DNA of 64,000 nucleotides, taken from positions 124,001-188,000 of IMG/VR virus record IMGVR_UViG_3300042691_055965; one strand, 5' to 3'. The position numbers and the translations under genes were made by a program. The notes beneath the pieces were generated by a model, which was given only the letters and a program-made list of their open reading frames with translations, was not told the origin of the DNA and ran no database searches. Numbering within the stretch: the first letter of the stretch is position 1; the number at the start of each line of letters is the position of its first letter. Of the stretch, positions 1 to 64,000 are shown one piece after another.

Positions 1-600
1 TTGCCAATTTATTTTAAGTGATGCGGGACAAATAATTAAAATTTTCTTTGCTCCTGATTCAAGAGCAGATATAATTGTTGATGTTGTTTTACCAAGTCCC
101 ATGTCATCTGCCAAAATAAACTTTTTGTTACCTACCAATTTTTGAATGGCTTCTTTTTGGTGTTCCATTGGAAGTCTATGGTTATACTTTCCGTAATCGA
201 CAACAACGTTTTTAACTTCATTGTCTTTTATTAATGCCGACTTTGGTAACCAAAAATCATGAATAGTTTCACCACTCCAAATTTTTCCCCAAATATGATA
301 TGATTTGTCTTTTTCTACCAACAATTTTTCAACATATATTTCTGTTGGTTCTTTTGTATACATTTTATCTTCTTTAAGTTTTTTTCCAAAATAAGAATCT
401 AACTTAACCCATTTTTTTGCAACTTTCGGGGTTGTATTTTGATAGTTGATAATATACTCAGCTTGACTTCTTGTGGGAGTAAAAGACTTACTATTTAGTT
501 TTTTGTTCTTAAGATTCAATATAAAATTATTAGACCCATTATAGTCTTCTAATATTTCTAATGATTTTTTTTCTGGTGTAGATGATACTAATTCTTCCAT
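1..600 (-). CDS. SNF2/SMARCAL1-like helicase, N-terminal part (runs off window start)
   Basis: Manual translation from ATG at 600: MEELVSSTPEKKSLEIL...PMEHQKEAIQKLVGNKKFILADDMGLGKTTSTI...KKILIICPASLKINWQ. Contains SNF2 motif I (LADDMGLGKT) and motif Ia (IICPASL..NW). Not in the ORF track because it is truncated. Confidence 0.9.
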   Translation of the reverse strand, partial: MEELVSSTPEKKSLEILEDYNGSNNFILNLKNKKLNSKSFTPTRSQAEYIINYQNTTPKVAKKWVKLDSYFGKKLKEDKMYTKEPTEIYVEKLLVEKDKSYHIWGKIWSGETIHDFWLPKSALIKDNEVKNVVVDYGKYNHRLPMEHQKEAIQKLVGNKKFILADDMGLGKTTSTIISALESGAKKILIICPASLKINWQ

Positions 601-605
601 TGCAC

Positions 606-613
606 TATAAATA
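606..613 (-). promoter_or_regulatory. TATTTATA element (putative phage promoter) for the helicase
   Basis: TATAAATA on + is TATTTATA on -, 5 nt upstream of the helicase ATG. Confidence 0.55.
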
Positions 614-647
614 AAAATAGTAAATTCTAATAAATAATCAATTAAAG

Positions 648-655
648 TATTTATA
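648..655 (+). promoter_or_regulatory. TATTTATA element (putative late promoter)
   Basis: 3 nt upstream of ATG 659; the same motif recurs before most structural genes. Confidence 0.6.
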
Positions 656-658
656 GAT

Positions 659-1174
659 ATGGCACAAAATAAAGTTCCAATTACAAGATTAAATAAATTT
701 TTTTCAGAAGAAGATTTCAATTTGGATATTGAAATGGGTTCTGAATGGTTGCATGGTGATATGAATTTTACACTTGTGTTGTATAGGGTTGATAGACAAA
801 AAACAGATAAAGATGATGTTTATGGTGAAACAACGGAAGACGGTATACAATTTTTACCACCTGTCGAATTTAAAGGATTAGTAAAAATAGAAGCACCAAC
901 TAATGTCGACTTGGGTACTTCTAAACTTGCTCAATCAGAACCAGGTAATTTGACAGTCAGTGTTTACCAAAGTTATTTAGATGACATGAACATAGAAATA
1001 TCATTTGGTGATTATATTGGTTATTACGAAACGGAAGATTTTGTAAGATTTTATTCTGTTGTAAATGACGGAAGGGTGTTTGGTGATAATAAGCACACAT
1101 ATGGTGGATACAAAAGATTTTATAGAACAATCACGGCATCACCTGTTAACACAAATGAATTCAAAGGATTATAA
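659..1174 (+). CDS. putative neck/head-completion protein (T4 gp14-like)
   Basis: 171 aa; DDVYGE motif and GD..GY pattern typical of head-closure/neck proteins; lies upstream of the tail terminator and sheath. Confidence 0.55.
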   Translation: MAQNKVPITRLNKFFSEEDFNLDIEMGSEWLHGDMNFTLVLYRVDRQKTDKDDVYGETTEDGIQFLPPVEFKGLVKIEAPTNVDLGTSKLAQSEPGNLTVSVYQSYLDDMNIEISFGDYIGYYETEDFVRFYSVVNDGRVFGDNKHTYGGYKRFYRTITASPVNTNEFKGL

Positions 1175-1176
1175 TA

Positions 1177-2406
1177 ATGGCTTTACCAAAAAAAATAAAA
1201 AAAACTTTACCTTTGATTCCTACCAAAACTGGTAAGGAACGTAGGGAAGAATTACTTCAAGACATAACAAAAGATGGGACTTATCTTCCAAAAGGGGTTT
1301 TACATGCCGACTTGGATAAAGGAATGTTAGATTTTGTTAAAGATAAACTTGAGCTTGTGGTTGACAAAAAAAAAGTCCCAACAATAGATAGAATCATTAC
1401 CAACCAAAGTTGGGCACAATTTACACAAACTTGGGATTTTCAAGATTTAGATAAAAACATAACGTTACCTTTTATCACAACATTAAGGGCTCCCGAAGTA
1501 AAGTACGGTACAAATAATGCGGGTAGAGCAAACATACCTGAAAGACGACAATTTTTTTATTATACAGTACCCACTTGGGACGGACAAAGAAAAGGTGCTG
1601 ATGTTTATAAAATACCACAACCAATCCCTGTGGACTTAACCTTTACGGTTAAATTATTTTGTAATAGAATGCGTGAAGTCAATGAGTTCAACAAAATTTT
1701 GATGAGGACTTTCACATCTAAACAAGCTTACACACAAATAAAAGGACATTATATTCCATTAACGTTAGAAGATGTTAGTGATGAATCTGCTAAAGAATTA
1801 GAAAAAAGGAAATATTATATTGCAAGTTATAAGATTTTGATGATGGGACTTTTAATTGATGAAGAAGAATTTGAAGTTACACCAGCAATTTCAAGGCAAC
1901 TAACGTTGTTTGAATTTACAACAAACAATAGAAAAAAACGTGCAGTAATTGAACCGTCAAATCCAACAAACTTCGATTTAGATTTTACATTCGTAACAGG
2001 GAACACACAACTTACTGAAGTTTTTAGATATGATGCTGATATTGTTGTTGATAGTATCGTGAATTTAGATAACTGTTATTCAGTAACATATTCTTCAATA
2101 ACAAATAACACCCTAACGTACACTGATTGTTCAGGTGTTATCACTACAGTCCCAACCAATTCAGGTGATACTAATACTATATGTGTAAAATCAGCAACAG
2201 CACCAACATTCACGGTTTCATCGGGTGGAACAATTACTGAAGGGGTGTCTTGTGCTTCAAGTTATTCTGTGTATATAAACAACAATTATATTGGAGATAA
2301 TGTTCCTGTGATACAAATTAGTAGTGGTGATACCTTAAAAATAATTGCTTACAAAAATAACCCATCTGAAGTTTCGATTATTAAAACTAAAGTGTCACTT
2401 ATTTAA
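1177..2406 (+). CDS. putative tail terminator/sheath stabiliser (T4 gp15-like) with a C-terminal beta-rich, Cys-containing extension
   Basis: LPFIT..R and P.PVDLTFTV segments resemble gp15-type proteins; directly upstream of sheath; Ser/Thr-rich C-terminal domain. Confidence 0.55.
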   Translation: MALPKKIKKTLPLIPTKTGKERREELLQDITKDGTYLPKGVLHADLDKGMLDFVKDKLELVVDKKKVPTIDRIITNQSWAQFTQTWDFQDLDKNITLPFITTLRAPEVKYGTNNAGRANIPERRQFFYYTVPTWDGQRKGADVYKIPQPIPVDLTFTVKLFCNRMREVNEFNKILMRTFTSKQAYTQIKGHYIPLTLEDVSDESAKELEKRKYYIASYKILMMGLLIDEEEFEVTPAISRQLTLFEFTTNNRKKRAVIEPSNPTNFDLDFTFVTGNTQLTEVFRYDADIVVDSIVNLDNCYSVTYSSITNNTLTYTDCSGVITTVPTNSGDTNTICVKSATAPTFTVSSGGTITEGVSCASSYSVYINNNYIGDNVPVIQISSGDTLKIIAYKNNPSEVSIIKTKVSLI

Positions 2407-2556
2407 TTATTCACCATACAAGTCTTTTGGTTTTTCACAAGTTTTTCTTATAAGACTTTCTATAAATTTGTGAATTTTTAATCCTTTTGCTTCGCAGTAT
2501 TTTTTTAACATAAAATGACTTTCTTCTGAAATCTTTATATTTTTAATTTTTTTCAT
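2407..2556 (-). CDS. 49-aa putative ribbon-helix-helix DNA-binding protein
   Basis: MKKIKNIKISEESHFMLKKYCEAKGLKIHKFIESLIRKTCEKPKDLYGE: alternating beta strand (KNIKIS), helix, G turn, helix. Has TATTTAT 4 nt upstream on its own strand. Below the ORF-track length cut-off. Confidence 0.65.
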   Translation of the reverse strand: MKKIKNIKISEESHFMLKKYCEAKGLKIHKFIESLIRKTCEKPKDLYGE

Positions 2557-2573
2557 ATTAATAAATATTTTTT

Positions 2574-2593
2574 AAGGTAGAAAAAAGGTAGAA
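2574..2593. repeat. AAGGTAGAA direct repeat x2 (11-bp period), candidate operator
   Basis: Copies at 2574-2582 and 2585-2593 in the divergent intergenic region between the RHH gene and the sheath. Confidence 0.4.
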
Positions 2594-2653
2594 TTTTTTC
2601 ATACTATATGTCCTAATAAAATAATCAACAAAGTTTTTTACAGATTTTGAACA

Positions 2654-2661
2654 TATTTATA
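2654..2661 (+). promoter_or_regulatory. TATTTATA element upstream of the tail sheath
   Basis: Exact motif in the intergenic region. Confidence 0.6.
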
Positions 2662-2693
2662 TAGTAAAATAAATCTATATATAAATTTTAAAA

Positions 2694-5600
2694 ATGGCAT
2701 CTACAAACAAAGTATTCGTTTCGCCTGGAGTTTATACTTCAGAAAGAGATTTAACTTTTGTTGCCCAAAGTGTGGGGGTAACTACATTGGGGATTGTTGG
2801 TGAAACCTTACAGGGTCCAGCCTTCGAACCTATTTTCATAACTAATTTCGACGAATATCAAGTATATTTCGGTGGAACAAGTCCTGAAAAATTCACAAAC
2901 ACACAAATACCTAAATACGAAACATCTTATATTGCAAAAGCGTATTTGCAACAATCAAATCAATTATTTGTTACAAGAGTTTTAGGTTTGTCAGGTTATG
3001 ACGCTGGACCGTCTTGGTCAATTACAACTATTGGTAATGTTGATCCAGGAACTATTGGTTTATCTGCAAATACATCAGGTGTACAAATCGTTAACTTTAC
3101 TGGAACTACAGGCGGAAGTTCTAACGTTGTTATTACAGGTACATTACCATCTCTTATTTCATCAGATTTTTACAATCCATACACTACATTCAACGGGGGT
3201 ACATCTTCTTTGAATGCTAATTTCCAATCGTTTATTGCAAACGAAATCGTTTACCAATCAACCGCATCTTTAAATGCTCAATCAGGTACAACCGCATTAT
3301 TTTGGGGTACAGTAAGTGATGCGACTTTTAACTCTGTTACAGGTGCAACAATTGGTGCAGGATTAAGTGCGTATTCAGAAACTTTTGGTGTAAGTAATGT
3401 ATTATTATCTCAAGCAAATTTATCAGCAACAACAAACGATCCTTGGTACTACGCATTATTTGACTATTCACAAGTTGCAAGTGTTGGTTCTTACGATGGT
3501 TATGGTTTTGGTACTACTTTAGGAGCAATCAATTCTATCGGTGTTGGTTCTTATTCAGGTTATTGTATTATTTCAGGTACAACATATTCAGGTACACCGT
3601 ATTCAGGTTGGGATGATTTAGTTATTGCAACTTTAAGAAGTAGAGGTATCACTAACTATTCTTCAACACAACACGGGCCATTGTATCAAGTTACAGGTAT
3701 AACCGATGTTCAAATGGTTTGTACTGGTTCATATTCGGCGGTAACTAAAGACCCATATGCAACATTTGTTGTAAGTGGTATTACAAAAGATGCTGATACG
3801 TTCACTTTTGAAACATCATTGTTAAGTACGGATACTGAATATCTTTCTAAAGTATTTGGAAGAAGTAACTTTGGTAAAGATAGAACTGAAGTTCCTTTAT
3901 TTGTTGAAGAAGTTTATTCAAGTTTATTATTGAACGGATACAGACAAGGTAAGGTACGAGGTTTGAATTGTGATTTAATCGAATTGGATAGTGCGGTTTC
4001 ACAAGCATCAGGTTCAATAGGTTTTTATTTAGAACAATATCAAACACCAGAAACCCCTTATTTGGTTTCTGAACTTCGTGGTAATAAAGTTTATAAGTTA
4101 TTTAAGTTCAAACTTATTTCTGATGGAAATGCTGCAAACAGACTTGTTAAGATTTCAATTGGAAACGTTTCTTTTAACAATGGAACATTTGATGTATTTG
4201 TCAGAGACTTCTATGACAACGATCAAAACGTAAGAGTTATCGAAAGTTTCACGAATTGTTCATTAAATCCATCTTTGAATAATTATGTAGCAAACAAAAT
4301 AGGTACAGCTAATGGTGAATACAACTTAAATTCTAAATACATAATGTTAGAAATGAGTGATGAAGCACCTGAAGATGCACTTCCTTGTGGATTTGAAGGT
4401 TACATTATGAGAAACTATAATCAAGCACAACCACCATTTATAGTTTACAAAACAAGATACTTACAACCTGGTGACGTTATTTACAACCCACCATTTGGTT
4501 CTACAAGTGGAGCTGATAATCCTGTTATTTCAAACGGTGAAAACCCAAGAAAGGCATACTTAGGTATATCTAATATTACTGGTGTTGACTATGATTATTT
4601 TGAATACAAAGGTAAACAATTACCTGCTAATTTAGAAACTGATACTACAGGTCCAAGTTGGACTTATCAAATCAAAGGGTTCCACATGGATAGTGGGGCA
4701 ACTGTGGTAACTATGTTTGATACATTAACATCAGCAACTACACAAGCGTTTGAAGTAGGTGCTGGAAGTTTTAATTCAGAACCAACTGATCCTGATAACC
4801 CTTATTACAGATTGAACACACGTAAATTTACTTTGTATCCTTATGGTGGTTTCGATGGATGGGATATCTATAGAGAATATAGAACAAACAGTGACACATA
4901 TGCTCTTGGACAAACAGGTTATAAATATGGTGCGGCACCATCATCACAATTCCCTACAGCAACAGGATGGGGAGCGTTCAAACAAATTTCAGGTCCTAAT
5001 CAAGAAGTGTGGGCAAATACTGACTATTACGCATACAAATGGGGACAAACAACTTTTGCTAACCCTGAAGCGGTAAACATTAACGTATTTACAACACCTG
5101 GTATTGATTATGTTAACAACTCAAATCTTGTTGAAGATGCGATTGATATGGTTGAAACAGATAGAGCGGATTCAATTTACATATGTACTACACCTGATTT
5201 CAACTTGTTCTTACCAACATTTAGTGATGTAACAGAAGGTTTAATTTATCCACAAGAAGCGGTAGACAACCTTGAAGAAACAGGAATTGATTCAAACTAT
5301 ACAGCAACCTATTATCCTTGGGTATTGACAAGGGATTCAGTTAATAACACACAGATTTATTTACCAGCAACTGCTGAAGTAACTAAAAACTTGGCGTTGA
5401 CTGATAACATTGCATTCCCTTGGTTCGCATCTGCAGGTTACACAAGAGGTTTAGTAAATTCAATTAAAGCTCGTAAGAAGTTAACACAAGAAGATAGAGA
5501 TACTTTATATAAAGGAAGAATCAATCCAATTGCTACTTTTTCTGATGTGGGTACAGTAATTTGGGGTAACAAAACTTTACAAATTAGAGAGTCTGCTCTT

Positions 5601-5912
5601 GACAGAATTAATGTTAGAAGATTGTTGTTACAAGCAAGAAAACTAATTTCAGCAGTAGCAGTAAGATTACTATTCGAACAAAACGATGATAAAGTAAGAC
5701 AAGACTTCTTGGATTCTGTAAACCCAATTTTGGATTCAATTAGAAGAGATAGAGGTTTAATTGACTTTAGAGTAACTGTTTCTAACACACCTGAAGATTT
5801 AGATTCAAATACATTGACAGGTAAAATCTTCTTAAAACCAACAAGAGCGTTAGAATACATTGACATCGAGTTTGTGATTACACCAACAGGAGCATCATTT
5901 GATGACGTTTAA
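2694..5912 (+). CDS. contractile tail sheath protein
   Basis: N-terminal FVSPGVYTSERD and GPAFEP; C-terminal PWFASAGYTRG, INPI, IWGNKTL, RINVRRL and KPTRALEYIDIEF are classic sheath motifs. Confidence 0.96.
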   Translation: MASTNKVFVSPGVYTSERDLTFVAQSVGVTTLGIVGETLQGPAFEPIFITNFDEYQVYFGGTSPEKFTNTQIPKYETSYIAKAYLQQSNQLFVTRVLGLSGYDAGPSWSITTIGNVDPGTIGLSANTSGVQIVNFTGTTGGSSNVVITGTLPSLISSDFYNPYTTFNGGTSSLNANFQSFIANEIVYQSTASLNAQSGTTALFWGTVSDATFNSVTGATIGAGLSAYSETFGVSNVLLSQANLSATTNDPWYYALFDYSQVASVGSYDGYGFGTTLGAINSIGVGSYSGYCIISGTTYSGTPYSGWDDLVIATLRSRGITNYSSTQHGPLYQVTGITDVQMVCTGSYSAVTKDPYATFVVSGITKDADTFTFETSLLSTDTEYLSKVFGRSNFGKDRTEVPLFVEEVYSSLLLNGYRQGKVRGLNCDLIELDSAVSQASGSIGFYLEQYQTPETPYLVSELRGNKVYKLFKFKLISDGNAANRLVKISIGNVSFNNGTFDVFVRDFYDNDQNVRVIESFTNCSLNPSLNNYVANKIGTANGEYNLNSKYIMLEMSDEAPEDALPCGFEGYIMRNYNQAQPPFIVYKTRYLQPGDVIYNPPFGSTSGADNPVISNGENPRKAYLGISNITGVDYDYFEYKGKQLPANLETDTTGPSWTYQIKGFHMDSGATVVTMFDTLTSATTQAFEVGAGSFNSEPTDPDNPYYRLNTRKFTLYPYGGFDGWDIYREYRTNSDTYALGQTGYKYGAAPSSQFPTATGWGAFKQISGPNQEVWANTDYYAYKWGQTTFANPEAVNINVFTTPGIDYVNNSNLVEDAIDMVETDRADSIYICTTPDFNLFLPTFSDVTEGLIYPQEAVDNLEETGIDSNYTATYYPWVLTRDSVNNTQIYLPATAEVTKNLALTDNIAFPWFASAGYTRGLVNSIKARKKLTQEDRDTLYKGRINPIATFSDVGTVIWGNKTLQIRESALDRINVRRLLLQARKLISAVAVRLLFEQNDDKVRQDFLDSVNPILDSIRRDRGLIDFRVTVSNTPEDLDSNTLTGKIFLKPTRALEYIDIEFVITPTGASFDDV

Positions 5913-5950
5913 TAAAAAAGGGGGTAGAAATACCCCCATAATTTATTTTT
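5913..5950. terminator. intrinsic terminator hairpin, possibly bidirectional
   Basis: GGGGGTA-GAAA-TACCCCC (5920-5937) with an A-tract upstream and a T-rich tract downstream. Confidence 0.75.
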
Positions 5951-5962
5951 TATTTAATAGAT

Positions 5963-6100
5963 ATGAAAATTGAAAAAAAAATCATTAAGGAAAGTTTAAA
6001 TGATAAAACAATTCACGTAAAAACATTTTCTAAAAATAAACAAAACATAGTTATTTCAGAAAAACAACTTGAAAAGTTATTGGAAAATCTTCAAAAGTGA
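5963..6100 (+). CDS. 45-aa hypothetical protein
   Basis: MKIEKKIIKESLNDKTIHVKTFSKNKQNIVISEKQLEKLLENLQK; its stop overlaps the next ATG (TGATG); preceded by TATTTAA. Confidence 0.6.
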   Translation: MKIEKKIIKESLNDKTIHVKTFSKNKQNIVISEKQLEKLLENLQK

Positions 6101-6978
6101 TGGATATTAGAAAACATATTTTGGAATACCACAAGAAAAAAATTACAGAGGGATTCACGTCTGAAGGTGAACCTGATACAAAATATTATGCTTTTGATTG
6201 GGACGACAACATTATGTTTATGCCAACGAAAATAATGGTTCTTTCCGACAACGATGAAGAAATAGGAATGTCTACCGAAGATTTCGCAGAACACCGACAT
6301 CAAATAGGTAGTGAACCTTTTGAATATAAGGGGGCAACTATTGTGAATTATGCACCTAATCCATTTAGATATTTTGGTGTAGAAGGTGACAAAAGATTTA
6401 TTATTGATTGTATGACAGCACCTGTCGGTCCTTCGTGGAATGATTTTGTGGAATGCATCAATGGAGGTTCAATATTTGCAATTATAACAGCAAGAGGACA
6501 TACACCTTCAGTGTTAAAAGAAGCAGTTAAAAATCTAATTGTGTCCAACAAAAATGGAGTCAACTACAAAGAAGTGATAGAAAACCTTAAAAAGTATGAA
6601 CAAATAATAAATCAGTCTGAATCAGTAAATGAGCAAGTTGACATAAATTTCAACGGAAAAGAATTGTTAGAAAGTTATTTAGATAGGTGTATGTTTGCTC
6701 CTGTTTCTTATGGTGAAGGAAGTGCATCTAATCCTGAAGAAGGAAAAATCAAAGCAATGAGAAAATTTATTACATATTGTAAAGAATTGGCAAATATGAT
6801 TAAAAAACCAGGAAAGTTCAAAAATGATGTTGTTAACGATGAAATTATCCCATTTATAGGTTTTTCAGACGACGATCCAAGAAATATAGAAAAAATGTCA
6901 CAATTTTTAGAAAAGGAATATTCAGATAAACCAGTAAGAACATATTTAACTAAAGGAGGTACTAAAGAAGAAATATAA
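6100..6978 (+). CDS. HAD-superfamily phosphatase-like protein
   Basis: Motif I FDWDDN, motif II ITARG, a conserved Lys (EEGK), motif IV GFSDDD. Probable start ATG 6100 (track gives GTG 6097). Confidence 0.7.
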   Translation: MDIRKHILEYHKKKITEGFTSEGEPDTKYYAFDWDDNIMFMPTKIMVLSDNDEEIGMSTEDFAEHRHQIGSEPFEYKGATIVNYAPNPFRYFGVEGDKRFIIDCMTAPVGPSWNDFVECINGGSIFAIITARGHTPSVLKEAVKNLIVSNKNGVNYKEVIENLKKYEQIINQSESVNEQVDINFNGKELLESYLDRCMFAPVSYGEGSASNPEEGKIKAMRKFITYCKELANMIKKPGKFKNDVVNDEIIPFIGFSDDDPRNIEKMSQFLEKEYSDKPVRTYLTKGGTKEEI

Positions 6979-7040
6979 CTTATACTAGTAGTATATTTTC
7001 AAAATAGACAAAAGTAAATAGAAAAAAATAAAACAATAAA

Positions 7041-7047
7041 TATTTAT
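7041..7047 (+). promoter_or_regulatory. TATTTAT element upstream of the tail tube
   Basis: Motif in the intergenic region. Confidence 0.55.
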
Positions 7048-7077
7048 CTAATAAATAAAAGACAAAAAAAATAGACA

Positions 7078-7566
7078 ATGGCTGATTTGTTAATGAAAAT
7101 GCCCTTTCAGTATGAACCTAAAAGAGCTAACCGATTTATAATTACTTTCCCAACATCCTTGGGTATCAACTCTTGGTATGTTGAAAGTACGTCACGACCG
7201 AGTATTAAAATAGAATCCAAAGATATTCCTTTCTTAAATACTAAAACTTATGTTGCTAGTACTTTTGAATGGGAAACAATTAATGTAAAGTTTAGAGATC
7301 CAATCGGACCTTCTGCATCACAAGCATTAATGGAATGGGTTCGATTACACGCTGAATCAGTAACAGGACGTATGGGTTATGCTGCTGGTTATAAAAAAGA
7401 TGTTGATTTGGAACTTTTAGACCCAACGGGGGTTGCTGTTGAAAAATGGATTTTACAAGGATGTTTCTTAGAAGGTGTTAAATTTGGTGACTTAGGTTAC
7501 GATAAAGCGGATATCATGACTGTTGATGCTACACTTCGTCCTGACAGATGTATATTAGTTTACTAA
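7078..7566 (+). CDS. tail tube protein (T4 gp19-like)
   Basis: 162 aa; EPKRANRF, RP, WETINVKFRD, EW, YKKD..L..LDP.G..VEKW.L.G motifs; follows the sheath. Confidence 0.92.
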   Translation: MADLLMKMPFQYEPKRANRFIITFPTSLGINSWYVESTSRPSIKIESKDIPFLNTKTYVASTFEWETINVKFRDPIGPSASQALMEWVRLHAESVTGRMGYAAGYKKDVDLELLDPTGVAVEKWILQGCFLEGVKFGDLGYDKADIMTVDATLRPDRCILVY

Positions 7567-7584
7567 AACAAAACAAATTTTTTC

Positions 7585-7612
7585 AAAACCCATCTATCAA
7601 GGTGGGTTTTTT
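7585..7612 (+). terminator. intrinsic terminator
   Basis: AAAACCCATC-TATCAA-GGTGGGTTTT followed by a T run. Confidence 0.75.
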
Positions 7613-7613
7613 G

Positions 7614-7642
7614 TTTACATAAAATTCTTGTAGACTTATACT
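7614..7642 (+). promoter_or_regulatory. possible sigma70-like promoter
   Basis: TTTACA-N17-TATACT just after the terminator and before ATG 7656; the AT-rich context weakens it. Confidence 0.35.
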
Positions 7643-7655
7643 TAAAATAAAAACT

Positions 7656-8408
7656 ATGGATCAAACAGCGGCATATGGACAACAAAATTTTAACTTACCA
7701 CACGATGTTGTAAAATTACCTTCAAAAGGTGTATTTTATAAACCAAAAAAAGAATCATTGAAAATAGGTTATTTAACGGCAAGTGATGAAAATTTATTGA
7801 TGTCACAAAATAGTTCATCTGACAATTTAATAACAACACTTTTAAGAAACAAAGTATATGAACCTGGATTTGACATAAATCAGTTGTTAAATACTGATGT
7901 ACAAGCAATTCTTATATTTTTAAGAAATACTTCGTTTGGACCTGAATATAATATATCGGTTAAAGATCCTGTAACAGGAACATACTTTGAAACAACCTTA
8001 ATGATGGATGCGATTGATTTTGAAAAACAAACGGTATTTCCTGACGAAAATGGTTTATTTACTTTCAAACTACCAAAGAGTAACAAAGAAGTAAAATTTA
8101 AATTGTTGTCTTTAGCAGACGAAAAAGAAATAGAAAATTTCACAAAAAGTTACCCACAAGGAATGGTTGCACCTACAGTCACAAAAAGATTAGAAAAACA
8201 TATTGTTGAAATTGATGGTGAAAAAGATAAAGGTAATATATCACAATTCATTTTACAAATGCCAATAATGGATTCGAAAGAACTAAAAAAATTCATTGAT
8301 GTTTGCGAACCTAAACTTGATTTAAAAAGAACAGTAATAGCCCCGTCAGGAGAAAAGGTAACAGTGAATATGTCCTTTGGGGTTGAATTTTTTCGTCCTT
8401 TCTTCTGA
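7656..8408 (+). CDS. baseplate hub/tail assembly chaperone (T4 gp26-like)
   Basis: LPS.G..Y, LT..DE..L, D..AILIFLR..SFG..Y and a repeated LPKS...VKFK; ends in FF; lies between tube and tape measure. Confidence 0.75.
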   Translation: MDQTAAYGQQNFNLPHDVVKLPSKGVFYKPKKESLKIGYLTASDENLLMSQNSSSDNLITTLLRNKVYEPGFDINQLLNTDVQAILIFLRNTSFGPEYNISVKDPVTGTYFETTLMMDAIDFEKQTVFPDENGLFTFKLPKSNKEVKFKLLSLADEKEIENFTKSYPQGMVAPTVTKRLEKHIVEIDGEKDKGNISQFILQMPIMDSKELKKFIDVCEPKLDLKRTVIAPSGEKVTVNMSFGVEFFRPFF

Positions 8409-8421
8409 TCACAAAAAAAAT

Positions 8422-8547
8422 ATGCTTGACGAAATTTTTTATTTGTGTAAACATGCAAATTTTTCGTATTCTGACATATTAAATATGCCAACATATGAAA
8501 GAAGATATTTTATTGACAAACTAATCGAGAGTTTTCAAAAAAATTAA
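8422..8547 (+). CDS. gp51-like small baseplate/tail assembly protein, possibly the frameshifted C-terminus of the upstream gene
   Basis: MLDEIFYLCKHANFSYSDILNMPTYERRYFIDKLIESFQKN; the MP.YER..F pattern is typical of gp51-like proteins; frame is open back to 8368. Confidence 0.7.
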   Translation: MLDEIFYLCKHANFSYSDILNMPTYERRYFIDKLIESFQKN

Positions 8548-8554
8548 AGAAATC

Positions 8555-8562
8555 TATTTATA
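8555..8562 (+). promoter_or_regulatory. TATTTATA element
   Basis: Exact motif 15 nt before ATG 8578. Confidence 0.6.
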
Positions 8563-8577
8563 TAAAAAGATTTACGT

Positions 8578-10548
8578 ATGCTACTATTTTTTACAGACCC
8601 AACCCTTGGTGAATTTTCAACTAAAGGTGAAACTTTTATGGGGATTGTCGAACAATTAAGATTATCATTAAAAGAGGGTATTGTACCTGAAACTGCCACT
8701 ACAACTATTACCGCAATGGACAACGAAGCAAAAAAACTTGCTCGTACAATAGGTAGCGGTGTCGTTGGAAATACAGATGACTTTAGGGAACAGTTATTTA
8801 CTATTTCTAAAAATGTAGTTGAGATAGGTTTAAGTTTTACTGATGTTACAGATGTAGTTGGTGATTTAGTGGCTGAAACAAAAAAATTGACTTTACCTTC
8901 AACCCAAGCAACAACAAAGATGTTAGAATTTTCAAAGGCGGTAGGACAAACTAGTAAAGAAACAGGTAAAATGGTTGGACAATTCATGACATTGACTTTT
9001 GGACAAAAAACCGCAATCAATGAAATGTCTAAAATAGCAAAACTTGCAAGACAAACCGGATTAGATGCTAAAACTCTTTTGAATACTATGTCTACTGAAT
9101 TGGCTAAAGTTAATTCGTACAATTTTAGAAATGGAAAAGATGGATTAAGTAAAATGGCGGCAGAAGCACAAAGGTTAAATACTACACTAAGTGATATAGG
9201 TGCATTTGCTTTGGCTGATAAATTAATAGACCCAGAAAATGCAATTGAAGTTGCAACAAGTATGAGTATGATAGGTGGTGCGGTTGAGGGAATGACTAAT
9301 CCATTTGCTTTAATGAATGACGCAGCAAACAACGTAGAAAATCTCCAAACTAAAATGATAGAAATGGCAAAAGGTGCCTTTAAAGTCAATGAAGCAACCG
9401 GAGAAATTGAAACAAACTTTATTGCTCAACAACGGTTAAGGGCTCAAATAGAATCGACTGGGGGAGATTATGAAAAGTTAATGTCACTTGGAAGAACGGC
9501 AGCAAAAGAACAACTAGTTCAAAACAAACTTTTATCGTCTGGTGTTGATTTGTCGAAAGTATCAGAGGAACAAATGAATCTTGTGAAATCTTTGACTGAA
9601 ATTGGTGAAGGAGGTAAATTAGAATTAAGAATACCTGGTTTTGAACAAACCGATTTGGTTAGTGCGATTGAAAAAAATCCCACACAGTTAACTGATGCTT
9701 TGAAAAAATATCAAGAAATGGCAGCATTGTCTGATAGGGATTTGGCAGAAAAAAGTTTGAATTTGGAAGAATTACAACAAATAGATACCCGTATAATTAG
9801 AGATGTTGTACTAACAAATCTTGGAAAAACTACTAGAGATCAACTTTTACTAGATATGGTTAATGCTCAAAAAGAGTTAGGTGGTAAGTTTGAAACTACT
9901 GCAGGTGTATTGGGAAAAGGGGCTGAAGAATTTATAACCGCTAGAGGACTACAACAGTTTTTTAATGCCGAAAAAACTAAAGTGGAAGGTAATTTGGGAT
10001 TAACGAAGGAAGATGTTAGAATTGCGGCTGAAAAAAGGGCAAGTAAAGCAAAATTGAAAACATTAAAATTTGATGCGGCTTCAGGTGTACTTAATGAAGA
10101 AGATGCTGCGTTTGGATCGACTAACACCAAAGTACTTTCTTTGGGTAAAGGTGAAATGTTTAAATTTATAAAAGAAGATGAGGCTATTTTTGCTCCAAAT
10201 GCAATAGAAAATCTTGGTATATTAAAAGATGTTTATATGCAAACAATGGGTGTGGCAAAATCAATACCTTCAGAAGTAAAATTAATCGAACCATCGGCGA
10301 CAAAAACAGGAGAAATAGCAAAACAAACAGTAGAAACAAACACAAATGTTGTAACGACTAATAAAAATGAGGACACCATTAATCTCAATATAAATCTAAA
10401 TATTGATGGAAAAAATCTACCAAACAACCTATCAGATATGTTATTTAAAAATCCATCGACTGTAAGAGAGTTAGAAAATAAAGTTATGGACACTTTAGAT
10501 AAACAAGACAGATTAAAAACAAGTAAAGGTAGATTTATTAAAAGATAA
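8578..10548 (+). CDS. tape measure protein
   Basis: 656 aa, Ala/Lys/Glu/Met-rich and helical; directly after tube and chaperones; C-terminal INLNINLNIDG segment. Confidence 0.75.
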   Translation: MLLFFTDPTLGEFSTKGETFMGIVEQLRLSLKEGIVPETATTTITAMDNEAKKLARTIGSGVVGNTDDFREQLFTISKNVVEIGLSFTDVTDVVGDLVAETKKLTLPSTQATTKMLEFSKAVGQTSKETGKMVGQFMTLTFGQKTAINEMSKIAKLARQTGLDAKTLLNTMSTELAKVNSYNFRNGKDGLSKMAAEAQRLNTTLSDIGAFALADKLIDPENAIEVATSMSMIGGAVEGMTNPFALMNDAANNVENLQTKMIEMAKGAFKVNEATGEIETNFIAQQRLRAQIESTGGDYEKLMSLGRTAAKEQLVQNKLLSSGVDLSKVSEEQMNLVKSLTEIGEGGKLELRIPGFEQTDLVSAIEKNPTQLTDALKKYQEMAALSDRDLAEKSLNLEELQQIDTRIIRDVVLTNLGKTTRDQLLLDMVNAQKELGGKFETTAGVLGKGAEEFITARGLQQFFNAEKTKVEGNLGLTKEDVRIAAEKRASKAKLKTLKFDAASGVLNEEDAAFGSTNTKVLSLGKGEMFKFIKEDEAIFAPNAIENLGILKDVYMQTMGVAKSIPSEVKLIEPSATKTGEIAKQTVETNTNVVTTNKNEDTINLNINLNIDGKNLPNNLSDMLFKNPSTVRELENKVMDTLDKQDRLKTSKGRFIKR

Positions 10549-10564
10549 AAAATCGTTTTAAATC

Positions 10565-10571
10565 TATTTAT
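10565..10571 (+). promoter_or_regulatory. TATTTAT element
   Basis: AATCTATTTAT, same context as at 8551-8561. Confidence 0.6.
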
Positions 10572-10587
10572 TATTAAAACAAATTAG

Positions 10588-13500
10588 ATGGAAAGTCCAT
10601 TGTCTTTTAATTCAAGTGAAAACTTTAGAAAAAAACTATTGGTAAGAAATTTACAACCCTATTCAGTGAATGGTGTTTTTAATGTGCCAAAGTTAGAAAA
10701 CAAAAAAGAAGTTATTTTGGTTGACTATTCTGTTATAGATTCACCTGAAATTGAAAAAGAACAAAAAAATCAAGAAAAAAAAATAATATCCAAAAACAAA
10801 TATAACCCAAACGACGGATTTGGTTTAGTGATTGACATTAATGCTGACAAAAACTATGAAACAAATTTTGGTAATTACGGTTTTAAAAACACGATTGGTT
10901 CTGTATTAGAAACAATTGGTAACAACTCAGAAAAGTTACTATACGTAAATAATTTATACGGTCCGGTTGATTTTTCATCATCATATGGTAACACCGTTGA
11001 TATTAATAAAAACCTTACAACAAATACTAATTTAGGTTTATATGGGTTTAATTTGACTTTTGGAAGTAAACTTGAAACGTTTGCAATACAAAAAGAAGTT
11101 GAATTAATTACAAAAAACCAATACAATCCAACAGAAAACGACAATAGGAGTACAGTTAATATTAATAATGATATTCAAACTGACGCAAACAAAGGACACT
11201 ATGAATATAAAAGTACTTTACAAAGTAAGTTACAAAATAACGGAATAGTAAAAAAAGACGAATTATTAATTGTCAATCAATATAACCCGATACAAGGACA
11301 AAGTAGTGGTGTTGTTAACATTAATAATAACAAACAAACTTTAGCAAACGAAGGTAACTATGGATTTGATAGTACTGTAGGTAGTACTTTAGAACTTAAT
11401 GGTGATTCACAAGAAATTATTCTTAGAACACTCAACAAATATAATCCTGAAAACGTACCTACAGGTTTTGGAAATACTGTAAGTTTTCCTACAGTTTCAC
11501 TATCATCCAATGCTGGACAATATGATTATGTGTCAAACGGACCAACTTTAACAACAGAACAATCACAAACAAATCAGTATGTTGTTAATATATTTGGACC
11601 GCCAAATGGTTATGGTGAAATCATAGACATTAATGCAAACGCTCAAACAAGATCGAATCAAGGTTTATATAGTTTTACATCATCAAGACCTCCACAAACC
11701 GCAGAACAATCAAGAACAATTGCTTATGTGTCAAACGTATATGGTCCTAATGACGATAATGGATATGGAAGTACCATTGTTGACATTGATATAAATTATC
11801 AGACAGAATCAAATAAGGGTGAATATGATTACACAGCATCAAGCCCAGGAAAAACTACGGAACAGTCGCAACAATACGGATACCAAAAAAATAAATTTAA
11901 TAGTGGTGAAGGTGAATTTGAACAAACAACAATAGAAGAACTTTTTCCTTCGTCAATCAATGCTCCTTATTTCAATAGTGACACTACTTTTTATTTTTTA
12001 GCATCAACATATTCACCACTTTCTATTTTAACTGAAGAAAATCCTACAGGAACCGATGGTCCTTTGAGTCAAGATTCAGATTTGGCTAAACTTGGGGCAA
12101 AACAACTTCAAAAAGAATTCAGAACACGAGTTGCTCTTGAGTTGTTCCAACAGACATTAGGAAGTAGTATTTTAACAAACTCATCTGTTACAACAATATC
12201 AGGTGAAATTAGTCCAAAACCTTCTTTCGATCCTTTTGATATATTAGGTGTTGTTACAAACAACATACCTTTAATAGAAAAAAATTATAAAATTACAGAA
12301 CCTGCGAATGTGGCGGTAGAAGCGTTAGGATTTGCGGCCAAACTTGCAGGTTTATATTCACCGTATTCATTAATACCTGGTGAATATTTTGATTACCCAA
12401 ATAGAAACTTTTTGAATCAACTTACAACAAATCCAATAGGTGCTTTCACATCAGGAGTTGGTGGGTTGTTGAATACGTTAGTTACGCCATTTATAGATTC
12501 AAGTTCAGAAAGGTTTCTTGCAAATACATCTAACGCAACAAAAAGTTTATTGTTTGGGCAATTATTTTACAACACATATCGACCACGTTACAGGTTGGAT
12601 TCGGCGAATGCAAATCTAACAGCACCAAAAGAAAATTTTTATATAGGTAAAACTAAAAACTTTGTAAGTGATACTGTCAGTCCTGCTAATGAAATTGCTG
12701 ACGGTGCTTTTGGTAAAAAGAATGTTGGTCCTGTTTTCGACTATGGGTTAATAGGGCAAGACTACGAAGGTAGTGAAGTTCAAAGAAAACTATTTGGATT
12801 GAAATCCTACCCTTACTACGACGCTCAAGGTGGACTACAAGGTGGTTTTTCATGGTCACCAAAAAGTAAAAATTATATAAAACCTGGACAATTAGTTGGA
12901 CCTCAAAATCAAGTTTTTCCGGGACAAACAGAATTCGAATCAGATACAACACTAAGAAGACAATTTGCGGAAACCGATTCATCAAAATTGAGTTTTACTG
13001 ACGGATCGATTTTAGACATAACACAAAAATTAGTTGAGGCGGGAGCAAAATCATCAAACACAAAAGGGCATGTAGGAAATGCAATTAATCAAGTTAGTAA
13101 AGTCTTTAATGATGGATATATAGAATTAACTAAAGGTTCAAGAGTAAGAAGATACCTAACACCAAATGCTATTCAAGAAGGTAATAAGGTTAAGGACATA
13201 GTAGGTTATGAATTTGCTAGACTTTTTACAAAAGATCGTCCTTTTGCTAATTATTCACAATTACAACAAAAAGATGGGATGGTTTATCAAGGAAGAAAGG
13301 CGTCTTATTCAGTTTTAAATAATTCATATAATTTAAATATTGCACCAATGAAAGGTGCTAGTGGGGTAGAATCATCAAATATTGTCGATGGTAAAGTAAA
13401 AAAATATATGTTTTCAATCGAAAATTTATCATGGAGAACATCAAACCGTCCTGGGTTTACCGTTGATGATTTACCAACTTGTGAAGTTGGACCGAATGGA

Positions 13501-16500
13501 GGAAGAATAATGTGGTTTCCGCCTTATGAATTATCATATGATGATACTTCAAGAACAGGTTGGAATCCAAATACTTTTTTAGGAAGGACAGAACCTATTT
13601 ACACTTACAAAGACACTGAAAGAACAGGTACATTGAAGTTCAAAATGATTGTCGATCATCAATCAGTTTTGAATATAATAGTAAATAAAGAATTAGAAAG
13701 AGCAGATTCATCTACTGCAACAAAAGTGGTTGATTCATTTATGGCGGGTTGTTTAAAATATGACATTTATGACTTATTAAAAAAATATAAACAATTCAAT
13801 TTGAGTGATGTCTTTTCTGTAATAAGTGCATTGAATCCAGATGCTCTTAGTACTTTAGTAAAAGAAACGTCAAACGCAACAATCCAAGGTGATGTTACTA
13901 TAGATCAAAATGCAAACATAGCGAATCAAGATACGGGGGCTAATAGTCAAACAACAACAACTGAAACGTTAGATAAGGACAAATTTCAGAACATACAATT
14001 ATTGTTTGGTATAGATACAATAACTGATCAGAATTACGATAGCGTTTACAATAGTTTGATTTCATTACAAAATACAATTATTAATCTAGCAAGTGATAAA
14101 ATTTATAATTACGATGGTACTGAAATTGTCGGTCCTTCAGCAAATTTTGGACTTGCAGATAACGTAGATGATAGACAGTCTTCAATACAAGGAGTATTTG
14201 ATTTTTTACCTACACAGTATGATTTATTCAAAGATATGTTGTCTAAAGTACTTAATACATTAAAAAATGGGTCGAAAGTCACTATTTCTATTGAAGGTTC
14301 CTCAAATATTAACGAAGGTGGTGGGGGTATTGGTTTAACACGTGCAAATTCTATTAAAAAAACAATCGAAGAATATACTGAAGGTGATGATAAAATGTCA
14401 AAATTTTTGGAATCAAGTCCACCACTTCTTACGTTAAACACAACAGACTTGGGGACACCTGTTATTAACATAGAAAATTATAGGGGTATTGATTGTTCGA
14501 AAGGGTTTTCAGATAACGGTGTTTTTCAAAATTCCGTTCAAGGAAATATGTGTCGAGCCACAAAGGTAAGTATTCAAAATGTTACGCCAGGAACCGGACA
14601 AGAAGGTACGTCAACAGCAACAACACCACCTGAAGGTGATTTAGCTAATCCATTTGCTGCTGATAATAGTAATGTTGATAATACACAAACACAATTATTA
14701 TCAAACCCTTATGTACAAAAAACAAAAAATGAAGACAAAACAAATGGTATAAGGGACGGTTTGACAAAAAGACTTTTAAGAAAATTACTTACCGAATGTG
14801 ATTATTTTGAAATGATTTCAGAAAGAAATTCATTTATATATGACGGAATAAAAAGTAAAATAAAAAACTTTCATCCTGCATTCCATTCTATGACACCTGA
14901 AGGTTTGAATTCTAGACTTACATTTTTACAACAATGTATGAGACCTGGTGACACAATACCAACGGCAGTTGAATCAGGTGAAGGTGAAATAGGTTTGCAA
15001 TATAATGATGTATTAAATAGTGCATTTGGTTCACCACCCGTATGTATTTTGAGGGTTGGTGATTTTTATCACACAAAGGTTGTTTTTGAAAGTTTAGATT
15101 TTAAATATGAAACACTTGATTTGAACGCTGACGGAATTGGAGTTCAACCAATGTTTGTTGATGTTACGTTAAGTTTCAAAATGATTGGTGGACATGGTTT
15201 AAGAGAACCAATTAATTCCCTTCAAAATGCATTATCTTTTAATTATTATGCAAATACTGAAATCTATGATGAAAGGGCGGAAGTTACAGAGGACTTTACG
15301 TCAAAGTATGATAGTGAAATTTTTGAACAAATCAAAAATGAAGTAGGTGTAGTTGATAATATACAAAGACCGGCAGTAAATGATGGGGGTGCAACTATAG
15401 GTATTGTTCAAAATACTTTTGTCGATCCACAAACTAATACCATTACTGGAACTATACGATACAAAGAAGTGATGGATGAAATGGTTGCTAAAACACAAGA
15501 ATATGCAAATGGGGTTCTTTCAACTATTGAACAACTTAAAAATGATACAATATGGGGTGGACTTGTTTTATACACCGCAGAAAGAAAATATAAAACAGGA
15601 TTATTTGATTACTTGTTAGGTAACATTACGAATTTAGTTAACATATTTGGTAAACCTGTTGGTTATCAAGACAGGGTAGATCAACTTTTCAAAAAAGCAA
15701 AAGATGATGTGGAAGATGATACATCACCAATTCTTGGTGGGATTTCATTACAAAATTTTCCAAATAATGAAGTTAGAAAAATCAAAAACAAACTAAAAAG
15801 TTTAATAAACGACAGAAAAAATAATTATTTACAGGCACTTGAAACAAACACTTCAAAGTTGATACAGTCACAACTAAATTTTATAAAATATAGTGACCAA
15901 ATTAACTATGTTTTAAGTCAAGTTGATGGTTATAAAAACAAAAGTGGTGGTGTTACAATATATAATATTTCTGGAACTACAGGTGTAAGTCCACAATCAA
16001 ACCCAGTACCTGCTGACACGTACATAGAATTACAAAACGACTTTTTGATTATTAAAGATGACTTGAATAGTTTAAACTCTGAACTTGGTAAGTATCAATT
16101 AATACCTTCAGGAACAACAGAATACAATGAATCGTTTGATTTTGATTTGTTTTTGTCAGCAAGTAGTGATAAAAATAATGTTTTCTTTATGATTTTCGGT
16201 AAAGAAATGTTAGAAGATAGAGGTACGGTTAAATTGGTTGATGAATTACTAGCGGCACTTCCAAATGATGTTATAAGTAAAAATAATTGGATTTTATTTT
16301 TGTATGAAAACCTCGGATTCGATGCGACAATGACGTTTAATGGGGAACCTACAGCGGAAATATCTGGAGGATTATATCAACAGTTCAAATCTTCTAAAGA
16401 TAAATTAGAACAAAATCTTAAAAATTTCAAAGATAACTTTTATAATATCAAGTTTCCAAATGGAACATATCTTCCATTTTCTAAATCAAAAAATAGGGTA

Positions 16501-16617
16501 TTTGATTTATCAGTGCAATTACCTGTGGTGCCGCCAGCGGATCAAAACTTACTTGCTTTATGGTCGACAGTTGACAGTACGGGTGAAGACTTTAACTTAA
16601 AGAAAAAAATGAATTAA
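10588..16617 (+). CDS. very large virion/baseplate protein (tube-initiator-like segments, N-terminal repeats, degenerate OmpA-like segment)
   Basis: 2009 aa; W..NTFLGRTEPIYTY..TERTG.LKF and FGSPPVCILRVGDFY.TKV..ESLDF segments resemble tube-initiator folds; follows tape measure. Confidence 0.55.
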   Translation: MESPLSFNSSENFRKKLLVRNLQPYSVNGVFNVPKLENKKEVILVDYSVIDSPEIEKEQKNQEKKIISKNKYNPNDGFGLVIDINADKNYETNFGNYGFKNTIGSVLETIGNNSEKLLYVNNLYGPVDFSSSYGNTVDINKNLTTNTNLGLYGFNLTFGSKLETFAIQKEVELITKNQYNPTENDNRSTVNINNDIQTDANKGHYEYKSTLQSKLQNNGIVKKDELLIVNQYNPIQGQSSGVVNINNNKQTLANEGNYGFDSTVGSTLELNGDSQEIILRTLNKYNPENVPTGFGNTVSFPTVSLSSNAGQYDYVSNGPTLTTEQSQTNQYVVNIFGPPNGYGEIIDINANAQTRSNQGLYSFTSSRPPQTAEQSRTIAYVSNVYGPNDDNGYGSTIVDIDINYQTESNKGEYDYTASSPGKTTEQSQQYGYQKNKFNSGEGEFEQTTIEELFPSSINAPYFNSDTTFYFLASTYSPLSILTEENPTGTDGPLSQDSDLAKLGAKQLQKEFRTRVALELFQQTLGSSILTNSSVTTISGEISPKPSFDPFDILGVVTNNIPLIEKNYKITEPANVAVEALGFAAKLAGLYSPYSLIPGEYFDYPNRNFLNQLTTNPIGAFTSGVGGLLNTLVTPFIDSSSERFLANTSNATKSLLFGQLFYNTYRPRYRLDSANANLTAPKENFYIGKTKNFVSDTVSPANEIADGAFGKKNVGPVFDYGLIGQDYEGSEVQRKLFGLKSYPYYDAQGGLQGGFSWSPKSKNYIKPGQLVGPQNQVFPGQTEFESDTTLRRQFAETDSSKLSFTDGSILDITQKLVEAGAKSSNTKGHVGNAINQVSKVFNDGYIELTKGSRVRRYLTPNAIQEGNKVKDIVGYEFARLFTKDRPFANYSQLQQKDGMVYQGRKASYSVLNNSYNLNIAPMKGASGVESSNIVDGKVKKYMFSIENLSWRTSNRPGFTVDDLPTCEVGPNGGRIMWFPPYELSYDDTSRTGWNPNTFLGRTEPIYTYKDTERTGTLKFKMIVDHQSVLNIIVNKELERADSSTATKVVDSFMAGCLKYDIYDLLKKYKQFNLSDVFSVISALNPDALSTLVKETSNATIQGDVTIDQNANIANQDTGANSQTTTTETLDKDKFQNIQLLFGIDTITDQNYDSVYNSLISLQNTIINLASDKIYNYDGTEIVGPSANFGLADNVDDRQSSIQGVFDFLPTQYDLFKDMLSKVLNTLKNGSKVTISIEGSSNINEGGGGIGLTRANSIKKTIEEYTEGDDKMSKFLESSPPLLTLNTTDLGTPVINIENYRGIDCSKGFSDNGVFQNSVQGNMCRATKVSIQNVTPGTGQEGTSTATTPPEGDLANPFAADNSNVDNTQTQLLSNPYVQKTKNEDKTNGIRDGLTKRLLRKLLTECDYFEMISERNSFIYDGIKSKIKNFHPAFHSMTPEGLNSRLTFLQQCMRPGDTIPTAVESGEGEIGLQYNDVLNSAFGSPPVCILRVGDFYHTKVVFESLDFKYETLDLNADGIGVQPMFVDVTLSFKMIGGHGLREPINSLQNALSFNYYANTEIYDERAEVTEDFTSKYDSEIFEQIKNEVGVVDNIQRPAVNDGGATIGIVQNTFVDPQTNTITGTIRYKEVMDEMVAKTQEYANGVLSTIEQLKNDTIWGGLVLYTAERKYKTGLFDYLLGNITNLVNIFGKPVGYQDRVDQLFKKAKDDVEDDTSPILGGISLQNFPNNEVRKIKNKLKSLINDRKNNYLQALETNTSKLIQSQLNFIKYSDQINYVLSQVDGYKNKSGGVTIYNISGTTGVSPQSNPVPADTYIELQNDFLIIKDDLNSLNSELGKYQLIPSGTTEYNESFDFDLFLSASSDKNNVFFMIFGKEMLEDRGTVKLVDELLAALPNDVISKNNWILFLYENLGFDATMTFNGEPTAEISGGLYQQFKSSKDKLEQNLKNFKDNFYNIKFPNGTYLPFSKSKNRVFDLSVQLPVVPPADQNLLALWSTVDSTGEDFNLKKKMN
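10795..11905 (+). repeat. about 7-8 degenerate ~50-aa protein repeats (N.Y[NG]P...[VI][DN]IN...N.G.Y)
   Basis: NKYNP, NLYGP, NQYNP, NQYNP, NKYNP, NIFGP and NVYGP at roughly 50-aa spacing, each followed by N.G.Y. Confidence 0.75.
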
Positions 16618-16618
16618 A

Positions 16619-16936
16619 ATGCAATACTTTAACCGATATCAAAATTTTTTAATCAATGGTAATCAGACGGTTGTTCCATATGTTACGTTATCAACAAGGA
16701 CTACTGATCAAAGATATATCTATCGTGAAAATCAAAGTAGGCTTGATAAAATAAGTTTTGAAAAATATGGTACTCCTTATTTTGGTTGGTTAATTCTTGT
16801 GGCAAACCCTATTTATGGTGGATTAGAAACTAATATACCTGACGGGGCGGTATTAAATATACCTTATCCGTTGTTGGGTGCATTATTAGACTACAAAAAT
16901 GCGATAGATACACATATTTTTTATTATGGCAGATAG
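16619..16936 (+). CDS. LysM-like baseplate wedge protein (T4 gp53/P2 gpX-like)
   Basis: RLDKIS..YG.P..GWLIL.ANP...IPDG.VL.IP. Confidence 0.8.
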   Translation: MQYFNRYQNFLINGNQTVVPYVTLSTRTTDQRYIYRENQSRLDKISFEKYGTPYFGWLILVANPIYGGLETNIPDGAVLNIPYPLLGALLDYKNAIDTHIFYYGR

Positions 16937-19900
16937 ACTTACTAAAAACCCAATATATGTTGAAACAGATTATGACAACATAGTCTTGATCGATCCTAAT
17001 AAAATTGTTGTTAACAATGAAGTTAAAGACAGATTGGTAGATCATCAAGAGTTGGTTTTTTATGCTAACTTAGAAACAAGGGTGATTCCTAGAACAAAAC
17101 TTGCAATTGGTGAAAGTTTTGATAGTCCTGTAGTAAACACAACGGTGGCTAGTATGAAAGGTACAGTATCTGATCCTTCCACCGTTATAAATTTTTTACA
17201 ACCACTTGATAAAACACGATTTGACACAACATGGACTGATCAAATAACAGGAAAGGGTTCAAGACAAGGTTTAGGTTTAAATCAAACTAGTGAAACCGTT
17301 ACAAACAATAACGGTACTACTCGATTTTCAAGAAGTGTAAATAATTATTCAGACACACAAATGCTTGGTATAACTAGTATTGAAGTTACAAATCAGGGGT
17401 TTGGTGTTACAAGTGTTAGCGTTAATTTAGTTGATGTTCAGGGTAGAACATTATTTGAACAAGGTGAAAAATCGATTTATTCGGTTTTCTTTAATTTACC
17501 ATACCCGATGTTTTATCTTACCATAAAAGGTTATTATGGTAAATCTATTAGATATGCATTAAATCTTACAAAGTTTAATGCAAGTTTTGATCAATCATCA
17601 GGTAATTATGATATTTCTTTAACGTTTTTGGGAAGATACTCAGGATTATTGAGTGATGTTCTTTTGGACTATGCTAAAACAGCTCCAAAAATGTTCCCAA
17701 CAACAATACAAACATCTAACAGTAATCCTGGTGCATCAAACACATCAATACAAACAACCACTTCATCTGTTGGAAAACAAAAATTGGATGAGGTTTATAA
17801 AATTTACAAATCAAAAGGTTTAATTCCTCAAACCTTTCCGCATCTAACAATTGAAGAATTTGTTATGAGGTGCGACAACTTCAATTCTAATATGAAAGAT
17901 GCTATTGCAAAAGGTGATTTTGCGGTACTAAATGACATACAATCATATCGTGATGTATTGGATTCTTTGAAACAAACAGTTTATACAAATGTCTTAAACA
18001 AATATCTAGATACTTCCAACTTTATTGTTTATGATACTGAAATATACTACGCATTCAAAAATAATATTGATTTTGCGGTAAGAGAAAAAGTATTTGATGA
18101 TGTAAAAATAGAAATAACTGGAGCAATTGATAATTTGAAAAAAAACGCATCCTTTGGTGAAAATGGTTCTTATTTTGTTGGTTCACAAGAATTTACTGAT
18201 CAAAAAATCAACGTTATTTTGAAACCTGACGACGTTTTTGTTGAATTTGATTACACCCAATTAACTGAGGCGGATTATAAAAAAACATTAGAAGTAAGAT
18301 TAGGTAGAAGTGCAACAGATGATGAAATTGCATTATTTAAAGCGCAGTTGACAAAAGATTTTGAATTGTATACAAAAAGGTTAGACAAGGGAACAGGTAC
18401 TTTTGTCAATTCAATTCCCACACTTTTTAAGTACGGAGAAAAAGAAGTCGGTACAACAAATTACAAAACGGATAGTTTTTTAGATAAAATTAATAATTTA
18501 CTATCAACACTCAAAACCAAACAAGAAGAAATCGAACAAAATTTTTCTACATTGTTGGCTCAAGAATTGATTGCAAATGATGCGGGTTTAGGATTTGTAC
18601 CTACTATTAGAAATGTTTATGCTATCTTACTTGCTGGTGTTGATACGTTTTTTCGATTAATGGAAAGAACACATTTAGATTCTTGGAGTAAAAGAACTGA
18701 TCCCAAGAGACTGACATCAATAATACCACCTGATAAGAATTTTAGTACTGAAGCAAAAAATGTAGTAAACTATAGTGGTGAATTGAATGAAAGAAATATA
18801 GTTTATCCTTGGCCGACGTACTTTACTTTAGAAAAATTAGCGGATGGTAGACAACAATATACTGTTCAGTATTTGGCTGATCCTAAATTTGCAAGTGCCA
18901 CAAACGCATTCAATTATTCGATTTGGCCTGAAGTGTTTTTTACTGAAGAATACTTGGATGCTTCGATTAGAAAAATACCATTGACTCTATTATCAAGTTA
19001 CGTAAATCCAAAACTAAATACAAACTATGCGTCTTGTAATGCTATGGAATTTCCTTTTGAAACACAACCATATGAAGACACATCAGAAGTTTCTTTCTTT
19101 TATGAATTTTTTGAAAGATTGTTTTTAACTTCACACTATACAAATATATTTAGAGGTGACTATAAAACAGAACAAGTAGATAAATTTATATCTGACATGG
19201 AAGCACAAAACATTGTGCAAGTTTGTACAGATAACCCAACATTACTTGAAACATTAAAAAACATAAAATTAAACTACACAACATTAATTGATTACATAAA
19301 ATCAATATCTAATAGTGGAACTACTGATAATTGGGCACTTTTTGATAACGATTATTATACAAAAGACTATATAAAAAGTTTAGTAGAAAAAGATTACGGA
19401 TTATATAGTTTGGATACAATTGCTGGAAATTCAATAAAAATTGAAACAGCAATACCACTTGTAGAAAATTTTCAAAGATATTTAGAAAGTACTCAAACAA
19501 CACCTTATAATTATTTAGATGTTTTTCCTAAAATTCAATTTGAAGCGGAATACTTTAACGATACAACAAACATTACAATTTTTTTAGATGAAAAAAAGAC
19601 TTTAGCAAATTTAAAAGAAAATTCAAAAGGGGAAAAACTTTCATATTACGATTATGATATAAATGACACTTACAAAAACTATAACAATTTAATTTTTGTT
19701 ACACCTATAACAATAACACCAATAATAAATAGACAAACATTAATTGATTACTTTAGAGAATCATACGTCAATTATGGTGAAGATATATCAAAAAACTTTT
19801 TAACAAATGATGAATTTTATTATTCTTCTTATTCAGGTAATGTTATCGAAACTCAATTTACCACAATATTGAATTCACCAATTTTTACAAATGCGTTGTT

Positions 19901-22900
19901 TAAAGGTATAGAAAAAGAAAAAAATGGTGATACTAATCCATACATTGCTTTAGGGTATATATATTTATCTTCATTTTCGCAAAAAAGTTTGAGCAGCTCA
20001 TTAGTAAATGTTACAAAGTTAAATTATCTTGATAGTGATATAGGATGGATCTTAAGTAAATACTCAGCAATAAATCAAGTACCTTACAATTATTTATTAT
20101 ACATTGGTGCTGTTTGGCATAGATATAAAACATGGATTGAATCAAACAAAACATTTGATATTCTTGATGACGTTTGGCAAGATTTTGATTACACAAATTA
20201 TTATGATCCTATAAGTAACAATTTGTCAAAAGAATATATTATCAAAAACTACACAGGAGGTACTACACAATTTAGAGCATTTGAAACAATTTTTAATCCA
20301 TCAGGTACTGAATTTACCGATAAATATAATCTAGGATTCTATCCAAAATTGATTAATGATTTACATTGGTATTTTACAAAACAAGACATTTTTACAAATT
20401 ATACCGAAGAAGAATTTACAAGGGCATATGATTCTGGTAAACTTAAAATTGGAAATAATACGTCTGCAACATTTGTTAATTTACCGGGTTCCGACAGTAC
20501 TAATCCAAGTAAAGGAACTATTATTAATTCGACATTTCAATATTTTGTTTTTGATAAAAATCCACTTGTTGATAAAAATAATAAAATTTATGTACCTATA
20601 CCATCATTAGGTAGTGTTCCTGTAAACCAATCGGCTTATGAATGTTTTAATGATATAAAACAAGAAACCATACCGGTTTCTAATAACCCATCAGTTTACA
20701 ATGGATCCGTAAGAACAATGTGGGGGTTACCAAATTTTGGATATTTTGATTTAAATAATATAGATAAAACAAAACCAACAAGATATAAAATTGGTCCAAG
20801 CAATAATTCAAATAGCTCTATTCAATACTTTTTTTCGACTTTCAAAAAAGATATATTAGATGATTTTGAAAAAGCATTTTTAGGATTTTGTAATCCAAAT
20901 GCATCCGCATCTGAACTACTAATTTTACAAGGTGAAAAGTTAAATCCAACATCAACGGATACTAACAAAATACAAAATATTGAACAGAGAAGATTAAGAG
21001 ATCAAATTTTAAATATTTTTAAAGTCAAAGAAGATAGTGTAACTATTACGGGTTCGGAAGATCAAGATTCAAGAAGTATAGCACAATCACAAATTACAAA
21101 TTTTAGTCTTAAAGCTGAAAAGTTTCTAAAATATGATTGTATATTAAAAATTGGAAATCCAGGAAACTTCAACAGGAAAGTATTTTATAATTTTTCGAAC
21201 GATTCCAATTTACAACCAGCAATTGTTACACCATATGAACCATACGTTTATAATTCATTACCGGGATCAGGGCAAACTACCACATTATTATTAAGTCAAG
21301 CAAATAACATATTGGCATGGAGGGCATTAGAATTGTACGTTGGTTTTGTGAATTTAGACGGTTTTACATATACTGATACTGGTTCTACAATTACTGACTT
21401 TTTTATTGATTTAAATATTAAATTTACAAAAGAAAATGTTGAATCACTTTATCAAATCATAAAGATATACGCAAAAGAAAAATACTTAACAACACAATCA
21501 GGGGGTACTTGGAGTAGTAACCTATTTTATCAAGGATATAATTCGTTTTTAAGTTCACAAAACCAATTGATGTCAGAAATGGTTTTAGAAGTTTCATCTT
21601 ATTTGAATACAAATCTACCTACCGTTATAAATAAATTGGATGCAACTAGAAGTAAGGTTGAAGGTGTTGTTACAAAATTAAGTACTTATAATACTTTTCA
21701 AGCATTTAATGATAAATGGATTTCTGGTAGTGATTTAACCACAAGAACAATATTTGAAGACTTTTTATTTCAAGACACATCTAATACTGATGTTGGTAAT
21801 AGTTTACAAATTGATGTAATGGCGGTTTCTGATATTTTAAAAGGTGATAATAATATTTCTATTTTAGATGTGATTGGTTTTATACAATCAATAGACAAAA
21901 ATTCGTTATTTTTTGCACTACCATCATTTACTAATTTTTATGGTAACAATACTCCACTTAAAAGTTCTGAGCCTAAAAACATCGATGTACCAAATTCTCT
22001 TTTTGGTACATATGAAGAAGTAAACTTTTTAGATTCGAGACCTAAGTTTTTGATAGTATATGTTGGTAAACCATCTGATAAACCAGCACAAGAAGATAAT
22101 GCCTTTGTTTTTTATGGGGATGATAGTTACGATTTCAGAAACCCATCAACTAACCCAATTAGGGTGTCAACGGCAGGACAATATAATTTTTCTTTGTCAA
22201 ACAAAGTTGTTGGATTTAATGTTGATTTTGGTATTAGAAATCAAAATATGTTTAAGTCTATACAAGTTAGTATGGATGATAAGAAAAAAACTGCGGCGAC
22301 ATTTTTGGTAAACGATCAGTTGGCTAATGGTGTTAACGGTGACAAAATTGCACAACAAACAACATCACTTTATTCTTTTTATCAAACACAATCTTATAGT
22401 TGTACCATTAGATCGTTAGGTAATGCAATGATACAACCTATGATGTATTTCAATTTAAAACACGTTCCATTATTTTACGGACCTTATTTAATTACCAAAG
22501 TTTCACATTCGATTAGTCCCGATGGTTTTGATACATCATTTGAAGGTACAAGAATGCCAAAGTATGCTTTACCGCAACCTGACGTAATCGCAACATATGT
22601 TAAAACAAATTATTTAGAAAAATATAAAGCTGATATATTAAATACTAAAAACCCGAACACTATTGTTACCGATGTAACAACAGGTTTAGATGATACAACA
22701 AGTGTTGGTATAACGACAAGTCCTGAATCAGAATGTAGTGCATTAATAACTGATCCTGTTTATCAAACACTCCCTTTTGTTAGTATTAGTAGAACACCAA
22801 TAACATTCAGTGATTTTGCCTTTGAAGTCTTGGCGTTACCAAATTATGATAGATATATTGCGACAACAATTTTTGCAATAGCTGCGACAAGAGTATCTAA

Positions 22901-23363
22901 TGGGTTTGAAAACAATATATTACAACCACCAAATTACAACCTATTTGAATTTTCACCAATAAATTTATATCCCGACGATCCTATTTTCAGTGGAAGTGTT
23001 ATTTGTACACAAATCAGAGATTCCAATATTCCTTTGTTTGCCTTTAGTGATTTTAAAGGTCCAATCACTTTTATTTATAATCAATATGTTATTATGTCAC
23101 CTTATTTGACACAATTAAAAGATTTAAATGTTGGAAATACAGAACAAGAAAAGTACGAAAAGGCAATTGCCCAACTAATTATTTCAAGTATAGATACACC
23201 TTACATATATGGTGATCCTGCGGCATCGCCTCCAATACCACCTAGAACACCACAAGAAGTTAAAGATTTTGTTGAATTCAACATTAACAACGACACCATT
23301 TTGAATGCGAGTTACCAAGGTTATATTGGTTCATGTAAAATTGGTTTTAGTTTGTTTGCGTAA
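16926..23363 (+). CDS. very large baseplate hub protein (gp27/gpD-like halves around a large insertion)
   Basis: 2145 aa; YSCTIRSLGNAMIQPMMYFNL..VPLFYGPYLITKVSHSISPDGFDTSFEG resembles the hub C-terminal barrel; follows the LysM wedge gene. Confidence 0.6.
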   Translation: MADRLTKNPIYVETDYDNIVLIDPNKIVVNNEVKDRLVDHQELVFYANLETRVIPRTKLAIGESFDSPVVNTTVASMKGTVSDPSTVINFLQPLDKTRFDTTWTDQITGKGSRQGLGLNQTSETVTNNNGTTRFSRSVNNYSDTQMLGITSIEVTNQGFGVTSVSVNLVDVQGRTLFEQGEKSIYSVFFNLPYPMFYLTIKGYYGKSIRYALNLTKFNASFDQSSGNYDISLTFLGRYSGLLSDVLLDYAKTAPKMFPTTIQTSNSNPGASNTSIQTTTSSVGKQKLDEVYKIYKSKGLIPQTFPHLTIEEFVMRCDNFNSNMKDAIAKGDFAVLNDIQSYRDVLDSLKQTVYTNVLNKYLDTSNFIVYDTEIYYAFKNNIDFAVREKVFDDVKIEITGAIDNLKKNASFGENGSYFVGSQEFTDQKINVILKPDDVFVEFDYTQLTEADYKKTLEVRLGRSATDDEIALFKAQLTKDFELYTKRLDKGTGTFVNSIPTLFKYGEKEVGTTNYKTDSFLDKINNLLSTLKTKQEEIEQNFSTLLAQELIANDAGLGFVPTIRNVYAILLAGVDTFFRLMERTHLDSWSKRTDPKRLTSIIPPDKNFSTEAKNVVNYSGELNERNIVYPWPTYFTLEKLADGRQQYTVQYLADPKFASATNAFNYSIWPEVFFTEEYLDASIRKIPLTLLSSYVNPKLNTNYASCNAMEFPFETQPYEDTSEVSFFYEFFERLFLTSHYTNIFRGDYKTEQVDKFISDMEAQNIVQVCTDNPTLLETLKNIKLNYTTLIDYIKSISNSGTTDNWALFDNDYYTKDYIKSLVEKDYGLYSLDTIAGNSIKIETAIPLVENFQRYLESTQTTPYNYLDVFPKIQFEAEYFNDTTNITIFLDEKKTLANLKENSKGEKLSYYDYDINDTYKNYNNLIFVTPITITPIINRQTLIDYFRESYVNYGEDISKNFLTNDEFYYSSYSGNVIETQFTTILNSPIFTNALFKGIEKEKNGDTNPYIALGYIYLSSFSQKSLSSSLVNVTKLNYLDSDIGWILSKYSAINQVPYNYLLYIGAVWHRYKTWIESNKTFDILDDVWQDFDYTNYYDPISNNLSKEYIIKNYTGGTTQFRAFETIFNPSGTEFTDKYNLGFYPKLINDLHWYFTKQDIFTNYTEEEFTRAYDSGKLKIGNNTSATFVNLPGSDSTNPSKGTIINSTFQYFVFDKNPLVDKNNKIYVPIPSLGSVPVNQSAYECFNDIKQETIPVSNNPSVYNGSVRTMWGLPNFGYFDLNNIDKTKPTRYKIGPSNNSNSSIQYFFSTFKKDILDDFEKAFLGFCNPNASASELLILQGEKLNPTSTDTNKIQNIEQRRLRDQILNIFKVKEDSVTITGSEDQDSRSIAQSQITNFSLKAEKFLKYDCILKIGNPGNFNRKVFYNFSNDSNLQPAIVTPYEPYVYNSLPGSGQTTTLLLSQANNILAWRALELYVGFVNLDGFTYTDTGSTITDFFIDLNIKFTKENVESLYQIIKIYAKEKYLTTQSGGTWSSNLFYQGYNSFLSSQNQLMSEMVLEVSSYLNTNLPTVINKLDATRSKVEGVVTKLSTYNTFQAFNDKWISGSDLTTRTIFEDFLFQDTSNTDVGNSLQIDVMAVSDILKGDNNISILDVIGFIQSIDKNSLFFALPSFTNFYGNNTPLKSSEPKNIDVPNSLFGTYEEVNFLDSRPKFLIVYVGKPSDKPAQEDNAFVFYGDDSYDFRNPSTNPIRVSTAGQYNFSLSNKVVGFNVDFGIRNQNMFKSIQVSMDDKKKTAATFLVNDQLANGVNGDKIAQQTTSLYSFYQTQSYSCTIRSLGNAMIQPMMYFNLKHVPLFYGPYLITKVSHSISPDGFDTSFEGTRMPKYALPQPDVIATYVKTNYLEKYKADILNTKNPNTIVTDVTTGLDDTTSVGITTSPESECSALITDPVYQTLPFVSISRTPITFSDFAFEVLALPNYDRYIATTIFAIAATRVSNGFENNILQPPNYNLFEFSPINLYPDDPIFSGSVICTQIRDSNIPLFAFSDFKGPITFIYNQYVIMSPYLTQLKDLNVGNTEQEKYEKAIAQLIISSIDTPYIYGDPAASPPIPPRTPQEVKDFVEFNINNDTILNASYQGYIGSCKIGFSLFA

Positions 23364-23380
23364 TTTTTGATTGAATCGTA

Positions 23381-23388
23381 TATTTATA
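23381..23388 (+). promoter_or_regulatory. TATTTATA element
   Basis: Exact motif 12 nt before ATG 23401. Confidence 0.6.
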
Positions 23389-23400
23389 TAAAAAAAAGTT

Positions 23401-23625
23401 ATGAACGTAAAATTATTATTAGACGATTATTTAAAAAAAGACACAAGAATCACTGAAAAAGAAATGGACAATGGTTACAAACAAGTGTGTGACTTAGATA
23501 CGGGTGATTGTTATACTGTAAGAATGAAAGACGGATTGATTGAAAGATTTGATAATACCGTTAAAACAAATAGAACCCTAAGAGTTGAAACACCTACTGG
23601 GATAAAAACTTTATTAAACGGTTAA
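23401..23625 (+). CDS. hypothetical protein (74 aa)
   Basis: ORF with a CDLDTGDC motif, preceded by the TATTTATA element. Confidence 0.75.
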   Translation: MNVKLLLDDYLKKDTRITEKEMDNGYKQVCDLDTGDCYTVRMKDGLIERFDNTVKTNRTLRVETPTGIKTLLNG

Positions 23626-23629
23626 AAAA

Positions 23630-24301
23630 ATGAAAATTGACATCAAAATATTGGAAGAATTAAAAAGATTTAATGAAATTAATCGTTACGTTTTGAGTGA
23701 ACAAGAACCACCCGCAGATGCTCCACCCGCAGACGCAGGTGCACCACCTATGGACGCAGGAGCACCACCGGCAGATGCAGGAGCACCGCCAGCAGATGCA
23801 GGAGCACCACCAGCAGATGCAGGAGCGGCAGAAGAAGTTCCTGAACCAATCGACATTGAAAATGATCCTGACGTAGAAGAAGTAGATAAAGAAGGTGGTG
23901 AAGGTGAGGAAGAAACCGAAGAAATCGATATTACTGATCTTGTTACATCACAAAAAGAAATCAAAGACAAACAAGATGAATTTATGGATAATATTTTTGC
24001 TAAACTTGATGACTTGGAGCAAAAATTACAACATATGGATCAGATTATGAACAAGATTAATTCTTTGGAAACTAAGTTTGATAAGTACCGTCAAAAAACA
24101 CCTGAAGAAAAACTTATGTTACGTTCACTTGATTCCTACCCATACAATCAAAAATTAACAGATTTCTTTGATGATAAGAAAGAAGATTTAGAAGCAACAG
24201 GAAAAAATGAATATATTTTAACTTCAGATGAAATAGAAAATTTTTCACCTAATGAAGTTAAAAAAACATTTAATTCTTACGATACTGAAGAAGGAATGTA
24301 A
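23630..24301 (+). CDS. acidic, Pro/Ala-repeat, coiled-coil protein (possible head scaffold/internal protein)
   Basis: 223 aa; PPADAGA repeats, Glu-rich linker, heptad coiled coil (KLDDLEQKLQHMDQIMNKINSLETKF). Confidence 0.6.
   Translation: MKIDIKILEELKRFNEINRYVLSEQEPPADAPPADAGAPPMDAGAPPADAGAPPADAGAPPADAGAAEEVPEPIDIENDPDVEEVDKEGGEGEEETEEIDITDLVTSQKEIKDKQDEFMDNIFAKLDDLEQKLQHMDQIMNKINSLETKFDKYRQKTPEEKLMLRSLDSYPYNQKLTDFFDDKKEDLEATGKNEYILTSDEIENFSPNEVKKTFNSYDTEEGM
23708..23830 (+). repeat. 21-bp coding tandem repeat (PPADAGA) x~5
   Basis: Variants of ccaccggcagatgcaggagca in tandem. Confidence 0.9.
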
Positions 24302-24329
24302 AAATTTAATATTAATAAATGATACAAAT

Positions 24330-24356
24330 GGGGGTGTTTATGACACCCCTTTTTTA
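24330..24356 (+). terminator. intrinsic terminator
   Basis: GGGGTGTT-TAT-GACACCCC followed by TTTTTT. Confidence 0.8.
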
Positions 24357-24387
24357 TTTGACATTTTACAAAAATTACTTATAATTG
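24357..24387 (+). promoter_or_regulatory. host-sigma (early/middle) promoter of the replication operon
   Basis: TTGACA(24358)-N16-TATAAT(24380). Also reads as Bacteroidota-type TTTG-N19-TAnnTTTG with one mismatch (TATAATTG). Confidence 0.65.
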
Positions 24388-24424
24388 TTATAGATAAAAG
24401 AGTATAAATTAAAAACAAAAATCT

Positions 24425-25273
24425 ATGGCAAATTCAATCGATGCAGTACTTGCGCAGTACGAAAAAAACTCAACACCGAGTACACAAAGACAAAACATTT
24501 CACAAGAAGACAGAATGAAAAGATATTTTTCGGCAGTACTTCAAAAAAATGAAAAATCAGCACAAAGAAGAATTCGTATCCTACCTACAAAAGATGGTTC
24601 TTCACCATTTGTAGAAGTTTGGTATCACGAAATCCAAGTTAACGGACAATGGGTAAAACTTTATGATCCTGAAAAAAATGACAATGAACGTTCACCACTT
24701 ACGGAAGTATACAACGAACTTATTTCAACAGGTAAAAAAGAAGACAAAGAACTTGCTTCACAATATCGTTCACGATTGTTTTACATTGTTAAGGTAATTG
24801 ATAGAGATAACGAACAAGATGGTGTAAAGTTTTGGAGATTCAAACACAATTATAAACAAGAAGGTGTACTTGATAAAATACTTCCTATTTGGAAAGCAAA
24901 GGGAAATGTCACAGATCCTGAAAACGGACGTGATCTCATCATCGAATTAACAAAAGCAAAAACACCACAGGGTAAAGAATACACTGTAGTTCAAACTATT
25001 ATGTATGATGATCCTGCACCAATTCACACTGACAAGGACATCATGGATGGATGGGTAAATGATGAGCTTTCTTGGTCTGATGTATATTCAAAAAAACCTG
25101 TAGAATATTTGGAAGCAGTTGCAATCGGAGAAACACCAATTTGGAATTCAGATTTGAAAAAGTATGTTTACGGTGAAGAAGCAGAAATTTCACTAGGTGG
25201 AAACAAAAAAGAAGAAGTGTCTGTTGTTGATCCACAAGCAAATGACGAACCTTCAGAAGAACTACCATTCTAA
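24425..25273 (+). CDS. single-stranded DNA-binding protein (T4 gp32-like)
   Basis: RIRILP, PF.EVWYH, VIDRD.E.DGVKFWRF, DPENGRDL; acidic tail ending EELPF. Confidence 0.85.
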   Translation: MANSIDAVLAQYEKNSTPSTQRQNISQEDRMKRYFSAVLQKNEKSAQRRIRILPTKDGSSPFVEVWYHEIQVNGQWVKLYDPEKNDNERSPLTEVYNELISTGKKEDKELASQYRSRLFYIVKVIDRDNEQDGVKFWRFKHNYKQEGVLDKILPIWKAKGNVTDPENGRDLIIELTKAKTPQGKEYTVVQTIMYDDPAPIHTDKDIMDGWVNDELSWSDVYSKKPVEYLEAVAIGETPIWNSDLKKYVYGEEAEISLGGNKKEEVSVVDPQANDEPSEELPF

Positions 25274-25332
25274 ATTAATTTTAAAACTTGGGTGTAAAAG
25301 CCCAAGTTTGTTTTACATTCAAATAAAAAAAT

Positions 25333-26340
25333 ATGGCAATAAAGAAAAATGATTTTAGTTCATTAAAAAAGAAATTTTCCACATCTGCAAAATACAAACC
25401 ACAAAGATTTTTTGACTTGGGTGAACCATTTTTAGATGCTGTTGGATTACCAGGGCCTGCGATGGGACACATCAATATGTTTTTGGGACATTCTGATACA
25501 GGAAAAACTACTGCACTTGTTAAAACCGCTGTTGACGCACAGAAGAAAGGAATACTTCCTGTATTTATCATCACTGAACAAAAATGGAGTTTTGAACACG
25601 CAAAACTTATGGGATTTGAATGTGAAGAAGTTGTCGATACTGAAACAGGAGAATTAGAATGGGATGGTTTTTACATCTTTAATAATAACTTTGATTATAT
25701 TGAACAAATTACAGATTACATTAATAGTTTGTTAGATGCACAAGAAAAAGGTGATTTAGATTATTCACTTTGTATTATGTGGGATTCTGTTGGCTCTGTT
25801 CCTTGTAAAATGACTTATGAAGGAAAAGGTGGTAAACAACACAATGCAAGTGTTTTGGCTGACAAAATTGGAATGGGTATAAACCAAAGAATTTCGGGTT
25901 CACGTAAGGCTGATTCCAAATACGAAAACACATTAATAATTGTTAACCAACCATGGGTTGAATTACCTGATAATCCTTTCGGACAACCGAAAATCAAAGC
26001 AAAAGGTGGTGAAGCGATTTGGTTGAATTCATCTTTAGTTTTCTTGTTTGGCAATCAAAAAGGTGCAGGGACAACAAAGATTACAGCAACAAAAGACAAA
26101 AGAACGGTTAAGTTTGCATCAAGGACTAAAGTATCTGTAATGAAAAACCACATTAACGGACTTGGTTTCGAAGATGGTAAAATTATTGTTACACCACATG
26201 GATTTTTACCGGGTAAAGAAGCATCCGAAGAAAAGGCATCAATCGAACAATACAAAAAAGATTATGCTGAATATTGGAAAGAAATCATTGGAGTTGACGG
26301 TGATTTTGATTTGAAAACAGAAAAAGAAGAAGTAGAGTAA
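25333..26340 (+). CDS. recA: RecA/UvsX recombinase
   Basis: Walker A GHSDTGKTT, Walker B WDSVGS, IIVNQ, KGGEA, KNHI. Confidence 0.9.
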   Translation: MAIKKNDFSSLKKKFSTSAKYKPQRFFDLGEPFLDAVGLPGPAMGHINMFLGHSDTGKTTALVKTAVDAQKKGILPVFIITEQKWSFEHAKLMGFECEEVVDTETGELEWDGFYIFNNNFDYIEQITDYINSLLDAQEKGDLDYSLCIMWDSVGSVPCKMTYEGKGGKQHNASVLADKIGMGINQRISGSRKADSKYENTLIIVNQPWVELPDNPFGQPKIKAKGGEAIWLNSSLVFLFGNQKGAGTTKITATKDKRTVKFASRTKVSVMKNHINGLGFEDGKIIVTPHGFLPGKEASEEKASIEQYKKDYAEYWKEIIGVDGDFDLKTEKEEVE

Positions 26341-26360
26341 GAACAATTTAAAATAGTCAA

Positions 26361-27368
26361 ATGACAAAAACGTTATTAGTTGACGGTAACAACTTACTTA
26401 AAATAGGTTTTCACGGAGTAAAAGATTATTTTCATAATGGTGAACACGTAGGTGCTATTTGGCATTTTTTGAACACACTTAGAAGATTTTTAGAAGAATC
26501 AAATTTTGATAAGATAATTGTATTTTGGGATGGTGAAGAAAGCACAACTTTAAGAAGAAAGATATATCCAAAATATAAACTGAATAGGAAACCGTTAGAC
26601 AACCAAATTAAAGAAGAGTCTTTTGACAAACAAAGACAACGTGTAAAACAATATTTAGAAGAAATGTTTGTTAGGCAAGTTGAGTTTCAAACTTCAGAAG
26701 CCGATGATTTAATCGCTTATTATTGTAAAATATCGGAAAAAGAACACAAAACAATTTTTAGTTCTGATAGGGATTTAACACAACTTATTTCAGAAAAGGT
26801 TACATTATATTCGCCAAACACTAAAAAGTACTATAAGAACGGTGATACTGTAAAATTACACAATATTGAAATCCCACATTACAATATCAAAACATTCAAA
26901 ATATTATCAGGTGATAAATCAGATAATATTGATGGAATATATTATCTTGGTGAAAAAACTTTTTTGAAATTATTTCCTGAGATCCTTGAAAAAGAAGTTT
27001 CTTTTACCGAAATTTTACAAAAGGGTGAAGAAATCCTAAAAGAACAAAAAGATAATACAGTATTAAAAAATTTATTAACAGGTAAAACAAAAGAAGGTAT
27101 TTTTGGAAATGAATTTTTTGAAATAAATGAAAAGATAGTCGATTTGTCTAACCCATTAATTAATGATGAAGGAAAAGAACTCGTTGAGTTGTATTATACT
27201 GAATCGTTAGATCCAGACGGAAGAGGATATAAAAATCTGATTCGAATGATGATGGAAGATGGATTATTCAAATTTTTACCAAAGGTAGACGAACAATGGG
27301 TTTATTTCTTAAAACCATTTTTAAAACTAACAAGAAAAGAAAAATCAAAATTCAAAACAAACAATTAA
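26361..27368 (+). CDS. 5'-3' exonuclease/flap endonuclease (PolI N-terminal / T4 RNase H-like)
   Basis: LLVDGNN, FWDG, EADDLIA, SSDRDLTQL, GDKSDNIDGI..LGEKT. Confidence 0.92.
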   Translation: MTKTLLVDGNNLLKIGFHGVKDYFHNGEHVGAIWHFLNTLRRFLEESNFDKIIVFWDGEESTTLRRKIYPKYKLNRKPLDNQIKEESFDKQRQRVKQYLEEMFVRQVEFQTSEADDLIAYYCKISEKEHKTIFSSDRDLTQLISEKVTLYSPNTKKYYKNGDTVKLHNIEIPHYNIKTFKILSGDKSDNIDGIYYLGEKTFLKLFPEILEKEVSFTEILQKGEEILKEQKDNTVLKNLLTGKTKEGIFGNEFFEINEKIVDLSNPLINDEGKELVELYYTESLDPDGRGYKNLIRMMMEDGLFKFLPKVDEQWVYFLKPFLKLTRKEKSKFKTNN

Positions 27369-27372
27369 AATT

Positions 27373-27825
27373 ATGAAAGAGCAAAATGATGTAACAAAAG
27401 TAGAATTTTTAATTACGCTCAATGACAATTTCGTCGTTCAAAGATTCTTCAATGTTAAAGGGTACAACCCAAAAGCAAAAAACAGTGTGGACTTGTATGA
27501 GTACATCAAGAATCTGTCTAACGAACTTAAAACAAAACTTAGAAACAAGTGTGTGTTTTATATGTTGGAAAATCGTTTTCAAATTGAAGAAGATGCAACT
27601 GTATTGGAAACATCAAACACTGAAGGTCCTGAAGTGTTTAACATTATTTTAAAAGTTGGAAATGAGACAATTTGTCATAGAATTTTAGACGCTAAAATAT
27701 ACCCACCAAAGGTAAGATATACGCTGGATATACGCCCATCCATAAAAACCATTTTGAGGAACATTACTGACATTTTATCAGACAAAAATTTAACTCATGA
27801 TTATTTAAATTATTCACTTGCTTAA
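27373..27825 (+). CDS. hypothetical protein
   Basis: 150-aa ORF tightly packed in the replication operon. Confidence 0.8.
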   Translation: MKEQNDVTKVEFLITLNDNFVVQRFFNVKGYNPKAKNSVDLYEYIKNLSNELKTKLRNKCVFYMLENRFQIEEDATVLETSNTEGPEVFNIILKVGNETICHRILDAKIYPPKVRYTLDIRPSIKTILRNITDILSDKNLTHDYLNYSLA

Positions 27826-27862
27826 TGGTATTTATTATTGAATCATACTTAAAACAATCAAT

Positions 27863-29242
27863 ATGTCAGACAAAAAAAACTTCGGATATTTAGGAAATAC
27901 TTTTCAAATTCAATTATTAAACAACATTATTTTATACAAAGATTTTTCTAATTCCATCATTGAAGTTATTGACTCCCATTACTTTGATAACCAGTATTTC
28001 AAAATCATTTGTCAAATGATTAAAGAATACTATTCAAAGTATGAACACACACCGACATTTGATACTCTTGAACAATTAACTAAGTCTGAAATCAGTTCAC
28101 CTATGGCTCAAAAGAGCATTTTAGATATGTTGGAACAGGTTAAGAACGTTTCAGACGAAGGTTCAATTTTTGTTCAAGAAAAAGCCTTAAAATTCTGTAA
28201 ACAACAAGAGCTTCAAAAAGTAATGACAAAAGCCCAATCGATCATCGACAAAGGTGATTTCGAAAGTTATGATAAGTTAGAAGAAATGGTAAGAGGGGCT
28301 CTACAAGTTGGTGAAACAGATAAAGGTACAAGTGATGTATTCTTTAACCTTGATGAGGTATTAAATGATGATTTCAGACATCCAATTCCAATCGGAGTTG
28401 CTGGTATAGATAACCTATTAAAAGGTGGGTTGGCTAAAGGTGAAATTGGTGTTATATTAGCACCAACAGGTGTAGGAAAATCAACATTTACAACCAAAAT
28501 TGCAAATCACGCTTTTAACTTAGGGTATAATGTACTTCAAATATTTTTCGAAGACAACCCAAAAATTATCCAAAGAAAACACTTTACCCTTTGGACAGGA
28601 GTTCATCCTGACGACTTATCTGAAAACAGAGAAGAAGTGATGAATAAAGTAAAACAAATTCAGTCGTCAAGAAAAAACAAATTGATTTTGAAAAAATTAC
28701 CATCAGACACTGTAACTATGAATCAAATTAAAAATCAAGTTAGGAAAATGATGGCAGAAGGAAACAGGGTTGATATGATTATTCTTGATTACATTGATTG
28801 TGTTGTTCCTGACAAGGTTTTAGGTGACGAATGGAAAAGTGAAGGTTCGGTTATGCGTGGATTCGAAGCAATGTGTCATGAATTAGACATCGCTGGTTGG
28901 ACTGCAACACAAGGGAACAGAAACTCAATATCATCAGATGTTGTTACAACCGATCAAATGGGGGGTTCAATTAAAAAAGCACAAGTAGGACACGTAATTA
29001 TTACAGTGGCAAAATCGTTACAACAAAAAGAAATGAATTTGGCAACAATAGCAATTACAAAATCCCGAATAGGTAAAGATGGAATTATATTTGAAAACTG
29101 TAAGTTTGACAATGGTATGTTGGAAATTGACACTGAACAAAGTGTAACGTTCTTGGGTCTTGAAGAACAAAAAGAAGAAAGAAATCGTAACAGAGTTAAA
29201 GAACTGTTAGAGAAAAAAAGACAAAAACAGCAAGAAATTTAA
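27863..29242 (+). CDS. dnaB: replicative DNA helicase (DnaB/T4 gp41-like)
   Basis: Walker A APTGVGKST, IILDYID, TATQGNR, KSRIG. Confidence 0.92.
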   Translation: MSDKKNFGYLGNTFQIQLLNNIILYKDFSNSIIEVIDSHYFDNQYFKIICQMIKEYYSKYEHTPTFDTLEQLTKSEISSPMAQKSILDMLEQVKNVSDEGSIFVQEKALKFCKQQELQKVMTKAQSIIDKGDFESYDKLEEMVRGALQVGETDKGTSDVFFNLDEVLNDDFRHPIPIGVAGIDNLLKGGLAKGEIGVILAPTGVGKSTFTTKIANHAFNLGYNVLQIFFEDNPKIIQRKHFTLWTGVHPDDLSENREEVMNKVKQIQSSRKNKLILKKLPSDTVTMNQIKNQVRKMMAEGNRVDMIILDYIDCVVPDKVLGDEWKSEGSVMRGFEAMCHELDIAGWTATQGNRNSISSDVVTTDQMGGSIKKAQVGHVIITVAKSLQQKEMNLATIAITKSRIGKDGIIFENCKFDNGMLEIDTEQSVTFLGLEEQKEERNRNRVKELLEKKRQKQQEI

Positions 29243-29268
29243 AATAAAATTAATTAAATTAGTATAAA

Positions 29269-31128
29269 ATGGATATTTCTCAAAAAATATTAAGTGACAT
29301 TACTGTCTTTATGAAATACGCAAAGTTTCAACCGGAATTGAATCGGAGAGAGACTTGGGAAGAACTTGTTACACGTAACAAAGAAATGCATCAAAGAAAA
29401 TACCCACACATCAAAAATGAAATTGAAGAGGTATATGAAATGGTATACGACAAGAAAGTATTACCATCAATGAGATCATTACAATTTGGTGGAAAACCAA
29501 TTGAAATTTCACCAAATAGGGTTTATAATTGTGCATATATGCCAATCGATCACGTTGATTCTTTTTCTGAAACAATGTTTCTACTTTTAGGTGGTACAGG
29601 TGTTGGTTATTCGGTACAAAAACATCACGTAGAAAAATTACCAGACATCAAAAAACCAAATCCTGAAAGAACAAGAAGATACCTTATTGGTGATTCAATC
29701 GAAGGATGGGCAGATGCGATAAAAGTATTAATGGAATCTTATTTAGGGTATAAGTCATCGACACCTGTATTTGATTTTTCTGACATTCGTCAAAAAGGTG
29801 CAAATCTAGTTACTTCAGGTGGAAAAGCACCTGGACCTCAACCATTAAAAGATTGTATCCACAACATTACAAAAGTTTTGGATAATAAAAAAGATGGTGA
29901 AAAACTTACACCTATTGAAACACATGACATCGTATGTCATATTGCCGATGCGGTACTTGCTGGTGGTATTAGAAGAGCGGCACTTATTTCATTGTTCAGT
30001 GCGGATGATGAAGAAATGATTTCTTGTAAATCAGGTAATTGGTGGGAACAAAATGCTCAAAGAGGTAGAGCAAACAATTCGGCAGTACTTCTTCGTCACA
30101 AAATTACAAAAGAGTTCTTTATGGATTTATGGAAACGTATTGAACTATCAGGAGCAGGTGAACCAGGAATTTATCTTTCTAATGATAAAGATTGGGGAAC
30201 AAATCCTTGTTGTGAAATCGCACTTCGTCCGTTTCAATTCTGTAATCTATGTGAAGTAAACGCATCTGATATTGAATCACAAGAAGACTTTGATGCAAGA
30301 GTTAAGGCTGCATCATTTATTGGTACACTACAAGCGGGATATACTGATTTTCATTACTTAAGAGACATTTGGAAAAGAACAACAGAAAAAGACGCACTTA
30401 TTGGTGTTGGAATGACGGGTATCGGTTCTGGTGTTGTATTAGGTTACGACATGAAAAAAGCAGCAAAAATGGTTAAAGAAGAAAATGAAAGAGTTGCTAA
30501 ACTGATTGGTATTAATAAATCGGCAAGAACAACAACTGTAAAACCATCAGGAACATCATCTTTGGTATTGGGAACATCATCAGGAATTCACGCTTGGCAT
30601 AATGACTTCTATTTAAGAAGAATCCGTGTAGGTAAAAACGAATCAATATATTCATACTTGGCGATTAATCACCCTGAGTTAATTGAAGATGAGTTTTTCC
30701 GTCCTCACGACACTGCGGTAATTACTATCCCACAAAAAGCGCCTGAAGGTTCAATTGTAAGACACGAATCTGTATTTCAAATGTTGGAACGTGTTAAGAA
30801 AGTATCACAAGAATGGATTAAACCAGGACATAGAAACGGACAAAACACTCATAACGTATCCGCTACGGTTTCAATTAAAGAAGATGAGTGGGACTTGGTA
30901 GGTGAATGGATGTGGAATAACAGAGATTTCTATAATGGTTTATCTGTACTACCTTATAACGGAGGCACATATACCCAGGCACCTTTTGAAGATTGTACAA
31001 AAGAAGATTTTGAAAGATTGGTTAAAACATTGTCAGATGTTGATCTTACAAAAGTAATTGAGTTACAAGATAACACCGACCTACGAGGTGAAGCTGCGTG
31101 TGCTGGTGGTGCGTGTGAAATCGTATAA
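29269..31128 (+). CDS. nrdJ: class II (adenosylcobalamin-dependent) ribonucleotide reductase
   Basis: YNCAY, GGTGVG, RRAALI, GEPG, TNPCCEI, TVKPSGT and a C-terminal CAGGACEIV redox pair; no beta subunit nearby. Confidence 0.93.
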   Translation: MDISQKILSDITVFMKYAKFQPELNRRETWEELVTRNKEMHQRKYPHIKNEIEEVYEMVYDKKVLPSMRSLQFGGKPIEISPNRVYNCAYMPIDHVDSFSETMFLLLGGTGVGYSVQKHHVEKLPDIKKPNPERTRRYLIGDSIEGWADAIKVLMESYLGYKSSTPVFDFSDIRQKGANLVTSGGKAPGPQPLKDCIHNITKVLDNKKDGEKLTPIETHDIVCHIADAVLAGGIRRAALISLFSADDEEMISCKSGNWWEQNAQRGRANNSAVLLRHKITKEFFMDLWKRIELSGAGEPGIYLSNDKDWGTNPCCEIALRPFQFCNLCEVNASDIESQEDFDARVKAASFIGTLQAGYTDFHYLRDIWKRTTEKDALIGVGMTGIGSGVVLGYDMKKAAKMVKEENERVAKLIGINKSARTTTVKPSGTSSLVLGTSSGIHAWHNDFYLRRIRVGKNESIYSYLAINHPELIEDEFFRPHDTAVITIPQKAPEGSIVRHESVFQMLERVKKVSQEWIKPGHRNGQNTHNVSATVSIKEDEWDLVGEWMWNNRDFYNGLSVLPYNGGTYTQAPFEDCTKEDFERLVKTLSDVDLTKVIELQDNTDLRGEAACAGGACEIV

Positions 31129-31130
31129 TT

Positions 31131-31214
31131 ATGAAAGTAAGTTGGGGAAATAATATAACGTTAACACATCAAGTTTTGATGGCTTTTTATAATATCAGAA
31201 AACAAAACGGGTAA
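31131..31214 (+). CDS. 27-aa micro-ORF
   Basis: MKVSWGNNITLTHQVLMAFYNIRKQNG fills the gap between nrdJ and the next gene almost exactly (2 nt and 1 nt spacers). Confidence 0.5.
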   Translation: MKVSWGNNITLTHQVLMAFYNIRKQNG

Positions 31215-31215
31215 T

Positions 31216-31446
31216 ATGTTACAGTCAGCGTCTAAAGATTGGGTTCAAGAATTATTTGTGAAAGAGTTTGTAAGACCTAAACTACAACCAACAGATTTTT
31301 ATTATGATAATCAAGGAAGAATGGTTATGACTGAAAATTATCATCAAAGAAGAGGTAGTTGTTGTGGTAATGGATGTCTACACTGTCCCTACGAACCCAA
31401 ACATGAAAAAGGAAACACAAACCTAAAAGAATCACTACGAAAGTAG
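31216..31446 (+). CDS. DUF5522-like cysteine-rich small protein
   Basis: FY....G..V.TE.YH..RGSCCGNGCLHCPY motif. Confidence 0.8.
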   Translation: MLQSASKDWVQELFVKEFVRPKLQPTDFYYDNQGRMVMTENYHQRRGSCCGNGCLHCPYEPKHEKGNTNLKESLRK

Positions 31447-31458
31447 TGATTTTTTTTA
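31430..31458 (+). terminator. intrinsic terminator ending the replication operon
   Basis: AATCACTAC-GAAA-GTAGTGATT plus T tract. Confidence 0.8.
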
Positions 31459-31494
31459 TTTATATAAAATACCAAGATATTATATTTATTGAAT

Positions 31495-31956
31495 ATGGCA
31501 AACGGTATTACATACGGTATAAACTTTCCATTCAGGCAAAGTCAAGTTGGTAAATACCTTTCTTTATCTGAAACTACTGATGAAGAAATAAGAACAGACT
31601 TGGTACACCTTTTATTAACAAGAAGGGGGAGTAGATACTATCTTCCTAATTTTGGTACTAGGTTGTATGAATTTATCTTTGAACCACTTGATGGTGATAC
31701 TTTTGATGGAATAAAGTCAGAAATAGAAGATTCTGTAAAGCAGTTTATACCAAATTTGACAATACAAAATATAATTGTAGAACCATATACTGAATCTGAA
31801 ATGTCAAAAGGTGATTTGAAACCTGAACAATTTGACATTCCTGTTTATCGTGTCCCTGGTGCGAATACTGAAGAATATACGGCAAAGGTACGAATAGAAT
31901 ATATAGATGAAAACAACCCATTCGGATCGAGGGAATTTATAATTATTAATTTATAA
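31495..31956 (+). CDS. baseplate wedge protein (T4 gp25/GPW-like)
   Basis: I..DL..LLLTRRGSR...PNFGT.LY..IFEP; probable start ATG 31495; TATTTAT elements at 31457 and 31483. Confidence 0.9.
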   Translation: MANGITYGINFPFRQSQVGKYLSLSETTDEEIRTDLVHLLLTRRGSRYYLPNFGTRLYEFIFEPLDGDTFDGIKSEIEDSVKQFIPNLTIQNIIVEPYTESEMSKGDLKPEQFDIPVYRVPGANTEEYTAKVRIEYIDENNPFGSREFIIINL

Positions 31957-31960
31957 AAAA

Positions 31961-33802
31961 ATGGCTAATAGAAAAATATCATATACTGAAAGGGACTTTG
32001 AAGGATTAAGAAATGATCTGATTGACTATACAAGACAATATTATCCCGATTTAATTCAAAACTTTAACGATGCATCGGTTTTTTCTGTTTTGATGGACTT
32101 AAATGCTGCGATTGGTGATAATTTAAATTTTCACATTGATAGAAGTTTACAAGAAACAATATTACAATATGCGCAACAAAGATCATCAATTTTCAACATT
32201 GCAAGAACTTACGGATTAAAAGTTCCGGGGTTTCGTCCATCAGTTGCTGTTGTTGACATTTCAATTACAGTGGATGCTTTTGGGGATGCGGAAGATGTGA
32301 GATATTTGGGTATATTAAGGGCAGGTGCACAGTTTAATGGTGGTGGAACAACATTTGAAACTGTTTATGATATTGATTTTTCTTCACAATTTAATAGGGA
32401 AGGGTTTATAAACAGAACAAAAGTTCCAGTATTTTCAAGTAACAACAATTCTGTAGGAAGTTATATTATTACAAAAAGAGAAGTTGTTGTTAATGGAACC
32501 ACACAAGTGTTCAAAAAAGTAATCAATCCACAAGATGTAATACCATTTTATAATTTCTTTTTACCTGATAAGAATGTTTTGGGTGTAACATCGATAATTC
32601 AAAAAGAAGGTACAACATATCAAGCAACACCGTCCTTTTCAGAATTTGCAACATCAACAAACAGATGGTATGAAGTAGATGCATTGGTTGAAGATACCGT
32701 TTTTATTGAAGATCCAACAAAACCTGTGGATGAAGCGGGAGTTAAAGTTGGTAGGTACATAAAAACAGATAACAGATTCATAACTGAATACACACCTGAA
32801 GGTTTTTTAAAAGTACAATTTGGTGGAGGTACTGTAACACCTGATGAACAATTAAGACAATTTACAACGACTGGAGTACCATTAAAGTTACAGAACTTCC
32901 AAAATAATATTGGACTTGGTTTAACAGTAAAACCAAATACAACACTTTTTGTTCAATATAGAACAGGTGGTGGATTGTCAAGTAATATTGGTGTAGGAGC
33001 AATAAATCAAGTTGCACTTGCTGATTTTGTGGTGAACGGACCTTCAGAAATTACTAACAATAATGTAATACAATCATTGAAAGTTAATAACATTACTGCT
33101 GCTATAGGTGGTGCAAATCAACCTTCAGTTGAAGAAGTAAGAAATATGGTGACGTATAACTTTGCAGCACAAAAAAGAGCAGTTACAATAAATGATTATA
33201 AGTCGTTGATTGATACAATGCCTGGTAATTTTGGTGCACCTGCTAAAGTTGCAATATCAGAATCTAATAACAAAATTTCAGTTAAAATCCTGTCTTATGA
33301 TAGTACGGGGGTATTAACACAAACGGTATCTAATAATTTGAAAACAAATTTGGCAACATATCTTTCTAAATATAGAATGATAAATGACTACATTTCAATT
33401 GAAGTTGCAAAAGTAATTGATTTGGAGTTTGAGTTTTATATTGTTCTTGATAACCCAGGTGCTCAAGGTGACGTAATAACACAAGTCATCAATACAGTAA
33501 GTAATTATATGTTACCTTCAACTAGAGAACTTGGACAAAATGTTAATGTATCGGAAGTTAGACAACTTGTTCAAAACATTTCTGGAGTTAATGCTCTTAC
33601 AGATTTGAAAATATATAATAAAGTTGGTGGACAGTATTCATCATCTGAAACATCACAAAGATACGTTTCGGTAACGACAAAAGAAATTGAACTTATTGAT
33701 AGTACAATATTTGCTGAACCTGATCAAATATATCAAATTCGATTCCCAAATAGGGATATAAAGGTTAGAGTTAAAAACCTTTCAACGGTAGACTTTTCAT
33801 AA
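31961..33802 (+). CDS. baseplate wedge protein (T4 gp6/baseplate J-like)
   Basis: RDFEGLR..L, AQQRSS...IA...G, FG.G, YRTGGG..SN, GGA....VEE.R, Q.RAVT..DY. Confidence 0.9.
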   Translation: MANRKISYTERDFEGLRNDLIDYTRQYYPDLIQNFNDASVFSVLMDLNAAIGDNLNFHIDRSLQETILQYAQQRSSIFNIARTYGLKVPGFRPSVAVVDISITVDAFGDAEDVRYLGILRAGAQFNGGGTTFETVYDIDFSSQFNREGFINRTKVPVFSSNNNSVGSYIITKREVVVNGTTQVFKKVINPQDVIPFYNFFLPDKNVLGVTSIIQKEGTTYQATPSFSEFATSTNRWYEVDALVEDTVFIEDPTKPVDEAGVKVGRYIKTDNRFITEYTPEGFLKVQFGGGTVTPDEQLRQFTTTGVPLKLQNFQNNIGLGLTVKPNTTLFVQYRTGGGLSSNIGVGAINQVALADFVVNGPSEITNNNVIQSLKVNNITAAIGGANQPSVEEVRNMVTYNFAAQKRAVTINDYKSLIDTMPGNFGAPAKVAISESNNKISVKILSYDSTGVLTQTVSNNLKTNLATYLSKYRMINDYISIEVAKVIDLEFEFYIVLDNPGAQGDVITQVINTVSNYMLPSTRELGQNVNVSEVRQLVQNISGVNALTDLKIYNKVGGQYSSSETSQRYVSVTTKEIELIDSTIFAEPDQIYQIRFPNRDIKVRVKNLSTVDFS

Positions 33803-33854
33803 GATTGTTTATTTTGTTTGATATGATATTACTTTTTAAAAGTGAGTCAATAAC

Positions 33855-33861
33855 TATTTAT
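33855..33861 (+). promoter_or_regulatory. TATTTAT element
   Basis: Motif 14 nt before ATG 33876. Confidence 0.55.
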
Positions 33862-33875
33862 CAACAAAGAAAAAA

Positions 33876-36800
33876 ATGTTTAAAAGCTATAGAATTAAGG
33901 CAAATCCAGGTGCAGACAAAAATATAAGATTGAAAATCGATCAGGATTTTGACTTGATAGAAATTTTATCTTTAAAACTTAAACAAGAAGATTTATATAC
34001 AAAATTTTGTGCCGATTATGGTGTAGTGGCAGGAAGAGTCATTGCTAATGGTGGGTATGGTGTACCAAACGTTAGTATTTCTGTTTTCGTACCATTATCA
34101 ACTGAAGATGAAGTTGATCCTGTAATTTCTACACTTTACCCATATAAAACAATTTCGGACAAAAATGAAGACGGTTATAGATACAATTTATTGCCATATA
34201 TCCAAGAATACGGTGGGCACACACCAACAGGAACATTTCCTGATAGAAATGATTTACTAACAAGAACCGAAGTATTAGAAATATACGAAAAATATTATAG
34301 ATTTACTGTAAGAACAAATGACAGTGGTGACTTTATGATTGTTGGTGTTCCTTTGGGTATGCAAACTGTTGTGATGGATTTAGATTTGTCTAACATTGGT
34401 TGTTTTTCACAAAGACCTTCCGACTTAATAAGAATGGGACTCGGTGTTGAAGGACAATTTGCTGGTTCGCAGTTTAGGGCAAATTCAAATTTAGCCATGC
34501 TTCCTCAAATCATTAATCTTGCAAAAGAAGTAGAAGTTGATCCATTTTGGGGTGATGATGAATACTGTACAATAGGAATAACAAGGGTTGATTTTGATTT
34601 AAGAGATTCGGGAATTGAAATATCACCACAGGCTATTTTTATGGGTTCCATTTTCAGTAATTCAGATCAAGATGAGTTAAAAGTTAGTTGTAAACCAAGT
34701 CTTAATACAGGTGCTCTTTGTGACATGGTTACACAATCAGGAAAAATATTAGCAATAAGACAGACAATTTACAGTGATACATTAGGGTTTCCTGTATTGG
34801 AAGAATATAAATTTGAAGACGGTGGAAATATCATAGATGATAATGGTACGTGGCTTGCTGAAGTACCCATGAACTTAGATTACATTACAACAAATGAATT
34901 TGGTGAACAAATTTTTTCTAACGATCCGACAATCGGGATACCAACAAAAGGAAAATATAGGTTTAGAATACAGTATCAAAATGAGGATATACAAGGTTCT
35001 AATGTGATACGAGCGGACTATTTAGTTCCGAATCTAAAAGAATATGGTTGGTCGACAAGTAGTATTAACGAACCTGACAACGAAGATTTACAAAAAAAAT
35101 CATACGCCTTTAGTTTAGATTGGAACGATTATGGAGATACTGGAACTACTTTAGGTTTACAAATAATACAAGAAGCTGTTGATTGTGATGATAAGTTTTT
35201 TGAGTTTAACTATAATAGGGTATATACAGTATCAGGACACATAGATAGATGGAAATGGGGGTATTTACCATCTAGAATTCTTGGTATTAAAGAAATCACA
35301 GAAAGAGCTTGTACGGCAACCACAAATAGATTTCCAACAAACGACGCTCAATTCAAATTTGACATTATATTTTTTGTTGTGTACTTCACTTTAGGGTTAT
35401 TTTATCCGTTAATTTATGTTTTTATAGTTGTTTTACACGTACTTGCTTGGTTATACGATATTGTAGTAAGGTTGTGGAATAAACTAGCGGATTTTTGGAA
35501 TGACAATATTGTTAGGTTATGTTATCAAATAAATGACGTGTTAGATACTTTTAATTGGACAGGGTTCAATTGTGATAATTGGTTATTAGAATACATGAAT
35601 CCGCAAAACCCATTTGCAAGATACTCATTACCGATGATATCTTACCCTGATTGTGATAATTGTTCTTGTGAAGTATTAACCATAACAGACGAACTTATAG
35701 AAATATATCAAGACAATGGAAATTTTAGTCCACTAATTGATAGTAATAGTGTAAGAACTTTTAGTAACTATGAAGAAAATTATTTAGCGAATTTAATTCG
35801 TTCTTATGACCCAAATCCTGGTTCATCGAATAGTAATTATGATTTTACAGATGAAACATTGAACGCAGCAATTGGACAAGGATTCGCTGGGTATGTGGGG
35901 GATAAATCGAATGATAAATACAAACTATATAAAACACCTGTGGTAACTTACCCAACGCAGTTTAGCCCAAACGGTGTTTTATCGTTCACAGTCCCTTGGT
36001 CTCAAAGATTAAACATGATGAATTCTAGAGACACATACTTCACAACTGCTCAAATGGTAACAACTGTGAAAAATTTACATCCTGTTACAAATATTGAAAC
36101 ACCGTCAATACCTTTTACAGATCAACCTTTGATTTTAGTTTGTGATCAAGGAACAATATCTAACATTGGTAGTCCTGGAACATTACTATCGTTTACTAAA
36201 ATAGAAGATATCTATGATCCAAATATAACAGGAAACACTGTAAATCAATTTGGAACAGTTTCTATTACAGGAAACTCTACATCAAATTCAACTAATTTAG
36301 TTACAAGGACTGTATCATATTTAAATCAAAACGGAACACAGTCAACATCACAAATATATTTAAAACTTACCCAACAAGGAAAAAGTTACGACTACAAAGC
36401 GGGTGTTGAATATTTTCAGATGATTACTGGTGGCACTATGTCACAGTTTGAAGGGTTGATAGATTTTTCATCATATGGTTTGTTACAAAATTTTGTATAT
36501 GAACATGGAATGAAATTTAGATGGGGTAGAGGTTTGGCAACTACAAATCAACAACCTTTTGGGTTAGGATTTAATGATACTGTTGCGGATATGGTATACG
36601 ATTCACAAGGTAGACTATATTGTGTAGGTGGGTTTACATCATATGGTGGAACACCAATCAACGGATACATAGTTAGATTATTAACTAATGGTGATATTGA
36701 CACATCTTTTAATGTTGGTGGTTCTGGATTTGATTTAATAACAACCGCAATAGATATACAATCTGATGGTAAATTGATTGTTGGTGGATATTTTACAACA

Positions 36801-39800
36801 TATAATGGAGCATCTAACATTAGAATTATTAGGTTAAATACCGACGGAACACCTGACGGGACTTTTGTCACCGGCACTGGATTCGATGATGTGGTTTGGA
36901 AAATAAAAATACAACCATTTGATGGTAAAGTTTTAGTTGGTGGTGATTTCGACAACTATAATGGTGGTGTAACAAAAAAATTAGCACGTTTAACAACACT
37001 TGGGGCTAATGATGTTTTACTCATAGGTAATGGTTTTAACAATAGGGTTTATGACATATCATTACAAACAGATAATAAAATATTAGTTGCAGGTATGTTC
37101 ACTGAATTTAATTCGGCAACAAGATTATATGCTGTTAGATTGAATACTACTGGAACGTTAGATAGTACATTTAGTACGGTAAATCCATTAAATACAAATC
37201 CTATTTTTAATATTAATGATCAAGTGTTAACAATAACACAAGCCGTTGATGGTTCAGGGGATATATACATGGGAGGAGAATTTACACGTTATCAGGGTGC
37301 CGATGTTGGAAGAATTGTTAAAACAACATCTACAGGTATTAGGATTGCATCCTTTAATAATGTAACATTAAATGGAATCTACAAAGATTTTGAAGGTGGG
37401 CCTGTGTTTACAATACTTAATTATTTAGATGCTAATGGTGTAGAAAAACTTTTAGTGGGAGGAGGATTCAACATTTATGTAAATAATAATGGATATGGAA
37501 ATGCGGCATATCAATTAGTAAGATTACTTAACACAGGACAAAGGGATACAACTTTTAACACATCACAAAGCTGGCCGAATGTTGCAGGTGCGGGAACAGT
37601 GGTAACTACCATAATAAGAAGTTCAGTCGCTCCTTATAAAGTGACTGCTTGTGGTAGTTTTAATAATTCTGTTGTGGGTGAAAGAATTAAAAGAATGTTA
37701 GACAACGGGGATGATGATATTACTATTACTAGTACCTTTTCTTACCCAACAGGTCCTTATAACCCAACCAATCAACCGGGGGGTTGGTATAATGTCGATA
37801 GAACATTCAATGCGATTCCCAAAAATATTGTAAGATATTTTGACGATAAAGAAATTATATTTTTAACTAGAGGTGTTGATCCATATACAGAAAAACAAAG
37901 AATTGAATATGATTTGTCTGATTACTTTGGGCAACCATTAAATAGTGTTAAAATTTTAGGTGACTATTATTTGAATGTACCGGTACAACCAAATACTGGA
38001 AACTTACCGGCAACACAAACATGGCAAGTACCTGGGGTTACAAATGGAACTTGGAGAAATAACGCTTTGACACCTGAAAGTCATTTGGTTATCAATAATT
38101 CAAATCCAAGATTGTTTCATTTTCCATTTTGTTCACCCGTAATATCTATACCTATTTTAAATCAAACTAATTATATTCCTATATTTACAAATTTTACTGC
38201 ATTTACAAATAATTCCTTAAAATATTATTCATCTTTAGATAAATCAGAATCTGGATTTGTTTCATACAATGGTGATAGTTATAATGTATCGGATTTTACA
38301 ACACCTGCAGGTGTTAGTTCTCCTTTAAAGTGGGATTGGTCTCCTGGATATAATACAATAGCTCAAACATGGTTTGTAGGTGACCCACCACTAAATTTAA
38401 GTGATGCGGAAATTACTGCTTCGTCACTTCCGATAGGAACTATTGAAGGTTCGACTTTAGTTGCGTCAAGTACGCGAACAGGACAACTTTTCAATGTAAA
38501 TGTTTCATCGCAGATTTTTGCAAGAGTTTATTCACCAGCATATCATTTAAATTTGACATATAATTATGATTGTGAAATTAATAACCCTGGAAGGTTAGTA
38601 TTTAGAAGTGATAGATTACCTACGTCAACACAAACCCAAGTTAGTGGTAATTCATCATATGCAATGTATTTTAACGATAACTTTCAAATGTACAAAGTAT
38701 TGAAAGGGGGAATTACAACTGCTATAAATTTTTCACCGTATATACCATTAGATATTGGTGTATCGCAAGATTTTCAAGATAGACCTTCAGGAAGTACTGT
38801 AAGTGATTTAGTCATAAACAGTCTATCTTGTGAAGGTATGACACTACTATCGTGCTATAGTGGTAATGGTGATACATTTGGTGTTGTCGCTCCTTGCACT
38901 AACAATTATGATGGTAACTTAGAAAAACAAATTGTTGTTGGTGGATGTTATTACTTTGTATCTAAAGAATATTTGTCTAATGAAGAATTAGAAAAAGATG
39001 CTAACAACTTAGCGGAATGGAAAGCTAGATTTATATTTTCATTTGCAGCCTGTAGAGAAATATTTTCGCACACGTTCCAAAACAATTGGGTTAATGGTGG
39101 GTTGTATACATTTGCGTTCCAAAAAAGAGTTATATTCGATCAAAATAATCAACCAATTTATAAATTTTGTGGGGCTAAAGACAGTGCAAATGCACCATAT
39201 CAAGGTCCTGTTTATTATGCTTCAGGTACATCAAATTCATTCTTTTATCGATCCACACCGTATAGTCATACAGAATCTAGATTTGTTGGACAAATACCTA
39301 GAAAAAAATCATGGTTAACAGGTGTTTGGGAAGATGCGGGCGGTAATGATCCAAATGAATATCCTGGGTTGAACAATAGAAATATATTTTTTCCTACGAC
39401 AATAATGGATTTAGGTCCTAGAGATCAATTTGCGAAAGAAGTTTGTTTTAACCCACAATTGGATGGGTATTTAGTTGAGACATTAAGTTCAACATCGTTT
39501 AATCCAACTGATACAATTTTATTATTTTTCTTTTTATCGAGACTTTTAAGTACAAGTACTTCTGATTTGTATTTAGGGGAAGGAAATGCGTCCGTGTTTG
39601 CACTATTTAGTAGGAGCGGTTTAAGAATTGACGGTGATGTTGCTCAAATGTTCAGTATAAATTCTGAATATGGGATTTTACCATTTAATGATCAATTTTA
39701 TGATGATAACGACGTATACTTATCAACAACAAATGGAAACGCAGTTATTGGGGTTTTGTATGAAAGTGACATAGAAAAAAGAAGACAATTAACTCCTGGT

Positions 39801-40196
39801 ATTTTAACTTTTGGTAATGTTTTACAATATAACGGTTATCCTAAAACACAAAATGTTCCGATGTATAAGTGGTTAAGAAATGATTTGAATGGGGGTTATG
39901 TTTCAATATTGGGTGATCAGAATAACAATTGGTATACTTCTTTAGGTGGTATCTATGAAACAAAATATCAAGAAATGTCATTTGTTACTACAGAATATTT
40001 TCAAGCAACAAATGGACAAAATACAGGGTACATTTACAACTATGATAATAACGGTATCCCTACTTTCGATCCATCGACATTACAATCAAACCCTGATTTT
40101 GTTGTTAGTGCTCCTTATCATTTTTATTTTGGACTTTTCAAAGGAAAAAGTTCACTAAATAGATATATTAAAAAATATGTTGTTGGACAAATATGA
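33876..40196 (+). CDS. very large virion protein with a hydrophobic segment and an inserted delta-60-type beta-propeller
   Basis: 2106 aa; N-terminal GRV....G.GVPN..S.F and TNDSGDFMI.GVP.G (carboxypeptidase-regulatory-like); ~40-aa hydrophobic stretch; repeats of Q.DGK..VGG.F..YNG....I.RL...G..D..F. Confidence 0.7.
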   Translation: MFKSYRIKANPGADKNIRLKIDQDFDLIEILSLKLKQEDLYTKFCADYGVVAGRVIANGGYGVPNVSISVFVPLSTEDEVDPVISTLYPYKTISDKNEDGYRYNLLPYIQEYGGHTPTGTFPDRNDLLTRTEVLEIYEKYYRFTVRTNDSGDFMIVGVPLGMQTVVMDLDLSNIGCFSQRPSDLIRMGLGVEGQFAGSQFRANSNLAMLPQIINLAKEVEVDPFWGDDEYCTIGITRVDFDLRDSGIEISPQAIFMGSIFSNSDQDELKVSCKPSLNTGALCDMVTQSGKILAIRQTIYSDTLGFPVLEEYKFEDGGNIIDDNGTWLAEVPMNLDYITTNEFGEQIFSNDPTIGIPTKGKYRFRIQYQNEDIQGSNVIRADYLVPNLKEYGWSTSSINEPDNEDLQKKSYAFSLDWNDYGDTGTTLGLQIIQEAVDCDDKFFEFNYNRVYTVSGHIDRWKWGYLPSRILGIKEITERACTATTNRFPTNDAQFKFDIIFFVVYFTLGLFYPLIYVFIVVLHVLAWLYDIVVRLWNKLADFWNDNIVRLCYQINDVLDTFNWTGFNCDNWLLEYMNPQNPFARYSLPMISYPDCDNCSCEVLTITDELIEIYQDNGNFSPLIDSNSVRTFSNYEENYLANLIRSYDPNPGSSNSNYDFTDETLNAAIGQGFAGYVGDKSNDKYKLYKTPVVTYPTQFSPNGVLSFTVPWSQRLNMMNSRDTYFTTAQMVTTVKNLHPVTNIETPSIPFTDQPLILVCDQGTISNIGSPGTLLSFTKIEDIYDPNITGNTVNQFGTVSITGNSTSNSTNLVTRTVSYLNQNGTQSTSQIYLKLTQQGKSYDYKAGVEYFQMITGGTMSQFEGLIDFSSYGLLQNFVYEHGMKFRWGRGLATTNQQPFGLGFNDTVADMVYDSQGRLYCVGGFTSYGGTPINGYIVRLLTNGDIDTSFNVGGSGFDLITTAIDIQSDGKLIVGGYFTTYNGASNIRIIRLNTDGTPDGTFVTGTGFDDVVWKIKIQPFDGKVLVGGDFDNYNGGVTKKLARLTTLGANDVLLIGNGFNNRVYDISLQTDNKILVAGMFTEFNSATRLYAVRLNTTGTLDSTFSTVNPLNTNPIFNINDQVLTITQAVDGSGDIYMGGEFTRYQGADVGRIVKTTSTGIRIASFNNVTLNGIYKDFEGGPVFTILNYLDANGVEKLLVGGGFNIYVNNNGYGNAAYQLVRLLNTGQRDTTFNTSQSWPNVAGAGTVVTTIIRSSVAPYKVTACGSFNNSVVGERIKRMLDNGDDDITITSTFSYPTGPYNPTNQPGGWYNVDRTFNAIPKNIVRYFDDKEIIFLTRGVDPYTEKQRIEYDLSDYFGQPLNSVKILGDYYLNVPVQPNTGNLPATQTWQVPGVTNGTWRNNALTPESHLVINNSNPRLFHFPFCSPVISIPILNQTNYIPIFTNFTAFTNNSLKYYSSLDKSESGFVSYNGDSYNVSDFTTPAGVSSPLKWDWSPGYNTIAQTWFVGDPPLNLSDAEITASSLPIGTIEGSTLVASSTRTGQLFNVNVSSQIFARVYSPAYHLNLTYNYDCEINNPGRLVFRSDRLPTSTQTQVSGNSSYAMYFNDNFQMYKVLKGGITTAINFSPYIPLDIGVSQDFQDRPSGSTVSDLVINSLSCEGMTLLSCYSGNGDTFGVVAPCTNNYDGNLEKQIVVGGCYYFVSKEYLSNEELEKDANNLAEWKARFIFSFAACREIFSHTFQNNWVNGGLYTFAFQKRVIFDQNNQPIYKFCGAKDSANAPYQGPVYYASGTSNSFFYRSTPYSHTESRFVGQIPRKKSWLTGVWEDAGGNDPNEYPGLNNRNIFFPTTIMDLGPRDQFAKEVCFNPQLDGYLVETLSSTSFNPTDTILLFFFLSRLLSTSTSDLYLGEGNASVFALFSRSGLRIDGDVAQMFSINSEYGILPFNDQFYDDNDVYLSTTNGNAVIGVLYESDIEKRRQLTPGILTFGNVLQYNGYPKTQNVPMYKWLRNDLNGGYVSILGDQNNNWYTSLGGIYETKYQEMSFVTTEYFQATNGQNTGYIYNYDNNGIPTFDPSTLQSNPDFVVSAPYHFYFGLFKGKSSLNRYIKKYVVGQI
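36560..37720 (+). repeat. delta-60 (DUF5122-like) beta-propeller repeats, ~7 units
   Basis: DSQGRLYCVGGF, QSDGKLIVGGYF, PFDGKVLVGGDF, QTDNKILVAGMF, GSGDIYMGGEF, EKLLVGGGF, KVTACGSF. Confidence 0.8.
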
Positions 40197-41896
40197 GAAA
40201 ACAAGATGACATAAGAATAGTTTTGGGGTCTAAAAGATTTGCCGGATCAGCTAACGTAGATGAACAAATATCAATTAATCTATCGGGTGATAGACGCAAC
40301 TTAGTACAAGGTGATAGAGCATCTTTAGTGAATATTGAAAGTATTTTTGAAGAAGAAAGACAAGCATCCAATATATTCAGATTGAGTGGAAAAATTGTAA
40401 ATATTTTTGACAATACTATATCAGGAACGTCTATTTATACACCATTTAAAAATAATTTATTTTTAATAGACGCTGAACAATCGATTAATACAAATGTATG
40501 GAGAGGTTTTCCACAATATGACGAATTTACATTGATAAGGGAAAGGGGTATTACTAATCACCTAAATTACATTCCTAAAAGTGCCACAAGTTATAATTGG
40601 ATGTTTTATGCGACATATGCGTATAGTAGTACTACCGCACAAACAATGTCATATACAAATGAAAACATTAATTCACAAACTAATGTTTTTAACGTGTCAG
40701 ATGGGATTCCTTTTGTCATGAAAAAAGGAAGTTTAAATGGTAAAAAACTAGTTTATTTTTATTGTGCAACAAACCATAATTTAACTAATGGACAATCAAT
40801 TGAATTAAGTGACCCTATTAATGGGAAAAGAATTTATTCAATTTATAGTGTTGGTGATGGTACTTATAAGTCAAATGAAACTGTTTTTTCTTTATTCGAT
40901 TTATCTTTTGTTAGTACAGAAGTATTTGACGGGAAAACGGGAAATTTCAAAAGAATAAGAGATATTAATAACAGTGGAGAAACAAAATCAAAATACTACG
41001 TTAGATTACATAAAGTTTTAACTGAAAATTCTGAAACTTTTATTACAAAAATGGGTTTTGAAAATAACCCATTTCCAAATAAAAGAAAGTTAGAATATTC
41101 GGCATTAACACCAAACAATGTACAAAGAGTTTCAGTTAAAACAGGTACGCAGTCATATGCTTTCACGGTAAATCCTGACATTGATGTAACAAATTTAATT
41201 GACAACAATGGAAAACCAATAACTGAACTATTTCTTACAATAGTAAACAGGGGTTATGCTGGTTGGTTCAATAAACCTGCACCAAACACAAATAAGGCAA
41301 TAGATATTGGATGGGGATTTAACTTTCAAAAAAATAGTATAGATACTTGGTGGAATCACAATTCTTTGAATAATAAAGATAATATTACAACGGCATCTTA
41401 TATTAATCAGGGGTATACTTTTTATTATAACAAATTTTTAAAGAAAGATGATGTCATAAAAGGTGATTTTTGTGAGTATAATGATTATGAACAAAAAGAA
41501 TATGTTCTGTCACCAATATACCACAAATATTCAATAAATACAAATGTATTTTTTGACAATTCAACAAACGATTATCCATCAGGTTATGTGTATCAACCAC
41601 ATAATAGTATTCCTATAAGGGTTTTTAGTGATTATGTAGAATCACAAAACGCAGAAAACGTGGCTAACGTTCCATTTTATTCGTATTTTTCAGAAAAGAC
41701 AAATCAATTTATTTGGAGAGATCTCTATAGTTATGGATATGTGGATAGTGAAAATTTGGGGTTAAACATACCGTTTACGAATGACGCTCATTACCCTTTC
41801 AAAACTATAAACTTTTTGAATTACCCTGTTATTAGAGATGTGAACGCACCTACAACATCAGGGTATGAAGATCCAACAACTGACGATTGTGAATAA
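40193..41896 (+). CDS. putative virion/baseplate structural protein
   Basis: 567 aa, overlaps neighbours (ATGA) within the baseplate cluster. Confidence 0.65.
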   Translation: MRKQDDIRIVLGSKRFAGSANVDEQISINLSGDRRNLVQGDRASLVNIESIFEEERQASNIFRLSGKIVNIFDNTISGTSIYTPFKNNLFLIDAEQSINTNVWRGFPQYDEFTLIRERGITNHLNYIPKSATSYNWMFYATYAYSSTTAQTMSYTNENINSQTNVFNVSDGIPFVMKKGSLNGKKLVYFYCATNHNLTNGQSIELSDPINGKRIYSIYSVGDGTYKSNETVFSLFDLSFVSTEVFDGKTGNFKRIRDINNSGETKSKYYVRLHKVLTENSETFITKMGFENNPFPNKRKLEYSALTPNNVQRVSVKTGTQSYAFTVNPDIDVTNLIDNNGKPITELFLTIVNRGYAGWFNKPAPNTNKAIDIGWGFNFQKNSIDTWWNHNSLNNKDNITTASYINQGYTFYYNKFLKKDDVIKGDFCEYNDYEQKEYVLSPIYHKYSINTNVFFDNSTNDYPSGYVYQPHNSIPIRVFSDYVESQNAENVANVPFYSYFSEKTNQFIWRDLYSYGYVDSENLGLNIPFTNDAHYPFKTINFLNYPVIRDVNAPTTSGYEDPTTDDCE

Positions 41897-42752
41897 TAAT
41901 TATAGAAAAATAGTAACAATAAACGATGAATTTGTTAATATTCCATTAGAATTAACTTTTGATTTTGATGGTAGAAGTGAAGCAATTGCTGAATATGAAA
42001 GTGAAGTTTTAAGGGAAATAATAAATCCACCACAGGATTTTGAAATAACAAGATTTGCACACCAAGACTATACCACAAACATTACTATTGGACAAAACAA
42101 CCAAATCACAATACAACAACTAAGAACTTCAATTAATTATGAATTCTTTTTTTATGATTTTTTATCAGAAGTAAGTGCATCAACTACCAATAATTGGGCA
42201 ATAGATTACCAAAACGCTTCTTTCACTGATAGTGAAATTTATTATTTTGCAAACAATTTTAAAGGAAGTTTTTTCAAATTAGATTTTTATGACACTTACG
42301 AATCAGAAACACAAAGAATACTTCTTTCAGTAATAATTCCAACACAACAAGGACTAAAAGAACCTGGTTTGGTTGGACCAGTTTCTAATCAAATTAGTGT
42401 GGAAGTAAAAAAACCTAAATTTGTTTTGGATTCACAAGGGGCAGATAAAGAAGGTTTTTATGTTTATTGGTTGAAAGATAAAAACTATTTTCCACCTAAT
42501 GAATTTTATGTAGGTGCAAAGTTTTTTAATGCTAAAAAGGGACAGTTTATAAGAATGATTAATGTTCCGCAATCAACATTTGTTGGTCCAAATGTTTTTA
42601 ATGTTAACAAACAATTGAATTTTTACTACAAGTACATTTTAAATTATGATACGTATGAATATGCTGCGTATACTGAAACTGCAAATGGTACATTAAATAG
42701 AAGGGGGACTGTTTTTAATCCCATAAGATGGTATGAATATGTAAATCCGTAA
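41865..42752 (+). CDS. putative virion structural protein
   Basis: 295 aa; start may be GTG 41889; coupled to the next gene (TAATG). Confidence 0.65.
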   Translation: MKIQQLTIVNNNYRKIVTINDEFVNIPLELTFDFDGRSEAIAEYESEVLREIINPPQDFEITRFAHQDYTTNITIGQNNQITIQQLRTSINYEFFFYDFLSEVSASTTNNWAIDYQNASFTDSEIYYFANNFKGSFFKLDFYDTYESETQRILLSVIIPTQQGLKEPGLVGPVSNQISVEVKKPKFVLDSQGADKEGFYVYWLKDKNYFPPNEFYVGAKFFNAKKGQFIRMINVPQSTFVGPNVFNVNKQLNFYYKYILNYDTYEYAAYTETANGTLNRRGTVFNPIRWYEYVNP

Positions 42753-43834
42753 TGACACCTGAAAAAATAAATATTGTAATTTCACCTGAAGTTCTTTCTT
42801 CAGACATCGTTCAAGAAACATATAAAAATAACAATTTTGGTGTTTATGAAGGATTGTCCTACATTTTAAGTGGTGGGACGGGAAATACTTCGTTATTGAC
42901 GGGTTTGACTATTCCCGTATTACTTACCCAAAAAATAAATGACATCGGTTATTATTCACCATTTGAAGGTTTTTTGGATCAGATAGACACAGTGACAAAT
43001 TTTATATATTCAGGTAATCCGATAAACCCATACAACGTTAAAATATTTAATTCATCATCTTATAATACATCGAGTTTTTTGAATAATTCGACATATAAAA
43101 TTAATTGGGGTGACGGAAACGAAACTTCGGTTTTGGATATAACAAACAACTTACAAGAACACACATATAATACTGTTAGTCAAACATACACAATAACACT
43201 AACACAAACAAATTCTTGGGGAATCACACAAGTTGAAAAAACAGTATCACTACCTTTTACTGGTGTTACAATAGATAATCAATTAGGTAATGTTACTTTC
43301 AATCAGTTAGGTGGAAATTGGTCAGCTACACCAATTAGTTACAATTATATATTCACGGGTGATTCTAATAACAATATAAACCAACAAGTTTCAAGTTATT
43401 ATACACCTGTTCCTTTTTTAGTTTCAGGATATACCATTTCAAGTTTAAACCAATTAAGAAGGTACGGACCTCAATCATATACTGTTGGATACATACAAAC
43501 ATTAGGTAATGGAAGTATTGGGTATGTGACTGAAATTAATAGTTCTTATACTGCCTATACAATTGATAATATATTATATTATGATTTAAGTAATGGGAAA
43601 ACACTTTTTCTATTAAACTCTTCAGGATTTACGTCTAACGATATTGTGGTTTCTGGGTTAACCAAAAATGAATATCTATTGGATTTTGTTATGGATCCTG
43701 AAATACAAACAGACATTCTACTTGAACGTGGTAGATATTCTGCATTAGAATCTTTATTAAGATTGGGTGAAGTAGATAATATTGGAGACATGGAAAGATA
43801 TGGATATGGTTTTTTCCGAATTAATACAACTTAA
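42752..43834 (+). CDS. putative virion protein with a PKD-like domain
   Basis: YKINWGDG...HTY.....YTITLT is a PKD-type signature. Confidence 0.65.
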   Translation: MTPEKINIVISPEVLSSDIVQETYKNNNFGVYEGLSYILSGGTGNTSLLTGLTIPVLLTQKINDIGYYSPFEGFLDQIDTVTNFIYSGNPINPYNVKIFNSSSYNTSSFLNNSTYKINWGDGNETSVLDITNNLQEHTYNTVSQTYTITLTQTNSWGITQVEKTVSLPFTGVTIDNQLGNVTFNQLGGNWSATPISYNYIFTGDSNNNINQQVSSYYTPVPFLVSGYTISSLNQLRRYGPQSYTVGYIQTLGNGSIGYVTEINSSYTAYTIDNILYYDLSNGKTLFLLNSSGFTSNDIVVSGLTKNEYLLDFVMDPEIQTDILLERGRYSALESLLRLGEVDNIGDMERYGYGFFRINTT

Positions 43835-43849
43835 AAAAACCACATAAAC

Positions 43850-43857
43850 TATTTATA
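43850..43857 (+). promoter_or_regulatory. TATTTATA element
   Basis: Exact motif 13 nt before ATG 43871. Confidence 0.6.
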
Positions 43858-43870
43858 AAATAAAACAATA

Positions 43871-44779
43871 ATGGCACTTGGAGCTTATGGTATAGTTAGA
43901 CCGGCAGATGTTTCACCACAGGACGTTGAAATAATTTTGCATTACACACCATCAAGGGATGTAACTACAAATTTCGTATTAAAAAAATTAAATGCAGCAA
44001 ATATCTTAACACCATATTTTCACAATTCAAATACAGGAGGTAATGCAAATGTTGAAATCTTAGGTGGTTTATACAACTTAAGATTACCTGCTAGTGAATT
44101 CACAAATGTTGGAATTTATACCTTGTATATTCGTCCCGCAGAAATCAGAACATCGATTACGGATTGTGGTGTGTTATCGGCACTTCCAAACGTAAAAGGA
44201 ATTATCATAGATGTTAATGATGTTCCACAACAGTTCAGAAATAAATTTGTCAACCAAGGTTTAGTAGGTTTTAGAATAGAGTACTTAAATTCAGATGGAA
44301 CAAAAATTCCTAATTTTTATAGAATCGTAACGTCTGCATTCTTTTGTGAACCTGTAATTTCGGATCAAACTAACACGTCACAGAAGGCTATAAGATACCG
44401 ATATGTTGAAGGAAACAGTGATTTAATATTTTTAACACTTTCGCCTAGTTCATCACCAACAAACAAACCAAATGCGACACCATTTATTGGACAACCAAAT
44501 CAAAATATTATAATTACAAATACATTTTTTAATCCAGTGACTATGGAGGTTCAAATTGCTAATTATGATATAGACACATTGGCGATTGCTTTGTATGGTA
44601 ACCAAACTAAAAGTATTGATGATGGGATTTATACATTATACGACACTGCTGGAAATATATACAAACAATACAACTTATTTGAAGTTAGGGATAACTTTAA
44701 TGAACTACTTTATGAAGTTAGACAAGATAGAGGTGCTAACATTGATTTTAGTAAAAACTTTACAAATATTATTAGTTAA
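43871..44779 (+). CDS. putative virion structural protein
   Basis: 302 aa in the baseplate cluster, after a TATTTATA element. Confidence 0.65.
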   Translation: MALGAYGIVRPADVSPQDVEIILHYTPSRDVTTNFVLKKLNAANILTPYFHNSNTGGNANVEILGGLYNLRLPASEFTNVGIYTLYIRPAEIRTSITDCGVLSALPNVKGIIIDVNDVPQQFRNKFVNQGLVGFRIEYLNSDGTKIPNFYRIVTSAFFCEPVISDQTNTSQKAIRYRYVEGNSDLIFLTLSPSSSPTNKPNATPFIGQPNQNIIITNTFFNPVTMEVQIANYDIDTLAIALYGNQTKSIDDGIYTLYDTAGNIYKQYNLFEVRDNFNELLYEVRQDRGANIDFSKNFTNIIS

Positions 44780-47760
44780 TGGCTCAAAATAAATTCATAT
44801 GTCCAAAACCCGCACCAGTTGGTTCAGGAACTTTTTCTGATGATTTAGTTGGATTTCAAGTGGTTGCTGGTGGAGGGTTGACGCAAGGAAACTTTCAGTA
44901 TACTACGGCAGTTTTTGACAAGGTTAATCGAAGTTTTGGGACTGGAATTTTTTCAGAACCGTTCAACTTAGAAAACCTGAACATAGGGACAATAGAAGAA
45001 ACGAAGTTATTAATAAAAAAAAATTTTAGTGTTTATCCTAACTTTGATTTATCACAAATAACAAGTTTTTCTTTATATGGTTCACTTCAAAAAAGAATTT
45101 CAGCATCGGTAACAAAAATAATTAATTTTTTTCCTGCAGCAATTCAAATCGATCAACAAAACTATAGTTTAAATACTGGTTACACCGCTTTTAATATAGT
45201 TTATGATGGGGTAGCAGATGAAACGTCATTTGAAGTTGACGTACAGTTTTTTAAAAATCCATTCGATATTGATTACAGTATAAACGCTGCACAAAATATA
45301 TCCACAAGACCTTTTAAAATTAGTGATTTTAGAAACCTTACAAAAAACTACGAAGGGTATTCATTATACACTACAGATTTAACAACAGAATATCAAATTT
45401 TAGATTTTGTTCCAACACAAACATTAACTGCTGGAACAATTCCTATTATTGTTAAGGGTAAACCATTTTCATCAACAACCACAACCCAAACGTTAATATT
45501 GAAACCAAATAACTTGAACACTGAAAAAATATTTCAAGATGCGTTTGATGAAGTTGAAGATTATTTGTTAAATAGGAATGGGTTTCCTAAATATAGTGCG
45601 AAATTCAAATATCCTGACTACGATAGTAATGGGAACTATATTATGATTAATAATATTGTTACATGGAAGTTAGATGGTGTTTGGAACTTGGATATTGTCA
45701 CATCGAATTTTGACAATTATTTAACAACACTTCAAGATATTTCAGAAAGGTTAGATCAGTTTAAAACCAATTTGATAAGTAGGTTTTTAACTTCAGGTAG
45801 TTTGAAAGAATTTGATACTCCCGATCAAAGATTGGAAAAAGTCCTTCAAATTTATGGTAGAAGTTTTGATGAAACAAAAAAGTTTATTGATTCTTTAAGT
45901 AATATTACATCAGTAAATTATATTGTTGGAAACGATATTCCATCACAATTGTTAAGTAATTTAGCGAAAACATTAGGATGGAACACCGACATTTCACCAA
46001 TAACTAATGAAAAGTTATTGGAGTCAATTTTTACAACAACAAATGATGTAATTTATCCTGGACAATCTAAAGAACAAACACCCGCAGAATTAAATTATCA
46101 GTATTATAGAAACTTAATTTTAAATTCTGCTTTTTTATTCAAATCTAAAGGAACGAGAAAATCAATTGAATACATTCTAAGGATGGTAGGTGCGCCTGAA
46201 GCATTAATTGAATTCAATGAATATATTTACATTGCTGATCAGAAAATTTCAACGGATGAATTTTTCGAAGAATACATTACAATATCGGGTGGTACTAAAT
46301 ATGTTGAAACACCTGCACTTTTATCAAATAATACTTTTAAAATATGGGGAGTTCAATATACTGCATTTACAACAAATGGGCAAATTTTCAATGTAAATAC
46401 AGATTTACCTGACTACCCAATAGATACTGATACTGGTTTCCCTCAAAGAGCTGTTTACACTGATGATTATTTCTTTCAAAAAGGGTCAGGGTGGTTTGAA
46501 GTGACACCTGAACACCGTTCACCTGAAGAAATAAGTTATTCTACATCTGATTTAAATTCACAAATACCTGTCATAAATTCTGTCCTTACACCATTTACCT
46601 ATGGAAAAGAATATTTAGATAGGTATCGGTCTTTTCCATTTATGGATTTAGGATTCAACATTACAAAAGTAATTGATAACAAGAAAAGTTGGGTAACAAA
46701 TCAAGTTGGTTTACGAAAAAATCTTCAAGATTTAGCGGCTACAAATTATATAATTGAAGATGATAGACTTGCAATAAATGTTAAAAACATGGAAGTTTAT
46801 TTGAATATGGGACAAGGTATAACGTATGACATTTGGAATATGTCTTCCACATATGGTTATCCAATACCAAACAGTGGGTTTACTTCACCATATCCATCAC
46901 CAGGAAATATCGATTGGACATACATTGATCCTAAACCGAATCAAAAAACATTTTTTGAATTTGCTCAAAATTTCTTTAATAATTTCATTAATGTAAGAAA
47001 TAGACAATATATATCCGATGGTAAAACAGGCGGATACCCAACACTACAGTCAATATTTTGGAAATACATCAACAGTGATCAGTCGTTGAATATTCCAAAC
47101 AACGAATTCACATATCAAAAAATGATTGATTTTACTTTGAGTTTGGGTGACTATTGGGTTAGATTAGTTGAACAATTTGTTCCGGCAACCACTTTGTGGA
47201 ATACTGGACAAAAAATGGATAACTCTATTTTTCACAGACAAAAATATGTTTGGAGACGACAAAGAGGGTGTACCGTCACACCTCTTGTTGTTCCATGTTT
47301 TCCATGTACATATAATGGTGAACCATACACATATGATTGCATCGATCAAACTACTACTTGTGAATTACCATTATTCGATCCAATAGACGTGTTGACAGAA
47401 AGTACTTTACAAGTTACCAATAATCTAACAAATTGTAATTTCAATAACTTGGAATCCAATTGGTATGTTATAGTATCATTAACGAATTTGGTTACTAATC
47501 AAGAAGATATTTTAATTAATGAATATTTTTATACAGGATATGGTCCGAATGCTATAGATAATATAAACGGTAACCCATTGACATACTTTGATGTTATAAA
47601 TGCAATAGACAATAAACTACAGTATTTATATCAATACGGATTGAATTACTATTTTAGTGGTGGTTCACTAATAATTAGTAATTCTTCTTGTTATGCGGAT
47701 TTCACGGATAAACTACTAAATCTAAAAATAGGTTTGGACATTAATATTGTTTGTGCATAA
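44779..47760 (+). CDS. baseplate wedge protein (P2 gpI/T4 gp7-like core)
   Basis: LL..LA..LGW and LFKSKGTRKSIEYILR.VG motifs; W..LVEQFVPATT. Confidence 0.65.
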   Translation: MAQNKFICPKPAPVGSGTFSDDLVGFQVVAGGGLTQGNFQYTTAVFDKVNRSFGTGIFSEPFNLENLNIGTIEETKLLIKKNFSVYPNFDLSQITSFSLYGSLQKRISASVTKIINFFPAAIQIDQQNYSLNTGYTAFNIVYDGVADETSFEVDVQFFKNPFDIDYSINAAQNISTRPFKISDFRNLTKNYEGYSLYTTDLTTEYQILDFVPTQTLTAGTIPIIVKGKPFSSTTTTQTLILKPNNLNTEKIFQDAFDEVEDYLLNRNGFPKYSAKFKYPDYDSNGNYIMINNIVTWKLDGVWNLDIVTSNFDNYLTTLQDISERLDQFKTNLISRFLTSGSLKEFDTPDQRLEKVLQIYGRSFDETKKFIDSLSNITSVNYIVGNDIPSQLLSNLAKTLGWNTDISPITNEKLLESIFTTTNDVIYPGQSKEQTPAELNYQYYRNLILNSAFLFKSKGTRKSIEYILRMVGAPEALIEFNEYIYIADQKISTDEFFEEYITISGGTKYVETPALLSNNTFKIWGVQYTAFTTNGQIFNVNTDLPDYPIDTDTGFPQRAVYTDDYFFQKGSGWFEVTPEHRSPEEISYSTSDLNSQIPVINSVLTPFTYGKEYLDRYRSFPFMDLGFNITKVIDNKKSWVTNQVGLRKNLQDLAATNYIIEDDRLAINVKNMEVYLNMGQGITYDIWNMSSTYGYPIPNSGFTSPYPSPGNIDWTYIDPKPNQKTFFEFAQNFFNNFINVRNRQYISDGKTGGYPTLQSIFWKYINSDQSLNIPNNEFTYQKMIDFTLSLGDYWVRLVEQFVPATTLWNTGQKMDNSIFHRQKYVWRRQRGCTVTPLVVPCFPCTYNGEPYTYDCIDQTTTCELPLFDPIDVLTESTLQVTNNLTNCNFNNLESNWYVIVSLTNLVTNQEDILINEYFYTGYGPNAIDNINGNPLTYFDVINAIDNKLQYLYQYGLNYYFSGGSLIISNSSCYADFTDKLLNLKIGLDINIVCA

Positions 47761-50456
47761 TGGCTTGTATTTCGGGATTTACACTTGGTGGTTATTATAG
47801 TTATGTAGATTGTTGTGGTTTGGTTCAGGCGGGGGTTTCACCTGGACTTGAAAATGTTTGTGTAAGTGCATCAACTTCAGGAACATCAATTGGGGTTTTA
47901 CTTGATAGCGGTTCAACCTGTACGCAAAACTGTAATCAAGGACCTTTAAGTTATGTGTTTACTGTAACTGGGGTTTGTGGTAACCCATCAGGGACTGTAA
48001 CTATTCAATCTTTTGGTGGTATACCTCCGTATACTATTGATAATATTACTCCTGGAAGTTTATCAGCACAAACAAGTTCATCAGATATCACTTTTACTGG
48101 TTTAACAGGTGGTACTTATGTCTTTAGATTAAATGACTCATTAGGTATACAAAATAATGAAATTTTATTTAATGTAGAAATTTCTGATTGTTTTGTTGCG
48201 ACAATAAATAATACAGATGGAACAACTTGTGGTAGCCAAAATGGTAGTTTTTCTATAGATGTAACTTCTACTGCCGCACCATATAATATAGTTCTTTATA
48301 AAAATAATGCAATATTTTCGACATTTTTAACAAACACGGTTCCTTATAATGTTACATCATTAGATGAAGGAATATATTATGCAACTGTTTTTGATTATGG
48401 TATGGTAAGTGCCGTGACGGATAATGTTGTTATAAACCCAAGTAGTGGAACTACATTTGGTATATGGAAAGTTAATACATCTAACTGTGTACCTAATTCA
48501 GGAAAACTTGCGGTTACTGGATTGACAGGTAATGGACCTTATAGTTTTTTATGGTCTAATGGTGAAACAACACAAATTATTACTGGACTTACTGTCGGAA
48601 CTTACACAGTTACTGTCACTGATTTTTATGGTTGCGAAACTGTTGCGTCTGAAACGGTTGGTGTTGCTAATCCTTTAGGTGTAGGTTTAATTACTTCAGT
48701 TAACCCGTCTTGTTTTGATTCAAATGGTTCGATTACTGTTCAACTTACAGGAGGAACCGCTCCTTATACGATATCCGCTAATACAGGATATCAAACTTTT
48801 ACCTTAAGTGATACATTTACCGTACCAAATTTACCTACAGGTCCCTATAACATTTTGGTTAAAGATGCAAATCTTTGTCCTTTATTAGTAAACGCTTCTT
48901 TGACAACCGTAAATGGTTTTGACATTATAAGTACAAACATTACAAATACAACGTGTAATGGTAATGACGGTGAAGTGAATATTGTTTTAACTGGAATACC
49001 TCCATTCTTATTTCAATTAACAGCGCTTACAAACAATTCGATATCAACGCAATTTTCTTCAAATTTAAACACTACATTTAGTAATTTAAATTCGGGAAAT
49101 TATTTATTGTCCATTTCAGGGCAATCAAGTGGATGTGAATTTATACAACCAATAACTATTCAAAATCAACAGAATTTCCAAGTTACAGCAACGACAATTG
49201 ATAGTTCATGTGGAAGTGCTTCTGGATCGGTTATTATAGAAGTCGGAACAGGGTACACGTCACCTCTTGATTATTACCTTATTGACAATCAAAATACTCA
49301 ATCTATAATCGATTATCCTTTTTCATCTTTTACCTTCACATCTATTCTACCTGGAAATTATACAGTCCAAGTAGTTGATGGTAATAACTGTACCGTATCA
49401 ATTCCTGTCACAGTAGGTGCTGGTTCAAATTTTGTCAGTAACGTGATTACAACAAACTGTGTTTCAGGACAAGATGGTATTGCTCAAGTCGTCATATATG
49501 ATGGGGTGCCGCCTTTTACTTATAGTTGGCAAGGAGTATTATCCGCTCAAACAGGTTCTACTGTTACAAATTTAAGTGGTGGTACTTACACTGTTTCGGT
49601 TACAGATGCTAGTGGATGTACAAACTTTCATAATTTTACAATAGTATGTGGTTTCAATAGTTATAGTGGGTCGACAACATATCTTATATGTGAAAGAGAT
49701 TTTATCACAACAAGTGGAACTAAAAGAGGAATACCGGAAATGGTAAGTGAAGGTTTCTTGGATTTAACGACAGGGTACACTAATTGTATTTTAAATTCAG
49801 CGTCCGTGACTTGTCAAATTACATTGAACGGAAGTGCGTTTACACAAACAATAGTTTTTTGGAATGACGCATCATGGCAAAGTGCAATAGAAACAATATT
49901 AGGTAGTATTCCTGAAATAGGACAGTACGAAGTTAATTTATTAAATAATACTTTATATATAGAGTCAAATTGTCAGGGAGGAATTGATCCATTAGGTGAA
50001 ACTGATTTTACATTAGAATTGGTTGTAGATTATGACATTAGTTGTGCTGAAATTGCACCTACACCGACACCTACACCTACGCCAACACCTACGCCAACAC
50101 CTACACCTACGCCAACACCTACACCAACACCTTCGCCAACGCCTACTTATACATCAACAACGTGGTATTCTAATTCTGTTGTGTTTAGTACTGCAAACGC
50201 AACAAATCATTGTTTAACATTCCCTGATGATTGTAATGTGAATTTTTATACAAGTTCAGTGAGTTTAAATGTTGGTGATATTTTATATGATGATCCATTA
50301 CTGACTAATGATTCTGGAAATGTTGCGGTAAATTATGGACCATTTGGTGGTGGTTGGGGATGGATATATCTAACAGATACCTGTCCTATATCAAGTACAA
50401 TTTACCTCGTACAATTAAGAAGTAATGGTGAAATATTAGACATACAAACTTGTTAA
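47760..50456 (+). CDS. SprB-repeat virion decoration/fibre protein with a (PT)n tract
   Basis: Repeated C....G.I.....GG..PY...W.NG......GL..G.Y.V.VTD..GC units; ~15 PT units near the C-terminus; probable start ATG 47760 (TAATG overlap). Confidence 0.8.
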   Translation: MACISGFTLGGYYSYVDCCGLVQAGVSPGLENVCVSASTSGTSIGVLLDSGSTCTQNCNQGPLSYVFTVTGVCGNPSGTVTIQSFGGIPPYTIDNITPGSLSAQTSSSDITFTGLTGGTYVFRLNDSLGIQNNEILFNVEISDCFVATINNTDGTTCGSQNGSFSIDVTSTAAPYNIVLYKNNAIFSTFLTNTVPYNVTSLDEGIYYATVFDYGMVSAVTDNVVINPSSGTTFGIWKVNTSNCVPNSGKLAVTGLTGNGPYSFLWSNGETTQIITGLTVGTYTVTVTDFYGCETVASETVGVANPLGVGLITSVNPSCFDSNGSITVQLTGGTAPYTISANTGYQTFTLSDTFTVPNLPTGPYNILVKDANLCPLLVNASLTTVNGFDIISTNITNTTCNGNDGEVNIVLTGIPPFLFQLTALTNNSISTQFSSNLNTTFSNLNSGNYLLSISGQSSGCEFIQPITIQNQQNFQVTATTIDSSCGSASGSVIIEVGTGYTSPLDYYLIDNQNTQSIIDYPFSSFTFTSILPGNYTVQVVDGNNCTVSIPVTVGAGSNFVSNVITTNCVSGQDGIAQVVIYDGVPPFTYSWQGVLSAQTGSTVTNLSGGTYTVSVTDASGCTNFHNFTIVCGFNSYSGSTTYLICERDFITTSGTKRGIPEMVSEGFLDLTTGYTNCILNSASVTCQITLNGSAFTQTIVFWNDASWQSAIETILGSIPEIGQYEVNLLNNTLYIESNCQGGIDPLGETDFTLELVVDYDISCAEIAPTPTPTPTPTPTPTPTPTPTPTPTPSPTPTYTSTTWYSNSVVFSTANATNHCLTFPDDCNVNFYTSSVSLNVGDILYDDPLLTNDSGNVAVNYGPFGGGWGWIYLTDTCPISSTIYLVQLRSNGEILDIQTC
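50058..50147 (+). repeat. (Pro-Thr)n coding tract
   Basis: ccN-acN repeated ~15 times. Confidence 0.95.
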
Positions 50457-50457
50457 G

Positions 50458-50745
50458 ATGCCATATTCTATAGACATAACTTCTATGAGTGGTGGGTCAG
50501 CACCTGTCAGTTATTTCATTTGTGATGAAAATGGTAATAATTGTTCTTTTCTAGGTAATACTACAGGTGTTTATATATTACCCGCATTCTATCAACCTGC
50601 AACGACATTAATTGTTCAAGCAATAGACGGTAATAGTTGTTTATTATTTCAAGTAATAGTTTGTGCAGGACCTGAAACATTTTTACTTACAACTGAAGAT
50701 GGTTTTGTTCTTACAACAGAAGACGGTGACGGAATTTTATTCTAA
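50458..50745 (+). CDS. small virion adaptor-like protein (paralog family A)
   Basis: 95 aa; ICD.....C..L, D.N.C, C-terminal LTTEDG repeat. Confidence 0.7.
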   Translation: MPYSIDITSMSGGSAPVSYFICDENGNNCSFLGNTTGVYILPAFYQPATTLIVQAIDGNSCLLFQVIVCAGPETFLLTTEDGFVLTTEDGDGILF

Positions 50746-50766
50746 ATTTTATCATATTTATATTAT

Positions 50767-51051
50767 ATGATAATTCAAATCACAGGAGTAACAAGTGGAA
50801 CGTCGCCTTATGATGTCTACATTTGTGATCCAACAAATACAGGGTGTTTTTTGGTATCAGGGAGTACAGCGATACCACCAACTGTAACTATTGATAGTGA
50901 TTTATTTTTTCCTTATGAAAATATTGTCTATGTCAAGTTGATTGATGTTTTTGGTTGCACGTTAACAGAAACGGTTGTTTGTGGTGGAAAAATTTTCCAA
51001 GACGATTTTGGTTTTGCATTTATGGATGATACTTATTTTGTGTTTCAATAA
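50767..51051 (+). CDS. small virion adaptor-like protein (paralog family A)
   Basis: 94 aa; GTSPYDVYICD....C, KLID..GC, C-terminal K.FQD...F.FMD...F.FQ; TATTTATA at 50755. Confidence 0.75.
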   Translation: MIIQITGVTSGTSPYDVYICDPTNTGCFLVSGSTAIPPTVTIDSDLFFPYENIVYVKLIDVFGCTLTETVVCGGKIFQDDFGFAFMDDTYFVFQ

Positions 51052-51079
51052 ACTATTTTGATACTATTTATAAAATAAA

Positions 51080-52093
51080 ATGCCAATAACTTATCAATAT
51101 TTAACCGATAGAACTTTTGCACCATCAAGTGCAATTACACCTAATGCGTTAATTCATATTGTAGATCCTAATGACATTTCACAAAACCCAGACGGTTCGT
51201 CATATAAAGTAGAATTAACAAATTTAACATCCATATTTGGTTCAAGTGGTGACACATTCGTAACAGGTGGAACATATTCTGCAGGAACTGCAACATTCAC
51301 AAATAATACTGGAGGAACATTCAATGTAACAGGATTTACGTTGGCATCAACTGGTGGTACAAATATTAATACAATTATAAGTGGTTCTACTACTGTTATT
51401 AATTTGAATAATACCATAAATTTAACGGGAGTTACCGCAACTACAATAAGTGCAACAACATATCAAAATTTACCTGGTAGTTCATCGGCAAATTGTATAA
51501 CTGAACTTTTTGTGGGTAGAATAAAACCATGTACAACAACTTTCACTGTAAGTGGTGTTACAGTACTTACAAATAGTCCGGGTAAAAATCCTCTGAAAGT
51601 AGTTGCTTCTGGAAATAGTACTAGTGAACCTATTATGAGTGTTTCAGGAAGTAGTGGTGACTTATTTTCAGTAAAAGATAGTTTGACGGGAAATTTGTTT
51701 TCAGTAAACAACATTTCAGGAATCCCTATTATGGAAGTTTATGATAATAATAAAATGAAGTTGGGTTCATTTTCTTCACCAGCATCATATACTACAGTGA
51801 AATTTTTACCAACAACAGGTTTAACTGATGTCTTTTCTATTGATATTAGTGGAAATACGGGGGCGTGGTTTGACTATACTGTTGTAAATGCAATAACACC
51901 AAGTGCCAGGGCGGGACAAATTATGGCAATTTTTAGTGCAAATACAGTAAACTATGTAGAATCAACAACAAGTAGTATTGGAGTTACATCGGCAATTACT
52001 TTGAGTTTGTCTGCAAATTCAACAAACTGTATATTACAAACATCGGCAACCACTTTGGGGTGGGAAGTCAAAACAATAATAAGAAGTATTTAA
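51080..52093 (+). CDS. fibre-like virion protein (paralog family B N-terminus)
   Basis: N-terminal LTDRT...LIHIV..NDISQN..GSSY; Thr/Gly-rich shaft; TATTTATA at 51065. Confidence 0.7.
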   Translation: MPITYQYLTDRTFAPSSAITPNALIHIVDPNDISQNPDGSSYKVELTNLTSIFGSSGDTFVTGGTYSAGTATFTNNTGGTFNVTGFTLASTGGTNINTIISGSTTVINLNNTINLTGVTATTISATTYQNLPGSSSANCITELFVGRIKPCTTTFTVSGVTVLTNSPGKNPLKVVASGNSTSEPIMSVSGSSGDLFSVKDSLTGNLFSVNNISGIPIMEVYDNNKMKLGSFSSPASYTTVKFLPTTGLTDVFSIDISGNTGAWFDYTVVNAITPSARAGQIMAIFSANTVNYVESTTSSIGVTSAITLSLSANSTNCILQTSATTLGWEVKTIIRSI

Positions 52094-52102
52094 TTTTGAA
52101 TT

Positions 52103-52369
52103 ATGGACATTTTTGAAAACAGAAGATATATGATTATAAACTATAGTGAAATCGATAGTGTAGATTTTAGTCAAATATTTCAAACTTACAAAGACGAATT
52201 AAGACTATCGTTAGATGGTACAAAAACTGTAATTAAATGGGACGGGGACACACCAAGTTCAGTTGAATCATTGATATATAAAGACGGACCATATACCCAC
52301 AAAGATATTGTTACGATTATGGTTAGTGATGAATGGACTGATAACTCCGAAACCCCAAGAATTAGGTAA
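52103..52369 (+). CDS. hypothetical protein
   Basis: 88-aa ORF in the fibre cluster. Confidence 0.7.
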   Translation: MDIFENRRYMIINYSEIDSVDFSQIFQTYKDELRLSLDGTKTVIKWDGDTPSSVESLIYKDGPYTHKDIVTIMVSDEWTDNSETPRIR

Positions 52370-52380
52370 TATTTAAGAAA

Positions 52381-53115
52381 ATGATAAAAGTAGGAGCAAA
52401 AGAAATAGTAAAAGAAGGATTGGTATGTTTTATGGATCCTGCAAACACGAGTTCATATCAACCAAGTGGTACAACATATTATGATTTGTCTAGTTTTGCT
52501 GCAAAAGCCGTTTTTCAAAATTTTGATACAAATAATAACTTCGATCCGAGTGACGGTGGTGGTAGTATAATTTTTGATGGTGTAGATGATAGTATTCGTG
52601 TTTTTACATATGGTAGTGTAGGTATTACTAATAGTGCTGAAACTGACTCCTATTTATTTACTGATGAAGTAACATTAGAGGCGTTTGTAAAACCAACATC
52701 GTTTACTAGTCAACCTAACATAATAGGTAAAGGTACAAATTTAGGATATAGATGTAGATTTACGTCTGATCAAAGATTTTGGTTATATTCTTCTAGTGGT
52801 GCTAGTATTAATAACATTCAAACCGCATCCAATTTGATAAACCCAAATGAATGGGTTCATGTTGTTGCGGTTTTTAGTCAGTCGGGTCTTTTTGCTTATG
52901 TAAATGGAGTGCTGCAGGCATCAAATTCACAACCATTTTTACCCGACATATTAAACCCAACGAGTATAGCTTGTGTATTACATTTTGGTAGATTTTGTAG
53001 TTCTGGTGAACTATTTGAAGGTAAAATGGGTATTATAAGGGTTTACCATGCGGCTCTTTCCGCTGATCAAGTACTATCAAACTTCAATGCTGATAGGGAT
53101 AGATACGGAATATAA
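52381..53115 (+). CDS. LamG/concanavalin A-like lectin domain protein
   Basis: GLV...DPAN..SY..SG....DLS, FDGVDD, TLEAFVKP, W.HVVAV, YVNG, F.G.MG..RVY..ALS...V..NF. Confidence 0.88.
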   Translation: MIKVGAKEIVKEGLVCFMDPANTSSYQPSGTTYYDLSSFAAKAVFQNFDTNNNFDPSDGGGSIIFDGVDDSIRVFTYGSVGITNSAETDSYLFTDEVTLEAFVKPTSFTSQPNIIGKGTNLGYRCRFTSDQRFWLYSSSGASINNIQTASNLINPNEWVHVVAVFSQSGLFAYVNGVLQASNSQPFLPDILNPTSIACVLHFGRFCSSGELFEGKMGIIRVYHAALSADQVLSNFNADRDRYGI

Positions 53116-53178
53116 AATTATATATTTCTTTATACAATCTAACATTTATTAATTTTTCTATTTTCATAACATTCTAAT

Positions 53179-54375
53179 ATGAAAATATTTGTACAAATTG
53201 CATCTTATCGTGATCCTGAACTTTTACCAACTATTAGGGATTGTATCAATAAGGCAAAATACCCTGAAAATTTAACTTTTGGTATCTGTTGGCAACGTGA
53301 CGAAACAGAAACTTTGGAAGAATTTTTAAATGATTATAGATTTAGAATATTAGATTATCATTGGAGTGAAAGTAAAGGGCTGTGTTGGGCTCGAAGTGAA
53401 ATACAAAAACTTTGGAAAGGGGAAGAATATACTCTACAATTAGATTCACATCATAGGTTTTTGAAAAATTGGGATGAAGAATTAATCGAAATGATGAACA
53501 TGACAGGTTCGAAAAAACCAATAATTTCAACATATGCTGGAATGTATCAACCATCAGACGACAAGTTATTAAATTTTGAACCTTATAAAATGGTGGCATC
53601 TAATTTCACACCAGGTGGTACTATACTTTTTAGACCTCACGCAATCCCAAACTGGGAAACATTGGAAAAACCAATACCTGCAAGATTTGTCAGTGGACAC
53701 TTTTTTTTCACAATTGGTAAACACTGTGAAGAATATAAATATGATCCAAACATATATTTTGCTGGTGATGAAATTAGTCTATCGATTCGTTCATTTACAT
53801 TAGGTTATGATTTATTTCACCCATATAAGACAATTATTTGGCACGAATACACAAGGGAAGGTAGAACAAAACACTGGTCGGATTTCAATGAGGAAAATAA
53901 AAATAAAGGTGTTGTTGAAAAACAATGGTGGGAAATGGATAATGAATCCAAAAGAAGATTGAGACATATGTTGCAAGAAGAAGATAATAATATTGATCTT
54001 GGAATTTATGGGTTAGGAAATGAAAGGACACATAAAGAATACGAAGATTATGCTGGTATAAATTTTAGACTTAAAAAACTTCACCCCGAAACGTTAAAAG
54101 GTACAAATCCACCAATTAATGATACTACAGAATGGTATTTGGAAGAAGAAAAAACATATACCTATACTTTAGAAATACCCAAAACTGAAAATTTTAAATT
54201 CATATATATTGGTATAGAAAATGAAAAAGGTGATGTTTTATACAGACAAGATTTATTAGAATATCAAAATAAATTAGACATAACAATTAAAAGTTTTTCC
54301 AAACCACACAAATGGATTTATTGGGTAAACGATATCGATGGGAATTGGATTAATAGGGTAGATACAAATTTATGA
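53179..54375 (+). CDS. GT60-like glycosyltransferase (Skp1/polypeptide alpha-GlcNAc transferase family)
   Basis: IFVQIASYRDPEL..TI, SKG.CWAR, LQLDSHHRF..NWD, F.GDEI..SIR.FT.GYD, WHEY. Confidence 0.85.
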   Translation: MKIFVQIASYRDPELLPTIRDCINKAKYPENLTFGICWQRDETETLEEFLNDYRFRILDYHWSESKGLCWARSEIQKLWKGEEYTLQLDSHHRFLKNWDEELIEMMNMTGSKKPIISTYAGMYQPSDDKLLNFEPYKMVASNFTPGGTILFRPHAIPNWETLEKPIPARFVSGHFFFTIGKHCEEYKYDPNIYFAGDEISLSIRSFTLGYDLFHPYKTIIWHEYTREGRTKHWSDFNEENKNKGVVEKQWWEMDNESKRRLRHMLQEEDNNIDLGIYGLGNERTHKEYEDYAGINFRLKKLHPETLKGTNPPINDTTEWYLEEEKTYTYTLEIPKTENFKFIYIGIENEKGDVLYRQDLLEYQNKLDITIKSFSKPHKWIYWVNDIDGNWINRVDTNL

Positions 54376-55169
54376 AAATAGGAGCATTTTATCAGTCAGG
54401 ACACAAGTTAGTTGCGTGTTATAAAGCATTGGAACAATTAAGAAAAGTATATCCTAATATACCTGTTGCTTTATATGAAGACGGTTCTAAAATATTGGAA
54501 CAGGTAGCAAAAAAATTTAATTGTGATTATAAATGGATTGAACAACAAGGGACAAACCACCCTACATCTGGAAGGGTTTTTGTTAAAGAAGGTGGGCAAA
54601 TTGATTGGCTACGAAGAATCTATGATGCTTGTTTGACAACACTAAAAGATGTTGAATGGGTGGTACACTACGAAGACGACGTTTGGTGTAGGTTTGAAAT
54701 AACCAAACCACCAAAATTTGATATTTCAGGAGCCAATGGTCCATTATATACAAATGAATTATATTCATATTTAAAAAATAGATTTGATGTTTACGATGAG
54801 TCAAGACATCATTGGAGTGAAAATGGTTCTTTACAAAGTTACGGTGCCTGTGGTGGTGCTATTTTTAATAGAGAAAAATTTATCTACATATTTGAAAATA
54901 TCGACAAAGTTCCGTGGGATTATATCTATAAATTGGATACCAGACCGATTGAGTGGTGTGATGCAACGCTTTCGTTTTTATTTCAGTATTTTGGATTTAC
55001 TAGTGGGGTATGGGAAGATTGGGCACAATACGATAGTAAAAATATAGGTAATTGGTGGGATAAAAGTGGTTGGTCGGTTCCTATGGAAGAACAACCTAAT
55101 GTTGCTTTTATTCATGCGTATAAACATTATTATTGTTATAAACCTGAAGATATTGAAATAGATTTTTAA
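54372..55169 (+). CDS. putative GT-A glycosyltransferase
   Basis: LRKVYP..P..LY.DG, VVHYEDDVW (DxD-like), GACGG..F, D..LS..F, IH.YK; coupled to GT60 gene (ATGA overlap). Confidence 0.7.
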   Translation: MKIGAFYQSGHKLVACYKALEQLRKVYPNIPVALYEDGSKILEQVAKKFNCDYKWIEQQGTNHPTSGRVFVKEGGQIDWLRRIYDACLTTLKDVEWVVHYEDDVWCRFEITKPPKFDISGANGPLYTNELYSYLKNRFDVYDESRHHWSENGSLQSYGACGGAIFNREKFIYIFENIDKVPWDYIYKLDTRPIEWCDATLSFLFQYFGFTSGVWEDWAQYDSKNIGNWWDKSGWSVPMEEQPNVAFIHAYKHYYCYKPEDIEIDF

Positions 55170-55197
55170 AAAAATTTATGCAAATCAGATTTTCAAT

Positions 55198-55205
55198 TAT
55201 TTATA
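55198..55205 (+). promoter_or_regulatory. TATTTATA element
   Basis: Exact motif 11 nt before GTG 55217. Confidence 0.6.
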
Positions 55206-55216
55206 TATAAAAAAGA

Positions 55217-56845
55217 GTGCCAAATTTATTATTTGAAGGTTGTTGTTACGAGGGTTATCAGTATTTCACTGATGAAGCAGCTTGGATTGCAACTGGTGGA
55301 ACCGCGACTACAGGACAAACATATCATTTTTCAGGTGACCCAATAGTTCCCGATGGTTGTTATACTATAGTATCGGCATTCACATCAGGTTTTACATCTG
55401 TATCATTTACAAATTTAGATGGTGTTTATACAACACAAACAGGATGTACCGATTCTTTGTGTTTGACAGGTGTTTGTTGTAGTAATGATGTTTGCATTAA
55501 CATTTCGGTTTCAACATATAGTGCGTATAGCGGTAATTATGTTGTTGCTGGAAGTTATAATTCTTACCCTTATTGGACAGGTGCAACACAACCTGGGTAT
55601 ATTGGGTTCAATGGTACAAATTGGTGTCTTTCTGATTCACTAACCGGAACTTGTATTTTTTATGGGTCGAACCCAACATTATCAACTTGCCCTGATTTAG
55701 ATACTTCAGTTTATAATACAGGAATTTGTCCACCTGTACCAACACCATTCGATCCGTGTGGTGCATTTGATTTTGATGTTTTAGTTGCTTGTGATATACC
55801 AACACCAACTCCAACACCAACACCGACACCAACACCTACACCGACTCCCACACCAAGTCCAACACCTAATTTATGTTCAGGATTTTCTGTGTCAATATCT
55901 TTTAGTGCTACAACACCTACACCAACACCAACACCAACACCTACACCAACGCCTACGGTTTATCCTTATCCAATAACTGGACAAAGTGTGACTTTTGTTA
56001 TTGACGAAGGTTATTTTAATTGTGTTTCAATAAAACAATTACAGGATTGTGATAATGGTGAAACATATTTAGTTGCCGATCCTTTAATTTTCCAATTATC
56101 GGCAATAACCACAGGCACTACGTTCTTGGGCGCTATAAATGGAGAATTCAAGTGTGTAACATATGTGGGTGATGTTTTGGGAAGTCCATCCGATTTGTTA
56201 ACATTTATATCACTTACATACAGTGGGGATTGTAGTTCATGTATCGCGCCAACACCAACTCCAACACCTACACCAAGCCCAACACCAACACCGACACCTA
56301 CACCGACACCTACACCGACACCAACATATAGTGCGAACACATCATTCGTGTTTACATCTTGTACATCAAATTCGATGATAATTCAAAGTTTGATTCCACC
56401 TACTAACATTTCTGTTGGTAACGTTGTAAAAAATAGTTCAGGAAATTGTTTCACTTATATTGGTTATTTTGTGAATTATACTCCACCATCTGGGTTTATT
56501 TGGTCGACTATAAATTCATTTACGGGTGTTACTGCAACAACTTACACGACTTGTTTAGAGTGTTTGACACCAACACCAACACCTACACCATTATTCAATA
56601 CATATAACGGTAAAGGTGAATTCGGAGTATCGTGTCCTGTTTGTGAATTGACAAATGGTGGTACAAATGTGACTTTCTATAGGTCTTATAGTACTTTATC
56701 TTTACAGACAGGGGATTATATTTATGAAGATACTGCACTTACCATACCTGTAATATTATCATACATTAAGTACGGTGGTAAAATATACAGTGTTGATAGT
56801 AATGGTATGATAACAGAATTTTGTATAGTAAACGGTAATTGTTAA
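55217..56845 (+). CDS. Cys-rich virion protein with four (PT)n mucin-like tracts
   Basis: 542 aa, GTG start; small Cys-paired domains separated by PT tracts. Confidence 0.8.
55799..56590 (+). repeat. four (Pro-Thr)n coding tracts
   Basis: Tracts at about 55799-55867, 55910-55957, 56249-56326 and 56567-56590. Confidence 0.95.
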
Positions 56846-56846
56846 T

Positions 56847-57146
56847 ATGGCGACATTTGTTACAGTAAACACAGCAACAGGACAGTTCCCAATAAATGTT
56901 TGGGTTTGTAATGATTGTACCACGGGGGCTACAAATATTTGTCAATACATAGACACAATTGATAATGTTGGTGAAATTCCGTTCACATTTCAACTACCAA
57001 CAATTTATGAAACAGCACTTTCATATTCCATCAAATTTATTGACAGTTTAGGATGTGAAGTGTGTGATGCTTATTCGACTTATAAACAATTCCAAGATGG
57101 TGATCCATTTATTTTCATGGACGGCACAACTTATGAATTTCAATAA
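56847..57146 (+). CDS. small virion adaptor-like protein (paralog family A)
   Basis: 99 aa; G..P..VWVC, KFIDSLGC, C-terminal KQFQDGDPFIFMDGTTYEFQ. Confidence 0.75.
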   Translation: MATFVTVNTATGQFPINVWVCNDCTTGATNICQYIDTIDNVGEIPFTFQLPTIYETALSYSIKFIDSLGCEVCDAYSTYKQFQDGDPFIFMDGTTYEFQ

Positions 57147-57166
57147 ACATTATATATATTAATTAA

Positions 57167-57694
57167 ATGGCAAGATTAACAGATAAAACAACAGCAACTG
57201 CAGTAACCCAAAGTAGTTTAATTCACATTGTGAATACTAATGATGTTACACAAAATAGTGCGGGTTCATCGTATAGAGCCGATTTAGGACAAGTAGCAAA
57301 TGCGATTGGCGGGTATCAATATTATAGTGCCGTAACAATTACATCTTCAGATATATTAACTTCTAATTCAGTTCCTTTTGAAATATTACCTAATCCTGGT
57401 GCTAATAGTTACTATGATGCTAAATTTATTATGGAATATACGTATAATACAACAGGATACGTTTCGGGTGCTGAAAGTGTTATTTCAGACGGAGTAAATA
57501 GTGTTTATGCTTTGGGTGATTTGGCAAATTTTGTTACAGATACCGTAAATATCGTGCAAAGTATTGAAACCTTACAACCCGCAAAAATGCAACCAAACAA
57601 TCCTTTGTATTTCTTCACAGAAGTCGCGGATCCAACTACAGGTGATGGTGAAATACTACTTAAAATTTGGTATACAATAAGAACATTCGGATAA
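57167..57694 (+). CDS. short fibre-like virion protein (paralog family B N-terminus)
   Basis: LTDKT...LIHIVNTNDVTQN..GSSY matches the N-terminus of 51080. Confidence 0.72.
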   Translation: MARLTDKTTATAVTQSSLIHIVNTNDVTQNSAGSSYRADLGQVANAIGGYQYYSAVTITSSDILTSNSVPFEILPNPGANSYYDAKFIMEYTYNTTGYVSGAESVISDGVNSVYALGDLANFVTDTVNIVQSIETLQPAKMQPNNPLYFFTEVADPTTGDGEILLKIWYTIRTFG

Positions 57695-57695
57695 T

Positions 57696-59345
57696 ATGGC
57701 AGGATATACTGGAAATACTTGTGATATTTTAACCATCTTCCCAATGGGTTTGATTTGTAGTTCAACAAATGCGTATACTCCATTTACAAATGATGGTGCG
57801 ATAACATTGTATATTACAGGAGGTACACCACCGTATACAATAAATTGGAGTAATGGTGCTCATTCACAAAATTTAACAAACTTACAATCAGGAAATTACA
57901 CTGCCACGGTAATTGATTACTATGGGGATTTTACAGCAACAACTACTTGTAATGTTGGATTTGATACTTTTTATTTAGAAAAATTCACAAATTGTTTGGA
58001 TTCAAACAATCAAATTTATTTTTTAGCAAATATTAATAATCAATACCAAGTTGATAAAGTTTATTCTTTAAGTTCACAACTTGGATGTTGGATTAGTGAA
58101 GGTTTACTTTTATATAGTGCTGAAACATATAGTAATTTTACAGCAACAACGGTTTCGGGACCTTTTGATACTTGTCCTGAATGTTTACCAACAGTACCTG
58201 TGATTTTTAATACTTCTGGATTGTGTTTGACACTAACATCTTTTAATGTTGTAACACAAACACAATATTATTCAGGAGGTACAATCAATGGATATCCGTC
58301 ATGGACATCCAACACATCGAATGAAGTTATTTATTTTGATAACACACAATCTAAATGGAAAGTTTCTGGATGGACGGGTGGAGGTATCCCACAACTTCAA
58401 TCAATACAAAGTCCACCAATCGGAGCTTGGACTGTAGTAGGGTTACCACAGTTATTGGCAGGTAATACTGCGGTTGCCGTAACACAAGGGGATTGTCAAG
58501 CAGTAATTGTTGCAAATATCAGTAGTACACCACCAAGTTGTGAAGGTGCAACCGATGGTTATATAAATGTAACATCGGTTATTGGCGGTACACCACCATA
58601 TACATATTCATTAGTGAATGATCAAAATTTTTATCAAATATCAAATATATTCAATGGTTTGTCAGAAGGTGGTTATACAGTATATGTTCAAGACGTTTTT
58701 GGAAATATCACTATAAGTCAAGTTAATTTGAATTCTTTAGTTAGCCCAACATTATATACGTTGAATTTAGTTGTGCAACAAGTAAATCTTGGTAACAACT
58801 CGACAACAAACCAAACTAGAAATTGGACTTACCAAGTTACAGTATCACCAGCACTTCCAATAGGTAAACAGATCAATTTTGATATAACACACGTATCAAC
58901 ATCAATTTATGGAACAACCAACAATGGTTCACCTGTATTATCTTATACCCAATCAACAGGAACTACAGGTGGTGGACAATACTTAACAAGTACAACACCA
59001 ACAACCACTTCTACTTCAGCAACAACTGTTGCATGTACCACATTAAATAATTACACACAACACGTAACAACTACAACCATAAGACAATATAACGCAAGGA
59101 TAACAGGTACATTTGGAACGGATAGTGTTTTTGGTAACGTCACACAAAGTGTAACTGTTATAAATGGTGGAACACCATGTGCAGTATTCGGTAATATTAA
59201 TGATAGTGTTTCAATAACAAATATACAATTGGTAAACCAAGCACCGTGTGAATTGGTGAACACAACCGTTCAACCCGTGTCTTTCGGTGTTTCTAAAACG
59301 GGAACACCTGGAATAGTTGGAAGTAATGTAAATGTGAGTGGATAA
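57696..59345 (+). CDS. SprB-repeat, Thr-rich virion protein
   Basis: DGAITL.ITGGTPPYTINWSNG....NL..G.Y..TV.D and PSC.G..DG.I.V....GGTPPYTYSL. Confidence 0.75.
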   Translation: MAGYTGNTCDILTIFPMGLICSSTNAYTPFTNDGAITLYITGGTPPYTINWSNGAHSQNLTNLQSGNYTATVIDYYGDFTATTTCNVGFDTFYLEKFTNCLDSNNQIYFLANINNQYQVDKVYSLSSQLGCWISEGLLLYSAETYSNFTATTVSGPFDTCPECLPTVPVIFNTSGLCLTLTSFNVVTQTQYYSGGTINGYPSWTSNTSNEVIYFDNTQSKWKVSGWTGGGIPQLQSIQSPPIGAWTVVGLPQLLAGNTAVAVTQGDCQAVIVANISSTPPSCEGATDGYINVTSVIGGTPPYTYSLVNDQNFYQISNIFNGLSEGGYTVYVQDVFGNITISQVNLNSLVSPTLYTLNLVVQQVNLGNNSTTNQTRNWTYQVTVSPALPIGKQINFDITHVSTSIYGTTNNGSPVLSYTQSTGTTGGGQYLTSTTPTTTSTSATTVACTTLNNYTQHVTTTTIRQYNARITGTFGTDSVFGNVTQSVTVINGGTPCAVFGNINDSVSITNIQLVNQAPCELVNTTVQPVSFGVSKTGTPGIVGSNVNVSG

Positions 59346-59359
59346 AATAAGATAAAAAG

Positions 59360-59367
59360 TATTTATA
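59360..59367 (+). promoter_or_regulatory. TATTTATA element
   Basis: Exact motif 4 nt before ATG 59372. Confidence 0.6.
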
Positions 59368-59371
59368 AAAT

Positions 59372-61573
59372 ATGTCATACATAATCAAAACAACAAGTGG
59401 TTTAATAAATACAATTCTAACAGACGCTGCTAGGAAAAAAATATCGCAAGGAAACTTTAAGATTTCTTATTTTCAAGTAGGTGATAGTGAAGTGTGTTAT
59501 GATTGTATTACAGGATTGAAACCAACCAATCTAAATGTTTTGATGCCACAATATAACGCACAAAACACAACACCGGCACCTGAAAGTAATCGTTTACAAG
59601 TAAAGTATCCACTTTACGTAGACTCTACATCAGGAAGTACTTACGGTATACCTTTTGATTCATCATTTGTTGATAACATCTATAATACTGCAGCACCAAG
59701 AGGATTTTTTAGTGGTAATGGTTTGACTTACAGTGCGTACACATCATCGGCATATACAATTACACCTAATTTTATTGTTGATAACACAACTTTAAATTCA
59801 GGGACTACTTTAGTATTGTCTGCTAACACTTTAGATGTTACCGTTTCAGGAACAGTAACTCCTGGTATGATATTAAATTTATTTACAAATAATTCTGTCA
59901 CACCATTAAGTGGAAACGCACCATTATTTACTTATGTTGTTGTTGGAATAACTGGTGATACCTATTCGGCAAACACAGTTACAGTTGAAGTTGATAGACA
60001 ATTACCTGACTTTTTGAATATGGGTTACACAGGAAATTCTATTGCCATTTTCTACCCATCTGGAATGACTGCTCTTTATGATTCCGTGACACCTGCACCT
60101 TATTGGGCTACAAATGTAATTAATTTCGAAACAAATTGTGACGTATCACAAGCTGACGTTAAAATATGGAATATGAACATTCCATGGACTGAATCGCCAG
60201 CTGGTTTATTTGTCAGTCAAAATTTGGATTACAATTCGTTCAAATCTACAGGATATACGGGTTCTAAAGAATATTTTGGTTACAATAGTGATACAGGACA
60301 AGTGGATACTGGAGGTGTTTATTTTGTGAACTCTCTTGGACAAAAAATAACGTTAAATCCATCAGATTCAAAGGCAGTTGCAATATTACACTATACAAAC
60401 CAAGCTATTGATAATTTTTATGGTGAAAAGTTCGCTCAACAAGAATATGATTCATCAAATCCGGGTGGAACAGGACAAGCAAGAAACTTTAAAATAAGTA
60501 TTCCTTGGTTGATGTGGCATAAAAATTCAAATGGCACAATTGGAGAAGAATTTTTTACTGATCCAAGTGGGTTTACTTCAATTGACTTATTTCAAGTTTA
60601 TTATATCAAATCTAAAAAAGATGCGGAATTCAACAACCCTGGTATTAGATATTACTATCTTTGGGATACACATGCTAACATCGATGGATACCCAAACAGA
60701 GTTGGTAAAGTTTTCCCTGACTTGAAAATGGTAATTTTTGATGATGATGAAATTGTTGCAGCAATGTCATATAAATCAAACAGAAGTTGGACATTACCAG
60801 CACCTAAAATAGGTACAATAATTCCAAATGCTTGTGAAGGTGTTCTTGGATTAGATGAGGGTTTATTAAGTGCTAACACACAAACCGCATTCGTTACGTA
60901 TAGATTTAATAATAGTGCTTTTACAAATTCATTACATTGTAATTATTACACTAATATTTCACCACAGTTAGTTGATCCTATTCAAACAACCTACAATATA
61001 TTTTTAAAATTTGGAAACGAATTTCCGTTTTTAGTTTCGGACGTTAGTACTATACCAACTGGATATACCGCAAATGAAATGAAAGTATTGGTACAAAAAG
61101 TGGCATCAGGTACAACAAGACCTAATCCTACACAATGGAAAGAAATTGATGTAATGTCACAACTATCGGCAACTACTAGTAACAATTTTTTAACACTATC
61201 AGGTTTGACAGGAGCAACTATACAAATTACCAAAGATATGTATGATACTGCACCAACATACAACTTGAATAACTATATTGATTTACCAACAGCGGCATTA
61301 AGTGGAATTACTCTTAATTTTGGGGGTGAATACTTTTTCTACGGTTCAATTCAAACGGATATTCAAGCAACAATATATGTGATGAATTATCTATGTAATT
61401 TGGGACAAACACAGTTTTTAAGTTCAACCAATCCGACTTGGGATGGGACACCACCGTACATCACTGAAGTTGCTCTTTACAATGAAAATAAAGAACTTAT
61501 GGTTATTTCAAAGATACAATCCCCTGAAAAAAGACAGGGAATCCAACAGTATCCAGTTAAACTTGATTTTTAA
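59372..61573 (+). CDS. baseplate/fibre-attachment structural protein
   Basis: N-terminal LTDAAR..I..G.F.I.YF..GDSE and C-terminal YITEVALY.....L..ISK...P..R resemble tail-collar/fibre anchor domains. Confidence 0.6.
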   Translation: MSYIIKTTSGLINTILTDAARKKISQGNFKISYFQVGDSEVCYDCITGLKPTNLNVLMPQYNAQNTTPAPESNRLQVKYPLYVDSTSGSTYGIPFDSSFVDNIYNTAAPRGFFSGNGLTYSAYTSSAYTITPNFIVDNTTLNSGTTLVLSANTLDVTVSGTVTPGMILNLFTNNSVTPLSGNAPLFTYVVVGITGDTYSANTVTVEVDRQLPDFLNMGYTGNSIAIFYPSGMTALYDSVTPAPYWATNVINFETNCDVSQADVKIWNMNIPWTESPAGLFVSQNLDYNSFKSTGYTGSKEYFGYNSDTGQVDTGGVYFVNSLGQKITLNPSDSKAVAILHYTNQAIDNFYGEKFAQQEYDSSNPGGTGQARNFKISIPWLMWHKNSNGTIGEEFFTDPSGFTSIDLFQVYYIKSKKDAEFNNPGIRYYYLWDTHANIDGYPNRVGKVFPDLKMVIFDDDEIVAAMSYKSNRSWTLPAPKIGTIIPNACEGVLGLDEGLLSANTQTAFVTYRFNNSAFTNSLHCNYYTNISPQLVDPIQTTYNIFLKFGNEFPFLVSDVSTIPTGYTANEMKVLVQKVASGTTRPNPTQWKEIDVMSQLSATTSNNFLTLSGLTGATIQITKDMYDTAPTYNLNNYIDLPTAALSGITLNFGGEYFFYGSIQTDIQATIYVMNYLCNLGQTQFLSSTNPTWDGTPPYITEVALYNENKELMVISKIQSPEKRQGIQQYPVKLDF

Positions 61574-61578
61574 TCATT

Positions 61579-62184
61579 ATGGCAGAAAAAACCGATTTGA
61601 AGAATTCACCAAAAGTGTTAGGTCTTGATATTTCGACTAAAACTATAGGATGGTCTTTATTTGAAATTCAAACACAAGATTTATTAGAATTAACACACTT
61701 TTCACCTGTAATCAAACCTAAACCTGAAGATAAAATTGAAGAACTTATATTGAAAGTTCATGCCTTTGAGGAAAAATTACAAGGTTATAAAAATCTTGGT
61801 ATTACAAAAGTGATTATAGAAGAACCATTATTAAATTCAAACAATATTTGGACAGTCGGAACATTGTTAAGATACAATTCAATGATTACCAAATCAATTT
61901 ATGATATTTTAGGGATTGTACCTAACTACATTTCTACATACAATTCAAGAAAGTTTGCTTGGCCTGATTTGGTACAAGAAAACGATAAAGGTAAAAGAGT
62001 TTTGTTTGGTGGGTTACCAAAAGATATCGACAAAAAAGAAATTGTTTGGAAAAAAGTATCAGACAAGGAGCCACAAATTACTTGGTTATATACAAAAAAT
62101 AACACACTGAAAAAAGAATGTTTCGACATGGCAGATTCTTATACTTGTGTTTTGGGGTATATGAAACAAGAAAAAATTTGGTAA
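61579..62184 (+). CDS. RuvC-like Holliday junction resolvase
   Basis: VLGLDISTKTIGW, IIEEPL and DMADS acidic catalytic set. Confidence 0.8.
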   Translation: MAEKTDLKNSPKVLGLDISTKTIGWSLFEIQTQDLLELTHFSPVIKPKPEDKIEELILKVHAFEEKLQGYKNLGITKVIIEEPLLNSNNIWTVGTLLRYNSMITKSIYDILGIVPNYISTYNSRKFAWPDLVQENDKGKRVLFGGLPKDIDKKEIVWKKVSDKEPQITWLYTKNNTLKKECFDMADSYTCVLGYMKQEKIW

Positions 62185-62233
62185 TATCATCATAATAAAC
62201 GATAACTAAAAATATCGTATAAATCCCCGATAA

Positions 62234-62263
62234 TTGACATTTCATTCATAATTCTTATTTTTT
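62234..62263 (+). promoter_or_regulatory. possible host-sigma promoter
   Basis: TTGACA-N16-TATTTT, same geometry as 24358-24385. Confidence 0.4.
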
Positions 62264-62267
62264 ATGT

Positions 62268-63206
62268 ATGAAAGAAGATTCACTGTTAATTGATTTAATT
62301 GAAACCATTTTTGGTGAACCAAAAAGTGTGAACGAGTACAGTGGACAAATTTCAGTAGATTGCCCTGTTTGTTCATATGAAATCAAAGGATTAAGTAAAA
62401 CTGATGGTAAGGGTAATCTAGAAATTAACTACCAACAACACGTTTATAAATGTTGGGCATGTGCAGAAACACATGGAACACATGGACATTTAGGAAAATT
62501 AATCGATCAGTTTGGTTCAAAAAAAGATAAAAAAACATACAAGTTAATTCGTCCTGACAAGTTTGAAAAGAAAGAAAAAGTCTACAAGAAATTAGAACTA
62601 CCAAAAGAATACAAAAAGTTTGAAGATATTCATCCCGTTCATATTCCAAGAAAAGAGGCTTTTAATTATTTGAAAAAAAGAGGAATCACACAAGAAATTA
62701 TAGATAAGTATAATATTGGACTTTGTGTTGAAGGTGATTATGCTGGAAGAATAATTGTACCATCATATAATAAAAAAGGTGAATTAAATTTTTTTGTTTC
62801 AAGATCTTGGAACCCAAAATCAAAGTTGAAATATAAAAATCCTGAAGCGGCAAAAGACTTTTTGATTTTCAATGAAAGTCACATAGATTGGAAAAAAGAC
62901 ATTTATCTTGTAGAAGGGGTGTTTGATTCATTTTTCTTAGATAACTCAATTGCGTTGTTAGGTAAATACGTAAATGATAATTTATGGGAAAAACTGTATT
63001 CAAAAGCAAAAAAAAATATAATAGTGTGTCTTGATGGTGATGCGTTTGAAGATGCTAAAAATATATATCAAAAATTAAATGGGGGTACTTTGTACAATAG
63101 AGTAAAACTTGCTAAACTACCGAAAGACAAGGATGTTTGCGATTTGAAAGGTGAAATAAACCAATACATATTGGAAGAAAAAGATGAATTTAAAATTAAT
63201 TGCTGA
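62268..63206 (+). CDS. DNA primase (zinc finger + TOPRIM)
   Basis: CPVC...CWAC zinc finger, YLKKRGI, RIIVP, KYKNP, LVEGVFD, CLDGDA, KD. Confidence 0.9.
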   Translation: MKEDSLLIDLIETIFGEPKSVNEYSGQISVDCPVCSYEIKGLSKTDGKGNLEINYQQHVYKCWACAETHGTHGHLGKLIDQFGSKKDKKTYKLIRPDKFEKKEKVYKKLELPKEYKKFEDIHPVHIPRKEAFNYLKKRGITQEIIDKYNIGLCVEGDYAGRIIVPSYNKKGELNFFVSRSWNPKSKLKYKNPEAAKDFLIFNESHIDWKKDIYLVEGVFDSFFLDNSIALLGKYVNDNLWEKLYSKAKKNIIVCLDGDAFEDAKNIYQKLNGGTLYNRVKLAKLPKDKDVCDLKGEINQYILEEKDEFKINC

Positions 63207-64000
63207 AGAAATAAGAAATATACTATTTGAAAAACAAAAAGAGTTTCAATTAACTTTCGAAGAAGACAAACATAAATATACTATGGTTGATTCGAAAGGG
63301 AAAATACGTGACGATTTTCCGTCTGTGTCAAAAGTAATGAAACTTTTCTATGATGAATTTCCAACAGAGGAGGCGGCATATAATAAAGCGAAAGGTGATC
63401 CATATGAAGCGGAAAGATTAATGGAAGAATGGGCTCTTGCGGGTAAGAATTCAACAAATATGGGAAGTAGGGTTCACTATGAATTAGAAATTGAAACCTT
63501 AAAAAGGTTCAAATTAAATAAAGAAGTTAGACAACCTTTATATGAATGTGATTTGGAACTTTTGATGAAGGGAGATAAAATGATTAAAGCGGGTAAAAAA
63601 TATTTGGATTTGATGGAAGAACGAGGTGCGGTATTACTTGATACTGAAACAGTTTTAGGACACCCTGAATTAGGGTATACAGGACAACCCGACAAAAATT
63701 GGTTGATGTTTAATAAAAACAGAACCGGATTTGGTATAGTAACAACGGATTGGAAAACAAATAAGAAAAAAAACTTTGAAAAAAACGGGTTCACAAAACC
63801 AATGAAAAATCCTTTTGAATACTTACCAAATAATGCACTTGGACACTATAATACTCAATTACCTTTCTATGGAAAATTATTACTTAAAATGTTAGAAGGT
63901 ACAAAATATGAAGGTATTAGTTACTATGGTTGTGTCATTGTACACTTAGATGAAGAAACCAATTTTACTGAACACAGAGTATCAAGGGATGTGATTGATA
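63184..64000 (+). CDS. PD-(D/E)XK exonuclease, runs off window end
   Basis: Manual translation from ATG 63184: F.ED.HKY, PSVSKV, GSRVH, E....H....GQPD, DWKT, HY..QL..Y. Confidence 0.85.
   Translation, partial: MNLKLIAEEIRNILFEKQKEFQLTFEEDKHKYTMVDSKGKIRDDFPSVSKVMKLFYDEFPTEEAAYNKAKGDPYEAERLMEEWALAGKNSTNMGSRVHYELEIETLKRFKLNKEVRQPLYECDLELLMKGDKMIKAGKKYLDLMEERGAVLLDTETVLGHPELGYTGQPDKNWLMFNKNRTGFGIVTTDWKTNKKKNFEKNGFTKPMKNPFEYLPNNALGHYNTQLPFYGKLLLKMLEGTKYEGISYYGCVIVHLDEETNFTEHRVSRDVID

What the first reader, a model, noticed from the sequence alone, without database searches (positions are those of the whole stretch)
606..59367. Strand-oriented TATTTAT(A) upstream element, the reverse complement of the T4 late promoter
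Seen: TATTTAT(A) lies 3-32 nt upstream of starts at 648, 2654, 7041, 8555, 10565, 23381, 27829, 31457/31483, 33855, 43850, 50755, 51065, 55198 and 59360, with the variant TATTTAA at 5951 and 52370. For the two minus-strand genes it flips with the gene (606-613, 2561-2567). It is not seen before ssb or primase, which have TTGACA-type elements. Established: the T4 gp55 late promoter is TATAAATA on the non-template strand; this motif is its exact reverse complement. Inference: a phage-specific late promoter read by a different sigma or RNA polymerase. Spacings of 3-5 nt to the ATG imply initiation within the motif or near-leaderless mRNA.
Basis: partly seen in the sequence, partly recalled or inferred. 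Interest (0 to 1): 0.65.

Follow-up and report, generated by a model that had tools for sequence, protein, structure and literature searches.

The report
Phage late promoter TATTTATA, sigma-linked
A short DNA word, TATTTAT(A), sits just upstream of the virion genes of this uncultured giant phage; it is best explained as the phage's own late promoter, probably read by a so far unnamed phage sigma factor, and at about a third of the sites it should give messages with no leader.

Summary
TATTTAT is at chance over the whole window (42 copies against 46 expected). But 15 of the 26 plus-strand copies lie in the 2.2% of the window that is intergenic.

In the 229-kb genome, 81 of 90 intergenic copies point at the next gene. 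It is the top upstream 7-mer found without a prior (71 against 10.7 expected).

It is invariant while its flanks drift, in 36 and in 69 distinct related contigs. It is also the top or near-top upstream word in two cultured phages, Flavobacterium phage immuto and Microcystis phage Mel-JY01. T4, run through the same pipeline, gives TATAAATA instead.

All three TATTTAT phages share an unannotated protein family (P0002, 248 aa). It has a sigma region-2 fold, and the best structural match is T4 gp55.

The motif precedes the sheath, tube, baseplate, fibre and other virion genes. It does not precede ssb or primase.

"Reverse complement of T4" is true but incidental. Read in the same direction, the word matches TATAAATA at 6 of 8 positions and keeps both adenines that gp55 buries in deep pockets.

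An A-tract 4 to 6 nt after the heptamer marks the likely start site. At 27 of 71 sites the A of the ATG falls there, so leaderless mRNA is inferred.

No RNA data could be found, so promoter function and the reading factor remain inferences.

The parts
648..655 (+). TATTTATA, then 3 nt, then ATG at 659 (171-aa ORF). Divergent partner of the minus-strand site at 606-613. Close-spaced class (heptamer + 4 nt).
606..613 (-). TATTTATA on the minus strand, heptamer + 6 nt before the ATG of the minus-strand gene ending at 600. A second upstream copy lies at 630-636 (-).
   Evidence: gene 122, distances 13 and 36
2561..2567 (-). TATTTAT on the minus strand, 4 nt before the ATG of a 49-aa minus-strand ORF.
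2654..2661 (+). TATTTATA 40 nt (first T to ATG) upstream of the tail sheath gene (2694-5912).
7041..7047 (+). TATTTAT 37 nt upstream of the tail tube gene (7078-7566). Kept in 69 of 69 distinct relatives, at 36-82 nt from the ATG.
8555..8562 (+). TATTTATA 23 nt upstream of a 656-aa ORF (8578-10548).
10565..10571 (+). TATTTAT 23 nt upstream of a 2009-aa ORF (10588-16617).
23381..23388 (+). TATTTATA 20 nt upstream of a 74-aa ORF (23401).
27829..27835 (+). TATTTAT 34 nt upstream of the DnaB-like helicase gene (27863-29242). This is the one clear replication gene behind the motif.
31429..31456 (+). Hairpin plus T-run (terminator-like) ending directly before the motif at 31457.
31457..31464 (+). 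TATTTATA, the first of two copies before the gp25-like baseplate wedge gene (ATG at 31495).
31483..31489 (+). TATTTAT, then 5 nt, then ATG at 31495 (baseplate wedge operon: 31495-31956, then 31961-33802). Close-spaced class.
33855..33861 (+). TATTTAT 21 nt upstream of a 2106-aa ORF (33876-40196; DUF5122 beta-propeller repeats).
43850..43857 (+). TATTTATA 21 nt upstream of a 302-aa ORF (43871).
50755..50762 (+). TATTTATA; heptamer, then 5 nt, then ATG at 50767. Close-spaced class.
51065..51072 (+). TATTTATA 15 nt upstream of a 337-aa ORF (51080).
55198..55205 (+). TATTTATA 19 nt upstream of the GTG at 55217 (542-aa ORF).
59360..59367 (+). TATTTATA; heptamer, then 5 nt, then ATG at 59372 (733-aa ORF). 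Close-spaced class.
5951..5957 (+). Variant TATTTAA, then 5 nt, then ATG at 5963, just after the hairpin at 5920-5937. Possible weak variant; as a class it is not enriched.
52370..52376 (+). Variant TATTTAA, then 4 nt, then ATG at 52381 (virion structural protein). Possible variant site.

Best explanation
TATTTAT(A/T) is the single core element of the phage's own middle/late promoter class. Its fuller form is A-TATTTAT-W, three variable bases, then AAA. It sits where a -10 (or, in Bacteroidota, a -7) element sits and has no specific upstream partner.

It is read by the host RNA polymerase carrying a phage-encoded sigma-like factor. The best candidate is the unannotated 248-aa protein P0002 (genome 82399-83145, minus strand, outside the window). 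Its N-terminal domain has the sigma region-2 fold and remotely resembles T4 gp55.

Transcription most likely starts at an A 4-6 nt after the heptamer. Where the heptamer lies 4-6 nt from the ATG (27 of 71 sites), the mRNA would begin at the A of the AUG and be leaderless. That suits a host whose ribosomes do not use Shine-Dalgarno pairing.

Shown directly: enrichment, orientation, conservation, gene association, and co-occurrence with the P0002 family. Inferred: promoter activity, the reading factor, the start site, and leaderless translation.
For: Location and direction.
- 81 of 90 intergenic copies point at the next gene.
- It is the top upstream 7-mer found without a prior: 71 sense, 10.7 expected, 23 antisense.
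- 40 of 63 gaps of 16-60 nt carry it, as do 19 of 32 heads of divergent gene pairs. About 7 sites lie 4-17 nt behind a hairpin plus T-run.

Conservation.
- After the P0002 gene the heptamer is invariant in 36 distinct relatives, while the upstream flank changes in length and sequence.
- It is kept before the tail tube gene in 69 of 69 distinct relatives, at 36-82 nt from the ATG.
- ATATTTAT is the top upstream 8-mer over 80 related loci: 227 against 21 expected.

It tracks the factor rather than the host.
- Flavobacterium phage immuto: TATTTAT 33 sense, 4.6 expected, 10 antisense. It has a P0002 homologue at E 1e-18, which is its only gp55-family hit, and no Sigma70_r2 hit.
- Microcystis phage Mel-JY01: ATATTTAT 18 sense, 2.2 expected, 2 antisense. 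It has a P0002 homologue at E 5e-30.
- T4 control: the same pipeline returns TATAAATA at 22 sense, 2.2 expected, 5 antisense; TATTTATA is 5 sense and 22 antisense.

The factor.
- P0002 hits Sigma70_r2 and the gp55 PHROG weakly.
- All top Foldseek rows are sigma factors.
- The best VIA row is T4 gp55 (7d7d_F): Z 9.4, rmsd 2.9, 96 residues.
- A diverse family profile against gp55 gives hhalign E 1e-4 over 111 columns.
- Against PDB sequences, only sigma factors match.

Gene class. The motif precedes the sheath, tube, gp25/gp6-like wedge, Hoc-like, tail fibre, 1456-aa virion protein and adaptor genes. It does not precede ssb, UvsX, the exonuclease or the primase.

Start site. At sites with a leader, A occupies index 11/12/13 in 29, 35 and 35 of 42 sites here, and in 25, 22 and 18 of 27 in immuto. 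This matches the 4-5 nt gap after the 8-bp -7 element in Flavobacterium johnsoniae (PMC6847099). It also matches the 5-nt gap in T4 (PMC1524935).

Cascade. In immuto the P0002 homologue lies in an operon headed by an early-type promoter.
Against: - There are no transcript data: no RNA run was listed. Promoter activity, timing and start site are therefore unproven.
- All sequence matches of P0002 to sigma or gp55 are weak on their own: 16-19 bits, hhalign probability 56%.
- The gp55 structural row is tied within 1 Z unit with other sigma region-2 domains.
- P0002 has an extra 100-residue C-terminal domain that gp55 lacks. Its fold search is inconclusive.
- No gp45-type clamp was found here or in immuto, and gp33 was not searched. 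The T4 activation mechanism is therefore not supported.
- The motif also precedes DnaB and the operon with the SigA-like sigma gene, so 'late' is not clean.
- At heptamer + 4 nt sites the A of the ATG is one base closer than the geometry reported for the host.
Confidence: 0.72

Rival explanations
1. The motif is a variant -7 element read by the host's own primary sigma (the sigma-A of Bacteroidota). No phage factor would be needed.
For: Read in the same register, TATTTATW shares T-12, A-11, T-8 and T-6 with the host consensus TAHHTTTG. It also shares an AT-rich patch near -28.
Against: - The nearly invariant host positions T-7 and G-5 are A and W here.
- The genome also carries classic TATCTTTG and TATATTTG sites before other genes, so there are two discrete classes.
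- The same word is the top upstream motif in Mel-JY01, a phage isolated on a cyanobacterium, whose genes more often carry Shine-Dalgarno-like leaders.
- The motif therefore follows the P0002 family and not the host phylum.
Confidence: 0.1
2. The motif is read by the phage's other sigma, the SigA/RpoD-like P0001 (271 aa, genome 195721-196536), and not by P0002.
For: P0001 is a complete sigma with strong region 2 and region 4 matches (E 1e-43 to SigA chains).
Against: - immuto has the motif but no detectable Sigma70_r2 protein.
- No -35-type partner accompanies the motif.
- The P0001 gene itself lies in an operon behind a TATTTATA.
- TTGACA-N16/17-TATAAT-like sites before ssb and primase suit P0001 better.
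Confidence: 0.07
3. The word acts at the RNA level, as a translation enhancer or ribosome landing site that replaces Shine-Dalgarno, or as an RNase processing site.
For: - It is sense-strand specific.
- A third of the sites sit at a fixed 4-6 nt from the ATG, where an SD would lie, and that spacing is conserved in 36 relatives.
- The genome lacks SD sequences: 3% of genes.
Against: - The other two thirds lie 14-82 nt from the ATG, and this distance drifts among relatives while the word stays fixed.
- Genes inside tightly packed operons lack it although they too must be translated.
- It heads divergent gene pairs, where no upstream transcript exists to process.
- In Mel-JY01 it occurs upstream of leaders that carry GGAG.
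Confidence: 0.07
4. These are ordinary T4-type TATAAATA promoters on the opposite strand, firing antisense into the preceding gene.
For: The reverse complement is exactly the T4 consensus, and the phage belongs to the wider T4 group by its sheath, gp25/gp6, gp32-like and UvsX-like genes.
Against: - The A-tract expected at a start site lies on the sense side.
- No base preference is seen at the mirror position (positions -6 and -5).
- It would put about 70 promoters pointing away from the genes they abut.
- In T4 the same analysis finds the sense-oriented word.
Confidence: 0.02

Closest known systems
T4 late promoters (TATAAATA at -13 to -6) read by gp55 with gp33 and the gp45 sliding clamp
   Same: - A single 8-bp A/T-only element with no -35 partner.
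- It precedes virion genes in a phage of the wider T4 group.
- A phage protein with a sigma region-2 fold is the likely reader.
- Read in the same direction, 6 of 8 bases are identical.
- The two adenines that gp55 buries in deep pockets (-12 and -8; PMC7892883) are kept.
- The hhalign alignment places the family's nearly invariant Y107 on gp55 Y97, and F96 on gp55 F86.
   Different: - The two central bases are TT, not AA. These include the -9 base held in gp55's shallow pocket.
- The candidate factor is 248 aa with an extra four-helix C-terminal domain.
- No gp45-type clamp was detected.
- A third of the sites abut the ATG, whereas T4 sites lie 21-60 nt away.
Aeromonas phage Aeh1 late promoter variant CTAAATA, with a diverged gp55 (PMC1524935)
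   Same: A precedent for the late promoter word and its sigma drifting together within the T4 group.
   Different: Aeh1 changes the first position. Here the centre of the word changes, and the factor is far more diverged.
Bacteroidota primary promoters: -33 TTTG and -7 TAHHTTTG, with 4-5 nt to the start site (PMC6847099)
   Same: Same register and geometry (T-12, A-11, T-8, T-6), an AT-rich patch near -28, and A-rich leaders without Shine-Dalgarno.
   Different: - A at -7 and W at -5 replace the nearly invariant T and G.
- There is no TTTG partner.
- The word also occurs in a phage isolated on a cyanobacterium.

Membership tests
T4-type late transcription (gp55/gp33/gp45 with TATAAATA) | Promoter word TATAAATA on the non-template strand at -13 to -6 | tested here: not met
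   The sense-strand word is TATTTATW, 6 of 8 identical. Own genome: TATTTATA 43 sense, 13 antisense. The T4 control gives TATAAATA 22 sense.
T4-type late transcription (gp55/gp33/gp45 with TATAAATA) | A single -10-type element with no -35 element | tested here: met
   There is no position-specific signal from -45 to -2 except W at -16/-15. No enriched upstream k-mer was found beyond T-runs.
T4-type late transcription (gp55/gp33/gp45 with TATAAATA) | A gp55 homologue is encoded | tested here: inconclusive
   P0002 matches phrog_234 at E 0.0014-0.016. hhalign of a 59-member profile against gp55 gives E 1e-4, probability 56%, over 111 columns. The best VIA row is gp55 at Z 9.4, tied with other sigma-2 domains.
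T4-type late transcription (gp55/gp33/gp45 with TATAAATA) | The sigma lacks region 4, and upstream contact is made through gp33 and the clamp | tested here: inconclusive
   P0002 has a confident four-helix C-terminal domain (pLDDT 88.8). Rows for sigma region 4 score Z 5.0-5.5 and are tied with unrelated helical proteins.
T4-type late transcription (gp55/gp33/gp45 with TATAAATA) | gp45 sliding clamp | tested here: not met
   phrog_223 finds nothing in this contig (the contig is estimated 76% complete). It also finds nothing in the complete immuto genome. A clamp too diverged for this profile is not excluded.
T4-type late transcription (gp55/gp33/gp45 with TATAAATA) | gp33 co-activator | not tested
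T4-type late transcription (gp55/gp33/gp45 with TATAAATA) | Precedes late (virion) genes and is active late | tested here: inconclusive
   The gene association is met: sheath, tube, wedge, fibre, Hoc-like and adaptor genes. DnaB also carries the motif. Timing cannot be tested because no RNA run was listed.
Sigma-70 superfamily (for P0002) | Region-2 fold | tested here: met
   All top 50 Foldseek rows are sigma factors. VIA rows 1-10 are sigma-2 domains at Z 7.9-9.4. All six PDB sequence matches are sigma factors.
Bacteroidota sigma-A promoters (TTTG / TAHHTTTG) | T-7, T-6 and G-5 nearly invariant, with a -33 TTTG | tested here: not met
   The motif has A, T and W at these positions and no TTTG partner.

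The most novel reading that the evidence does not exclude
A very large, unnamed family of phage sigma factors directs a conserved late promoter, TATTTATA. The family has at least 1,427 clusters at 50% identity. It occurs in uncultured giant myoviruses, in Flavobacterium phage immuto and in Microcystis phage Mel-JY01. It would be a sister system to T4 gp55/TATAAATA that works without the sliding clamp. In the branch whose genomes lack Shine-Dalgarno sequences, as Bacteroidota do, it would be wired to make leaderless late mRNAs, so that one 7-bp word sets both transcription and translation starts.
Probability: 0.4. Interest if true: 0.72.

Novelty: new variant of a known kind. Interest (0 to 1): 0.62.

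Why it matters
Late promoters read by phage sigmas are textbook for T4, but nothing comparable was found in the paper library for T4-like phages of Bacteroidota or for these abundant uncultured giant phages.

- The word gives a simple annotation rule for operon heads and late genes in thousands of metagenomic contigs.
- It assigns a testable function to a protein family that is now labelled only 'hypothetical'.
- It is a natural case of a promoter word and a sigma changing together: AA to TT at the centre, with pocket residues changed.
- It points to leaderless late mRNAs in hosts without Shine-Dalgarno sequences.

Two cultured phages, immuto and Mel-JY01, make all of this testable at the bench.

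Tried and rejected
- RNA evidence: the look-up of sequencing runs listed no RNA run.
- Close DNA relatives among cultured phages: megablast found none.
- Single-sequence and narrow-profile searches of P0002 against PDB sequences gave only noise. A 59-member profile was needed.
- hhalign with the narrow alignment gave probability 5%.
- An upstream (-35-type) partner was sought by position and by k-mer and was not found.
- A phage RNA polymerase was sought with PF00623 and PF00940 and was not found. The PF00940 control was silent, so that search is uninformative.
- The three 2,000-aa proteins have no PHROG hit. Their only Pfam hit is DUF5122 in one of them.
- TATTTAA as a variant class: 11 of 160 copies are intergenic, which is only mild enrichment. 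It is left as possible at three window sites.
- The TTGACA-N15-18-TAnnnT class: 7 sense against 4 antisense with a loose pattern. This is suggestive only.
- The fold of the P0002 C-terminal domain gave no row above Z 6.0.

Full report
**What the window is.** The window is bases 124001-188000 of a single 229,188-bp contig from IMG/VR, with 31% G+C and an estimated completeness of 76%. It encodes:
- a tail sheath, tail tube, baseplate hub and gp25/gp6-like wedge proteins;
- a gp32-like ssb, a UvsX-like recombinase, a DnaB-like helicase, a primase and a ribonucleotide reductase.

The best sheath matches are Microcystis phage Mel-JY01, Flavobacterium phage immuto and then the T4-like phages. It is therefore a distant member of the wider T4 group.

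Only 3% of its genes have a Shine-Dalgarno-like sequence upstream. The figure is 4% in immuto, 17% in Mel-JY01 and 51% in T4. Classic Bacteroidota -7 boxes (TATCTTTG, TATATTTG) precede some genes outside the window. A Bacteroidota host is likely but not shown.

**The observation.** All listed coordinates are correct.

The word is not enriched over the window as a whole: 42 copies against 45.8 expected. The signal lies in place and direction:
- In the window, 1392 intergenic bases (2.2%) hold 15 of the 26 plus-strand copies.
- In the genome, 90 of 193 copies are intergenic (4.5% of the bases), and 81 of those 90 point at the adjacent gene.
- An unbiased k-mer scan of upstream segments, scored against a second-order Markov model of those same AT-rich segments, puts TATTTAT first: 71 sense, 10.7 expected, 23 antisense. 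ATATTTAT (46 against 4.6) and TATTTATA (43 against 4.6) lead the 8-mers.
- Run on T4, the same pipeline returns TATAAATA first among 8-mers: 22 sense, 2.2 expected, 5 antisense. There TATTTATA is 5 sense and 22 antisense. The method finds a known late promoter, and the direction really is opposite in the two phages.

**Conservation.** The gene for P0002 has relatives on at least 272 IMG/VR contigs.
- In the short spacer after that gene, 36 distinct relatives (60-100% protein identity) all keep TATTTAT, followed by 4-6 nt and the ATG. The stretch between the preceding stop codon and the word varies from 0 to about 20 nt and in sequence.
- Before the tail tube gene, 69 of 69 distinct relatives keep the word. 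There its distance to the ATG drifts from 36 to 82 nt.
- Over 80 related loci, ATATTTAT is the top upstream 8-mer: 227 against 21 expected, with 39 antisense.

**Why a promoter.**
- The word sits at operon heads. 40 of 63 gaps of 16-60 nt have it, and genes joined by 5 nt or less have none in the gap.
- It heads 19 of 32 divergent gene pairs. One is the pair at window 601-658, where two copies face outwards.
- About seven sites follow a hairpin plus T-run by 4-17 nt, for example window 31429-31456 and then 31457.
- Its distance to the ATG ranges from 7 to 82 nt.

A translation signal would be needed inside operons too and would keep its spacing. A processing site would need an upstream transcript, which divergent heads do not have.

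**Gene class.** Genes directly behind the word that could be named are:
- tail sheath, tail tube and the gp25/gp6-like wedge operon;
- a Hoc-like protein, a tail fibre protein, a 1456-aa virion protein and a head-tail adaptor.

The exceptions are DnaB (27829) and, outside the window, the operon holding a SigA-like sigma gene.

ssb, UvsX, the exonuclease and the primase lack the word. ssb has TTGACA-N16-TATAAT at 24358, and the primase gene has TTGACA at 62234.

**Anatomy and likely start site.**
- The logo is A, TATTTAT, W. There is no -35-type partner, only W at 15-16 nt upstream of the first T, plus T-runs.
- At sites with a leader of 17 nt or more, counting the first T as 0, positions 11, 12 and 13 are A in 29, 35 and 35 of 42 sites. 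In immuto the figures are 25, 22 and 18 of 27.
- In Flavobacterium johnsoniae the 8-bp -7 element spans -12 to -5, with 4-5 nt to the start site and AT-rich patches near -18 and -28 (PMC6847099). In T4 the 8-mer spans -13 to -6 (PMC1524935).
- Both geometries put the start at index 12-13, inside the A-tract. They also put the W patch near -28.
- In 27 of 71 sites the heptamer is followed by 4, 5 or 6 nt and then the ATG (12, 10 and 5 sites). The A of the ATG then falls on index 11, 12 or 13.

The inference is leaderless mRNA. The 11-13 nt class makes up 24 of 72 sites here, 4 of 35 in immuto, 0 of 22 in Mel-JY01 and 1 of 26 in T4. It looks like a habit of the branch without Shine-Dalgarno sequences.

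**Relation to T4.** TATTTATA is indeed the reverse complement of TATAAATA, but promoters are directional. Read in the same direction the two words differ only at positions 4 and 5 (TAT-TT-ATA against TAT-AA-ATA).

In the gp55 open complex, A-12 and A-8 sit in deep pockets and A-9 in a shallow one (PMC7892883). In the same register the new word keeps A-12 and A-8 and changes -10 and -9.

Aeh1 already shows a late-promoter variant paired with a diverged gp55.

**Who reads it.** The genome has two sigma-like genes, both outside the window.
- P0001 (195721-196536, 271 aa) is a complete SigA/RpoD/RpoS-like sigma.
- P0002 (82399-83145, minus strand, 248 aa) matches Sigma70_r2 and the gp55 PHROG only weakly.

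Other evidence supports P0002 as a sigma:
- Its model has all top 50 Foldseek rows as sigma factors.
- In the search independent of Foldseek, the best row is T4 gp55 (7d7d_F: Z 9.4, rmsd 2.9, 96 residues). This is tied with other region-2 domains.
- A 59-member profile aligns to gp55 over 111 columns (hhalign E 1e-4, probability 56%).
- That profile matches only sigma factors in the PDB, gp55 among them.
- The alignment puts the family's nearly invariant Y107 on gp55 Y97, the residue that stacks on A-12. It puts F96 on F86, and Y105 and G109 on the pocket residues H95 and T99. This last point is inference.

The C-terminal 100 residues fold confidently into four helices (pLDDT 88.8). They have no clear match: sigma region 4 rows score Z 5.0-5.5 and are tied with unrelated proteins.

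**The word follows P0002, not the host.**
- immuto (complete genome; host Flavobacterium) has a P0002 homologue, immuto35A_152, annotated as hypothetical. That homologue is its only gp55-family hit, and it has no Sigma70_r2 hit, so no P0001. TATTTAT is enriched upstream of its genes, including the sheath and baseplate genes and the gene after the P0002 homologue.
- Mel-JY01 (isolated on a cyanobacterium) has a full-length homologue at E 5e-30. ATATTTAT is again the top upstream 8-mer (18 sense, 2.2 expected, 2 antisense), here in front of leaders that carry GGAG.
- T4 has no P0002 match and uses TATAAATA.

This pattern argues against reading by host sigma-A and against P0001.

In immuto the homologue lies in an operon headed by a repeated early-type promoter, aGTTGc-N~19-TATATTTAGGTA. 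That fits a cascade from early promoter, to sigma, to TATTTAT genes.

No gp45-type clamp was found here or in immuto, and no phage RNA polymerase was found (with weak controls).

**Size of the family and prior knowledge.**
- P0002 has at least 7,919 clusters at 90% identity in the word search. Every name that a source gives is 'hypothetical', and none has a Pfam domain.
- The exhaustive profile search finds 1,427 clusters at 50% identity at E up to 0.001.
- Paper searches for the word as a phage promoter, for Flavobacterium phage late promoters, and for immuto and Mel-JY01 found nothing relevant.

**Verdict.**
- The best explanation is a phage-specific late promoter class. It is a same-direction variant of the T4 late promoter, most likely read by an unnamed sigma-like family.
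- About a third of the sites are placed to give leaderless mRNAs.
- This is a new variant of a known kind.
No RNA data could be obtained.

Noticed in passing
window 24358-24386 (before ssb), 62234 (before primase), 7614-7642 (before baseplate hub); genome 60024 and 117628: A second promoter-like class, TTGACA/TTTACA-N16-17-TATAAT/TATATT/TATACT, often just after a terminator hairpin. This is the classical sigma-70 consensus, which Bacteroidota primary sigma does not read. The phage's own SigA-like sigma P0001 could be its reader. Statistics are weak: 7 sense against 4 antisense with a loose pattern.
   Followed up: partly
outside the window: genome 195721-196536 (+), locus L003:1315-2130: A complete SigA/RpoD/RpoS-like sigma factor (271 aa; regions 1.2, 2 and 4; E 1e-43 to SigA chains). 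Its gene overlaps the preceding gene, which has a TATTTATA 16 nt before its ATG. It is absent from immuto.
   Followed up: partly
outside the window: e.g. genome 44528-44566, 73582-73621, 193450-193486, 196537-196597, 208017-208074: Classic Bacteroidota -7 boxes (TATCTTTG, TATATTTG) lie before about 14 genes. These are probably host-read early promoters and a pointer to a Bacteroidota host.
   Followed up: partly
window 7013-7026: AGTAAATAGAAAAA in the spacer before the tail tube promoter is kept in most of 69 relatives, about 18-21 nt upstream of TATTTAT. In a few relatives it sits next to the ATG instead. Its function is unknown.
   Followed up: no
window 10588-16617, 16926-23363, 33876-40196: Three ORFs of 2009, 2145 and 2106 aa lie in the virion gene region with no PHROG hit. 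Only the third has a Pfam hit (DUF5122 beta-propeller repeats). The first and third have the motif directly upstream; the second lies in the operon that begins at 10588.
   Followed up: partly
immuto (MW353176) 60-77 kb, e.g. 67591, 69550, 76174: About 20 copies of a long early-type promoter, aGTTGc-N~19-TATATTTAGGTAtcaataattaaaac, each 26-34 nt before a small gene. One of them heads the operon with the P0002 homologue.
   Followed up: partly
window 56275-56375: A Pro/Thr-rich repeat (ccgacacctaca units) inside the 542-aa ORF that starts with GTG at 55217. ATG-only ORF calling breaks this gene up.
   Followed up: no
outside the window: genome 83145-101254 (-): A run of about 22 tightly packed minus-strand genes without any TATTTAT includes glycosyltransferases and the P0002 gene. 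Its head (genome about 101255-101324) has a terminator hairpin followed by TATATTTT.
   Followed up: no

What the first reader, a model, noticed from the sequence alone, without database searches (positions are those of the whole stretch)
1177..61573. Virion-wide [S/T]-[G/A]-x-T tetrapeptide enrichment, a possible modification sequon
Seen: unrelated structural proteins carry many [ST][GA]xT motifs. The 733-aa protein at 59372 has about 19 by hand count (SGST, SAYT x2, SGTT x2, SANT x3, TGDT, SGMT, TGYT x2, SGFT, SAFT, SATT, SGLT, TGAT, TAPT, SGIT), against a rough expectation of 2-3 from composition. The same pattern appears in the sheath (SANT, TGTT, SGTT, TGAT, SATT, TGIT, SGIT, SGAT), 42752 (SGGT, TGNT, TGLT, TGVT, SGYT, TAYT, SGFT, SGLT), 51080, 55217, 57696 and the gp15-like tail. 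It is rare in the replication enzymes. Inference: one motif in non-homologous folds suggests selection for an enzyme recognition site, plausibly for glycosylation. It differs from the Bacteroidota D-[ST]-[AILVMT] sequon.
Basis: partly seen in the sequence, partly recalled or inferred. Interest (0 to 1): 0.75.

Follow-up and report, generated by a model that had tools for sequence, protein, structure and literature searches.

The report
Tail-protein [S/T]-[G/A]-x-T motif, possible sequon
The exposed tail, baseplate and fibre proteins of this uncultured jumbo phage, but not its head or replication proteins, carry four to ten times more copies of the motif Ser/Thr, Gly/Ala, any residue, Thr than chance allows, and the pattern of evolution fits a selected enzyme recognition site, possibly for sugar attachment, though no enzyme has been tied to it.

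Summary
The count is real. In window 1177-61573, 37 ORFs hold 140 [ST][GA]xT against 37.5±5.9 in shuffles. The 229-kb genome holds 366 against 118, and shuffling within 10-residue blocks does not remove the excess. After (PT)n linkers are masked, SGxT, SAxT and TGxT rank 1-3 of all three-residue gapped motifs. Only S/T, G/A and T are enriched at the three defined positions, and x is almost never Pro.

The motif is tail-wide, not virion-wide. Sheath outer domains, peripheral baseplate proteins and fibres score 3.6-5.6x. The head module scores 0.64x. Tube, hub, gp25-like and gp6-like proteins have none. Several of the richest proteins are paralogous fibres.

T4, two other phages, an unrelated 154-kb phage and 80 bacterial loci score 1.06-1.55x. 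In relatives the core tail orthologues keep the excess while sites turn over. Some lineages of the same protein families have none.

This fits a selected motif read by a trans-acting factor. Glycosylation is plausible but unproven. The genome has about 12 glycosyltransferases, including a GT60-like polypeptide GlcNAc-transferase homologue inside the tail module. That gene also occurs in a phage without the motif, and (PT)n linkers are its more obvious substrate.

The parts
1177..2406 (+).
   Evidence: 5 motifs against 0.7 expected, p 0.002 by shuffle, Poisson 8e-4. No Pfam or PHROG hit. The orthologue in G5 keeps 5; those in G6, G7 and G2 have 0.
2694..5912 (+). Tail sheath, 1072 aa, motif-enriched in its non-core part
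   Evidence: phrog_23 E 1.5e-54, PF17482 and PF04984 on residues 792-1069, T4 gp18 homologue. 11 motifs against 3.0. The sites lie at residues 124-361 (9 sites), 667 and 680, with none in the conserved C-terminal core. Orthologues hold 8-10 against about 3.
7078..7566 (+). Tail tube (internal part), no motif; internal control
   Evidence: phrog_4542 E 2e-23. 0 motifs against 0.1 expected.
7656..8408 (+). Baseplate hub, no motif; internal control
   Evidence: phrog_150 E 7.6e-14. 0 motifs against 0.2 expected.
31489..31956 (+). gp25-like baseplate wedge protein, no motif
   Evidence: phmmer hit to T4 gp25, E 3.5e-8. 0 motifs.
31961..33802 (+). gp6-like baseplate wedge subunit, no motif
   Evidence: phrog_219 E 6e-20. 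0 motifs against 1.0 expected.
40193..41896 (+). 567-aa baseplate-module protein, modestly enriched
   Evidence: 3 motifs against 0.6. Orthologues hold 4, 6, 4 and 8 against 0.5-0.9.
42752..43834 (+). 360-aa baseplate-module protein, strongly enriched
   Evidence: 8 motifs against 0.8, Poisson 2e-6. Orthologues in G5, G6, G7 and G2 hold 8, 9, 6 and 5 against 0.7-1.0.
44779..47760 (+). 993-aa baseplate-module protein, enriched
   Evidence: 5 motifs against 1.3. Orthologues hold 5, 7, 7 and 10.
47751..50456 (+). 901-aa tail protein with SprB/Ig-like repeats and a (PT)n linker at residues 768-805, strongly enriched
   Evidence: PF13573 SprB E 1e-17. 22 motifs against 4.3. The motif sits at recurring positions of the repeats, whereas head-side paralogous domains have near-misses. 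Linker.
51080..52093 (+). 337-aa fibre-like protein, the densest in the window; a paralogue of the fibre cluster outside the window
   Evidence: 17 motifs against 2.3. It shares 42-56% identical modules with genome 29416, 33407, 36031 and 42928.
52381..53115 (+). ConA-like/LamG lectin-fold protein, one of four paralogues next to fibre genes
   Evidence: PF13385 E 1.2e-20. Paralogues at genome 31223, 31935 and 32636. 2 motifs against 0.4.
53179..54375 (+). GT60-like glycosyltransferase (polypeptide GlcNAc-transferase family) inside the tail module; candidate modifying enzyme, link to the motif unproven
   Evidence: PF11397 E 2e-67 and phrog_24687 E 4e-98. Invariant D89-S90-H91 in A2. The nearest Swiss-Prot model is Dictyostelium Skp1-hydroxyproline GlcNAc-transferase, followed by TarS and several polypeptide GalNAc-transferases. 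Present in 5 of 5 near-complete relatives.
54372..55169 (+). 265-aa protein of unknown function overlapping the GT60 stop codon
   Evidence: No family hit. Conserved only in G5, at 82%.
55217..56845 (+). 542-aa tail protein with four (PT)n linkers, enriched
   Evidence: 14 motifs against 3.0. Linkers at residues 193-219, 228-250, 343-373 and 449-460.
57696..59345 (+). 549-aa tail protein with SprB repeats, enriched
   Evidence: PF13573 E 9e-13. 9 motifs against 2.8.
59372..61573 (+). 733-aa conserved tail/baseplate protein, the clearest case
   Evidence: 19 motifs against 1.9, Poisson 2e-13. More than 2900 homologues. AF2 model pLDDT 85, with the motif's middle residues in coil at 15 of 19 sites. 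Best structural neighbours are phage tail and baseplate proteins, at borderline Z 8.9.

Best explanation
Φ-[S/T]-[G/A]-x(not Pro)-T is a selected recognition motif on the outward-facing parts of the contractile tail. It occurs in sheath outer domains, peripheral baseplate proteins and fibres of a clade of uncultured aquatic jumbo myoviruses with a T4-like structural core and a probable Bacteroidota host.

The most likely reader is a phage-encoded cytoplasmic enzyme that puts an O-linked group on the Ser/Thr or the Thr before or during tail assembly. The most likely group is a glycan, started by one of the glycosyltransferases conserved in the clade (GT60-like at window 53179, GT2 at genome 83145, GT2_5 domain at genome 97083). 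In this genome it would be extended by a strain-specific island of glycosyltransferases, a dTDP-sugar pathway and methyltransferases at genome 86.7-97 kb.

Shown: the excess, its residue specificity, its restriction to the tail, purifying selection on it, site turnover with density kept, and its absence from other phages and from some lineages of the same protein families.

Inferred: that a trans-acting factor reads it, that the factor is a glycosyltransferase, and which residue is modified.
For: Statistics.

Extended motif, the same in three genomes 39-49% identical in core proteins: hydrophobic at -1 (1.8-2.0x), charged residues depleted, Pro at x 0.2x, 0 and 0.

G and A are equally favoured at +1 while N and D are not. 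S and T are favoured at 0 while N and D are not. T is favoured at +3 while S, V and I are not. This is not the usual turn or beta-propensity pattern.

Selection in the 733-aa family: +3 Thr kept 0.86 against 0.63 for other Thr (p 0.002), S/T class 0.96 against 0.74 (p 4e-4), G/A class 0.95 against 0.72, x below the average.

Turnover between this genome and G2: 6 shared sites, 44 and 38 private, both still 5-8x enriched. Cluster representatives of the 733-aa family carry 0 to 25 motifs in 194 alignment columns. Zero-motif homologues have N/D/K/E loops at those places. Their baseplate neighbours are at expectation, including one contig at 35% GC.

Controls: T4 1.06, Flavobacterium phage immuto 1.55, Mel-JY01 1.36, G1 1.31, bacteria 1.17.

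Same Ig-like/SprB domain, motif in tail copies and near-misses lacking the +3 Thr in head-side copies: 0 against 3.5 expected.

Exposure proxies: coil at strand or helix ends in the AF2 model, sheath sites outside the conserved core, inner parts (tube, hub, gp25-like, gp6-like) free of it.

Enzymes: at least 9 glycosyltransferases plus RmlC-like, RmlD-like, epimerase/dehydratase, UDP-GlcNAc 2-epimerase, and FkbM-type and other methyltransferases. GT60-like gene in the tail module. GT60, GT2 and GT2_5 are conserved in all four relatives examined. GT60 is in 5 of 5 near-complete relatives. A published lineage of aquatic jumbo phages with Bacteroidota hosts reports four core glycosyltransferase groups (PMC12619734).
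Against: There is no chemical evidence of any modification.

No enzyme co-varies with the motif. A 71%-identical GT60 gene sits in an unrelated complete 154-kb phage whose proteins score only 1.31x. 80 bacterial GT60 neighbourhoods score 1.17x with no enriched protein.

From my own knowledge, characterised GT60 enzymes act on hydroxyproline of Skp1 or on Thr in Pro/Thr-rich mucin-like repeats. (PT)n linkers flank the GT60 gene here, so they are its more obvious substrate.

The sugar island is specific to this genome, yet relatives keep the motif. The island could instead serve DNA hypermodification or host-surface change, both known roles of phage glycosyltransferases (PMC12619734).

Hydrophobic flanks and the preference for spacings of 3, 5 and 7 residues also fit a strand-loop-strand structural idiom. 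Solvent exposure could not be computed because no coordinates were returned. The complex prediction gave no answer. The exposed capsid protein is not enriched (3 against 1.3), which a general glycan shield would not predict.
Confidence: 0.4

Rival explanations
1. It is a clade-specific structural idiom with no modification. Φ-[ST]-[GA]-x-T-Φ would be a favoured way to end one beta-strand or helix and start the next in the loops of these tail proteins, perhaps through side-chain to main-chain hydrogen bonds of Ser/Thr and a small residue in the turn. It would spread by descent and convergence in proteins rich in Thr, Ser and Gly.
For: Hydrophobic residues flank the motif at -1 and +4. In the AF2 model the motif sits in coil just after or before strands and helices. 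Odd spacings of 3, 5 and 7 are favoured and 4 and 6 are avoided, as in short repeated strand-turn units. The richest proteins are repetitive fibre paralogues. Flavobacterium phage immuto fibres show a weak excess of 2.5-3.9x.
Against: Universal turn physics should act in T4, Mel-JY01, G1 and bacteria, where O/E is 1.06-1.36. N and D, the usual partners of G in turns and of S/T in Asx/ST-turns, are not enriched. V and I are not enriched at +3, and A equals G at +1. The structural contexts are mixed: after strands, after helices, at helix N-termini and in long coil. The same folds exist with no motif at all, and the same domain in head-side proteins has near-misses. Sites turn over while density is kept.
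Confidence: 0.27
2. The motif is read by a trans-acting factor other than a glycosyltransferase. Candidates are a tail or fibre assembly chaperone, a kinase, an acyl- or sulfotransferase acting directly on Ser/Thr, or a host surface component to which the tail adheres.
For: All the evidence for selection on the motif is silent about the chemistry. A sulfotransferase gene lies between fibre-like genes at genome 110259-111080. LamG lectin-fold paralogues lie next to the fibre genes. Restriction to the tail would fit a tail-specific assembly factor.
Against: The sulfotransferase is found only in this genome and G7, whereas the motif is clade-wide. No kinase or chaperone candidate was identified. 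A chaperone site repeated 19 times in one globular protein and kept in the mature sheath outer domains would be unusual.
Confidence: 0.15
3. The glycosyltransferases and the motif are unrelated. The GT60-like enzyme would glycosylate the (PT)n linkers. The sugar island would modify DNA or the host surface. The tetrapeptide excess would have another, unknown cause.
For: (PT)n linkers are abundant in tail proteins beside the GT60 gene and across the clade. Some relatives encode proteins with 37% Thr. GT60 occurs without the motif in G1 and in bacteria. The sugar island is strain-specific.
Against: This does not explain the motif itself. G1 has GT60 but only one short PT-rich segment, so the PT link is no tighter than the motif link.
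Confidence: 0.13
4. It is a compositional or mutational artefact, such as a DNA word, codon bias, low-complexity segments or repeats inflating the count.
For: The enriched proteins are rich in Thr, Ser, Gly and Asn. Codon use at motif Ser and Ala differs somewhat from background. Fibre paralogues contribute many copies.
Against: Local block shuffles keep z above 20. Both Ser codon boxes and all Thr and Gly codons are used. BLAST found no internal repeats. Non-repetitive, BLAST-unrelated proteins show the strongest ratios: 733 aa 10x, 649 aa 13x, 360 aa 10x. A zero-motif lineage exists at 35% GC.
Confidence: 0.05

Closest known systems
Mycobacteriophage virion glycosylation (Freeman et al. 2023, as cited in PMC12619734)
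   Same: Glycosyltransferases encoded by a tailed phage modify virion proteins in the bacterial cytoplasm, and the glycans coat exposed virion surfaces.
   Different: There the glycans sit at the C-termini of capsid and tail tube subunits. Here capsid and tube lack the motif, the sites are dispersed through loops of sheath, baseplate and fibre proteins, and they follow a defined tetrapeptide. Modification is unproven here.
Chlorovirus PBCV-1 major capsid protein glycosylation (PMC5408694)
   Same: A large DNA virus carries its own glycosylation genes and uses attachment sites that are not the cellular sequon.
   Different: That case is N-linked to Asn in a eukaryotic virus capsid protein with four sites. 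This one is a putative O-linked Ser/Thr motif with hundreds of sites on a bacteriophage tail.
Bacteroidota general O-glycosylation sequon D-[ST]-[AILVMT]
   Same: It is a short sequon with a hydroxyl acceptor in the probable host phylum.
   Different: That system acts in the periplasm. Its sequon is not enriched here: 0.98x genome-wide and 0.84x in the motif-rich proteins. The two motifs share no defining residue apart from the S/T.
Eukaryotic N-glycosylation sequon N-x-[ST], x not Pro
   Same: The formal logic matches: a gapped short motif, a free middle residue that excludes Pro, Thr preferred over Ser at the distal position, and gain and loss of sites along lineages with density kept.
   Different: The acceptor, enzyme and compartment all differ. 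N-x-[ST] itself is not enriched here (1.11x).
GT60 polypeptide GlcNAc-transferases (Dictyostelium Skp1-hydroxyproline GlcNAc-transferase Gnt1; Dictyostelium and Trypanosoma cruzi polypeptide alpha-GlcNAc-transferases)
   Same: The protein at window 53179-54375 matches PF11397 at E 2e-67, carries an invariant D-S-H, and is nearest to Gnt1 among Swiss-Prot models. From my own knowledge, the family contains enzymes that glycosylate proteins directly, one of them in the cytoplasm.
   Different: From my own knowledge, the known acceptors are hydroxyproline or Thr in Pro/Thr-rich repeats, not [ST][GA]xT. The phage protein has an extra C-terminal beta-sandwich at residues 320-398. Its acceptor is unknown.
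Autotransporter heptosyltransferases (BAHT family; from my own knowledge)
   Same: They are cytoplasmic O-glycosylating enzymes that put many sugars on Ser of beta-rich repeat proteins, and they recognise a short strand-loop-strand element rather than a strict sequence.
   Different: The enzyme family, sugar and substrates differ. No homologue was looked for or seen here.

Membership tests
Enzyme-read protein modification sequon | A short motif with fixed residue classes, over-represented beyond global and local composition | tested here: met
Enzyme-read protein modification sequon | Selection on the motif as a class: within-class swaps tolerated, free middle position, density kept while sites turn over | tested here: met
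   Lineages without the motif.
Enzyme-read protein modification sequon | Sites are solvent-exposed on the assembled particle | tested here: inconclusive
   Only proxies were available. The motif's middle residues are in coil at 15 of 19 sites of the AF2 model. Sheath sites lie outside the conserved core. Inner parts lack the motif. No coordinates were returned for a surface-area calculation.
Enzyme-read protein modification sequon | A cognate enzyme that co-occurs with the motif | tested here: inconclusive
   GT60-like, GT2 and GT2_5 are conserved in all motif-bearing relatives examined. GT60 also occurs without the motif. Contigs of zero-motif lineages were too short or not held.
Enzyme-read protein modification sequon | A covalent mass shift at the sites | not testable with these tools
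   This needs mass spectrometry of virions or of co-expressed proteins.
CAZy GT60 / Pfam PF11397 (window 53179-54375) | Match to the family profile above the curated cut-off | tested here: met
   228.5 bits against a cut-off of 21, E 2e-67.
CAZy GT60 / Pfam PF11397 (window 53179-54375) | GT-A fold with a D-x-D or D-x-H metal-binding motif | tested here: met
   D89, S90 and H91 are invariant in A2. The N-terminal Rossmann-like half is modelled at pLDDT 70-88. The top Foldseek hit is Dictyostelium Gnt1 at E 4.7e-12 and 28% identity, though TM is only 0.32 because the model is poor.
CAZy GT60 / Pfam PF11397 (window 53179-54375) | Transfers GlcNAc to a polypeptide acceptor | not testable with these tools
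   The complex prediction with a motif-rich peptide gave no answer.
Bacteroidota general O-glycosylation | Sites follow D-[ST]-[AILVMT] | tested here: not met
   O/E 0.98 genome-wide and 0.84 in motif-rich proteins.
Mycobacteriophage-type virion glycosylation | Phage-encoded glycosyltransferases are present | tested here: met
Mycobacteriophage-type virion glycosylation | Targets are the C-termini of capsid and tail tube subunits | tested here: not met
   The capsid protein has 3 motifs against 1.3 expected, at residues 177, 329 and 334 of 603. The tube has 0.
T4-like contractile-tailed phage (structural core) | Homologues of gp17, gp18, gp19, gp20, gp21, gp23, gp25 and gp6 | tested here: met
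   phmmer against T4 proteins. PHROG hits for sheath, tube, hub and wedge.
Moraphages (PMC12619734) | Aquatic jumbo phages up to 307 kb, Bacteroidota hosts, T4-like structural orthologous groups, four core glycosyltransferase groups | not tested
   The description fits: relatives are 292-317 kb, SprB repeats are present, and core glycosyltransferases are shared. No moraphage sequence was compared.

The most novel reading that the evidence does not exclude
A widespread clade of uncultured aquatic jumbo phages coats the outside of its contractile tail, baseplate and fibres, but not its head, with O-linked glycans. The glycans would be attached in the cytoplasm at a previously undescribed tetrapeptide sequon, Φ-[S/T]-[G/A]-x(not Pro)-T. 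A conserved initiating enzyme would start the glycan, and a strain-specific island of glycosyltransferases, sugar-nucleotide enzymes and methyltransferases would diversify it. Sequon density would be kept by selection while individual sites come and go, as with the glycan shields of animal viruses.
Probability: 0.33. Interest if true: 0.85.

Novelty: new variant of a known kind. Interest (0 to 1): 0.7.

Why it matters
Protein glycosylation of phage particles is known from very few cases, and none has a defined sequon. If this motif is one, glycosylation sites could be read from sequence in thousands of metagenomic phage genomes. The 733-aa protein alone has more than 2900 homologues.

It would also show a tail-specific glycan coat with strain-specific sugar sets. 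That bears on host recognition, on resistance to host or environmental proteases and lectins, and on how phage tails avoid sticking to non-host material.

It would give glyco-engineering a short cytoplasmic O-glycosylation tag.

Even if no sugar is attached, the signal is unusually clean evidence of lineage-specific selection on a tetrapeptide across unrelated folds, and that still needs an explanation.

Tried and rejected
- **DNA-level cause.** Rejected. Both Ser codon boxes and all synonymous codons are used.
- **Local composition or low complexity.** Rejected by block shuffles and by masking PT linkers.
- **Internal repeats.** BLAST found no self-hits. Paralogy among the fibre proteins is real and is reported.
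- **A general property of phage structural proteins.** Rejected by T4, immuto, Mel-JY01 and G1.
- **A motif required by the fold.** Rejected by zero-motif homologues and by site turnover.
- **Host sequon D[ST][AILVMT] and N-x-S/T.** Neither is enriched.
- **Tying the motif to the GT60-like gene.** This failed. The gene is universal in the clade, but it is also present at 71% identity in a phage without the motif and in many bacteria whose neighbouring proteins are not enriched.
- **Finding long contigs of zero-motif lineages for gene-content comparison.** The contigs were 2.7-50 kb and the records are not held.
- **Complex prediction of the GT60-like protein with a 51-residue motif-rich segment.** No answer.
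- **Fold of the 733-aa protein.** Foldseek found nothing significant. VIA-align gave only borderline matches to phage tail and baseplate proteins.
- **Solved-structure relatives of the GT60-like protein.** None were found by sequence.
- **Close cultured relatives in the phage collection.** None were found. The nearest sheaths are about 30% identical.
- **Literature.** Searches for a matching sequon or for tail glycosylation in phages found nothing specific.

Full report
**Setting.** The window is bases 124001-188000 of a 229,188-bp phage record with 31% G+C.
- phmmer against T4 proteins finds homologues of terminase gp17, portal gp20, prohead protease gp21, capsid protein gp23 (all outside the window, genome 55-65 kb), sheath gp18 (window 2694) and gp25 (window 31489).
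- PHROGs adds the tube (7078), baseplate hub (7656) and a gp6-like wedge subunit (31961).
- The window therefore holds the sheath-tube-hub block, three unannotated giant ORFs, and a baseplate, tail and fibre module at about 31.5-61.6 kb.
- SprB repeats in two tail proteins point to a Bacteroidota host.
- No close cultured relative exists in the phage collection. The nearest sheaths are about 30% identical: Microcystis phage Mel-JY01 and Flavobacterium phage immuto.
- Metagenomic relatives of 292-317 kb are common. They fit the published description of 'moraphages', aquatic jumbo phages with Bacteroidota hosts and four core glycosyltransferase groups (PMC12619734). I did not compare sequences with those genomes.

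The sheath has 11.
- Window 1177-61573 holds 140 motifs against 37.5±5.9 in 1000 per-protein shuffles, with a maximum of 58. The genome holds 366 against 118.
- Shuffling only within blocks of 10, 20 or 40 residues leaves O/E at 2.7-2.9 with z above 20.
- I listed all three-residue motifs in six gapped shapes without prior choice. SAxT, SGxT and TGxT came directly after the (PT)n linker words. They rank 1-3 once those linkers are masked. The best motif in a control phage of similar size reaches only z 7.5.
- By residue: S 3.7x and T 2.6x at position 0, with all 18 others between 0.6 and 1.3. G 3.1x and A 3.0x at position 1. T 3.07x at position 3, where S is 1.10, V 1.06 and I 0.90. Moving the Thr by one residue abolishes most of the excess.
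- The four combinations score SGxT 3.4, SAxT 4.5, TGxT 2.9 and TAxT 2.0.
- At position 0, serine is encoded by TCN at 55% of sites and AGY at 45%, so the signal is at the protein level.

**What the finding overstates.**
- By genomic region, a classification independent of the motif, O/E is 4.40 in the fibre cluster (genome 29.4-44.1 kb). It is 5.58 at 73.4-80 kb, 3.57 at 103.9-120.7 kb, 3.73 in the sheath block and 4.53 in the baseplate and tail module.
- It is 0.64 in the head module and 0.36-1.03 in non-structural regions.
- The gp23-like capsid protein has 3 against 1.3, and the portal has 0. The tube, hub, gp25-like and gp6-like proteins have 0. The three giant proteins score 1.0-1.95x.
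- The motif therefore marks the outer tail, not the whole virion.
- In the sheath, the 11 sites lie at residues 124-361, 667 and 680. None lies in the conserved C-terminal core at 792-1072.
- The richest proteins are not independent. 51080 and the fibre-like proteins at genome 29416, 33407, 36031, 42928, 105850 and 112354 share 40-75% identical modules.
- The proteins of 733, 649 (genome 103871), 360, 567, 993, 542 and 409 aa and the sheath are unrelated by BLAST, and some of them have the highest ratios, 10-13x.

**It is not a general property of such proteins.** The same measure gives:

| Control | O/E |
|---|---|
| T4 structural region | 1.06 |
| Flavobacterium phage immuto | 1.55 |
| Mel-JY01 | 1.36 |
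| Unrelated complete 154-kb phage (G1) | 1.31 |
| 80 bacterial loci | 1.17 |

**Evolutionary behaviour.**
- Among 120 close homologues of the 733-aa protein, most sites are kept. S and T swap at position 0 and G and A swap at position 1, while the +3 Thr is often invariant.
- The +3 Thr is kept in 0.86 of sequences against 0.63 for other Thr (p 0.002). The S/T class is kept in 0.96 against 0.74 (p 4e-4), and the G/A class in 0.95 against 0.72. The x position is less conserved than the average position.
- In four relatives taken whole (G5, G6, G7, G2), the core tail orthologues keep the excess. The 360-aa protein has 8, 9, 6 and 5 against about 0.9. The 733-aa protein has 17, 14, 10 and 10 against 1.4-2.0.
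- The sites move. Against G2, at 39% identity, 6 sites are shared, 44 are private to this genome and 38 are private to G2.
- Among cluster representatives of the 733-aa family at 30-53% identity, counts range from 0 to 25 and the motifs occupy 194 different alignment columns. Homologues with none have N/D/K/E-rich loops or gaps at the places where this protein has the motif.
- On contigs of three such lineages, the neighbouring baseplate orthologues are also at expectation, and one of these contigs has 35% G+C.
- The extended context is the same in G0, G7 and G2: hydrophobic at -1 (1.8-2.0x), charged residues depleted, Pro at x 0.2x, 0 and 0, and Asn or Ser favoured at +5.

**A natural experiment inside the genome.**
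- Ig-like/SprB repeat domains occur both in tail proteins (47751, 57696) and in proteins encoded just after the capsid gene (genome 65628, 67811, 68661), and also in genome 6775.
- In the tail copies the motif recurs at fixed places in the repeat: NLSGGTYTV, QLTGGTAPY, IITGLTVGT.
- The aligned places of the head-side copies read SEGF, SAGN, SGGE, TGGV and SGGQ. These are near-misses that lack the +3 Thr.
- The three head-side proteins hold 0 motifs against 3.5 expected (P 0.03).
- The domain therefore folds without the motif, and whether the motif is present depends on which part of the particle the protein belongs to.

**Structure.**
- The AF2 model of the 733-aa protein has pLDDT 85 and pTM 0.83. 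The motif's middle residues are in coil at 15 of 19 sites. The contexts are mixed: after strands, after helices, at helix N-termini and within long loops.
- The fold has no significant match in the PDB by Foldseek. VIA-align gives borderline matches to phage tail and baseplate proteins.
- No coordinates were returned, so burial could not be measured.
- Successive motifs prefer spacings of 3, 5 and 7 residues (17, 29 and 12 against about 7) and avoid 4 and 6. This fits tandem five-residue units such as SAYTsSAYT. It is the best point in favour of a structural reading.

**Candidate enzymes.**
- A minus-strand block at genome 83-99 kb encodes at least nine glycosyltransferases (GT2, GT4, GT32-like, GT2_5 fused to GT4).
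- It also encodes RmlC-like, RmlD-like and epimerase/dehydratase enzymes, a UDP-GlcNAc 2-epimerase and two methyltransferases.
- Inside the tail module, window 53179-54375 matches PF11397 at E 2e-67 and phrog_24687 at E 4e-98.
- An alignment of seven homologues has an invariant D-S-H.
- The model of this protein is poor, at pLDDT 64. Its nearest Swiss-Prot model is still Dictyostelium Skp1-hydroxyproline GlcNAc-transferase (E 4.7e-12, 28% identity), followed by TarS and several polypeptide GalNAc-transferases.
- GT60-like, one GT2 (genome 83145) and the GT2_5 domain are conserved in G5, G6, G7 and G2. The 86.7-97 kb sugar island is private to this genome. GT60 is found in 5 of 5 near-complete relatives.

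**Why the enzyme link stays open.**
- A 71%-identical GT60 gene lies in G1, a complete unrelated phage without the excess.
- Homologues at 36-54% identity are widespread in Verrucomicrobiota, Acidobacteriota and Proteobacteria, and their neighbours show no enrichment.
- From my own knowledge, characterised GT60 enzymes act on hydroxyproline or on Thr in Pro/Thr-rich repeats. (PT)n linkers are abundant in the tail proteins on both sides of the GT60 gene and across the clade, and some relatives encode proteins with 37% Thr.
- On the one zero-motif contig that reaches far enough, an HtrL/YibB-type glycosyltransferase sits roughly where this genome has GT60. That is suggestive, but it is a single case.
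- The complex prediction gave no answer.

**Verdict.**
- The excess is real, highly specific, restricted to the outer tail, under selection as a class, and peculiar to this phage clade.
- The best reading is a motif read by a trans-acting factor. O-glycosylation by phage enzymes is the leading candidate at about 0.4, and a clade-specific structural idiom is the main rival at about 0.27.
- The other rivals are a factor other than a glycosyltransferase, a case in which the glycosyltransferases and the motif are unrelated, and a compositional artefact. The last is largely excluded.
- If the sequon reading is right, it would be a new variant of virion glycosylation: a defined tetrapeptide, tail-specific, and predictable from sequence.

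Noticed in passing
window 47751-50456 (aa 768-805) and 55217-56845 (aa 193-219, 228-250, 343-373, 449-460): Long (PT)n linkers join the domains of tail proteins on both sides of the GT60-like gene. PxPxP and PTP are the top over-represented words in the whole genome. They are an obvious alternative substrate for that enzyme.
   Followed up: partly
L108:232-5601 and L106:18-6437 (relatives G6 and G022): Relatives encode giant mucin-like proteins of 1789-2139 aa with 25-37% Thr next to the 733-aa homologue.
   Followed up: no
genome 110259-111080 (L006:10259-11080): A sulfotransferase (PF13469 and PF00685, phrog_27463) lies between two fibre-like genes. Among the relatives examined it is shared only with G7.
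   Followed up: partly
genome 86691-97083 (L005:6691-17083): An island of dTDP-sugar enzymes, methyltransferases and about eight glycosyltransferases has no counterpart in four relatives. The flanking GT2, GT2_5 and unknown genes are conserved.
   Followed up: partly
L083:12282-13523 (G1, complete 154,360-bp phage with terminal repeats): A GT60-like gene 71% identical to the window's lies in a phage that shares only 5 of 213 proteins with this genome. This suggests recent transfer between phage lineages.
   Followed up: partly
window 10588-16617, 16926-23363, 33876-40196: Three ORFs of 2009, 2145 and 2106 aa have no PHROG hit and only background motif density.
   Followed up: no
window 29269-31128: A 619-aa ORF is about 66-69% identical at the DNA level to an unannotated gene of Microcystis phage Mel-JY01 and to a gene annotated as 'recombinase' in a Vibrio phage. 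A 77-base stretch matches ribonucleotide reductase genes of Streptomyces phages.
   Followed up: no
window 52381-53115; genome 31223-33361: Four paralogous ConA-like/LamG lectin-fold proteins of about 240 aa lie next to the fibre genes.
   Followed up: no
genome 65628-69257: Three proteins encoded just after the capsid gene carry Ig-like/SprB domains paralogous to those of the tail proteins. They look like head decoration proteins and hold no motif against 3.5 expected.
   Followed up: yes
L014:13345-14046 and L014:15777-17549 (Flavobacterium phage immuto): Two structural or fibre proteins of this cultured Flavobacterium phage show a weaker excess of the same motif: 5 against 1.3 and 10 against 4.0. 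I did not check whether this phage has glycosyltransferases.
   Followed up: no
whole record G000: The record is 229 kb, whereas near-complete relatives are 292-317 kb. It may be incomplete, so absent genes should not be over-read.
   Followed up: no
genome 101970-102371 (L012:5970-6371): A small WYL-domain protein lies beside the nucleotide-metabolism and glycosyltransferase block.
   Followed up: no

What the first reader, a model, noticed from the sequence alone, without database searches (positions are those of the whole stretch)
47760..59345. Candidate phage-encoded mucin-type O-glycosylation system for virion proteins
Seen: two coupled glycosyltransferase genes (53179-54375, 54372-55169) lie inside the virion fibre/decoration cluster. 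Their neighbours are a protein with ~15 PT units (47760), a protein with four (PT)n tracts directly downstream (55217) and a LamG lectin directly upstream. Established: the first enzyme carries GT60 family motifs (IF..IASYRD, DSH.RF...WD, F.G[DE]EI). Characterised GT60 enzymes in Dictyostelium and trypanosomatids transfer alpha-GlcNAc to hydroxyproline or to Thr/Ser of mucin-like peptides and are related to polypeptide GalNAc transferases. Inference: an initiating plus an elongating enzyme glycosylate the (PT)n stalks, stiffening or protecting them or giving the virion a glycan coat, so the substrate is protein rather than DNA or host LPS.
Basis: partly seen in the sequence, partly recalled or inferred. 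Interest (0 to 1): 0.9.

Follow-up and report, generated by a model that had tools for sequence, protein, structure and literature searches.

The report
Phage sugar-tagging genes beside Pro-Thr fibres
An uncultured giant freshwater phage carries, in the middle of its tail-fibre genes, a pair of sugar-adding enzymes related to those that start mucin glycosylation in eukaryotes, next to fibre proteins with long proline-threonine linkers; comparisons across hundreds of related loci suggest the enzymes decorate those linkers, which would be a new kind of phage virion glycosylation, but no experiment has shown it yet.

Summary
Gene 53179-54375 is a clear PF11397/GT60 enzyme, and its model resembles polypeptide GalNAc-transferases. 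Gene 54372-55169 overlaps it by 4 nt and matches no HMM, but it models as a GT-A transferase (nearest GT6) with an invariant EDD motif. All five (PT)n tracts of the 64 kb window lie in the two flanking fibre-type proteins.

Evidence for a protein substrate:
- In 57 of 61 distinct related loci, the slot upstream of the 55217-protein homologue holds a glycosyltransferase. The families differ (two GT60 clades, GT29, GT34, GT25, GT9-like, GT-D-like).
- In unrelated phages, PT-tract ORFs are enriched within three genes of GT60 (8/101 vs 2/213).
- Of viral loci picked only for a (PT)10 tract, 7/120 carry GT60, against 0/234 for (PA)10 or (PE)8 controls.
- Some of those loci read PT-protein, prolyl-hydroxylase-type oxygenase, radical-SAM, GT60.
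- In Burkholderiales T6SS clusters, GT60 accompanies VgrG spikes with Pro-Thr/Ser tails.

Caveats:
- About 60% of independent GT60 contexts have no PT gene nearby.
- The XacN1 homologue sits beside DNA polymerase.
- The LamG gene is not a conserved part.
- Nothing is shown biochemically.

Verdict: a likely virion O-glycosylation cassette, a new variant of a known kind.

The parts
47751..50456 (+). SprB-repeat fibre/decoration protein (901 aa from TTG 47751; ATG at 47760). A (PT)15 linker joins the body to a ~100-aa C-terminal domain. Proposed acceptor.
   Evidence: PF13573 SprB repeats, E 9.5e-18. PT tract found. Homologues in related loci also carry PT tracts of variable length. The C-terminal domain weakly resembles that of the 55217 protein (E 6e-4).
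50058..50147 (+). (PT)14(PS)1 tract, 30 aa
   Evidence: Six-frame scan. Mixed synonymous codons.
52381..53115 (+). LamG / ConA-like domain protein. An accessory neighbour, probably a structural protein and not a conserved part of the cassette.
   Evidence: PF13385, E 1.2e-20. phrog_8510 'virion structural protein'. Found only in L001/L002/L068 and, distantly, in L066.
53179..54375 (+). GT60-family (PF11397) GT-A glycosyltransferase. Soluble, with no signal peptide or TM segment. Catalytic domain ~1-300 plus a variable six-strand beta domain ~325-397. Proposed initiating polypeptide HexNAc-transferase.
   Evidence: PF11397, E 2.1e-67. AF2 model pLDDT 82, with the top 28 PDB matches all polypeptide GalNAc-transferases (GalNAc-T2 E 1.4e-8). 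Invariant D89-S90-H91, G196/E198 and W221-H222-E223-Y224-T225-R226.
54372..55169 (+). Second GT-A fold glycosyltransferase (GT6-like by structure), overlapping the GT60 stop by 4 nt. Proposed elongating enzyme. Optional in relatives.
   Evidence: No HMM hit. AF2 pLDDT 87 with Foldseek matches to GT6 (E 4e-8). Invariant EDD motif and H248. Directly downstream of a GT60 gene in every locus fetched from IMG/VR and on the P0194 contig. In the same gene cluster, two genes after GT60, in L148. The exception is L149.
55217..56845 (+). 542-aa modular protein with four (PT)n linkers between small Cys-containing domains. Proposed main acceptor.
   Evidence: Tracts at 55799-55867, 55916-55957, 56249-56326 and 56570-56590. 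Homologues in 61 distinct loci keep the tracts at the same relative positions with varying length. 57 of the 61 have a glycosyltransferase-family gene directly upstream.

Best explanation
This is a phage-encoded protein O-glycosylation cassette that acts on virion fibre proteins.

Proposed mechanism:
- The GT60 enzyme (53179-54375) is a soluble, Mn-dependent GT-A transferase of the same superfamily as polypeptide GalNAc/GlcNAc-transferases.
- It is made late, together with the baseplate and fibre genes.
- In the host cytoplasm it transfers a HexNAc from a host UDP-sugar onto hydroxyl groups in the (PT)n linkers of the neighbouring proteins. UDP-GlcNAc is the most likely donor. The main target is 55217-56845, and probably also 47751-50456.
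- The residues modified are most likely Thr/Ser, because no prolyl hydroxylase was found in the window.
- The coupled GT-A enzyme (54372-55169) adds a second sugar.
- The result would be extended, protease-resistant, glycan-coated stalks that display the small terminal domains.

Across the lineage this position is a swappable 'glycan-type' slot, so related phages would display different glycans.

Shown: gene identities, folds, motifs, gene order and the statistical association with PT tracts.
Inferred: the substrate, the sugar, the linkage, the order of action and the benefit to the phage.
For: (1) Family and fold.
- PF11397 at E 2e-67.
- The top 28 Foldseek PDB hits are all polypeptide GalNAc-transferases.
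- Invariant DxH motif, a 'FAGDE' motif and WHEYTR.
- GT60 enzymes are pp-alpha-GlcNAc transferases acting on Thr-rich mucin peptides, or on Skp1 hydroxyproline (PMC8724618, PMC6939170, PMC3769586).

(2) All PT tracts of the window lie in the two flanking fibre-type genes. In related DNA away from the cluster, 0 of 409 ORFs have one.

(3) Non-orthologous replacement in a fixed slot. In 61 distinct loci fetched through the conserved 733-aa neighbour, the gene(s) just upstream of the PT-protein homologue are:
- GT60 clade A, with or without ORF2;
- GT60 clade B (39-48% identical), usually with an HtrL/YibB-family protein;
- GT29-like;
- GT34;
- GT25;
- GT9-like;
- GT-D-like plus a sugar kinase.
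Pfam was run on one representative per group. L068 has a 93%-identical neighbour gene but only a 47%-identical GT60, which points to a cassette swap.

(4) Unrelated phage contexts. PT-tract ORFs make up 8/101 of ORFs within three genes of GT60 and 2/213 further away (Fisher p = 0.002). The PT protein is directly adjacent in L029, L034, L042, L053 and L058.

(5) Reverse test. Viral loci chosen only for a (PT)10 DNA pattern: 7/120 contain GT60 (5 outside this lineage). Loci chosen for (PA)10 or (PE)8: 0/234. The amount of DNA and the GC content were similar. p = 4.6e-4, or 0.004 without this lineage.

(6) L264, L288 and L299 share the order PT-protein, PF13640 2OG-oxygenase, radical-SAM/SPASM, GT60. 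This is a protein-modification cassette.

(7) L181 is a crAss-like region in a Saprospiraceae genome. It reads muzzle proteins with up to 157 aa of PT, then GT60, then a GT32-domain protein.

(8) Burkholderiales T6SS clusters carry GT60, and the VgrG spike in all 16 examined ends in a Pro-Thr/Ser repeat tail.
Against: - There is no biochemical or proteomic evidence, and no cultured relative.
- In 11 of 17 independent non-syntenic GT60 contexts, no PT-tract ORF lies within three genes.
- In XacN1 and Xoo-sp13 the homologue sits in a replication module next to a carbamoyltransferase. This fits a different substrate for that clade.
- Some slot occupants (GT9-like, GT25, HtrL/YibB) belong to families usually linked to LPS core synthesis.
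- Enterobacterial VgrGs with Pro-Thr tails have no GT60 within 10 kb, so such tails do not require GT60.
- Within the lineage, the PT tracts and the GT slot are both nearly universal. Their co-occurrence there is therefore largely one phylogenetic event.
- That the flanking proteins are virion proteins rests on domain and PHROG names only.
Confidence: 0.6

Rival explanations
1. Host-surface remodelling. The cassette is a moron placed near the fibre genes. It glycosylates host LPS, capsule, teichoic-like polymers or host surface proteins during infection, for example to mask receptors so that progeny or competitors do not adsorb to infected or lysed cells.
For: GT clusters in aquatic phages are usually read this way (PMC12801897, read). 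Some slot occupants are from LPS-associated families: GT9-like, GT25 and HtrL/YibB. Fibre-gene regions are common sites for accessory genes.
Against: This does not explain why GT60 is specifically enriched next to Pro-Thr repeat proteins and not next to Pro-Ala or Pro-Glu ones. It does not explain the oxygenase plus radical-SAM/SPASM protein-modification partners. The best structural matches are polypeptide transferases. No flippase, polymerase or undecaprenyl-linked-pathway genes were seen in the cassette.
Confidence: 0.15
2. The cassette glycosylates proteins, but not at the PT tracts. Targets could be other sites on the fibres, capsid or tail. The PT tracts would be plain flexible linkers that merely share the hypervariable fibre region.
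For: Mycobacteriophage GTs modify the C-termini of capsid and tail-tube subunits, not PT linkers (Freeman 2023, as cited in PMC12619734 and PMC10877033). Most independent GT60 contexts lack a nearby PT gene.
Against: The PT-specific reverse association. The GT gene lies directly next to the PT protein in many unrelated loci. Characterised GT60 acceptors are Thr/Pro-rich peptides (PMC3769586).
Confidence: 0.12
3. DNA hypermodification. The enzymes glycosylate modified bases (hydroxymethyl- or hydroxy-pyrimidines) in phage DNA to evade restriction.
For: Phage GT-A and GT-B enzymes do this (bioRxiv 10.1101/2023.12.21.572611; PMC13326640). The XacN1 and Xoo-sp13 GT60 homologue lies beside DNA polymerase, RNaseH, NUDIX and a carbamoyltransferase. 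One ORF2 homologue (L149) sits among nucleotide-metabolism genes.
Against: In this lineage the genes lie inside the late structural module. No hydroxymethylase, 5mYOX or thymidylate-synthase-like gene appeared among the ~40 window ORFs scanned. The known DNA GT-A enzymes resemble base-J glucosyltransferase and TarP, not GT27 or GT60. The PT-tract association has no explanation under this reading.
Confidence: 0.05
4. Chance neighbours with no functional link between the GT genes and the PT proteins.
For: Within the lineage the arrangement could simply be inherited.
Against: Repeated non-orthologous GT replacement at the same slot. Independent associations in unrelated phages, in a crAss-like element and in T6SS clusters.
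Confidence: 0.08

Closest known systems
CAZy GT60 polypeptide alpha-GlcNAc-transferases of protists (Dictyostelium Gnt2/pp-alphaGlcNAcT, T. cruzi TcOGNT) and the cytoplasmic Skp1 Hyp-GlcNAc-transferase Gnt1
   Same: Same Pfam family (PF11397), DxH motif, GT-A fold related to GT27, and Pro/Thr-rich repeat acceptors encoded next door. Like Gnt1, the phage enzyme is soluble and cytoplasmic, with no membrane anchor. In other phage loci a PF13640 oxygenase precedes GT60, as PhyA precedes Gnt1 in the Skp1 pathway.
   Different: The enzyme is encoded by a phage of bacteria. It carries a variable ~90-aa C-terminal beta domain. Its proposed targets are virion fibre linkers, not Golgi mucins or Skp1. 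Donor, anomeric linkage and acceptor residue are all untested.
Animal mucin-type O-glycosylation initiated by GT27 polypeptide GalNAc-transferases
   Same: These are the best structural matches (GalNAc-T2, T1, T4, T12, PGANT9B). Both act, or are proposed to act, on dense Ser/Thr/Pro tandem repeats, and both are followed by elongating GTs.
   Different: Sequence identity is only 11-16%. There is no ricin-type lectin domain and no secretory pathway. The enzyme does not match the GT27 family models.
Mycobacteriophage virion glycosylation (Freeman et al. 2023, Cell Host Microbe; cited in PMC12619734 and PMC10877033)
   Same: Phage-encoded glycosyltransferases next to structural genes that decorate virion proteins.
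   Different: Different GT families, different hosts (Actinobacteria) and different sites (C-termini of capsid and tail-tube subunits). That case was shown experimentally. This one is not.
Giant-virus autonomous glycosylation (chloroviruses, Mimivirus fibrils; PMC9614988, PMC5408694)
   Same: Virus-encoded cytoplasmic GTs that build glycans on capsid or fibril proteins. The BFVD matches include Megaviridae and Pandoravirus GlcNAc-transferase-like proteins.
   Different: Those are eukaryotic viruses, with N-linked or atypical linkages and different enzymes.
O-glycosylated Pro-Thr linkers of secreted bacterial and fungal cellulases (from memory, not checked here)
   Same: (PT)n linkers between folded modules carry O-glycans that extend the linker and protect it from proteases.
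   Different: Those are glycosylated during or after secretion by membrane-bound mannosyltransferases. Here the enzyme would be a soluble cytoplasmic GT-A.

Membership tests
GT60 / PF11397 glycosyltransferase family | Sequence match to the family model above the curated threshold | tested here: met
   228.5 bits against a cut-off of 21, E 2.1e-67. CAZy/dbCAN itself could not be run.
GT60 / PF11397 glycosyltransferase family | GT-A fold with a DxH metal-binding motif and a downstream His, related to GT27 | tested here: met
   AF2 model with Foldseek: the top 28 PDB hits are ppGalNAc-Ts. D89-x-H91 and H222 are invariant in 22 homologues. The assignment of metal ligands is by analogy only.
GT60 / PF11397 glycosyltransferase family | UDP-GlcNAc donor with retention to give an alpha-linked GlcNAc | not testable with these tools
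   Requires an enzyme assay and NMR or glycosidase analysis.
GT60 / PF11397 glycosyltransferase family | Polypeptide acceptor (Thr/Ser of mucin-like repeats, or hydroxyproline) | tested here: inconclusive
   Only genomic association supports this. It comes from the PT-tract enrichment tests and from protein-modification partner genes. Counter-examples without PT neighbours exist.
Mucin-type O-glycosylation system | Initiating polypeptide HexNAc-transferase plus Ser/Thr/Pro tandem-repeat acceptor | tested here: met
   Both are encoded side by side. This is met at gene-content level only.
Mucin-type O-glycosylation system | Elongating glycosyltransferase(s) acting on the first sugar | tested here: inconclusive
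   ORF2 has a GT-A fold with an EDD motif and co-travels with GT60. Its activity and the order of action are unknown. It is absent in about a third of syntenic relatives.
Mucin-type O-glycosylation system | Glycan actually present on the repeat domain | not testable with these tools
   Needs glycoproteomics or a lectin blot.
GT6 family (for ORF2) | Sequence membership (family HMM) and the GT6 DxD and acceptor-site residues | tested here: not met
   No Pfam or NCBIfam hit. The structural similarity is only TM ~0.5 at 12-16% identity. ORF2 is filed as 'GT-A fold, GT6-like', not as a GT6 member.
Phage virion glycosylation (mycobacteriophage type) | Phage-encoded GTs adjacent to structural genes | tested here: met
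   The cassette lies between SprB-repeat and fibre-type genes, downstream of the gp25 and wedge genes.
Phage virion glycosylation (mycobacteriophage type) | Glycans demonstrated on virion subunits | not testable with these tools
   There is no isolate. Nearest cultured relatives share only a distant tail sheath.

The most novel reading that the evidence does not exclude
GT60 enzymes may define a widespread, unrecognised prokaryotic 'mucin-type' glycosylation system. In it, soluble cytoplasmic polypeptide HexNAc-transferases glycosylate Pro-Thr/Ser repeat linkers and tails on contractile or injection machinery built in the cytoplasm. Candidate targets seen here are phage fibres, crAss-like muzzle proteins and T6SS VgrG spikes. 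In some phages the first step would be prolyl hydroxylation, as in the eukaryotic Skp1 pathway. The elongating enzymes sit in a rapidly swapped slot, so closely related phages would display different glycan 'serotypes'. One such cassette (L148: GT60, GT25-like, GT6-like, GT11) hints at blood-group-like structures.
Probability: 0.35. Interest if true: 0.85.

Novelty: new variant of a known kind. Interest (0 to 1): 0.72.

Why it matters
Virion glycosylation by phage-encoded enzymes has so far been shown only for mycobacteriophages. Glycosyltransferase clusters in aquatic phages are routinely annotated as host-surface or DNA-modifying.

If the GT60 cassette does glycosylate Pro-Thr linkers, several things follow:
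- A very abundant environmental gene family would gain a function. More than 7,000 90%-identity clusters were found in public metagenomes.
- Many 'hypothetical' PT-repeat fibre proteins would be glycoproteins.
- The variable GT slot would be a new axis of phage surface diversity. It could affect adsorption, protease resistance, grazing and recognition.
- The chemistry that starts mucin and Skp1 glycosylation in eukaryotes would be linked to phages and bacterial secretion spikes. That bears on the origin of those pathways.
- It would offer soluble bacterial-cytoplasm enzymes for making mucin-like glycoproteins.

Tried and rejected
- Nucleotide search of the cassette against GenBank phages found nothing. 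The conserved 733-aa neighbour has no protein match there either. So no annotated relative could be used.
- PDB sequence searches with both enzymes found nothing. Fold comparison was needed.
- Promoter and terminator scans of 47-62 kb were no better than shuffles, so they say nothing about operon structure.
- NCBIfam hits of the PT proteins (InlK, SslE, S-layer) are low-complexity matches far below threshold and were ignored.
- BLAST between ORF2 and the HtrL/YibB-type protein that occupies the same position after clade-B GT60 shows no similarity. They are treated as non-homologous.
- The idea that the phage belongs to the published 'moraphage' lineage (PMC12619734) could not be verified and is not claimed.
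- The T6SS association was first taken as strong independent support. A control then showed that enterobacterial VgrGs with similar tails lack GT60 within 10 kb. It was downgraded to 'GT60 implies tail, not the reverse'.
- PT-tract hits in high-GC bacterial loci whose reading frame was not confirmed by a domain hit (for example L190, L152) were not counted. In such DNA, alternative frames of GV- or R-rich repeats also read as PT.
- The Freeman 2023 paper could not be opened and is cited only through papers that cite it.

Full report
**What the window is.** The 64 kb window has about 32% GC and almost all genes on the + strand.
- It encodes a tail sheath (2694-5912), a tail-tube-like protein and a T4-type baseplate protein.
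- It also encodes gp32-like, UvsX-like and DnaB-like proteins, a ribonucleotide reductase, a gp25-like protein (31489), a baseplate wedge protein (31961) and a primase.
- It is identical to part of a 229 kb IMG/VR contig (L001). This is therefore an uncultured T4-like jumbo myophage.
- No GenBank phage matches the cassette at nucleotide level. The tail sheath finds only distant relatives, such as Microcystis and Flavobacterium phages at about 30% identity.
- SprB repeats and DUF5122 domains hint at a Bacteroidota host, but the host was not established.

**Checking the observation.**
- *First enzyme.* Gene 53179-54375 matches PF11397 'Glycosyltransferase (GlcNAc)', the Pfam model of CAZy GT60, at E 2.1e-67. 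It also matches a PHROG annotated as glycosyltransferase at E 4e-98.
- *Fold of the first enzyme.* Its AlphaFold model (pLDDT 82) finds polypeptide GalNAc-transferases (GalNAc-T2, T1, T4, T12, PGANT9B) as its top 28 PDB matches. The protein begins directly with the first beta-strand of the fold. It has no signal peptide or membrane anchor, so it should be cytoplasmic.
- *C-terminal domain.* Residues ~325-397 form a separate six-strand beta domain that varies between relatives. Some have a clade-A catalytic domain joined to a clade-B-type C-terminal domain, and two lack the domain altogether.
- *Second enzyme.* Gene 54372-55169 overlaps the first by 4 nt. It has no hit in Pfam, PHROGs, NCBIfam or PDB sequences. 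A 28-sequence alignment shows an invariant E-D-D after a hydrophobic strand and an invariant C-terminal His. Its model (pLDDT 87) is a GT-A fold, closest to the GT6 histo-blood-group transferases and Bacteroides BoGT6a (E 4e-8, TM about 0.5). 'Two coupled glycosyltransferases' is therefore right, but the second is recognisable only by structure.
- *PT tracts.* The tracts are exactly as described. They are the only ones in any frame of the window and use mixed synonymous codons.
- *LamG.* The LamG assignment is correct as a domain (PF13385).

**Within-lineage comparison.** I used the GT60 protein to fetch 66 IMG/VR loci.
- In 40 of them the whole fibre module is syntenic. In every one of those, GT60 lies immediately upstream of the homologue of the 55217 protein. 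ORF2 lies between them in 26 of the 40, many of which are near-duplicates.

To avoid selecting on the GT, I then fetched 79 loci through the conserved 733-aa gene 59372-61573. These contain 61 distinct versions of the PT protein. Clustering the upstream genes and scanning one representative per cluster gave the following slot occupants:
- GT60 in 47 loci. These fall into two clades only 39-48% identical to each other.
- Clade B is followed by an HtrL/YibB-family protein in 13 of the 18 distinct clade-B loci. In three of those 13 loci a DUF3431 protein and two unknown proteins lie in between.
- A GT29 (sialyltransferase-family) gene on the opposite strand in 3 loci.
- GT34 in 1 locus.
- GT25 plus an HtrL fusion in 1 locus.
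- A GT9-like gene in 3 loci.
- A GT-D-like gene plus a PfkB kinase in 2 loci.
- Only four loci had no recognisable GT. One had a methyltransferase, one a small unknown protein, one nothing, and one was at a contig end.

L068 shares 93% identity in the 733-aa gene but only 47% in GT60, so the cassette has been exchanged between close relatives. A fixed position filled again and again by unrelated glycosyltransferases, next to the same PT-linker protein, argues that what is selected is 'a glycosyltransferase here'. LamG and the small gene 52103-52369 occur only in L001, L002 and L068, and distantly in L066. They are not core components.

**Across unrelated genomes.** The other 26 GT60 loci share no flanking genes with the window. 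Their GT60 is nevertheless 53-78% identical in most cases, with two at 36-37%.
- They reduce to about 17 independent contexts.
- In six contexts a PT-tract ORF lies within three genes of GT60. It is directly adjacent in L029, L034, L042, L053 and L058. One example is a 674-aa protein with 148 aa of PT.
- In L066, GT60 is fused into a 1268-aa protein.
- Counting ORFs, 8/101 near GT60 carry a PT tract against 2/213 further away (p = 0.002). The figure is 0/409 in 333 kb of control DNA.

**The reverse test.** I searched IMG/VR for a degenerate DNA pattern encoding (PT)10, and as controls for (PA)10 and (PE)8. Each search returned about 1.09 Mb in 114-120 loci of similar GC content.
- GT60 homologues occur in 7/120 PT loci, five of them outside this lineage.
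- They occur in 0/234 control loci.
- p = 4.6e-4, or 0.004 when this lineage is excluded.
- Pro-Ala and Pro-Glu repeats are comparable linkers but lack hydroxyl groups. The specificity for Pro-Thr is what the glycosylation hypothesis predicts.

**Partner genes.** Three of the (PT)10-selected loci (L264, L288, L299) share one gene order. It is PT-rich protein, PF13640 2OG-Fe(II) oxygenase, radical-SAM/SPASM enzyme, then a short GT60.
- From memory, PF13640 is the family that holds prolyl 4-hydroxylases.
- Homologues of that oxygenase occur in 9/120 PT loci, 1/120 PA loci and 0/114 PE loci. None occurs in the window or its relatives.
- An oxygenase followed by GT60 mirrors the eukaryotic Skp1 pathway of PhyA then Gnt1 (PMC6939170). 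SPASM radical-SAM enzymes typically modify peptides.
- These cassettes point to the adjacent PT protein as substrate. They also suggest hydroxyproline linkage in those phages. In the window's phage no oxygenase was found, so Thr/Ser linkage is more likely.

**ORF2 in other genomes.**
- On one 169 kb contig (the P0194 place, no DNA held) it forms a two-gene unit with GT60.
- In L148 the cluster reads GT60, an unknown gene, a GT25-like gene, ORF2, then GT11.
- In L149 it occurs without GT60, among nucleotide-metabolism genes.

**Bacterial genomes.** A scan of one genome per species found GT60 homologues at 32-67% identity in Verrucomicrobia, Burkholderiales, Saprospiraceae, Gemmatimonadota and others. 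Three contexts were examined.
1. *L181 (Saprospiraceae).* This is a crAss-like region. It reads muzzle-type proteins (one with 157 aa of PT), then GT60, then a 1087-aa GT32-domain protein, then a muzzle C-terminal-domain protein.
2. *T6SS clusters in about two dozen Burkholderiales and allies.* GT60 lies in the order TssA, fimbrial-like protein, GT60..., PAAR, VgrG, TssM.
   - Every VgrG examined ends in a long repeat tail: (PT)n of up to ~118 aa, or TPEP, EEPPPS, PEPSDE or DETP repeats.
   - One further case was found starting from VgrG (L587).
   - The control was mixed. Three tail-less VgrG loci have no GT60. Three enterobacterial clusters with tail-bearing VgrGs also have none within 10 kb.
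   - So GT60 implies a tail, but a tail does not imply GT60.
3. *Verrucomicrobium sp.* The cluster reads GT60, GT32, sulfotransferase, GT25, sulfotransferase, with no PT gene nearby.

**Evidence on the other side.**
- XacN1 and Xoo-sp13, two of only four cultured phages with a homologue, place it beside DNA polymerase, RNaseH, NUDIX and a carbamoyltransferase, with no PT gene. That clade may have another substrate.
- The known DNA-modifying phage GT-A enzymes resemble base-J glucosyltransferase and TarP, not GT27.
- Most independent GT60 contexts lack a nearby PT gene.
- Some slot occupants come from LPS-type families.
- That the flanking proteins are part of the virion is inferred from position and domain names only.
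- No paper in the searchable library mentions PF11397 in phages or GT60 in a relevant phage context.

**Conclusion.** The most likely reading, at about 0.6, is a virion protein O-glycosylation cassette. A cytoplasmic GT60 polypeptide HexNAc-transferase would start glycans on the Pro-Thr linkers of the adjacent fibre or decoration proteins. A GT-A partner would extend them. The position behaves as a swappable glycan-type slot.
- Characterised GT60 enzymes use UDP-GlcNAc and Mn2+ on Thr-rich peptides such as KPPTTTTTTTTKPP (PMC3769586) and on mucin-type domains in Dictyostelium (PMC8724618). That makes GlcNAc-alpha-Thr the default guess.
- Phage-encoded virion glycosylation is already known from mycobacteriophages and giant viruses, so the concept is not new.
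- What is new: the enzyme family, the acceptor type, the variable slot, and the links to hydroxylase cassettes and to T6SS spikes.
- I rate it a new variant of a known kind and of high interest, but it is entirely dependent on a straightforward biochemical test that has not been done.

Noticed in passing
L199:5596-17206 (Ralstonia sp. 25C chromosome); also L198, L202, L204, L206, L213, L215-L218, L220-L222, L227, L228, L587: A GT60 homologue is embedded in a conserved T6SS cluster (TssA, fimbrial-like protein, GT60, PAAR, VgrG, TssM). The VgrG spike ends in a long Pro-Thr/Ser repeat tail, up to ~118 aa of (PT)n. Enterobacterial orthologous clusters have similar tails but no GT60 within 10 kb.
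   Followed up: partly
L264:841-5801, L288:3-4208, L299:5350-8835: A recurrent phage cassette: PT-rich protein, PF13640 2OG-Fe(II) oxygenase (prolyl-hydroxylase-type), radical-SAM/SPASM enzyme, short GT60. It resembles the eukaryotic Skp1 Hyp-GlcNAc pathway. The oxygenase occurs in 9/120 (PT)10 loci against 1/234 control loci.
   Followed up: partly
L181:307-13867 (Saprospiraceae MAG, 3 Mb contig): A crAss-like muzzle-protein region, probably a prophage or a mis-binned phage. It reads a 1845-aa and a 673-aa PT-rich protein, then GT60, then a 1087-aa GT32-domain protein.
   Followed up: partly
L148:3860-8665: A cluster of GT60, an unknown 398-aa protein, a GT25-like gene, an ORF2 homologue (GT6-like fold) and GT11 (fucosyltransferase family). 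This enzyme set could build a histo-blood-group-like glycan. No PT tract lies within 7 kb.
   Followed up: no
L146:7989-11706 and L147:7992-11687 (Xanthomonas phages XacN1, Xoo-sp13): The GT60 homologue lies directly upstream of a 765-aa carbamoyltransferase, in the DNA polymerase/RNaseH/NUDIX module. It may be a different (nucleic-acid or small-molecule) pathway.
   Followed up: no
window 50458-52093 and 56847-57694: The fibre region is built from duplicated modules. The small paralogues 50458, 50767 and 56847 (94-99 aa) share a C-terminal acidic/aromatic motif. The proteins at 51080 and 57167 share an N-terminal 'LIHIV..ND..QN..GSSY' segment. The GT cassette sits between the two module copies.
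   Followed up: no
window 53179-54375, residues ~300-398; alignment A2: The C-terminal beta domain of GT60 is mosaic between clades. L033 and L046 combine a clade-A catalytic domain with a clade-B-type C-terminus. The domain is absent in L052 and L053. It may be an acceptor-recognition module.
   Followed up: partly
L154:7998-13332 (Verrucomicrobium sp. BvORR106): A bacterial chromosomal cluster of GT60, GT32, sulfotransferase, GT25 and sulfotransferase, with an RHS-repeat protein nearby. It suggests sulfated O-glycans started by GT60 in Verrucomicrobia.
   Followed up: no
window 10588-16617, 16926-23363, 33876-40196: Three giant ORFs of 2009, 2145 and 2106 aa. The last carries DUF5122 beta-propeller repeats. 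The first two have no Pfam hits.
   Followed up: no
window 56011-56340 (- strand): The 109-aa ORF with (GV)n repeats is the antisense reading of the PT tract at 56249-56326 and is almost certainly not a gene. In high-GC genomes the same artefact can make false PT or GV/RR tracts.
   Followed up: yes
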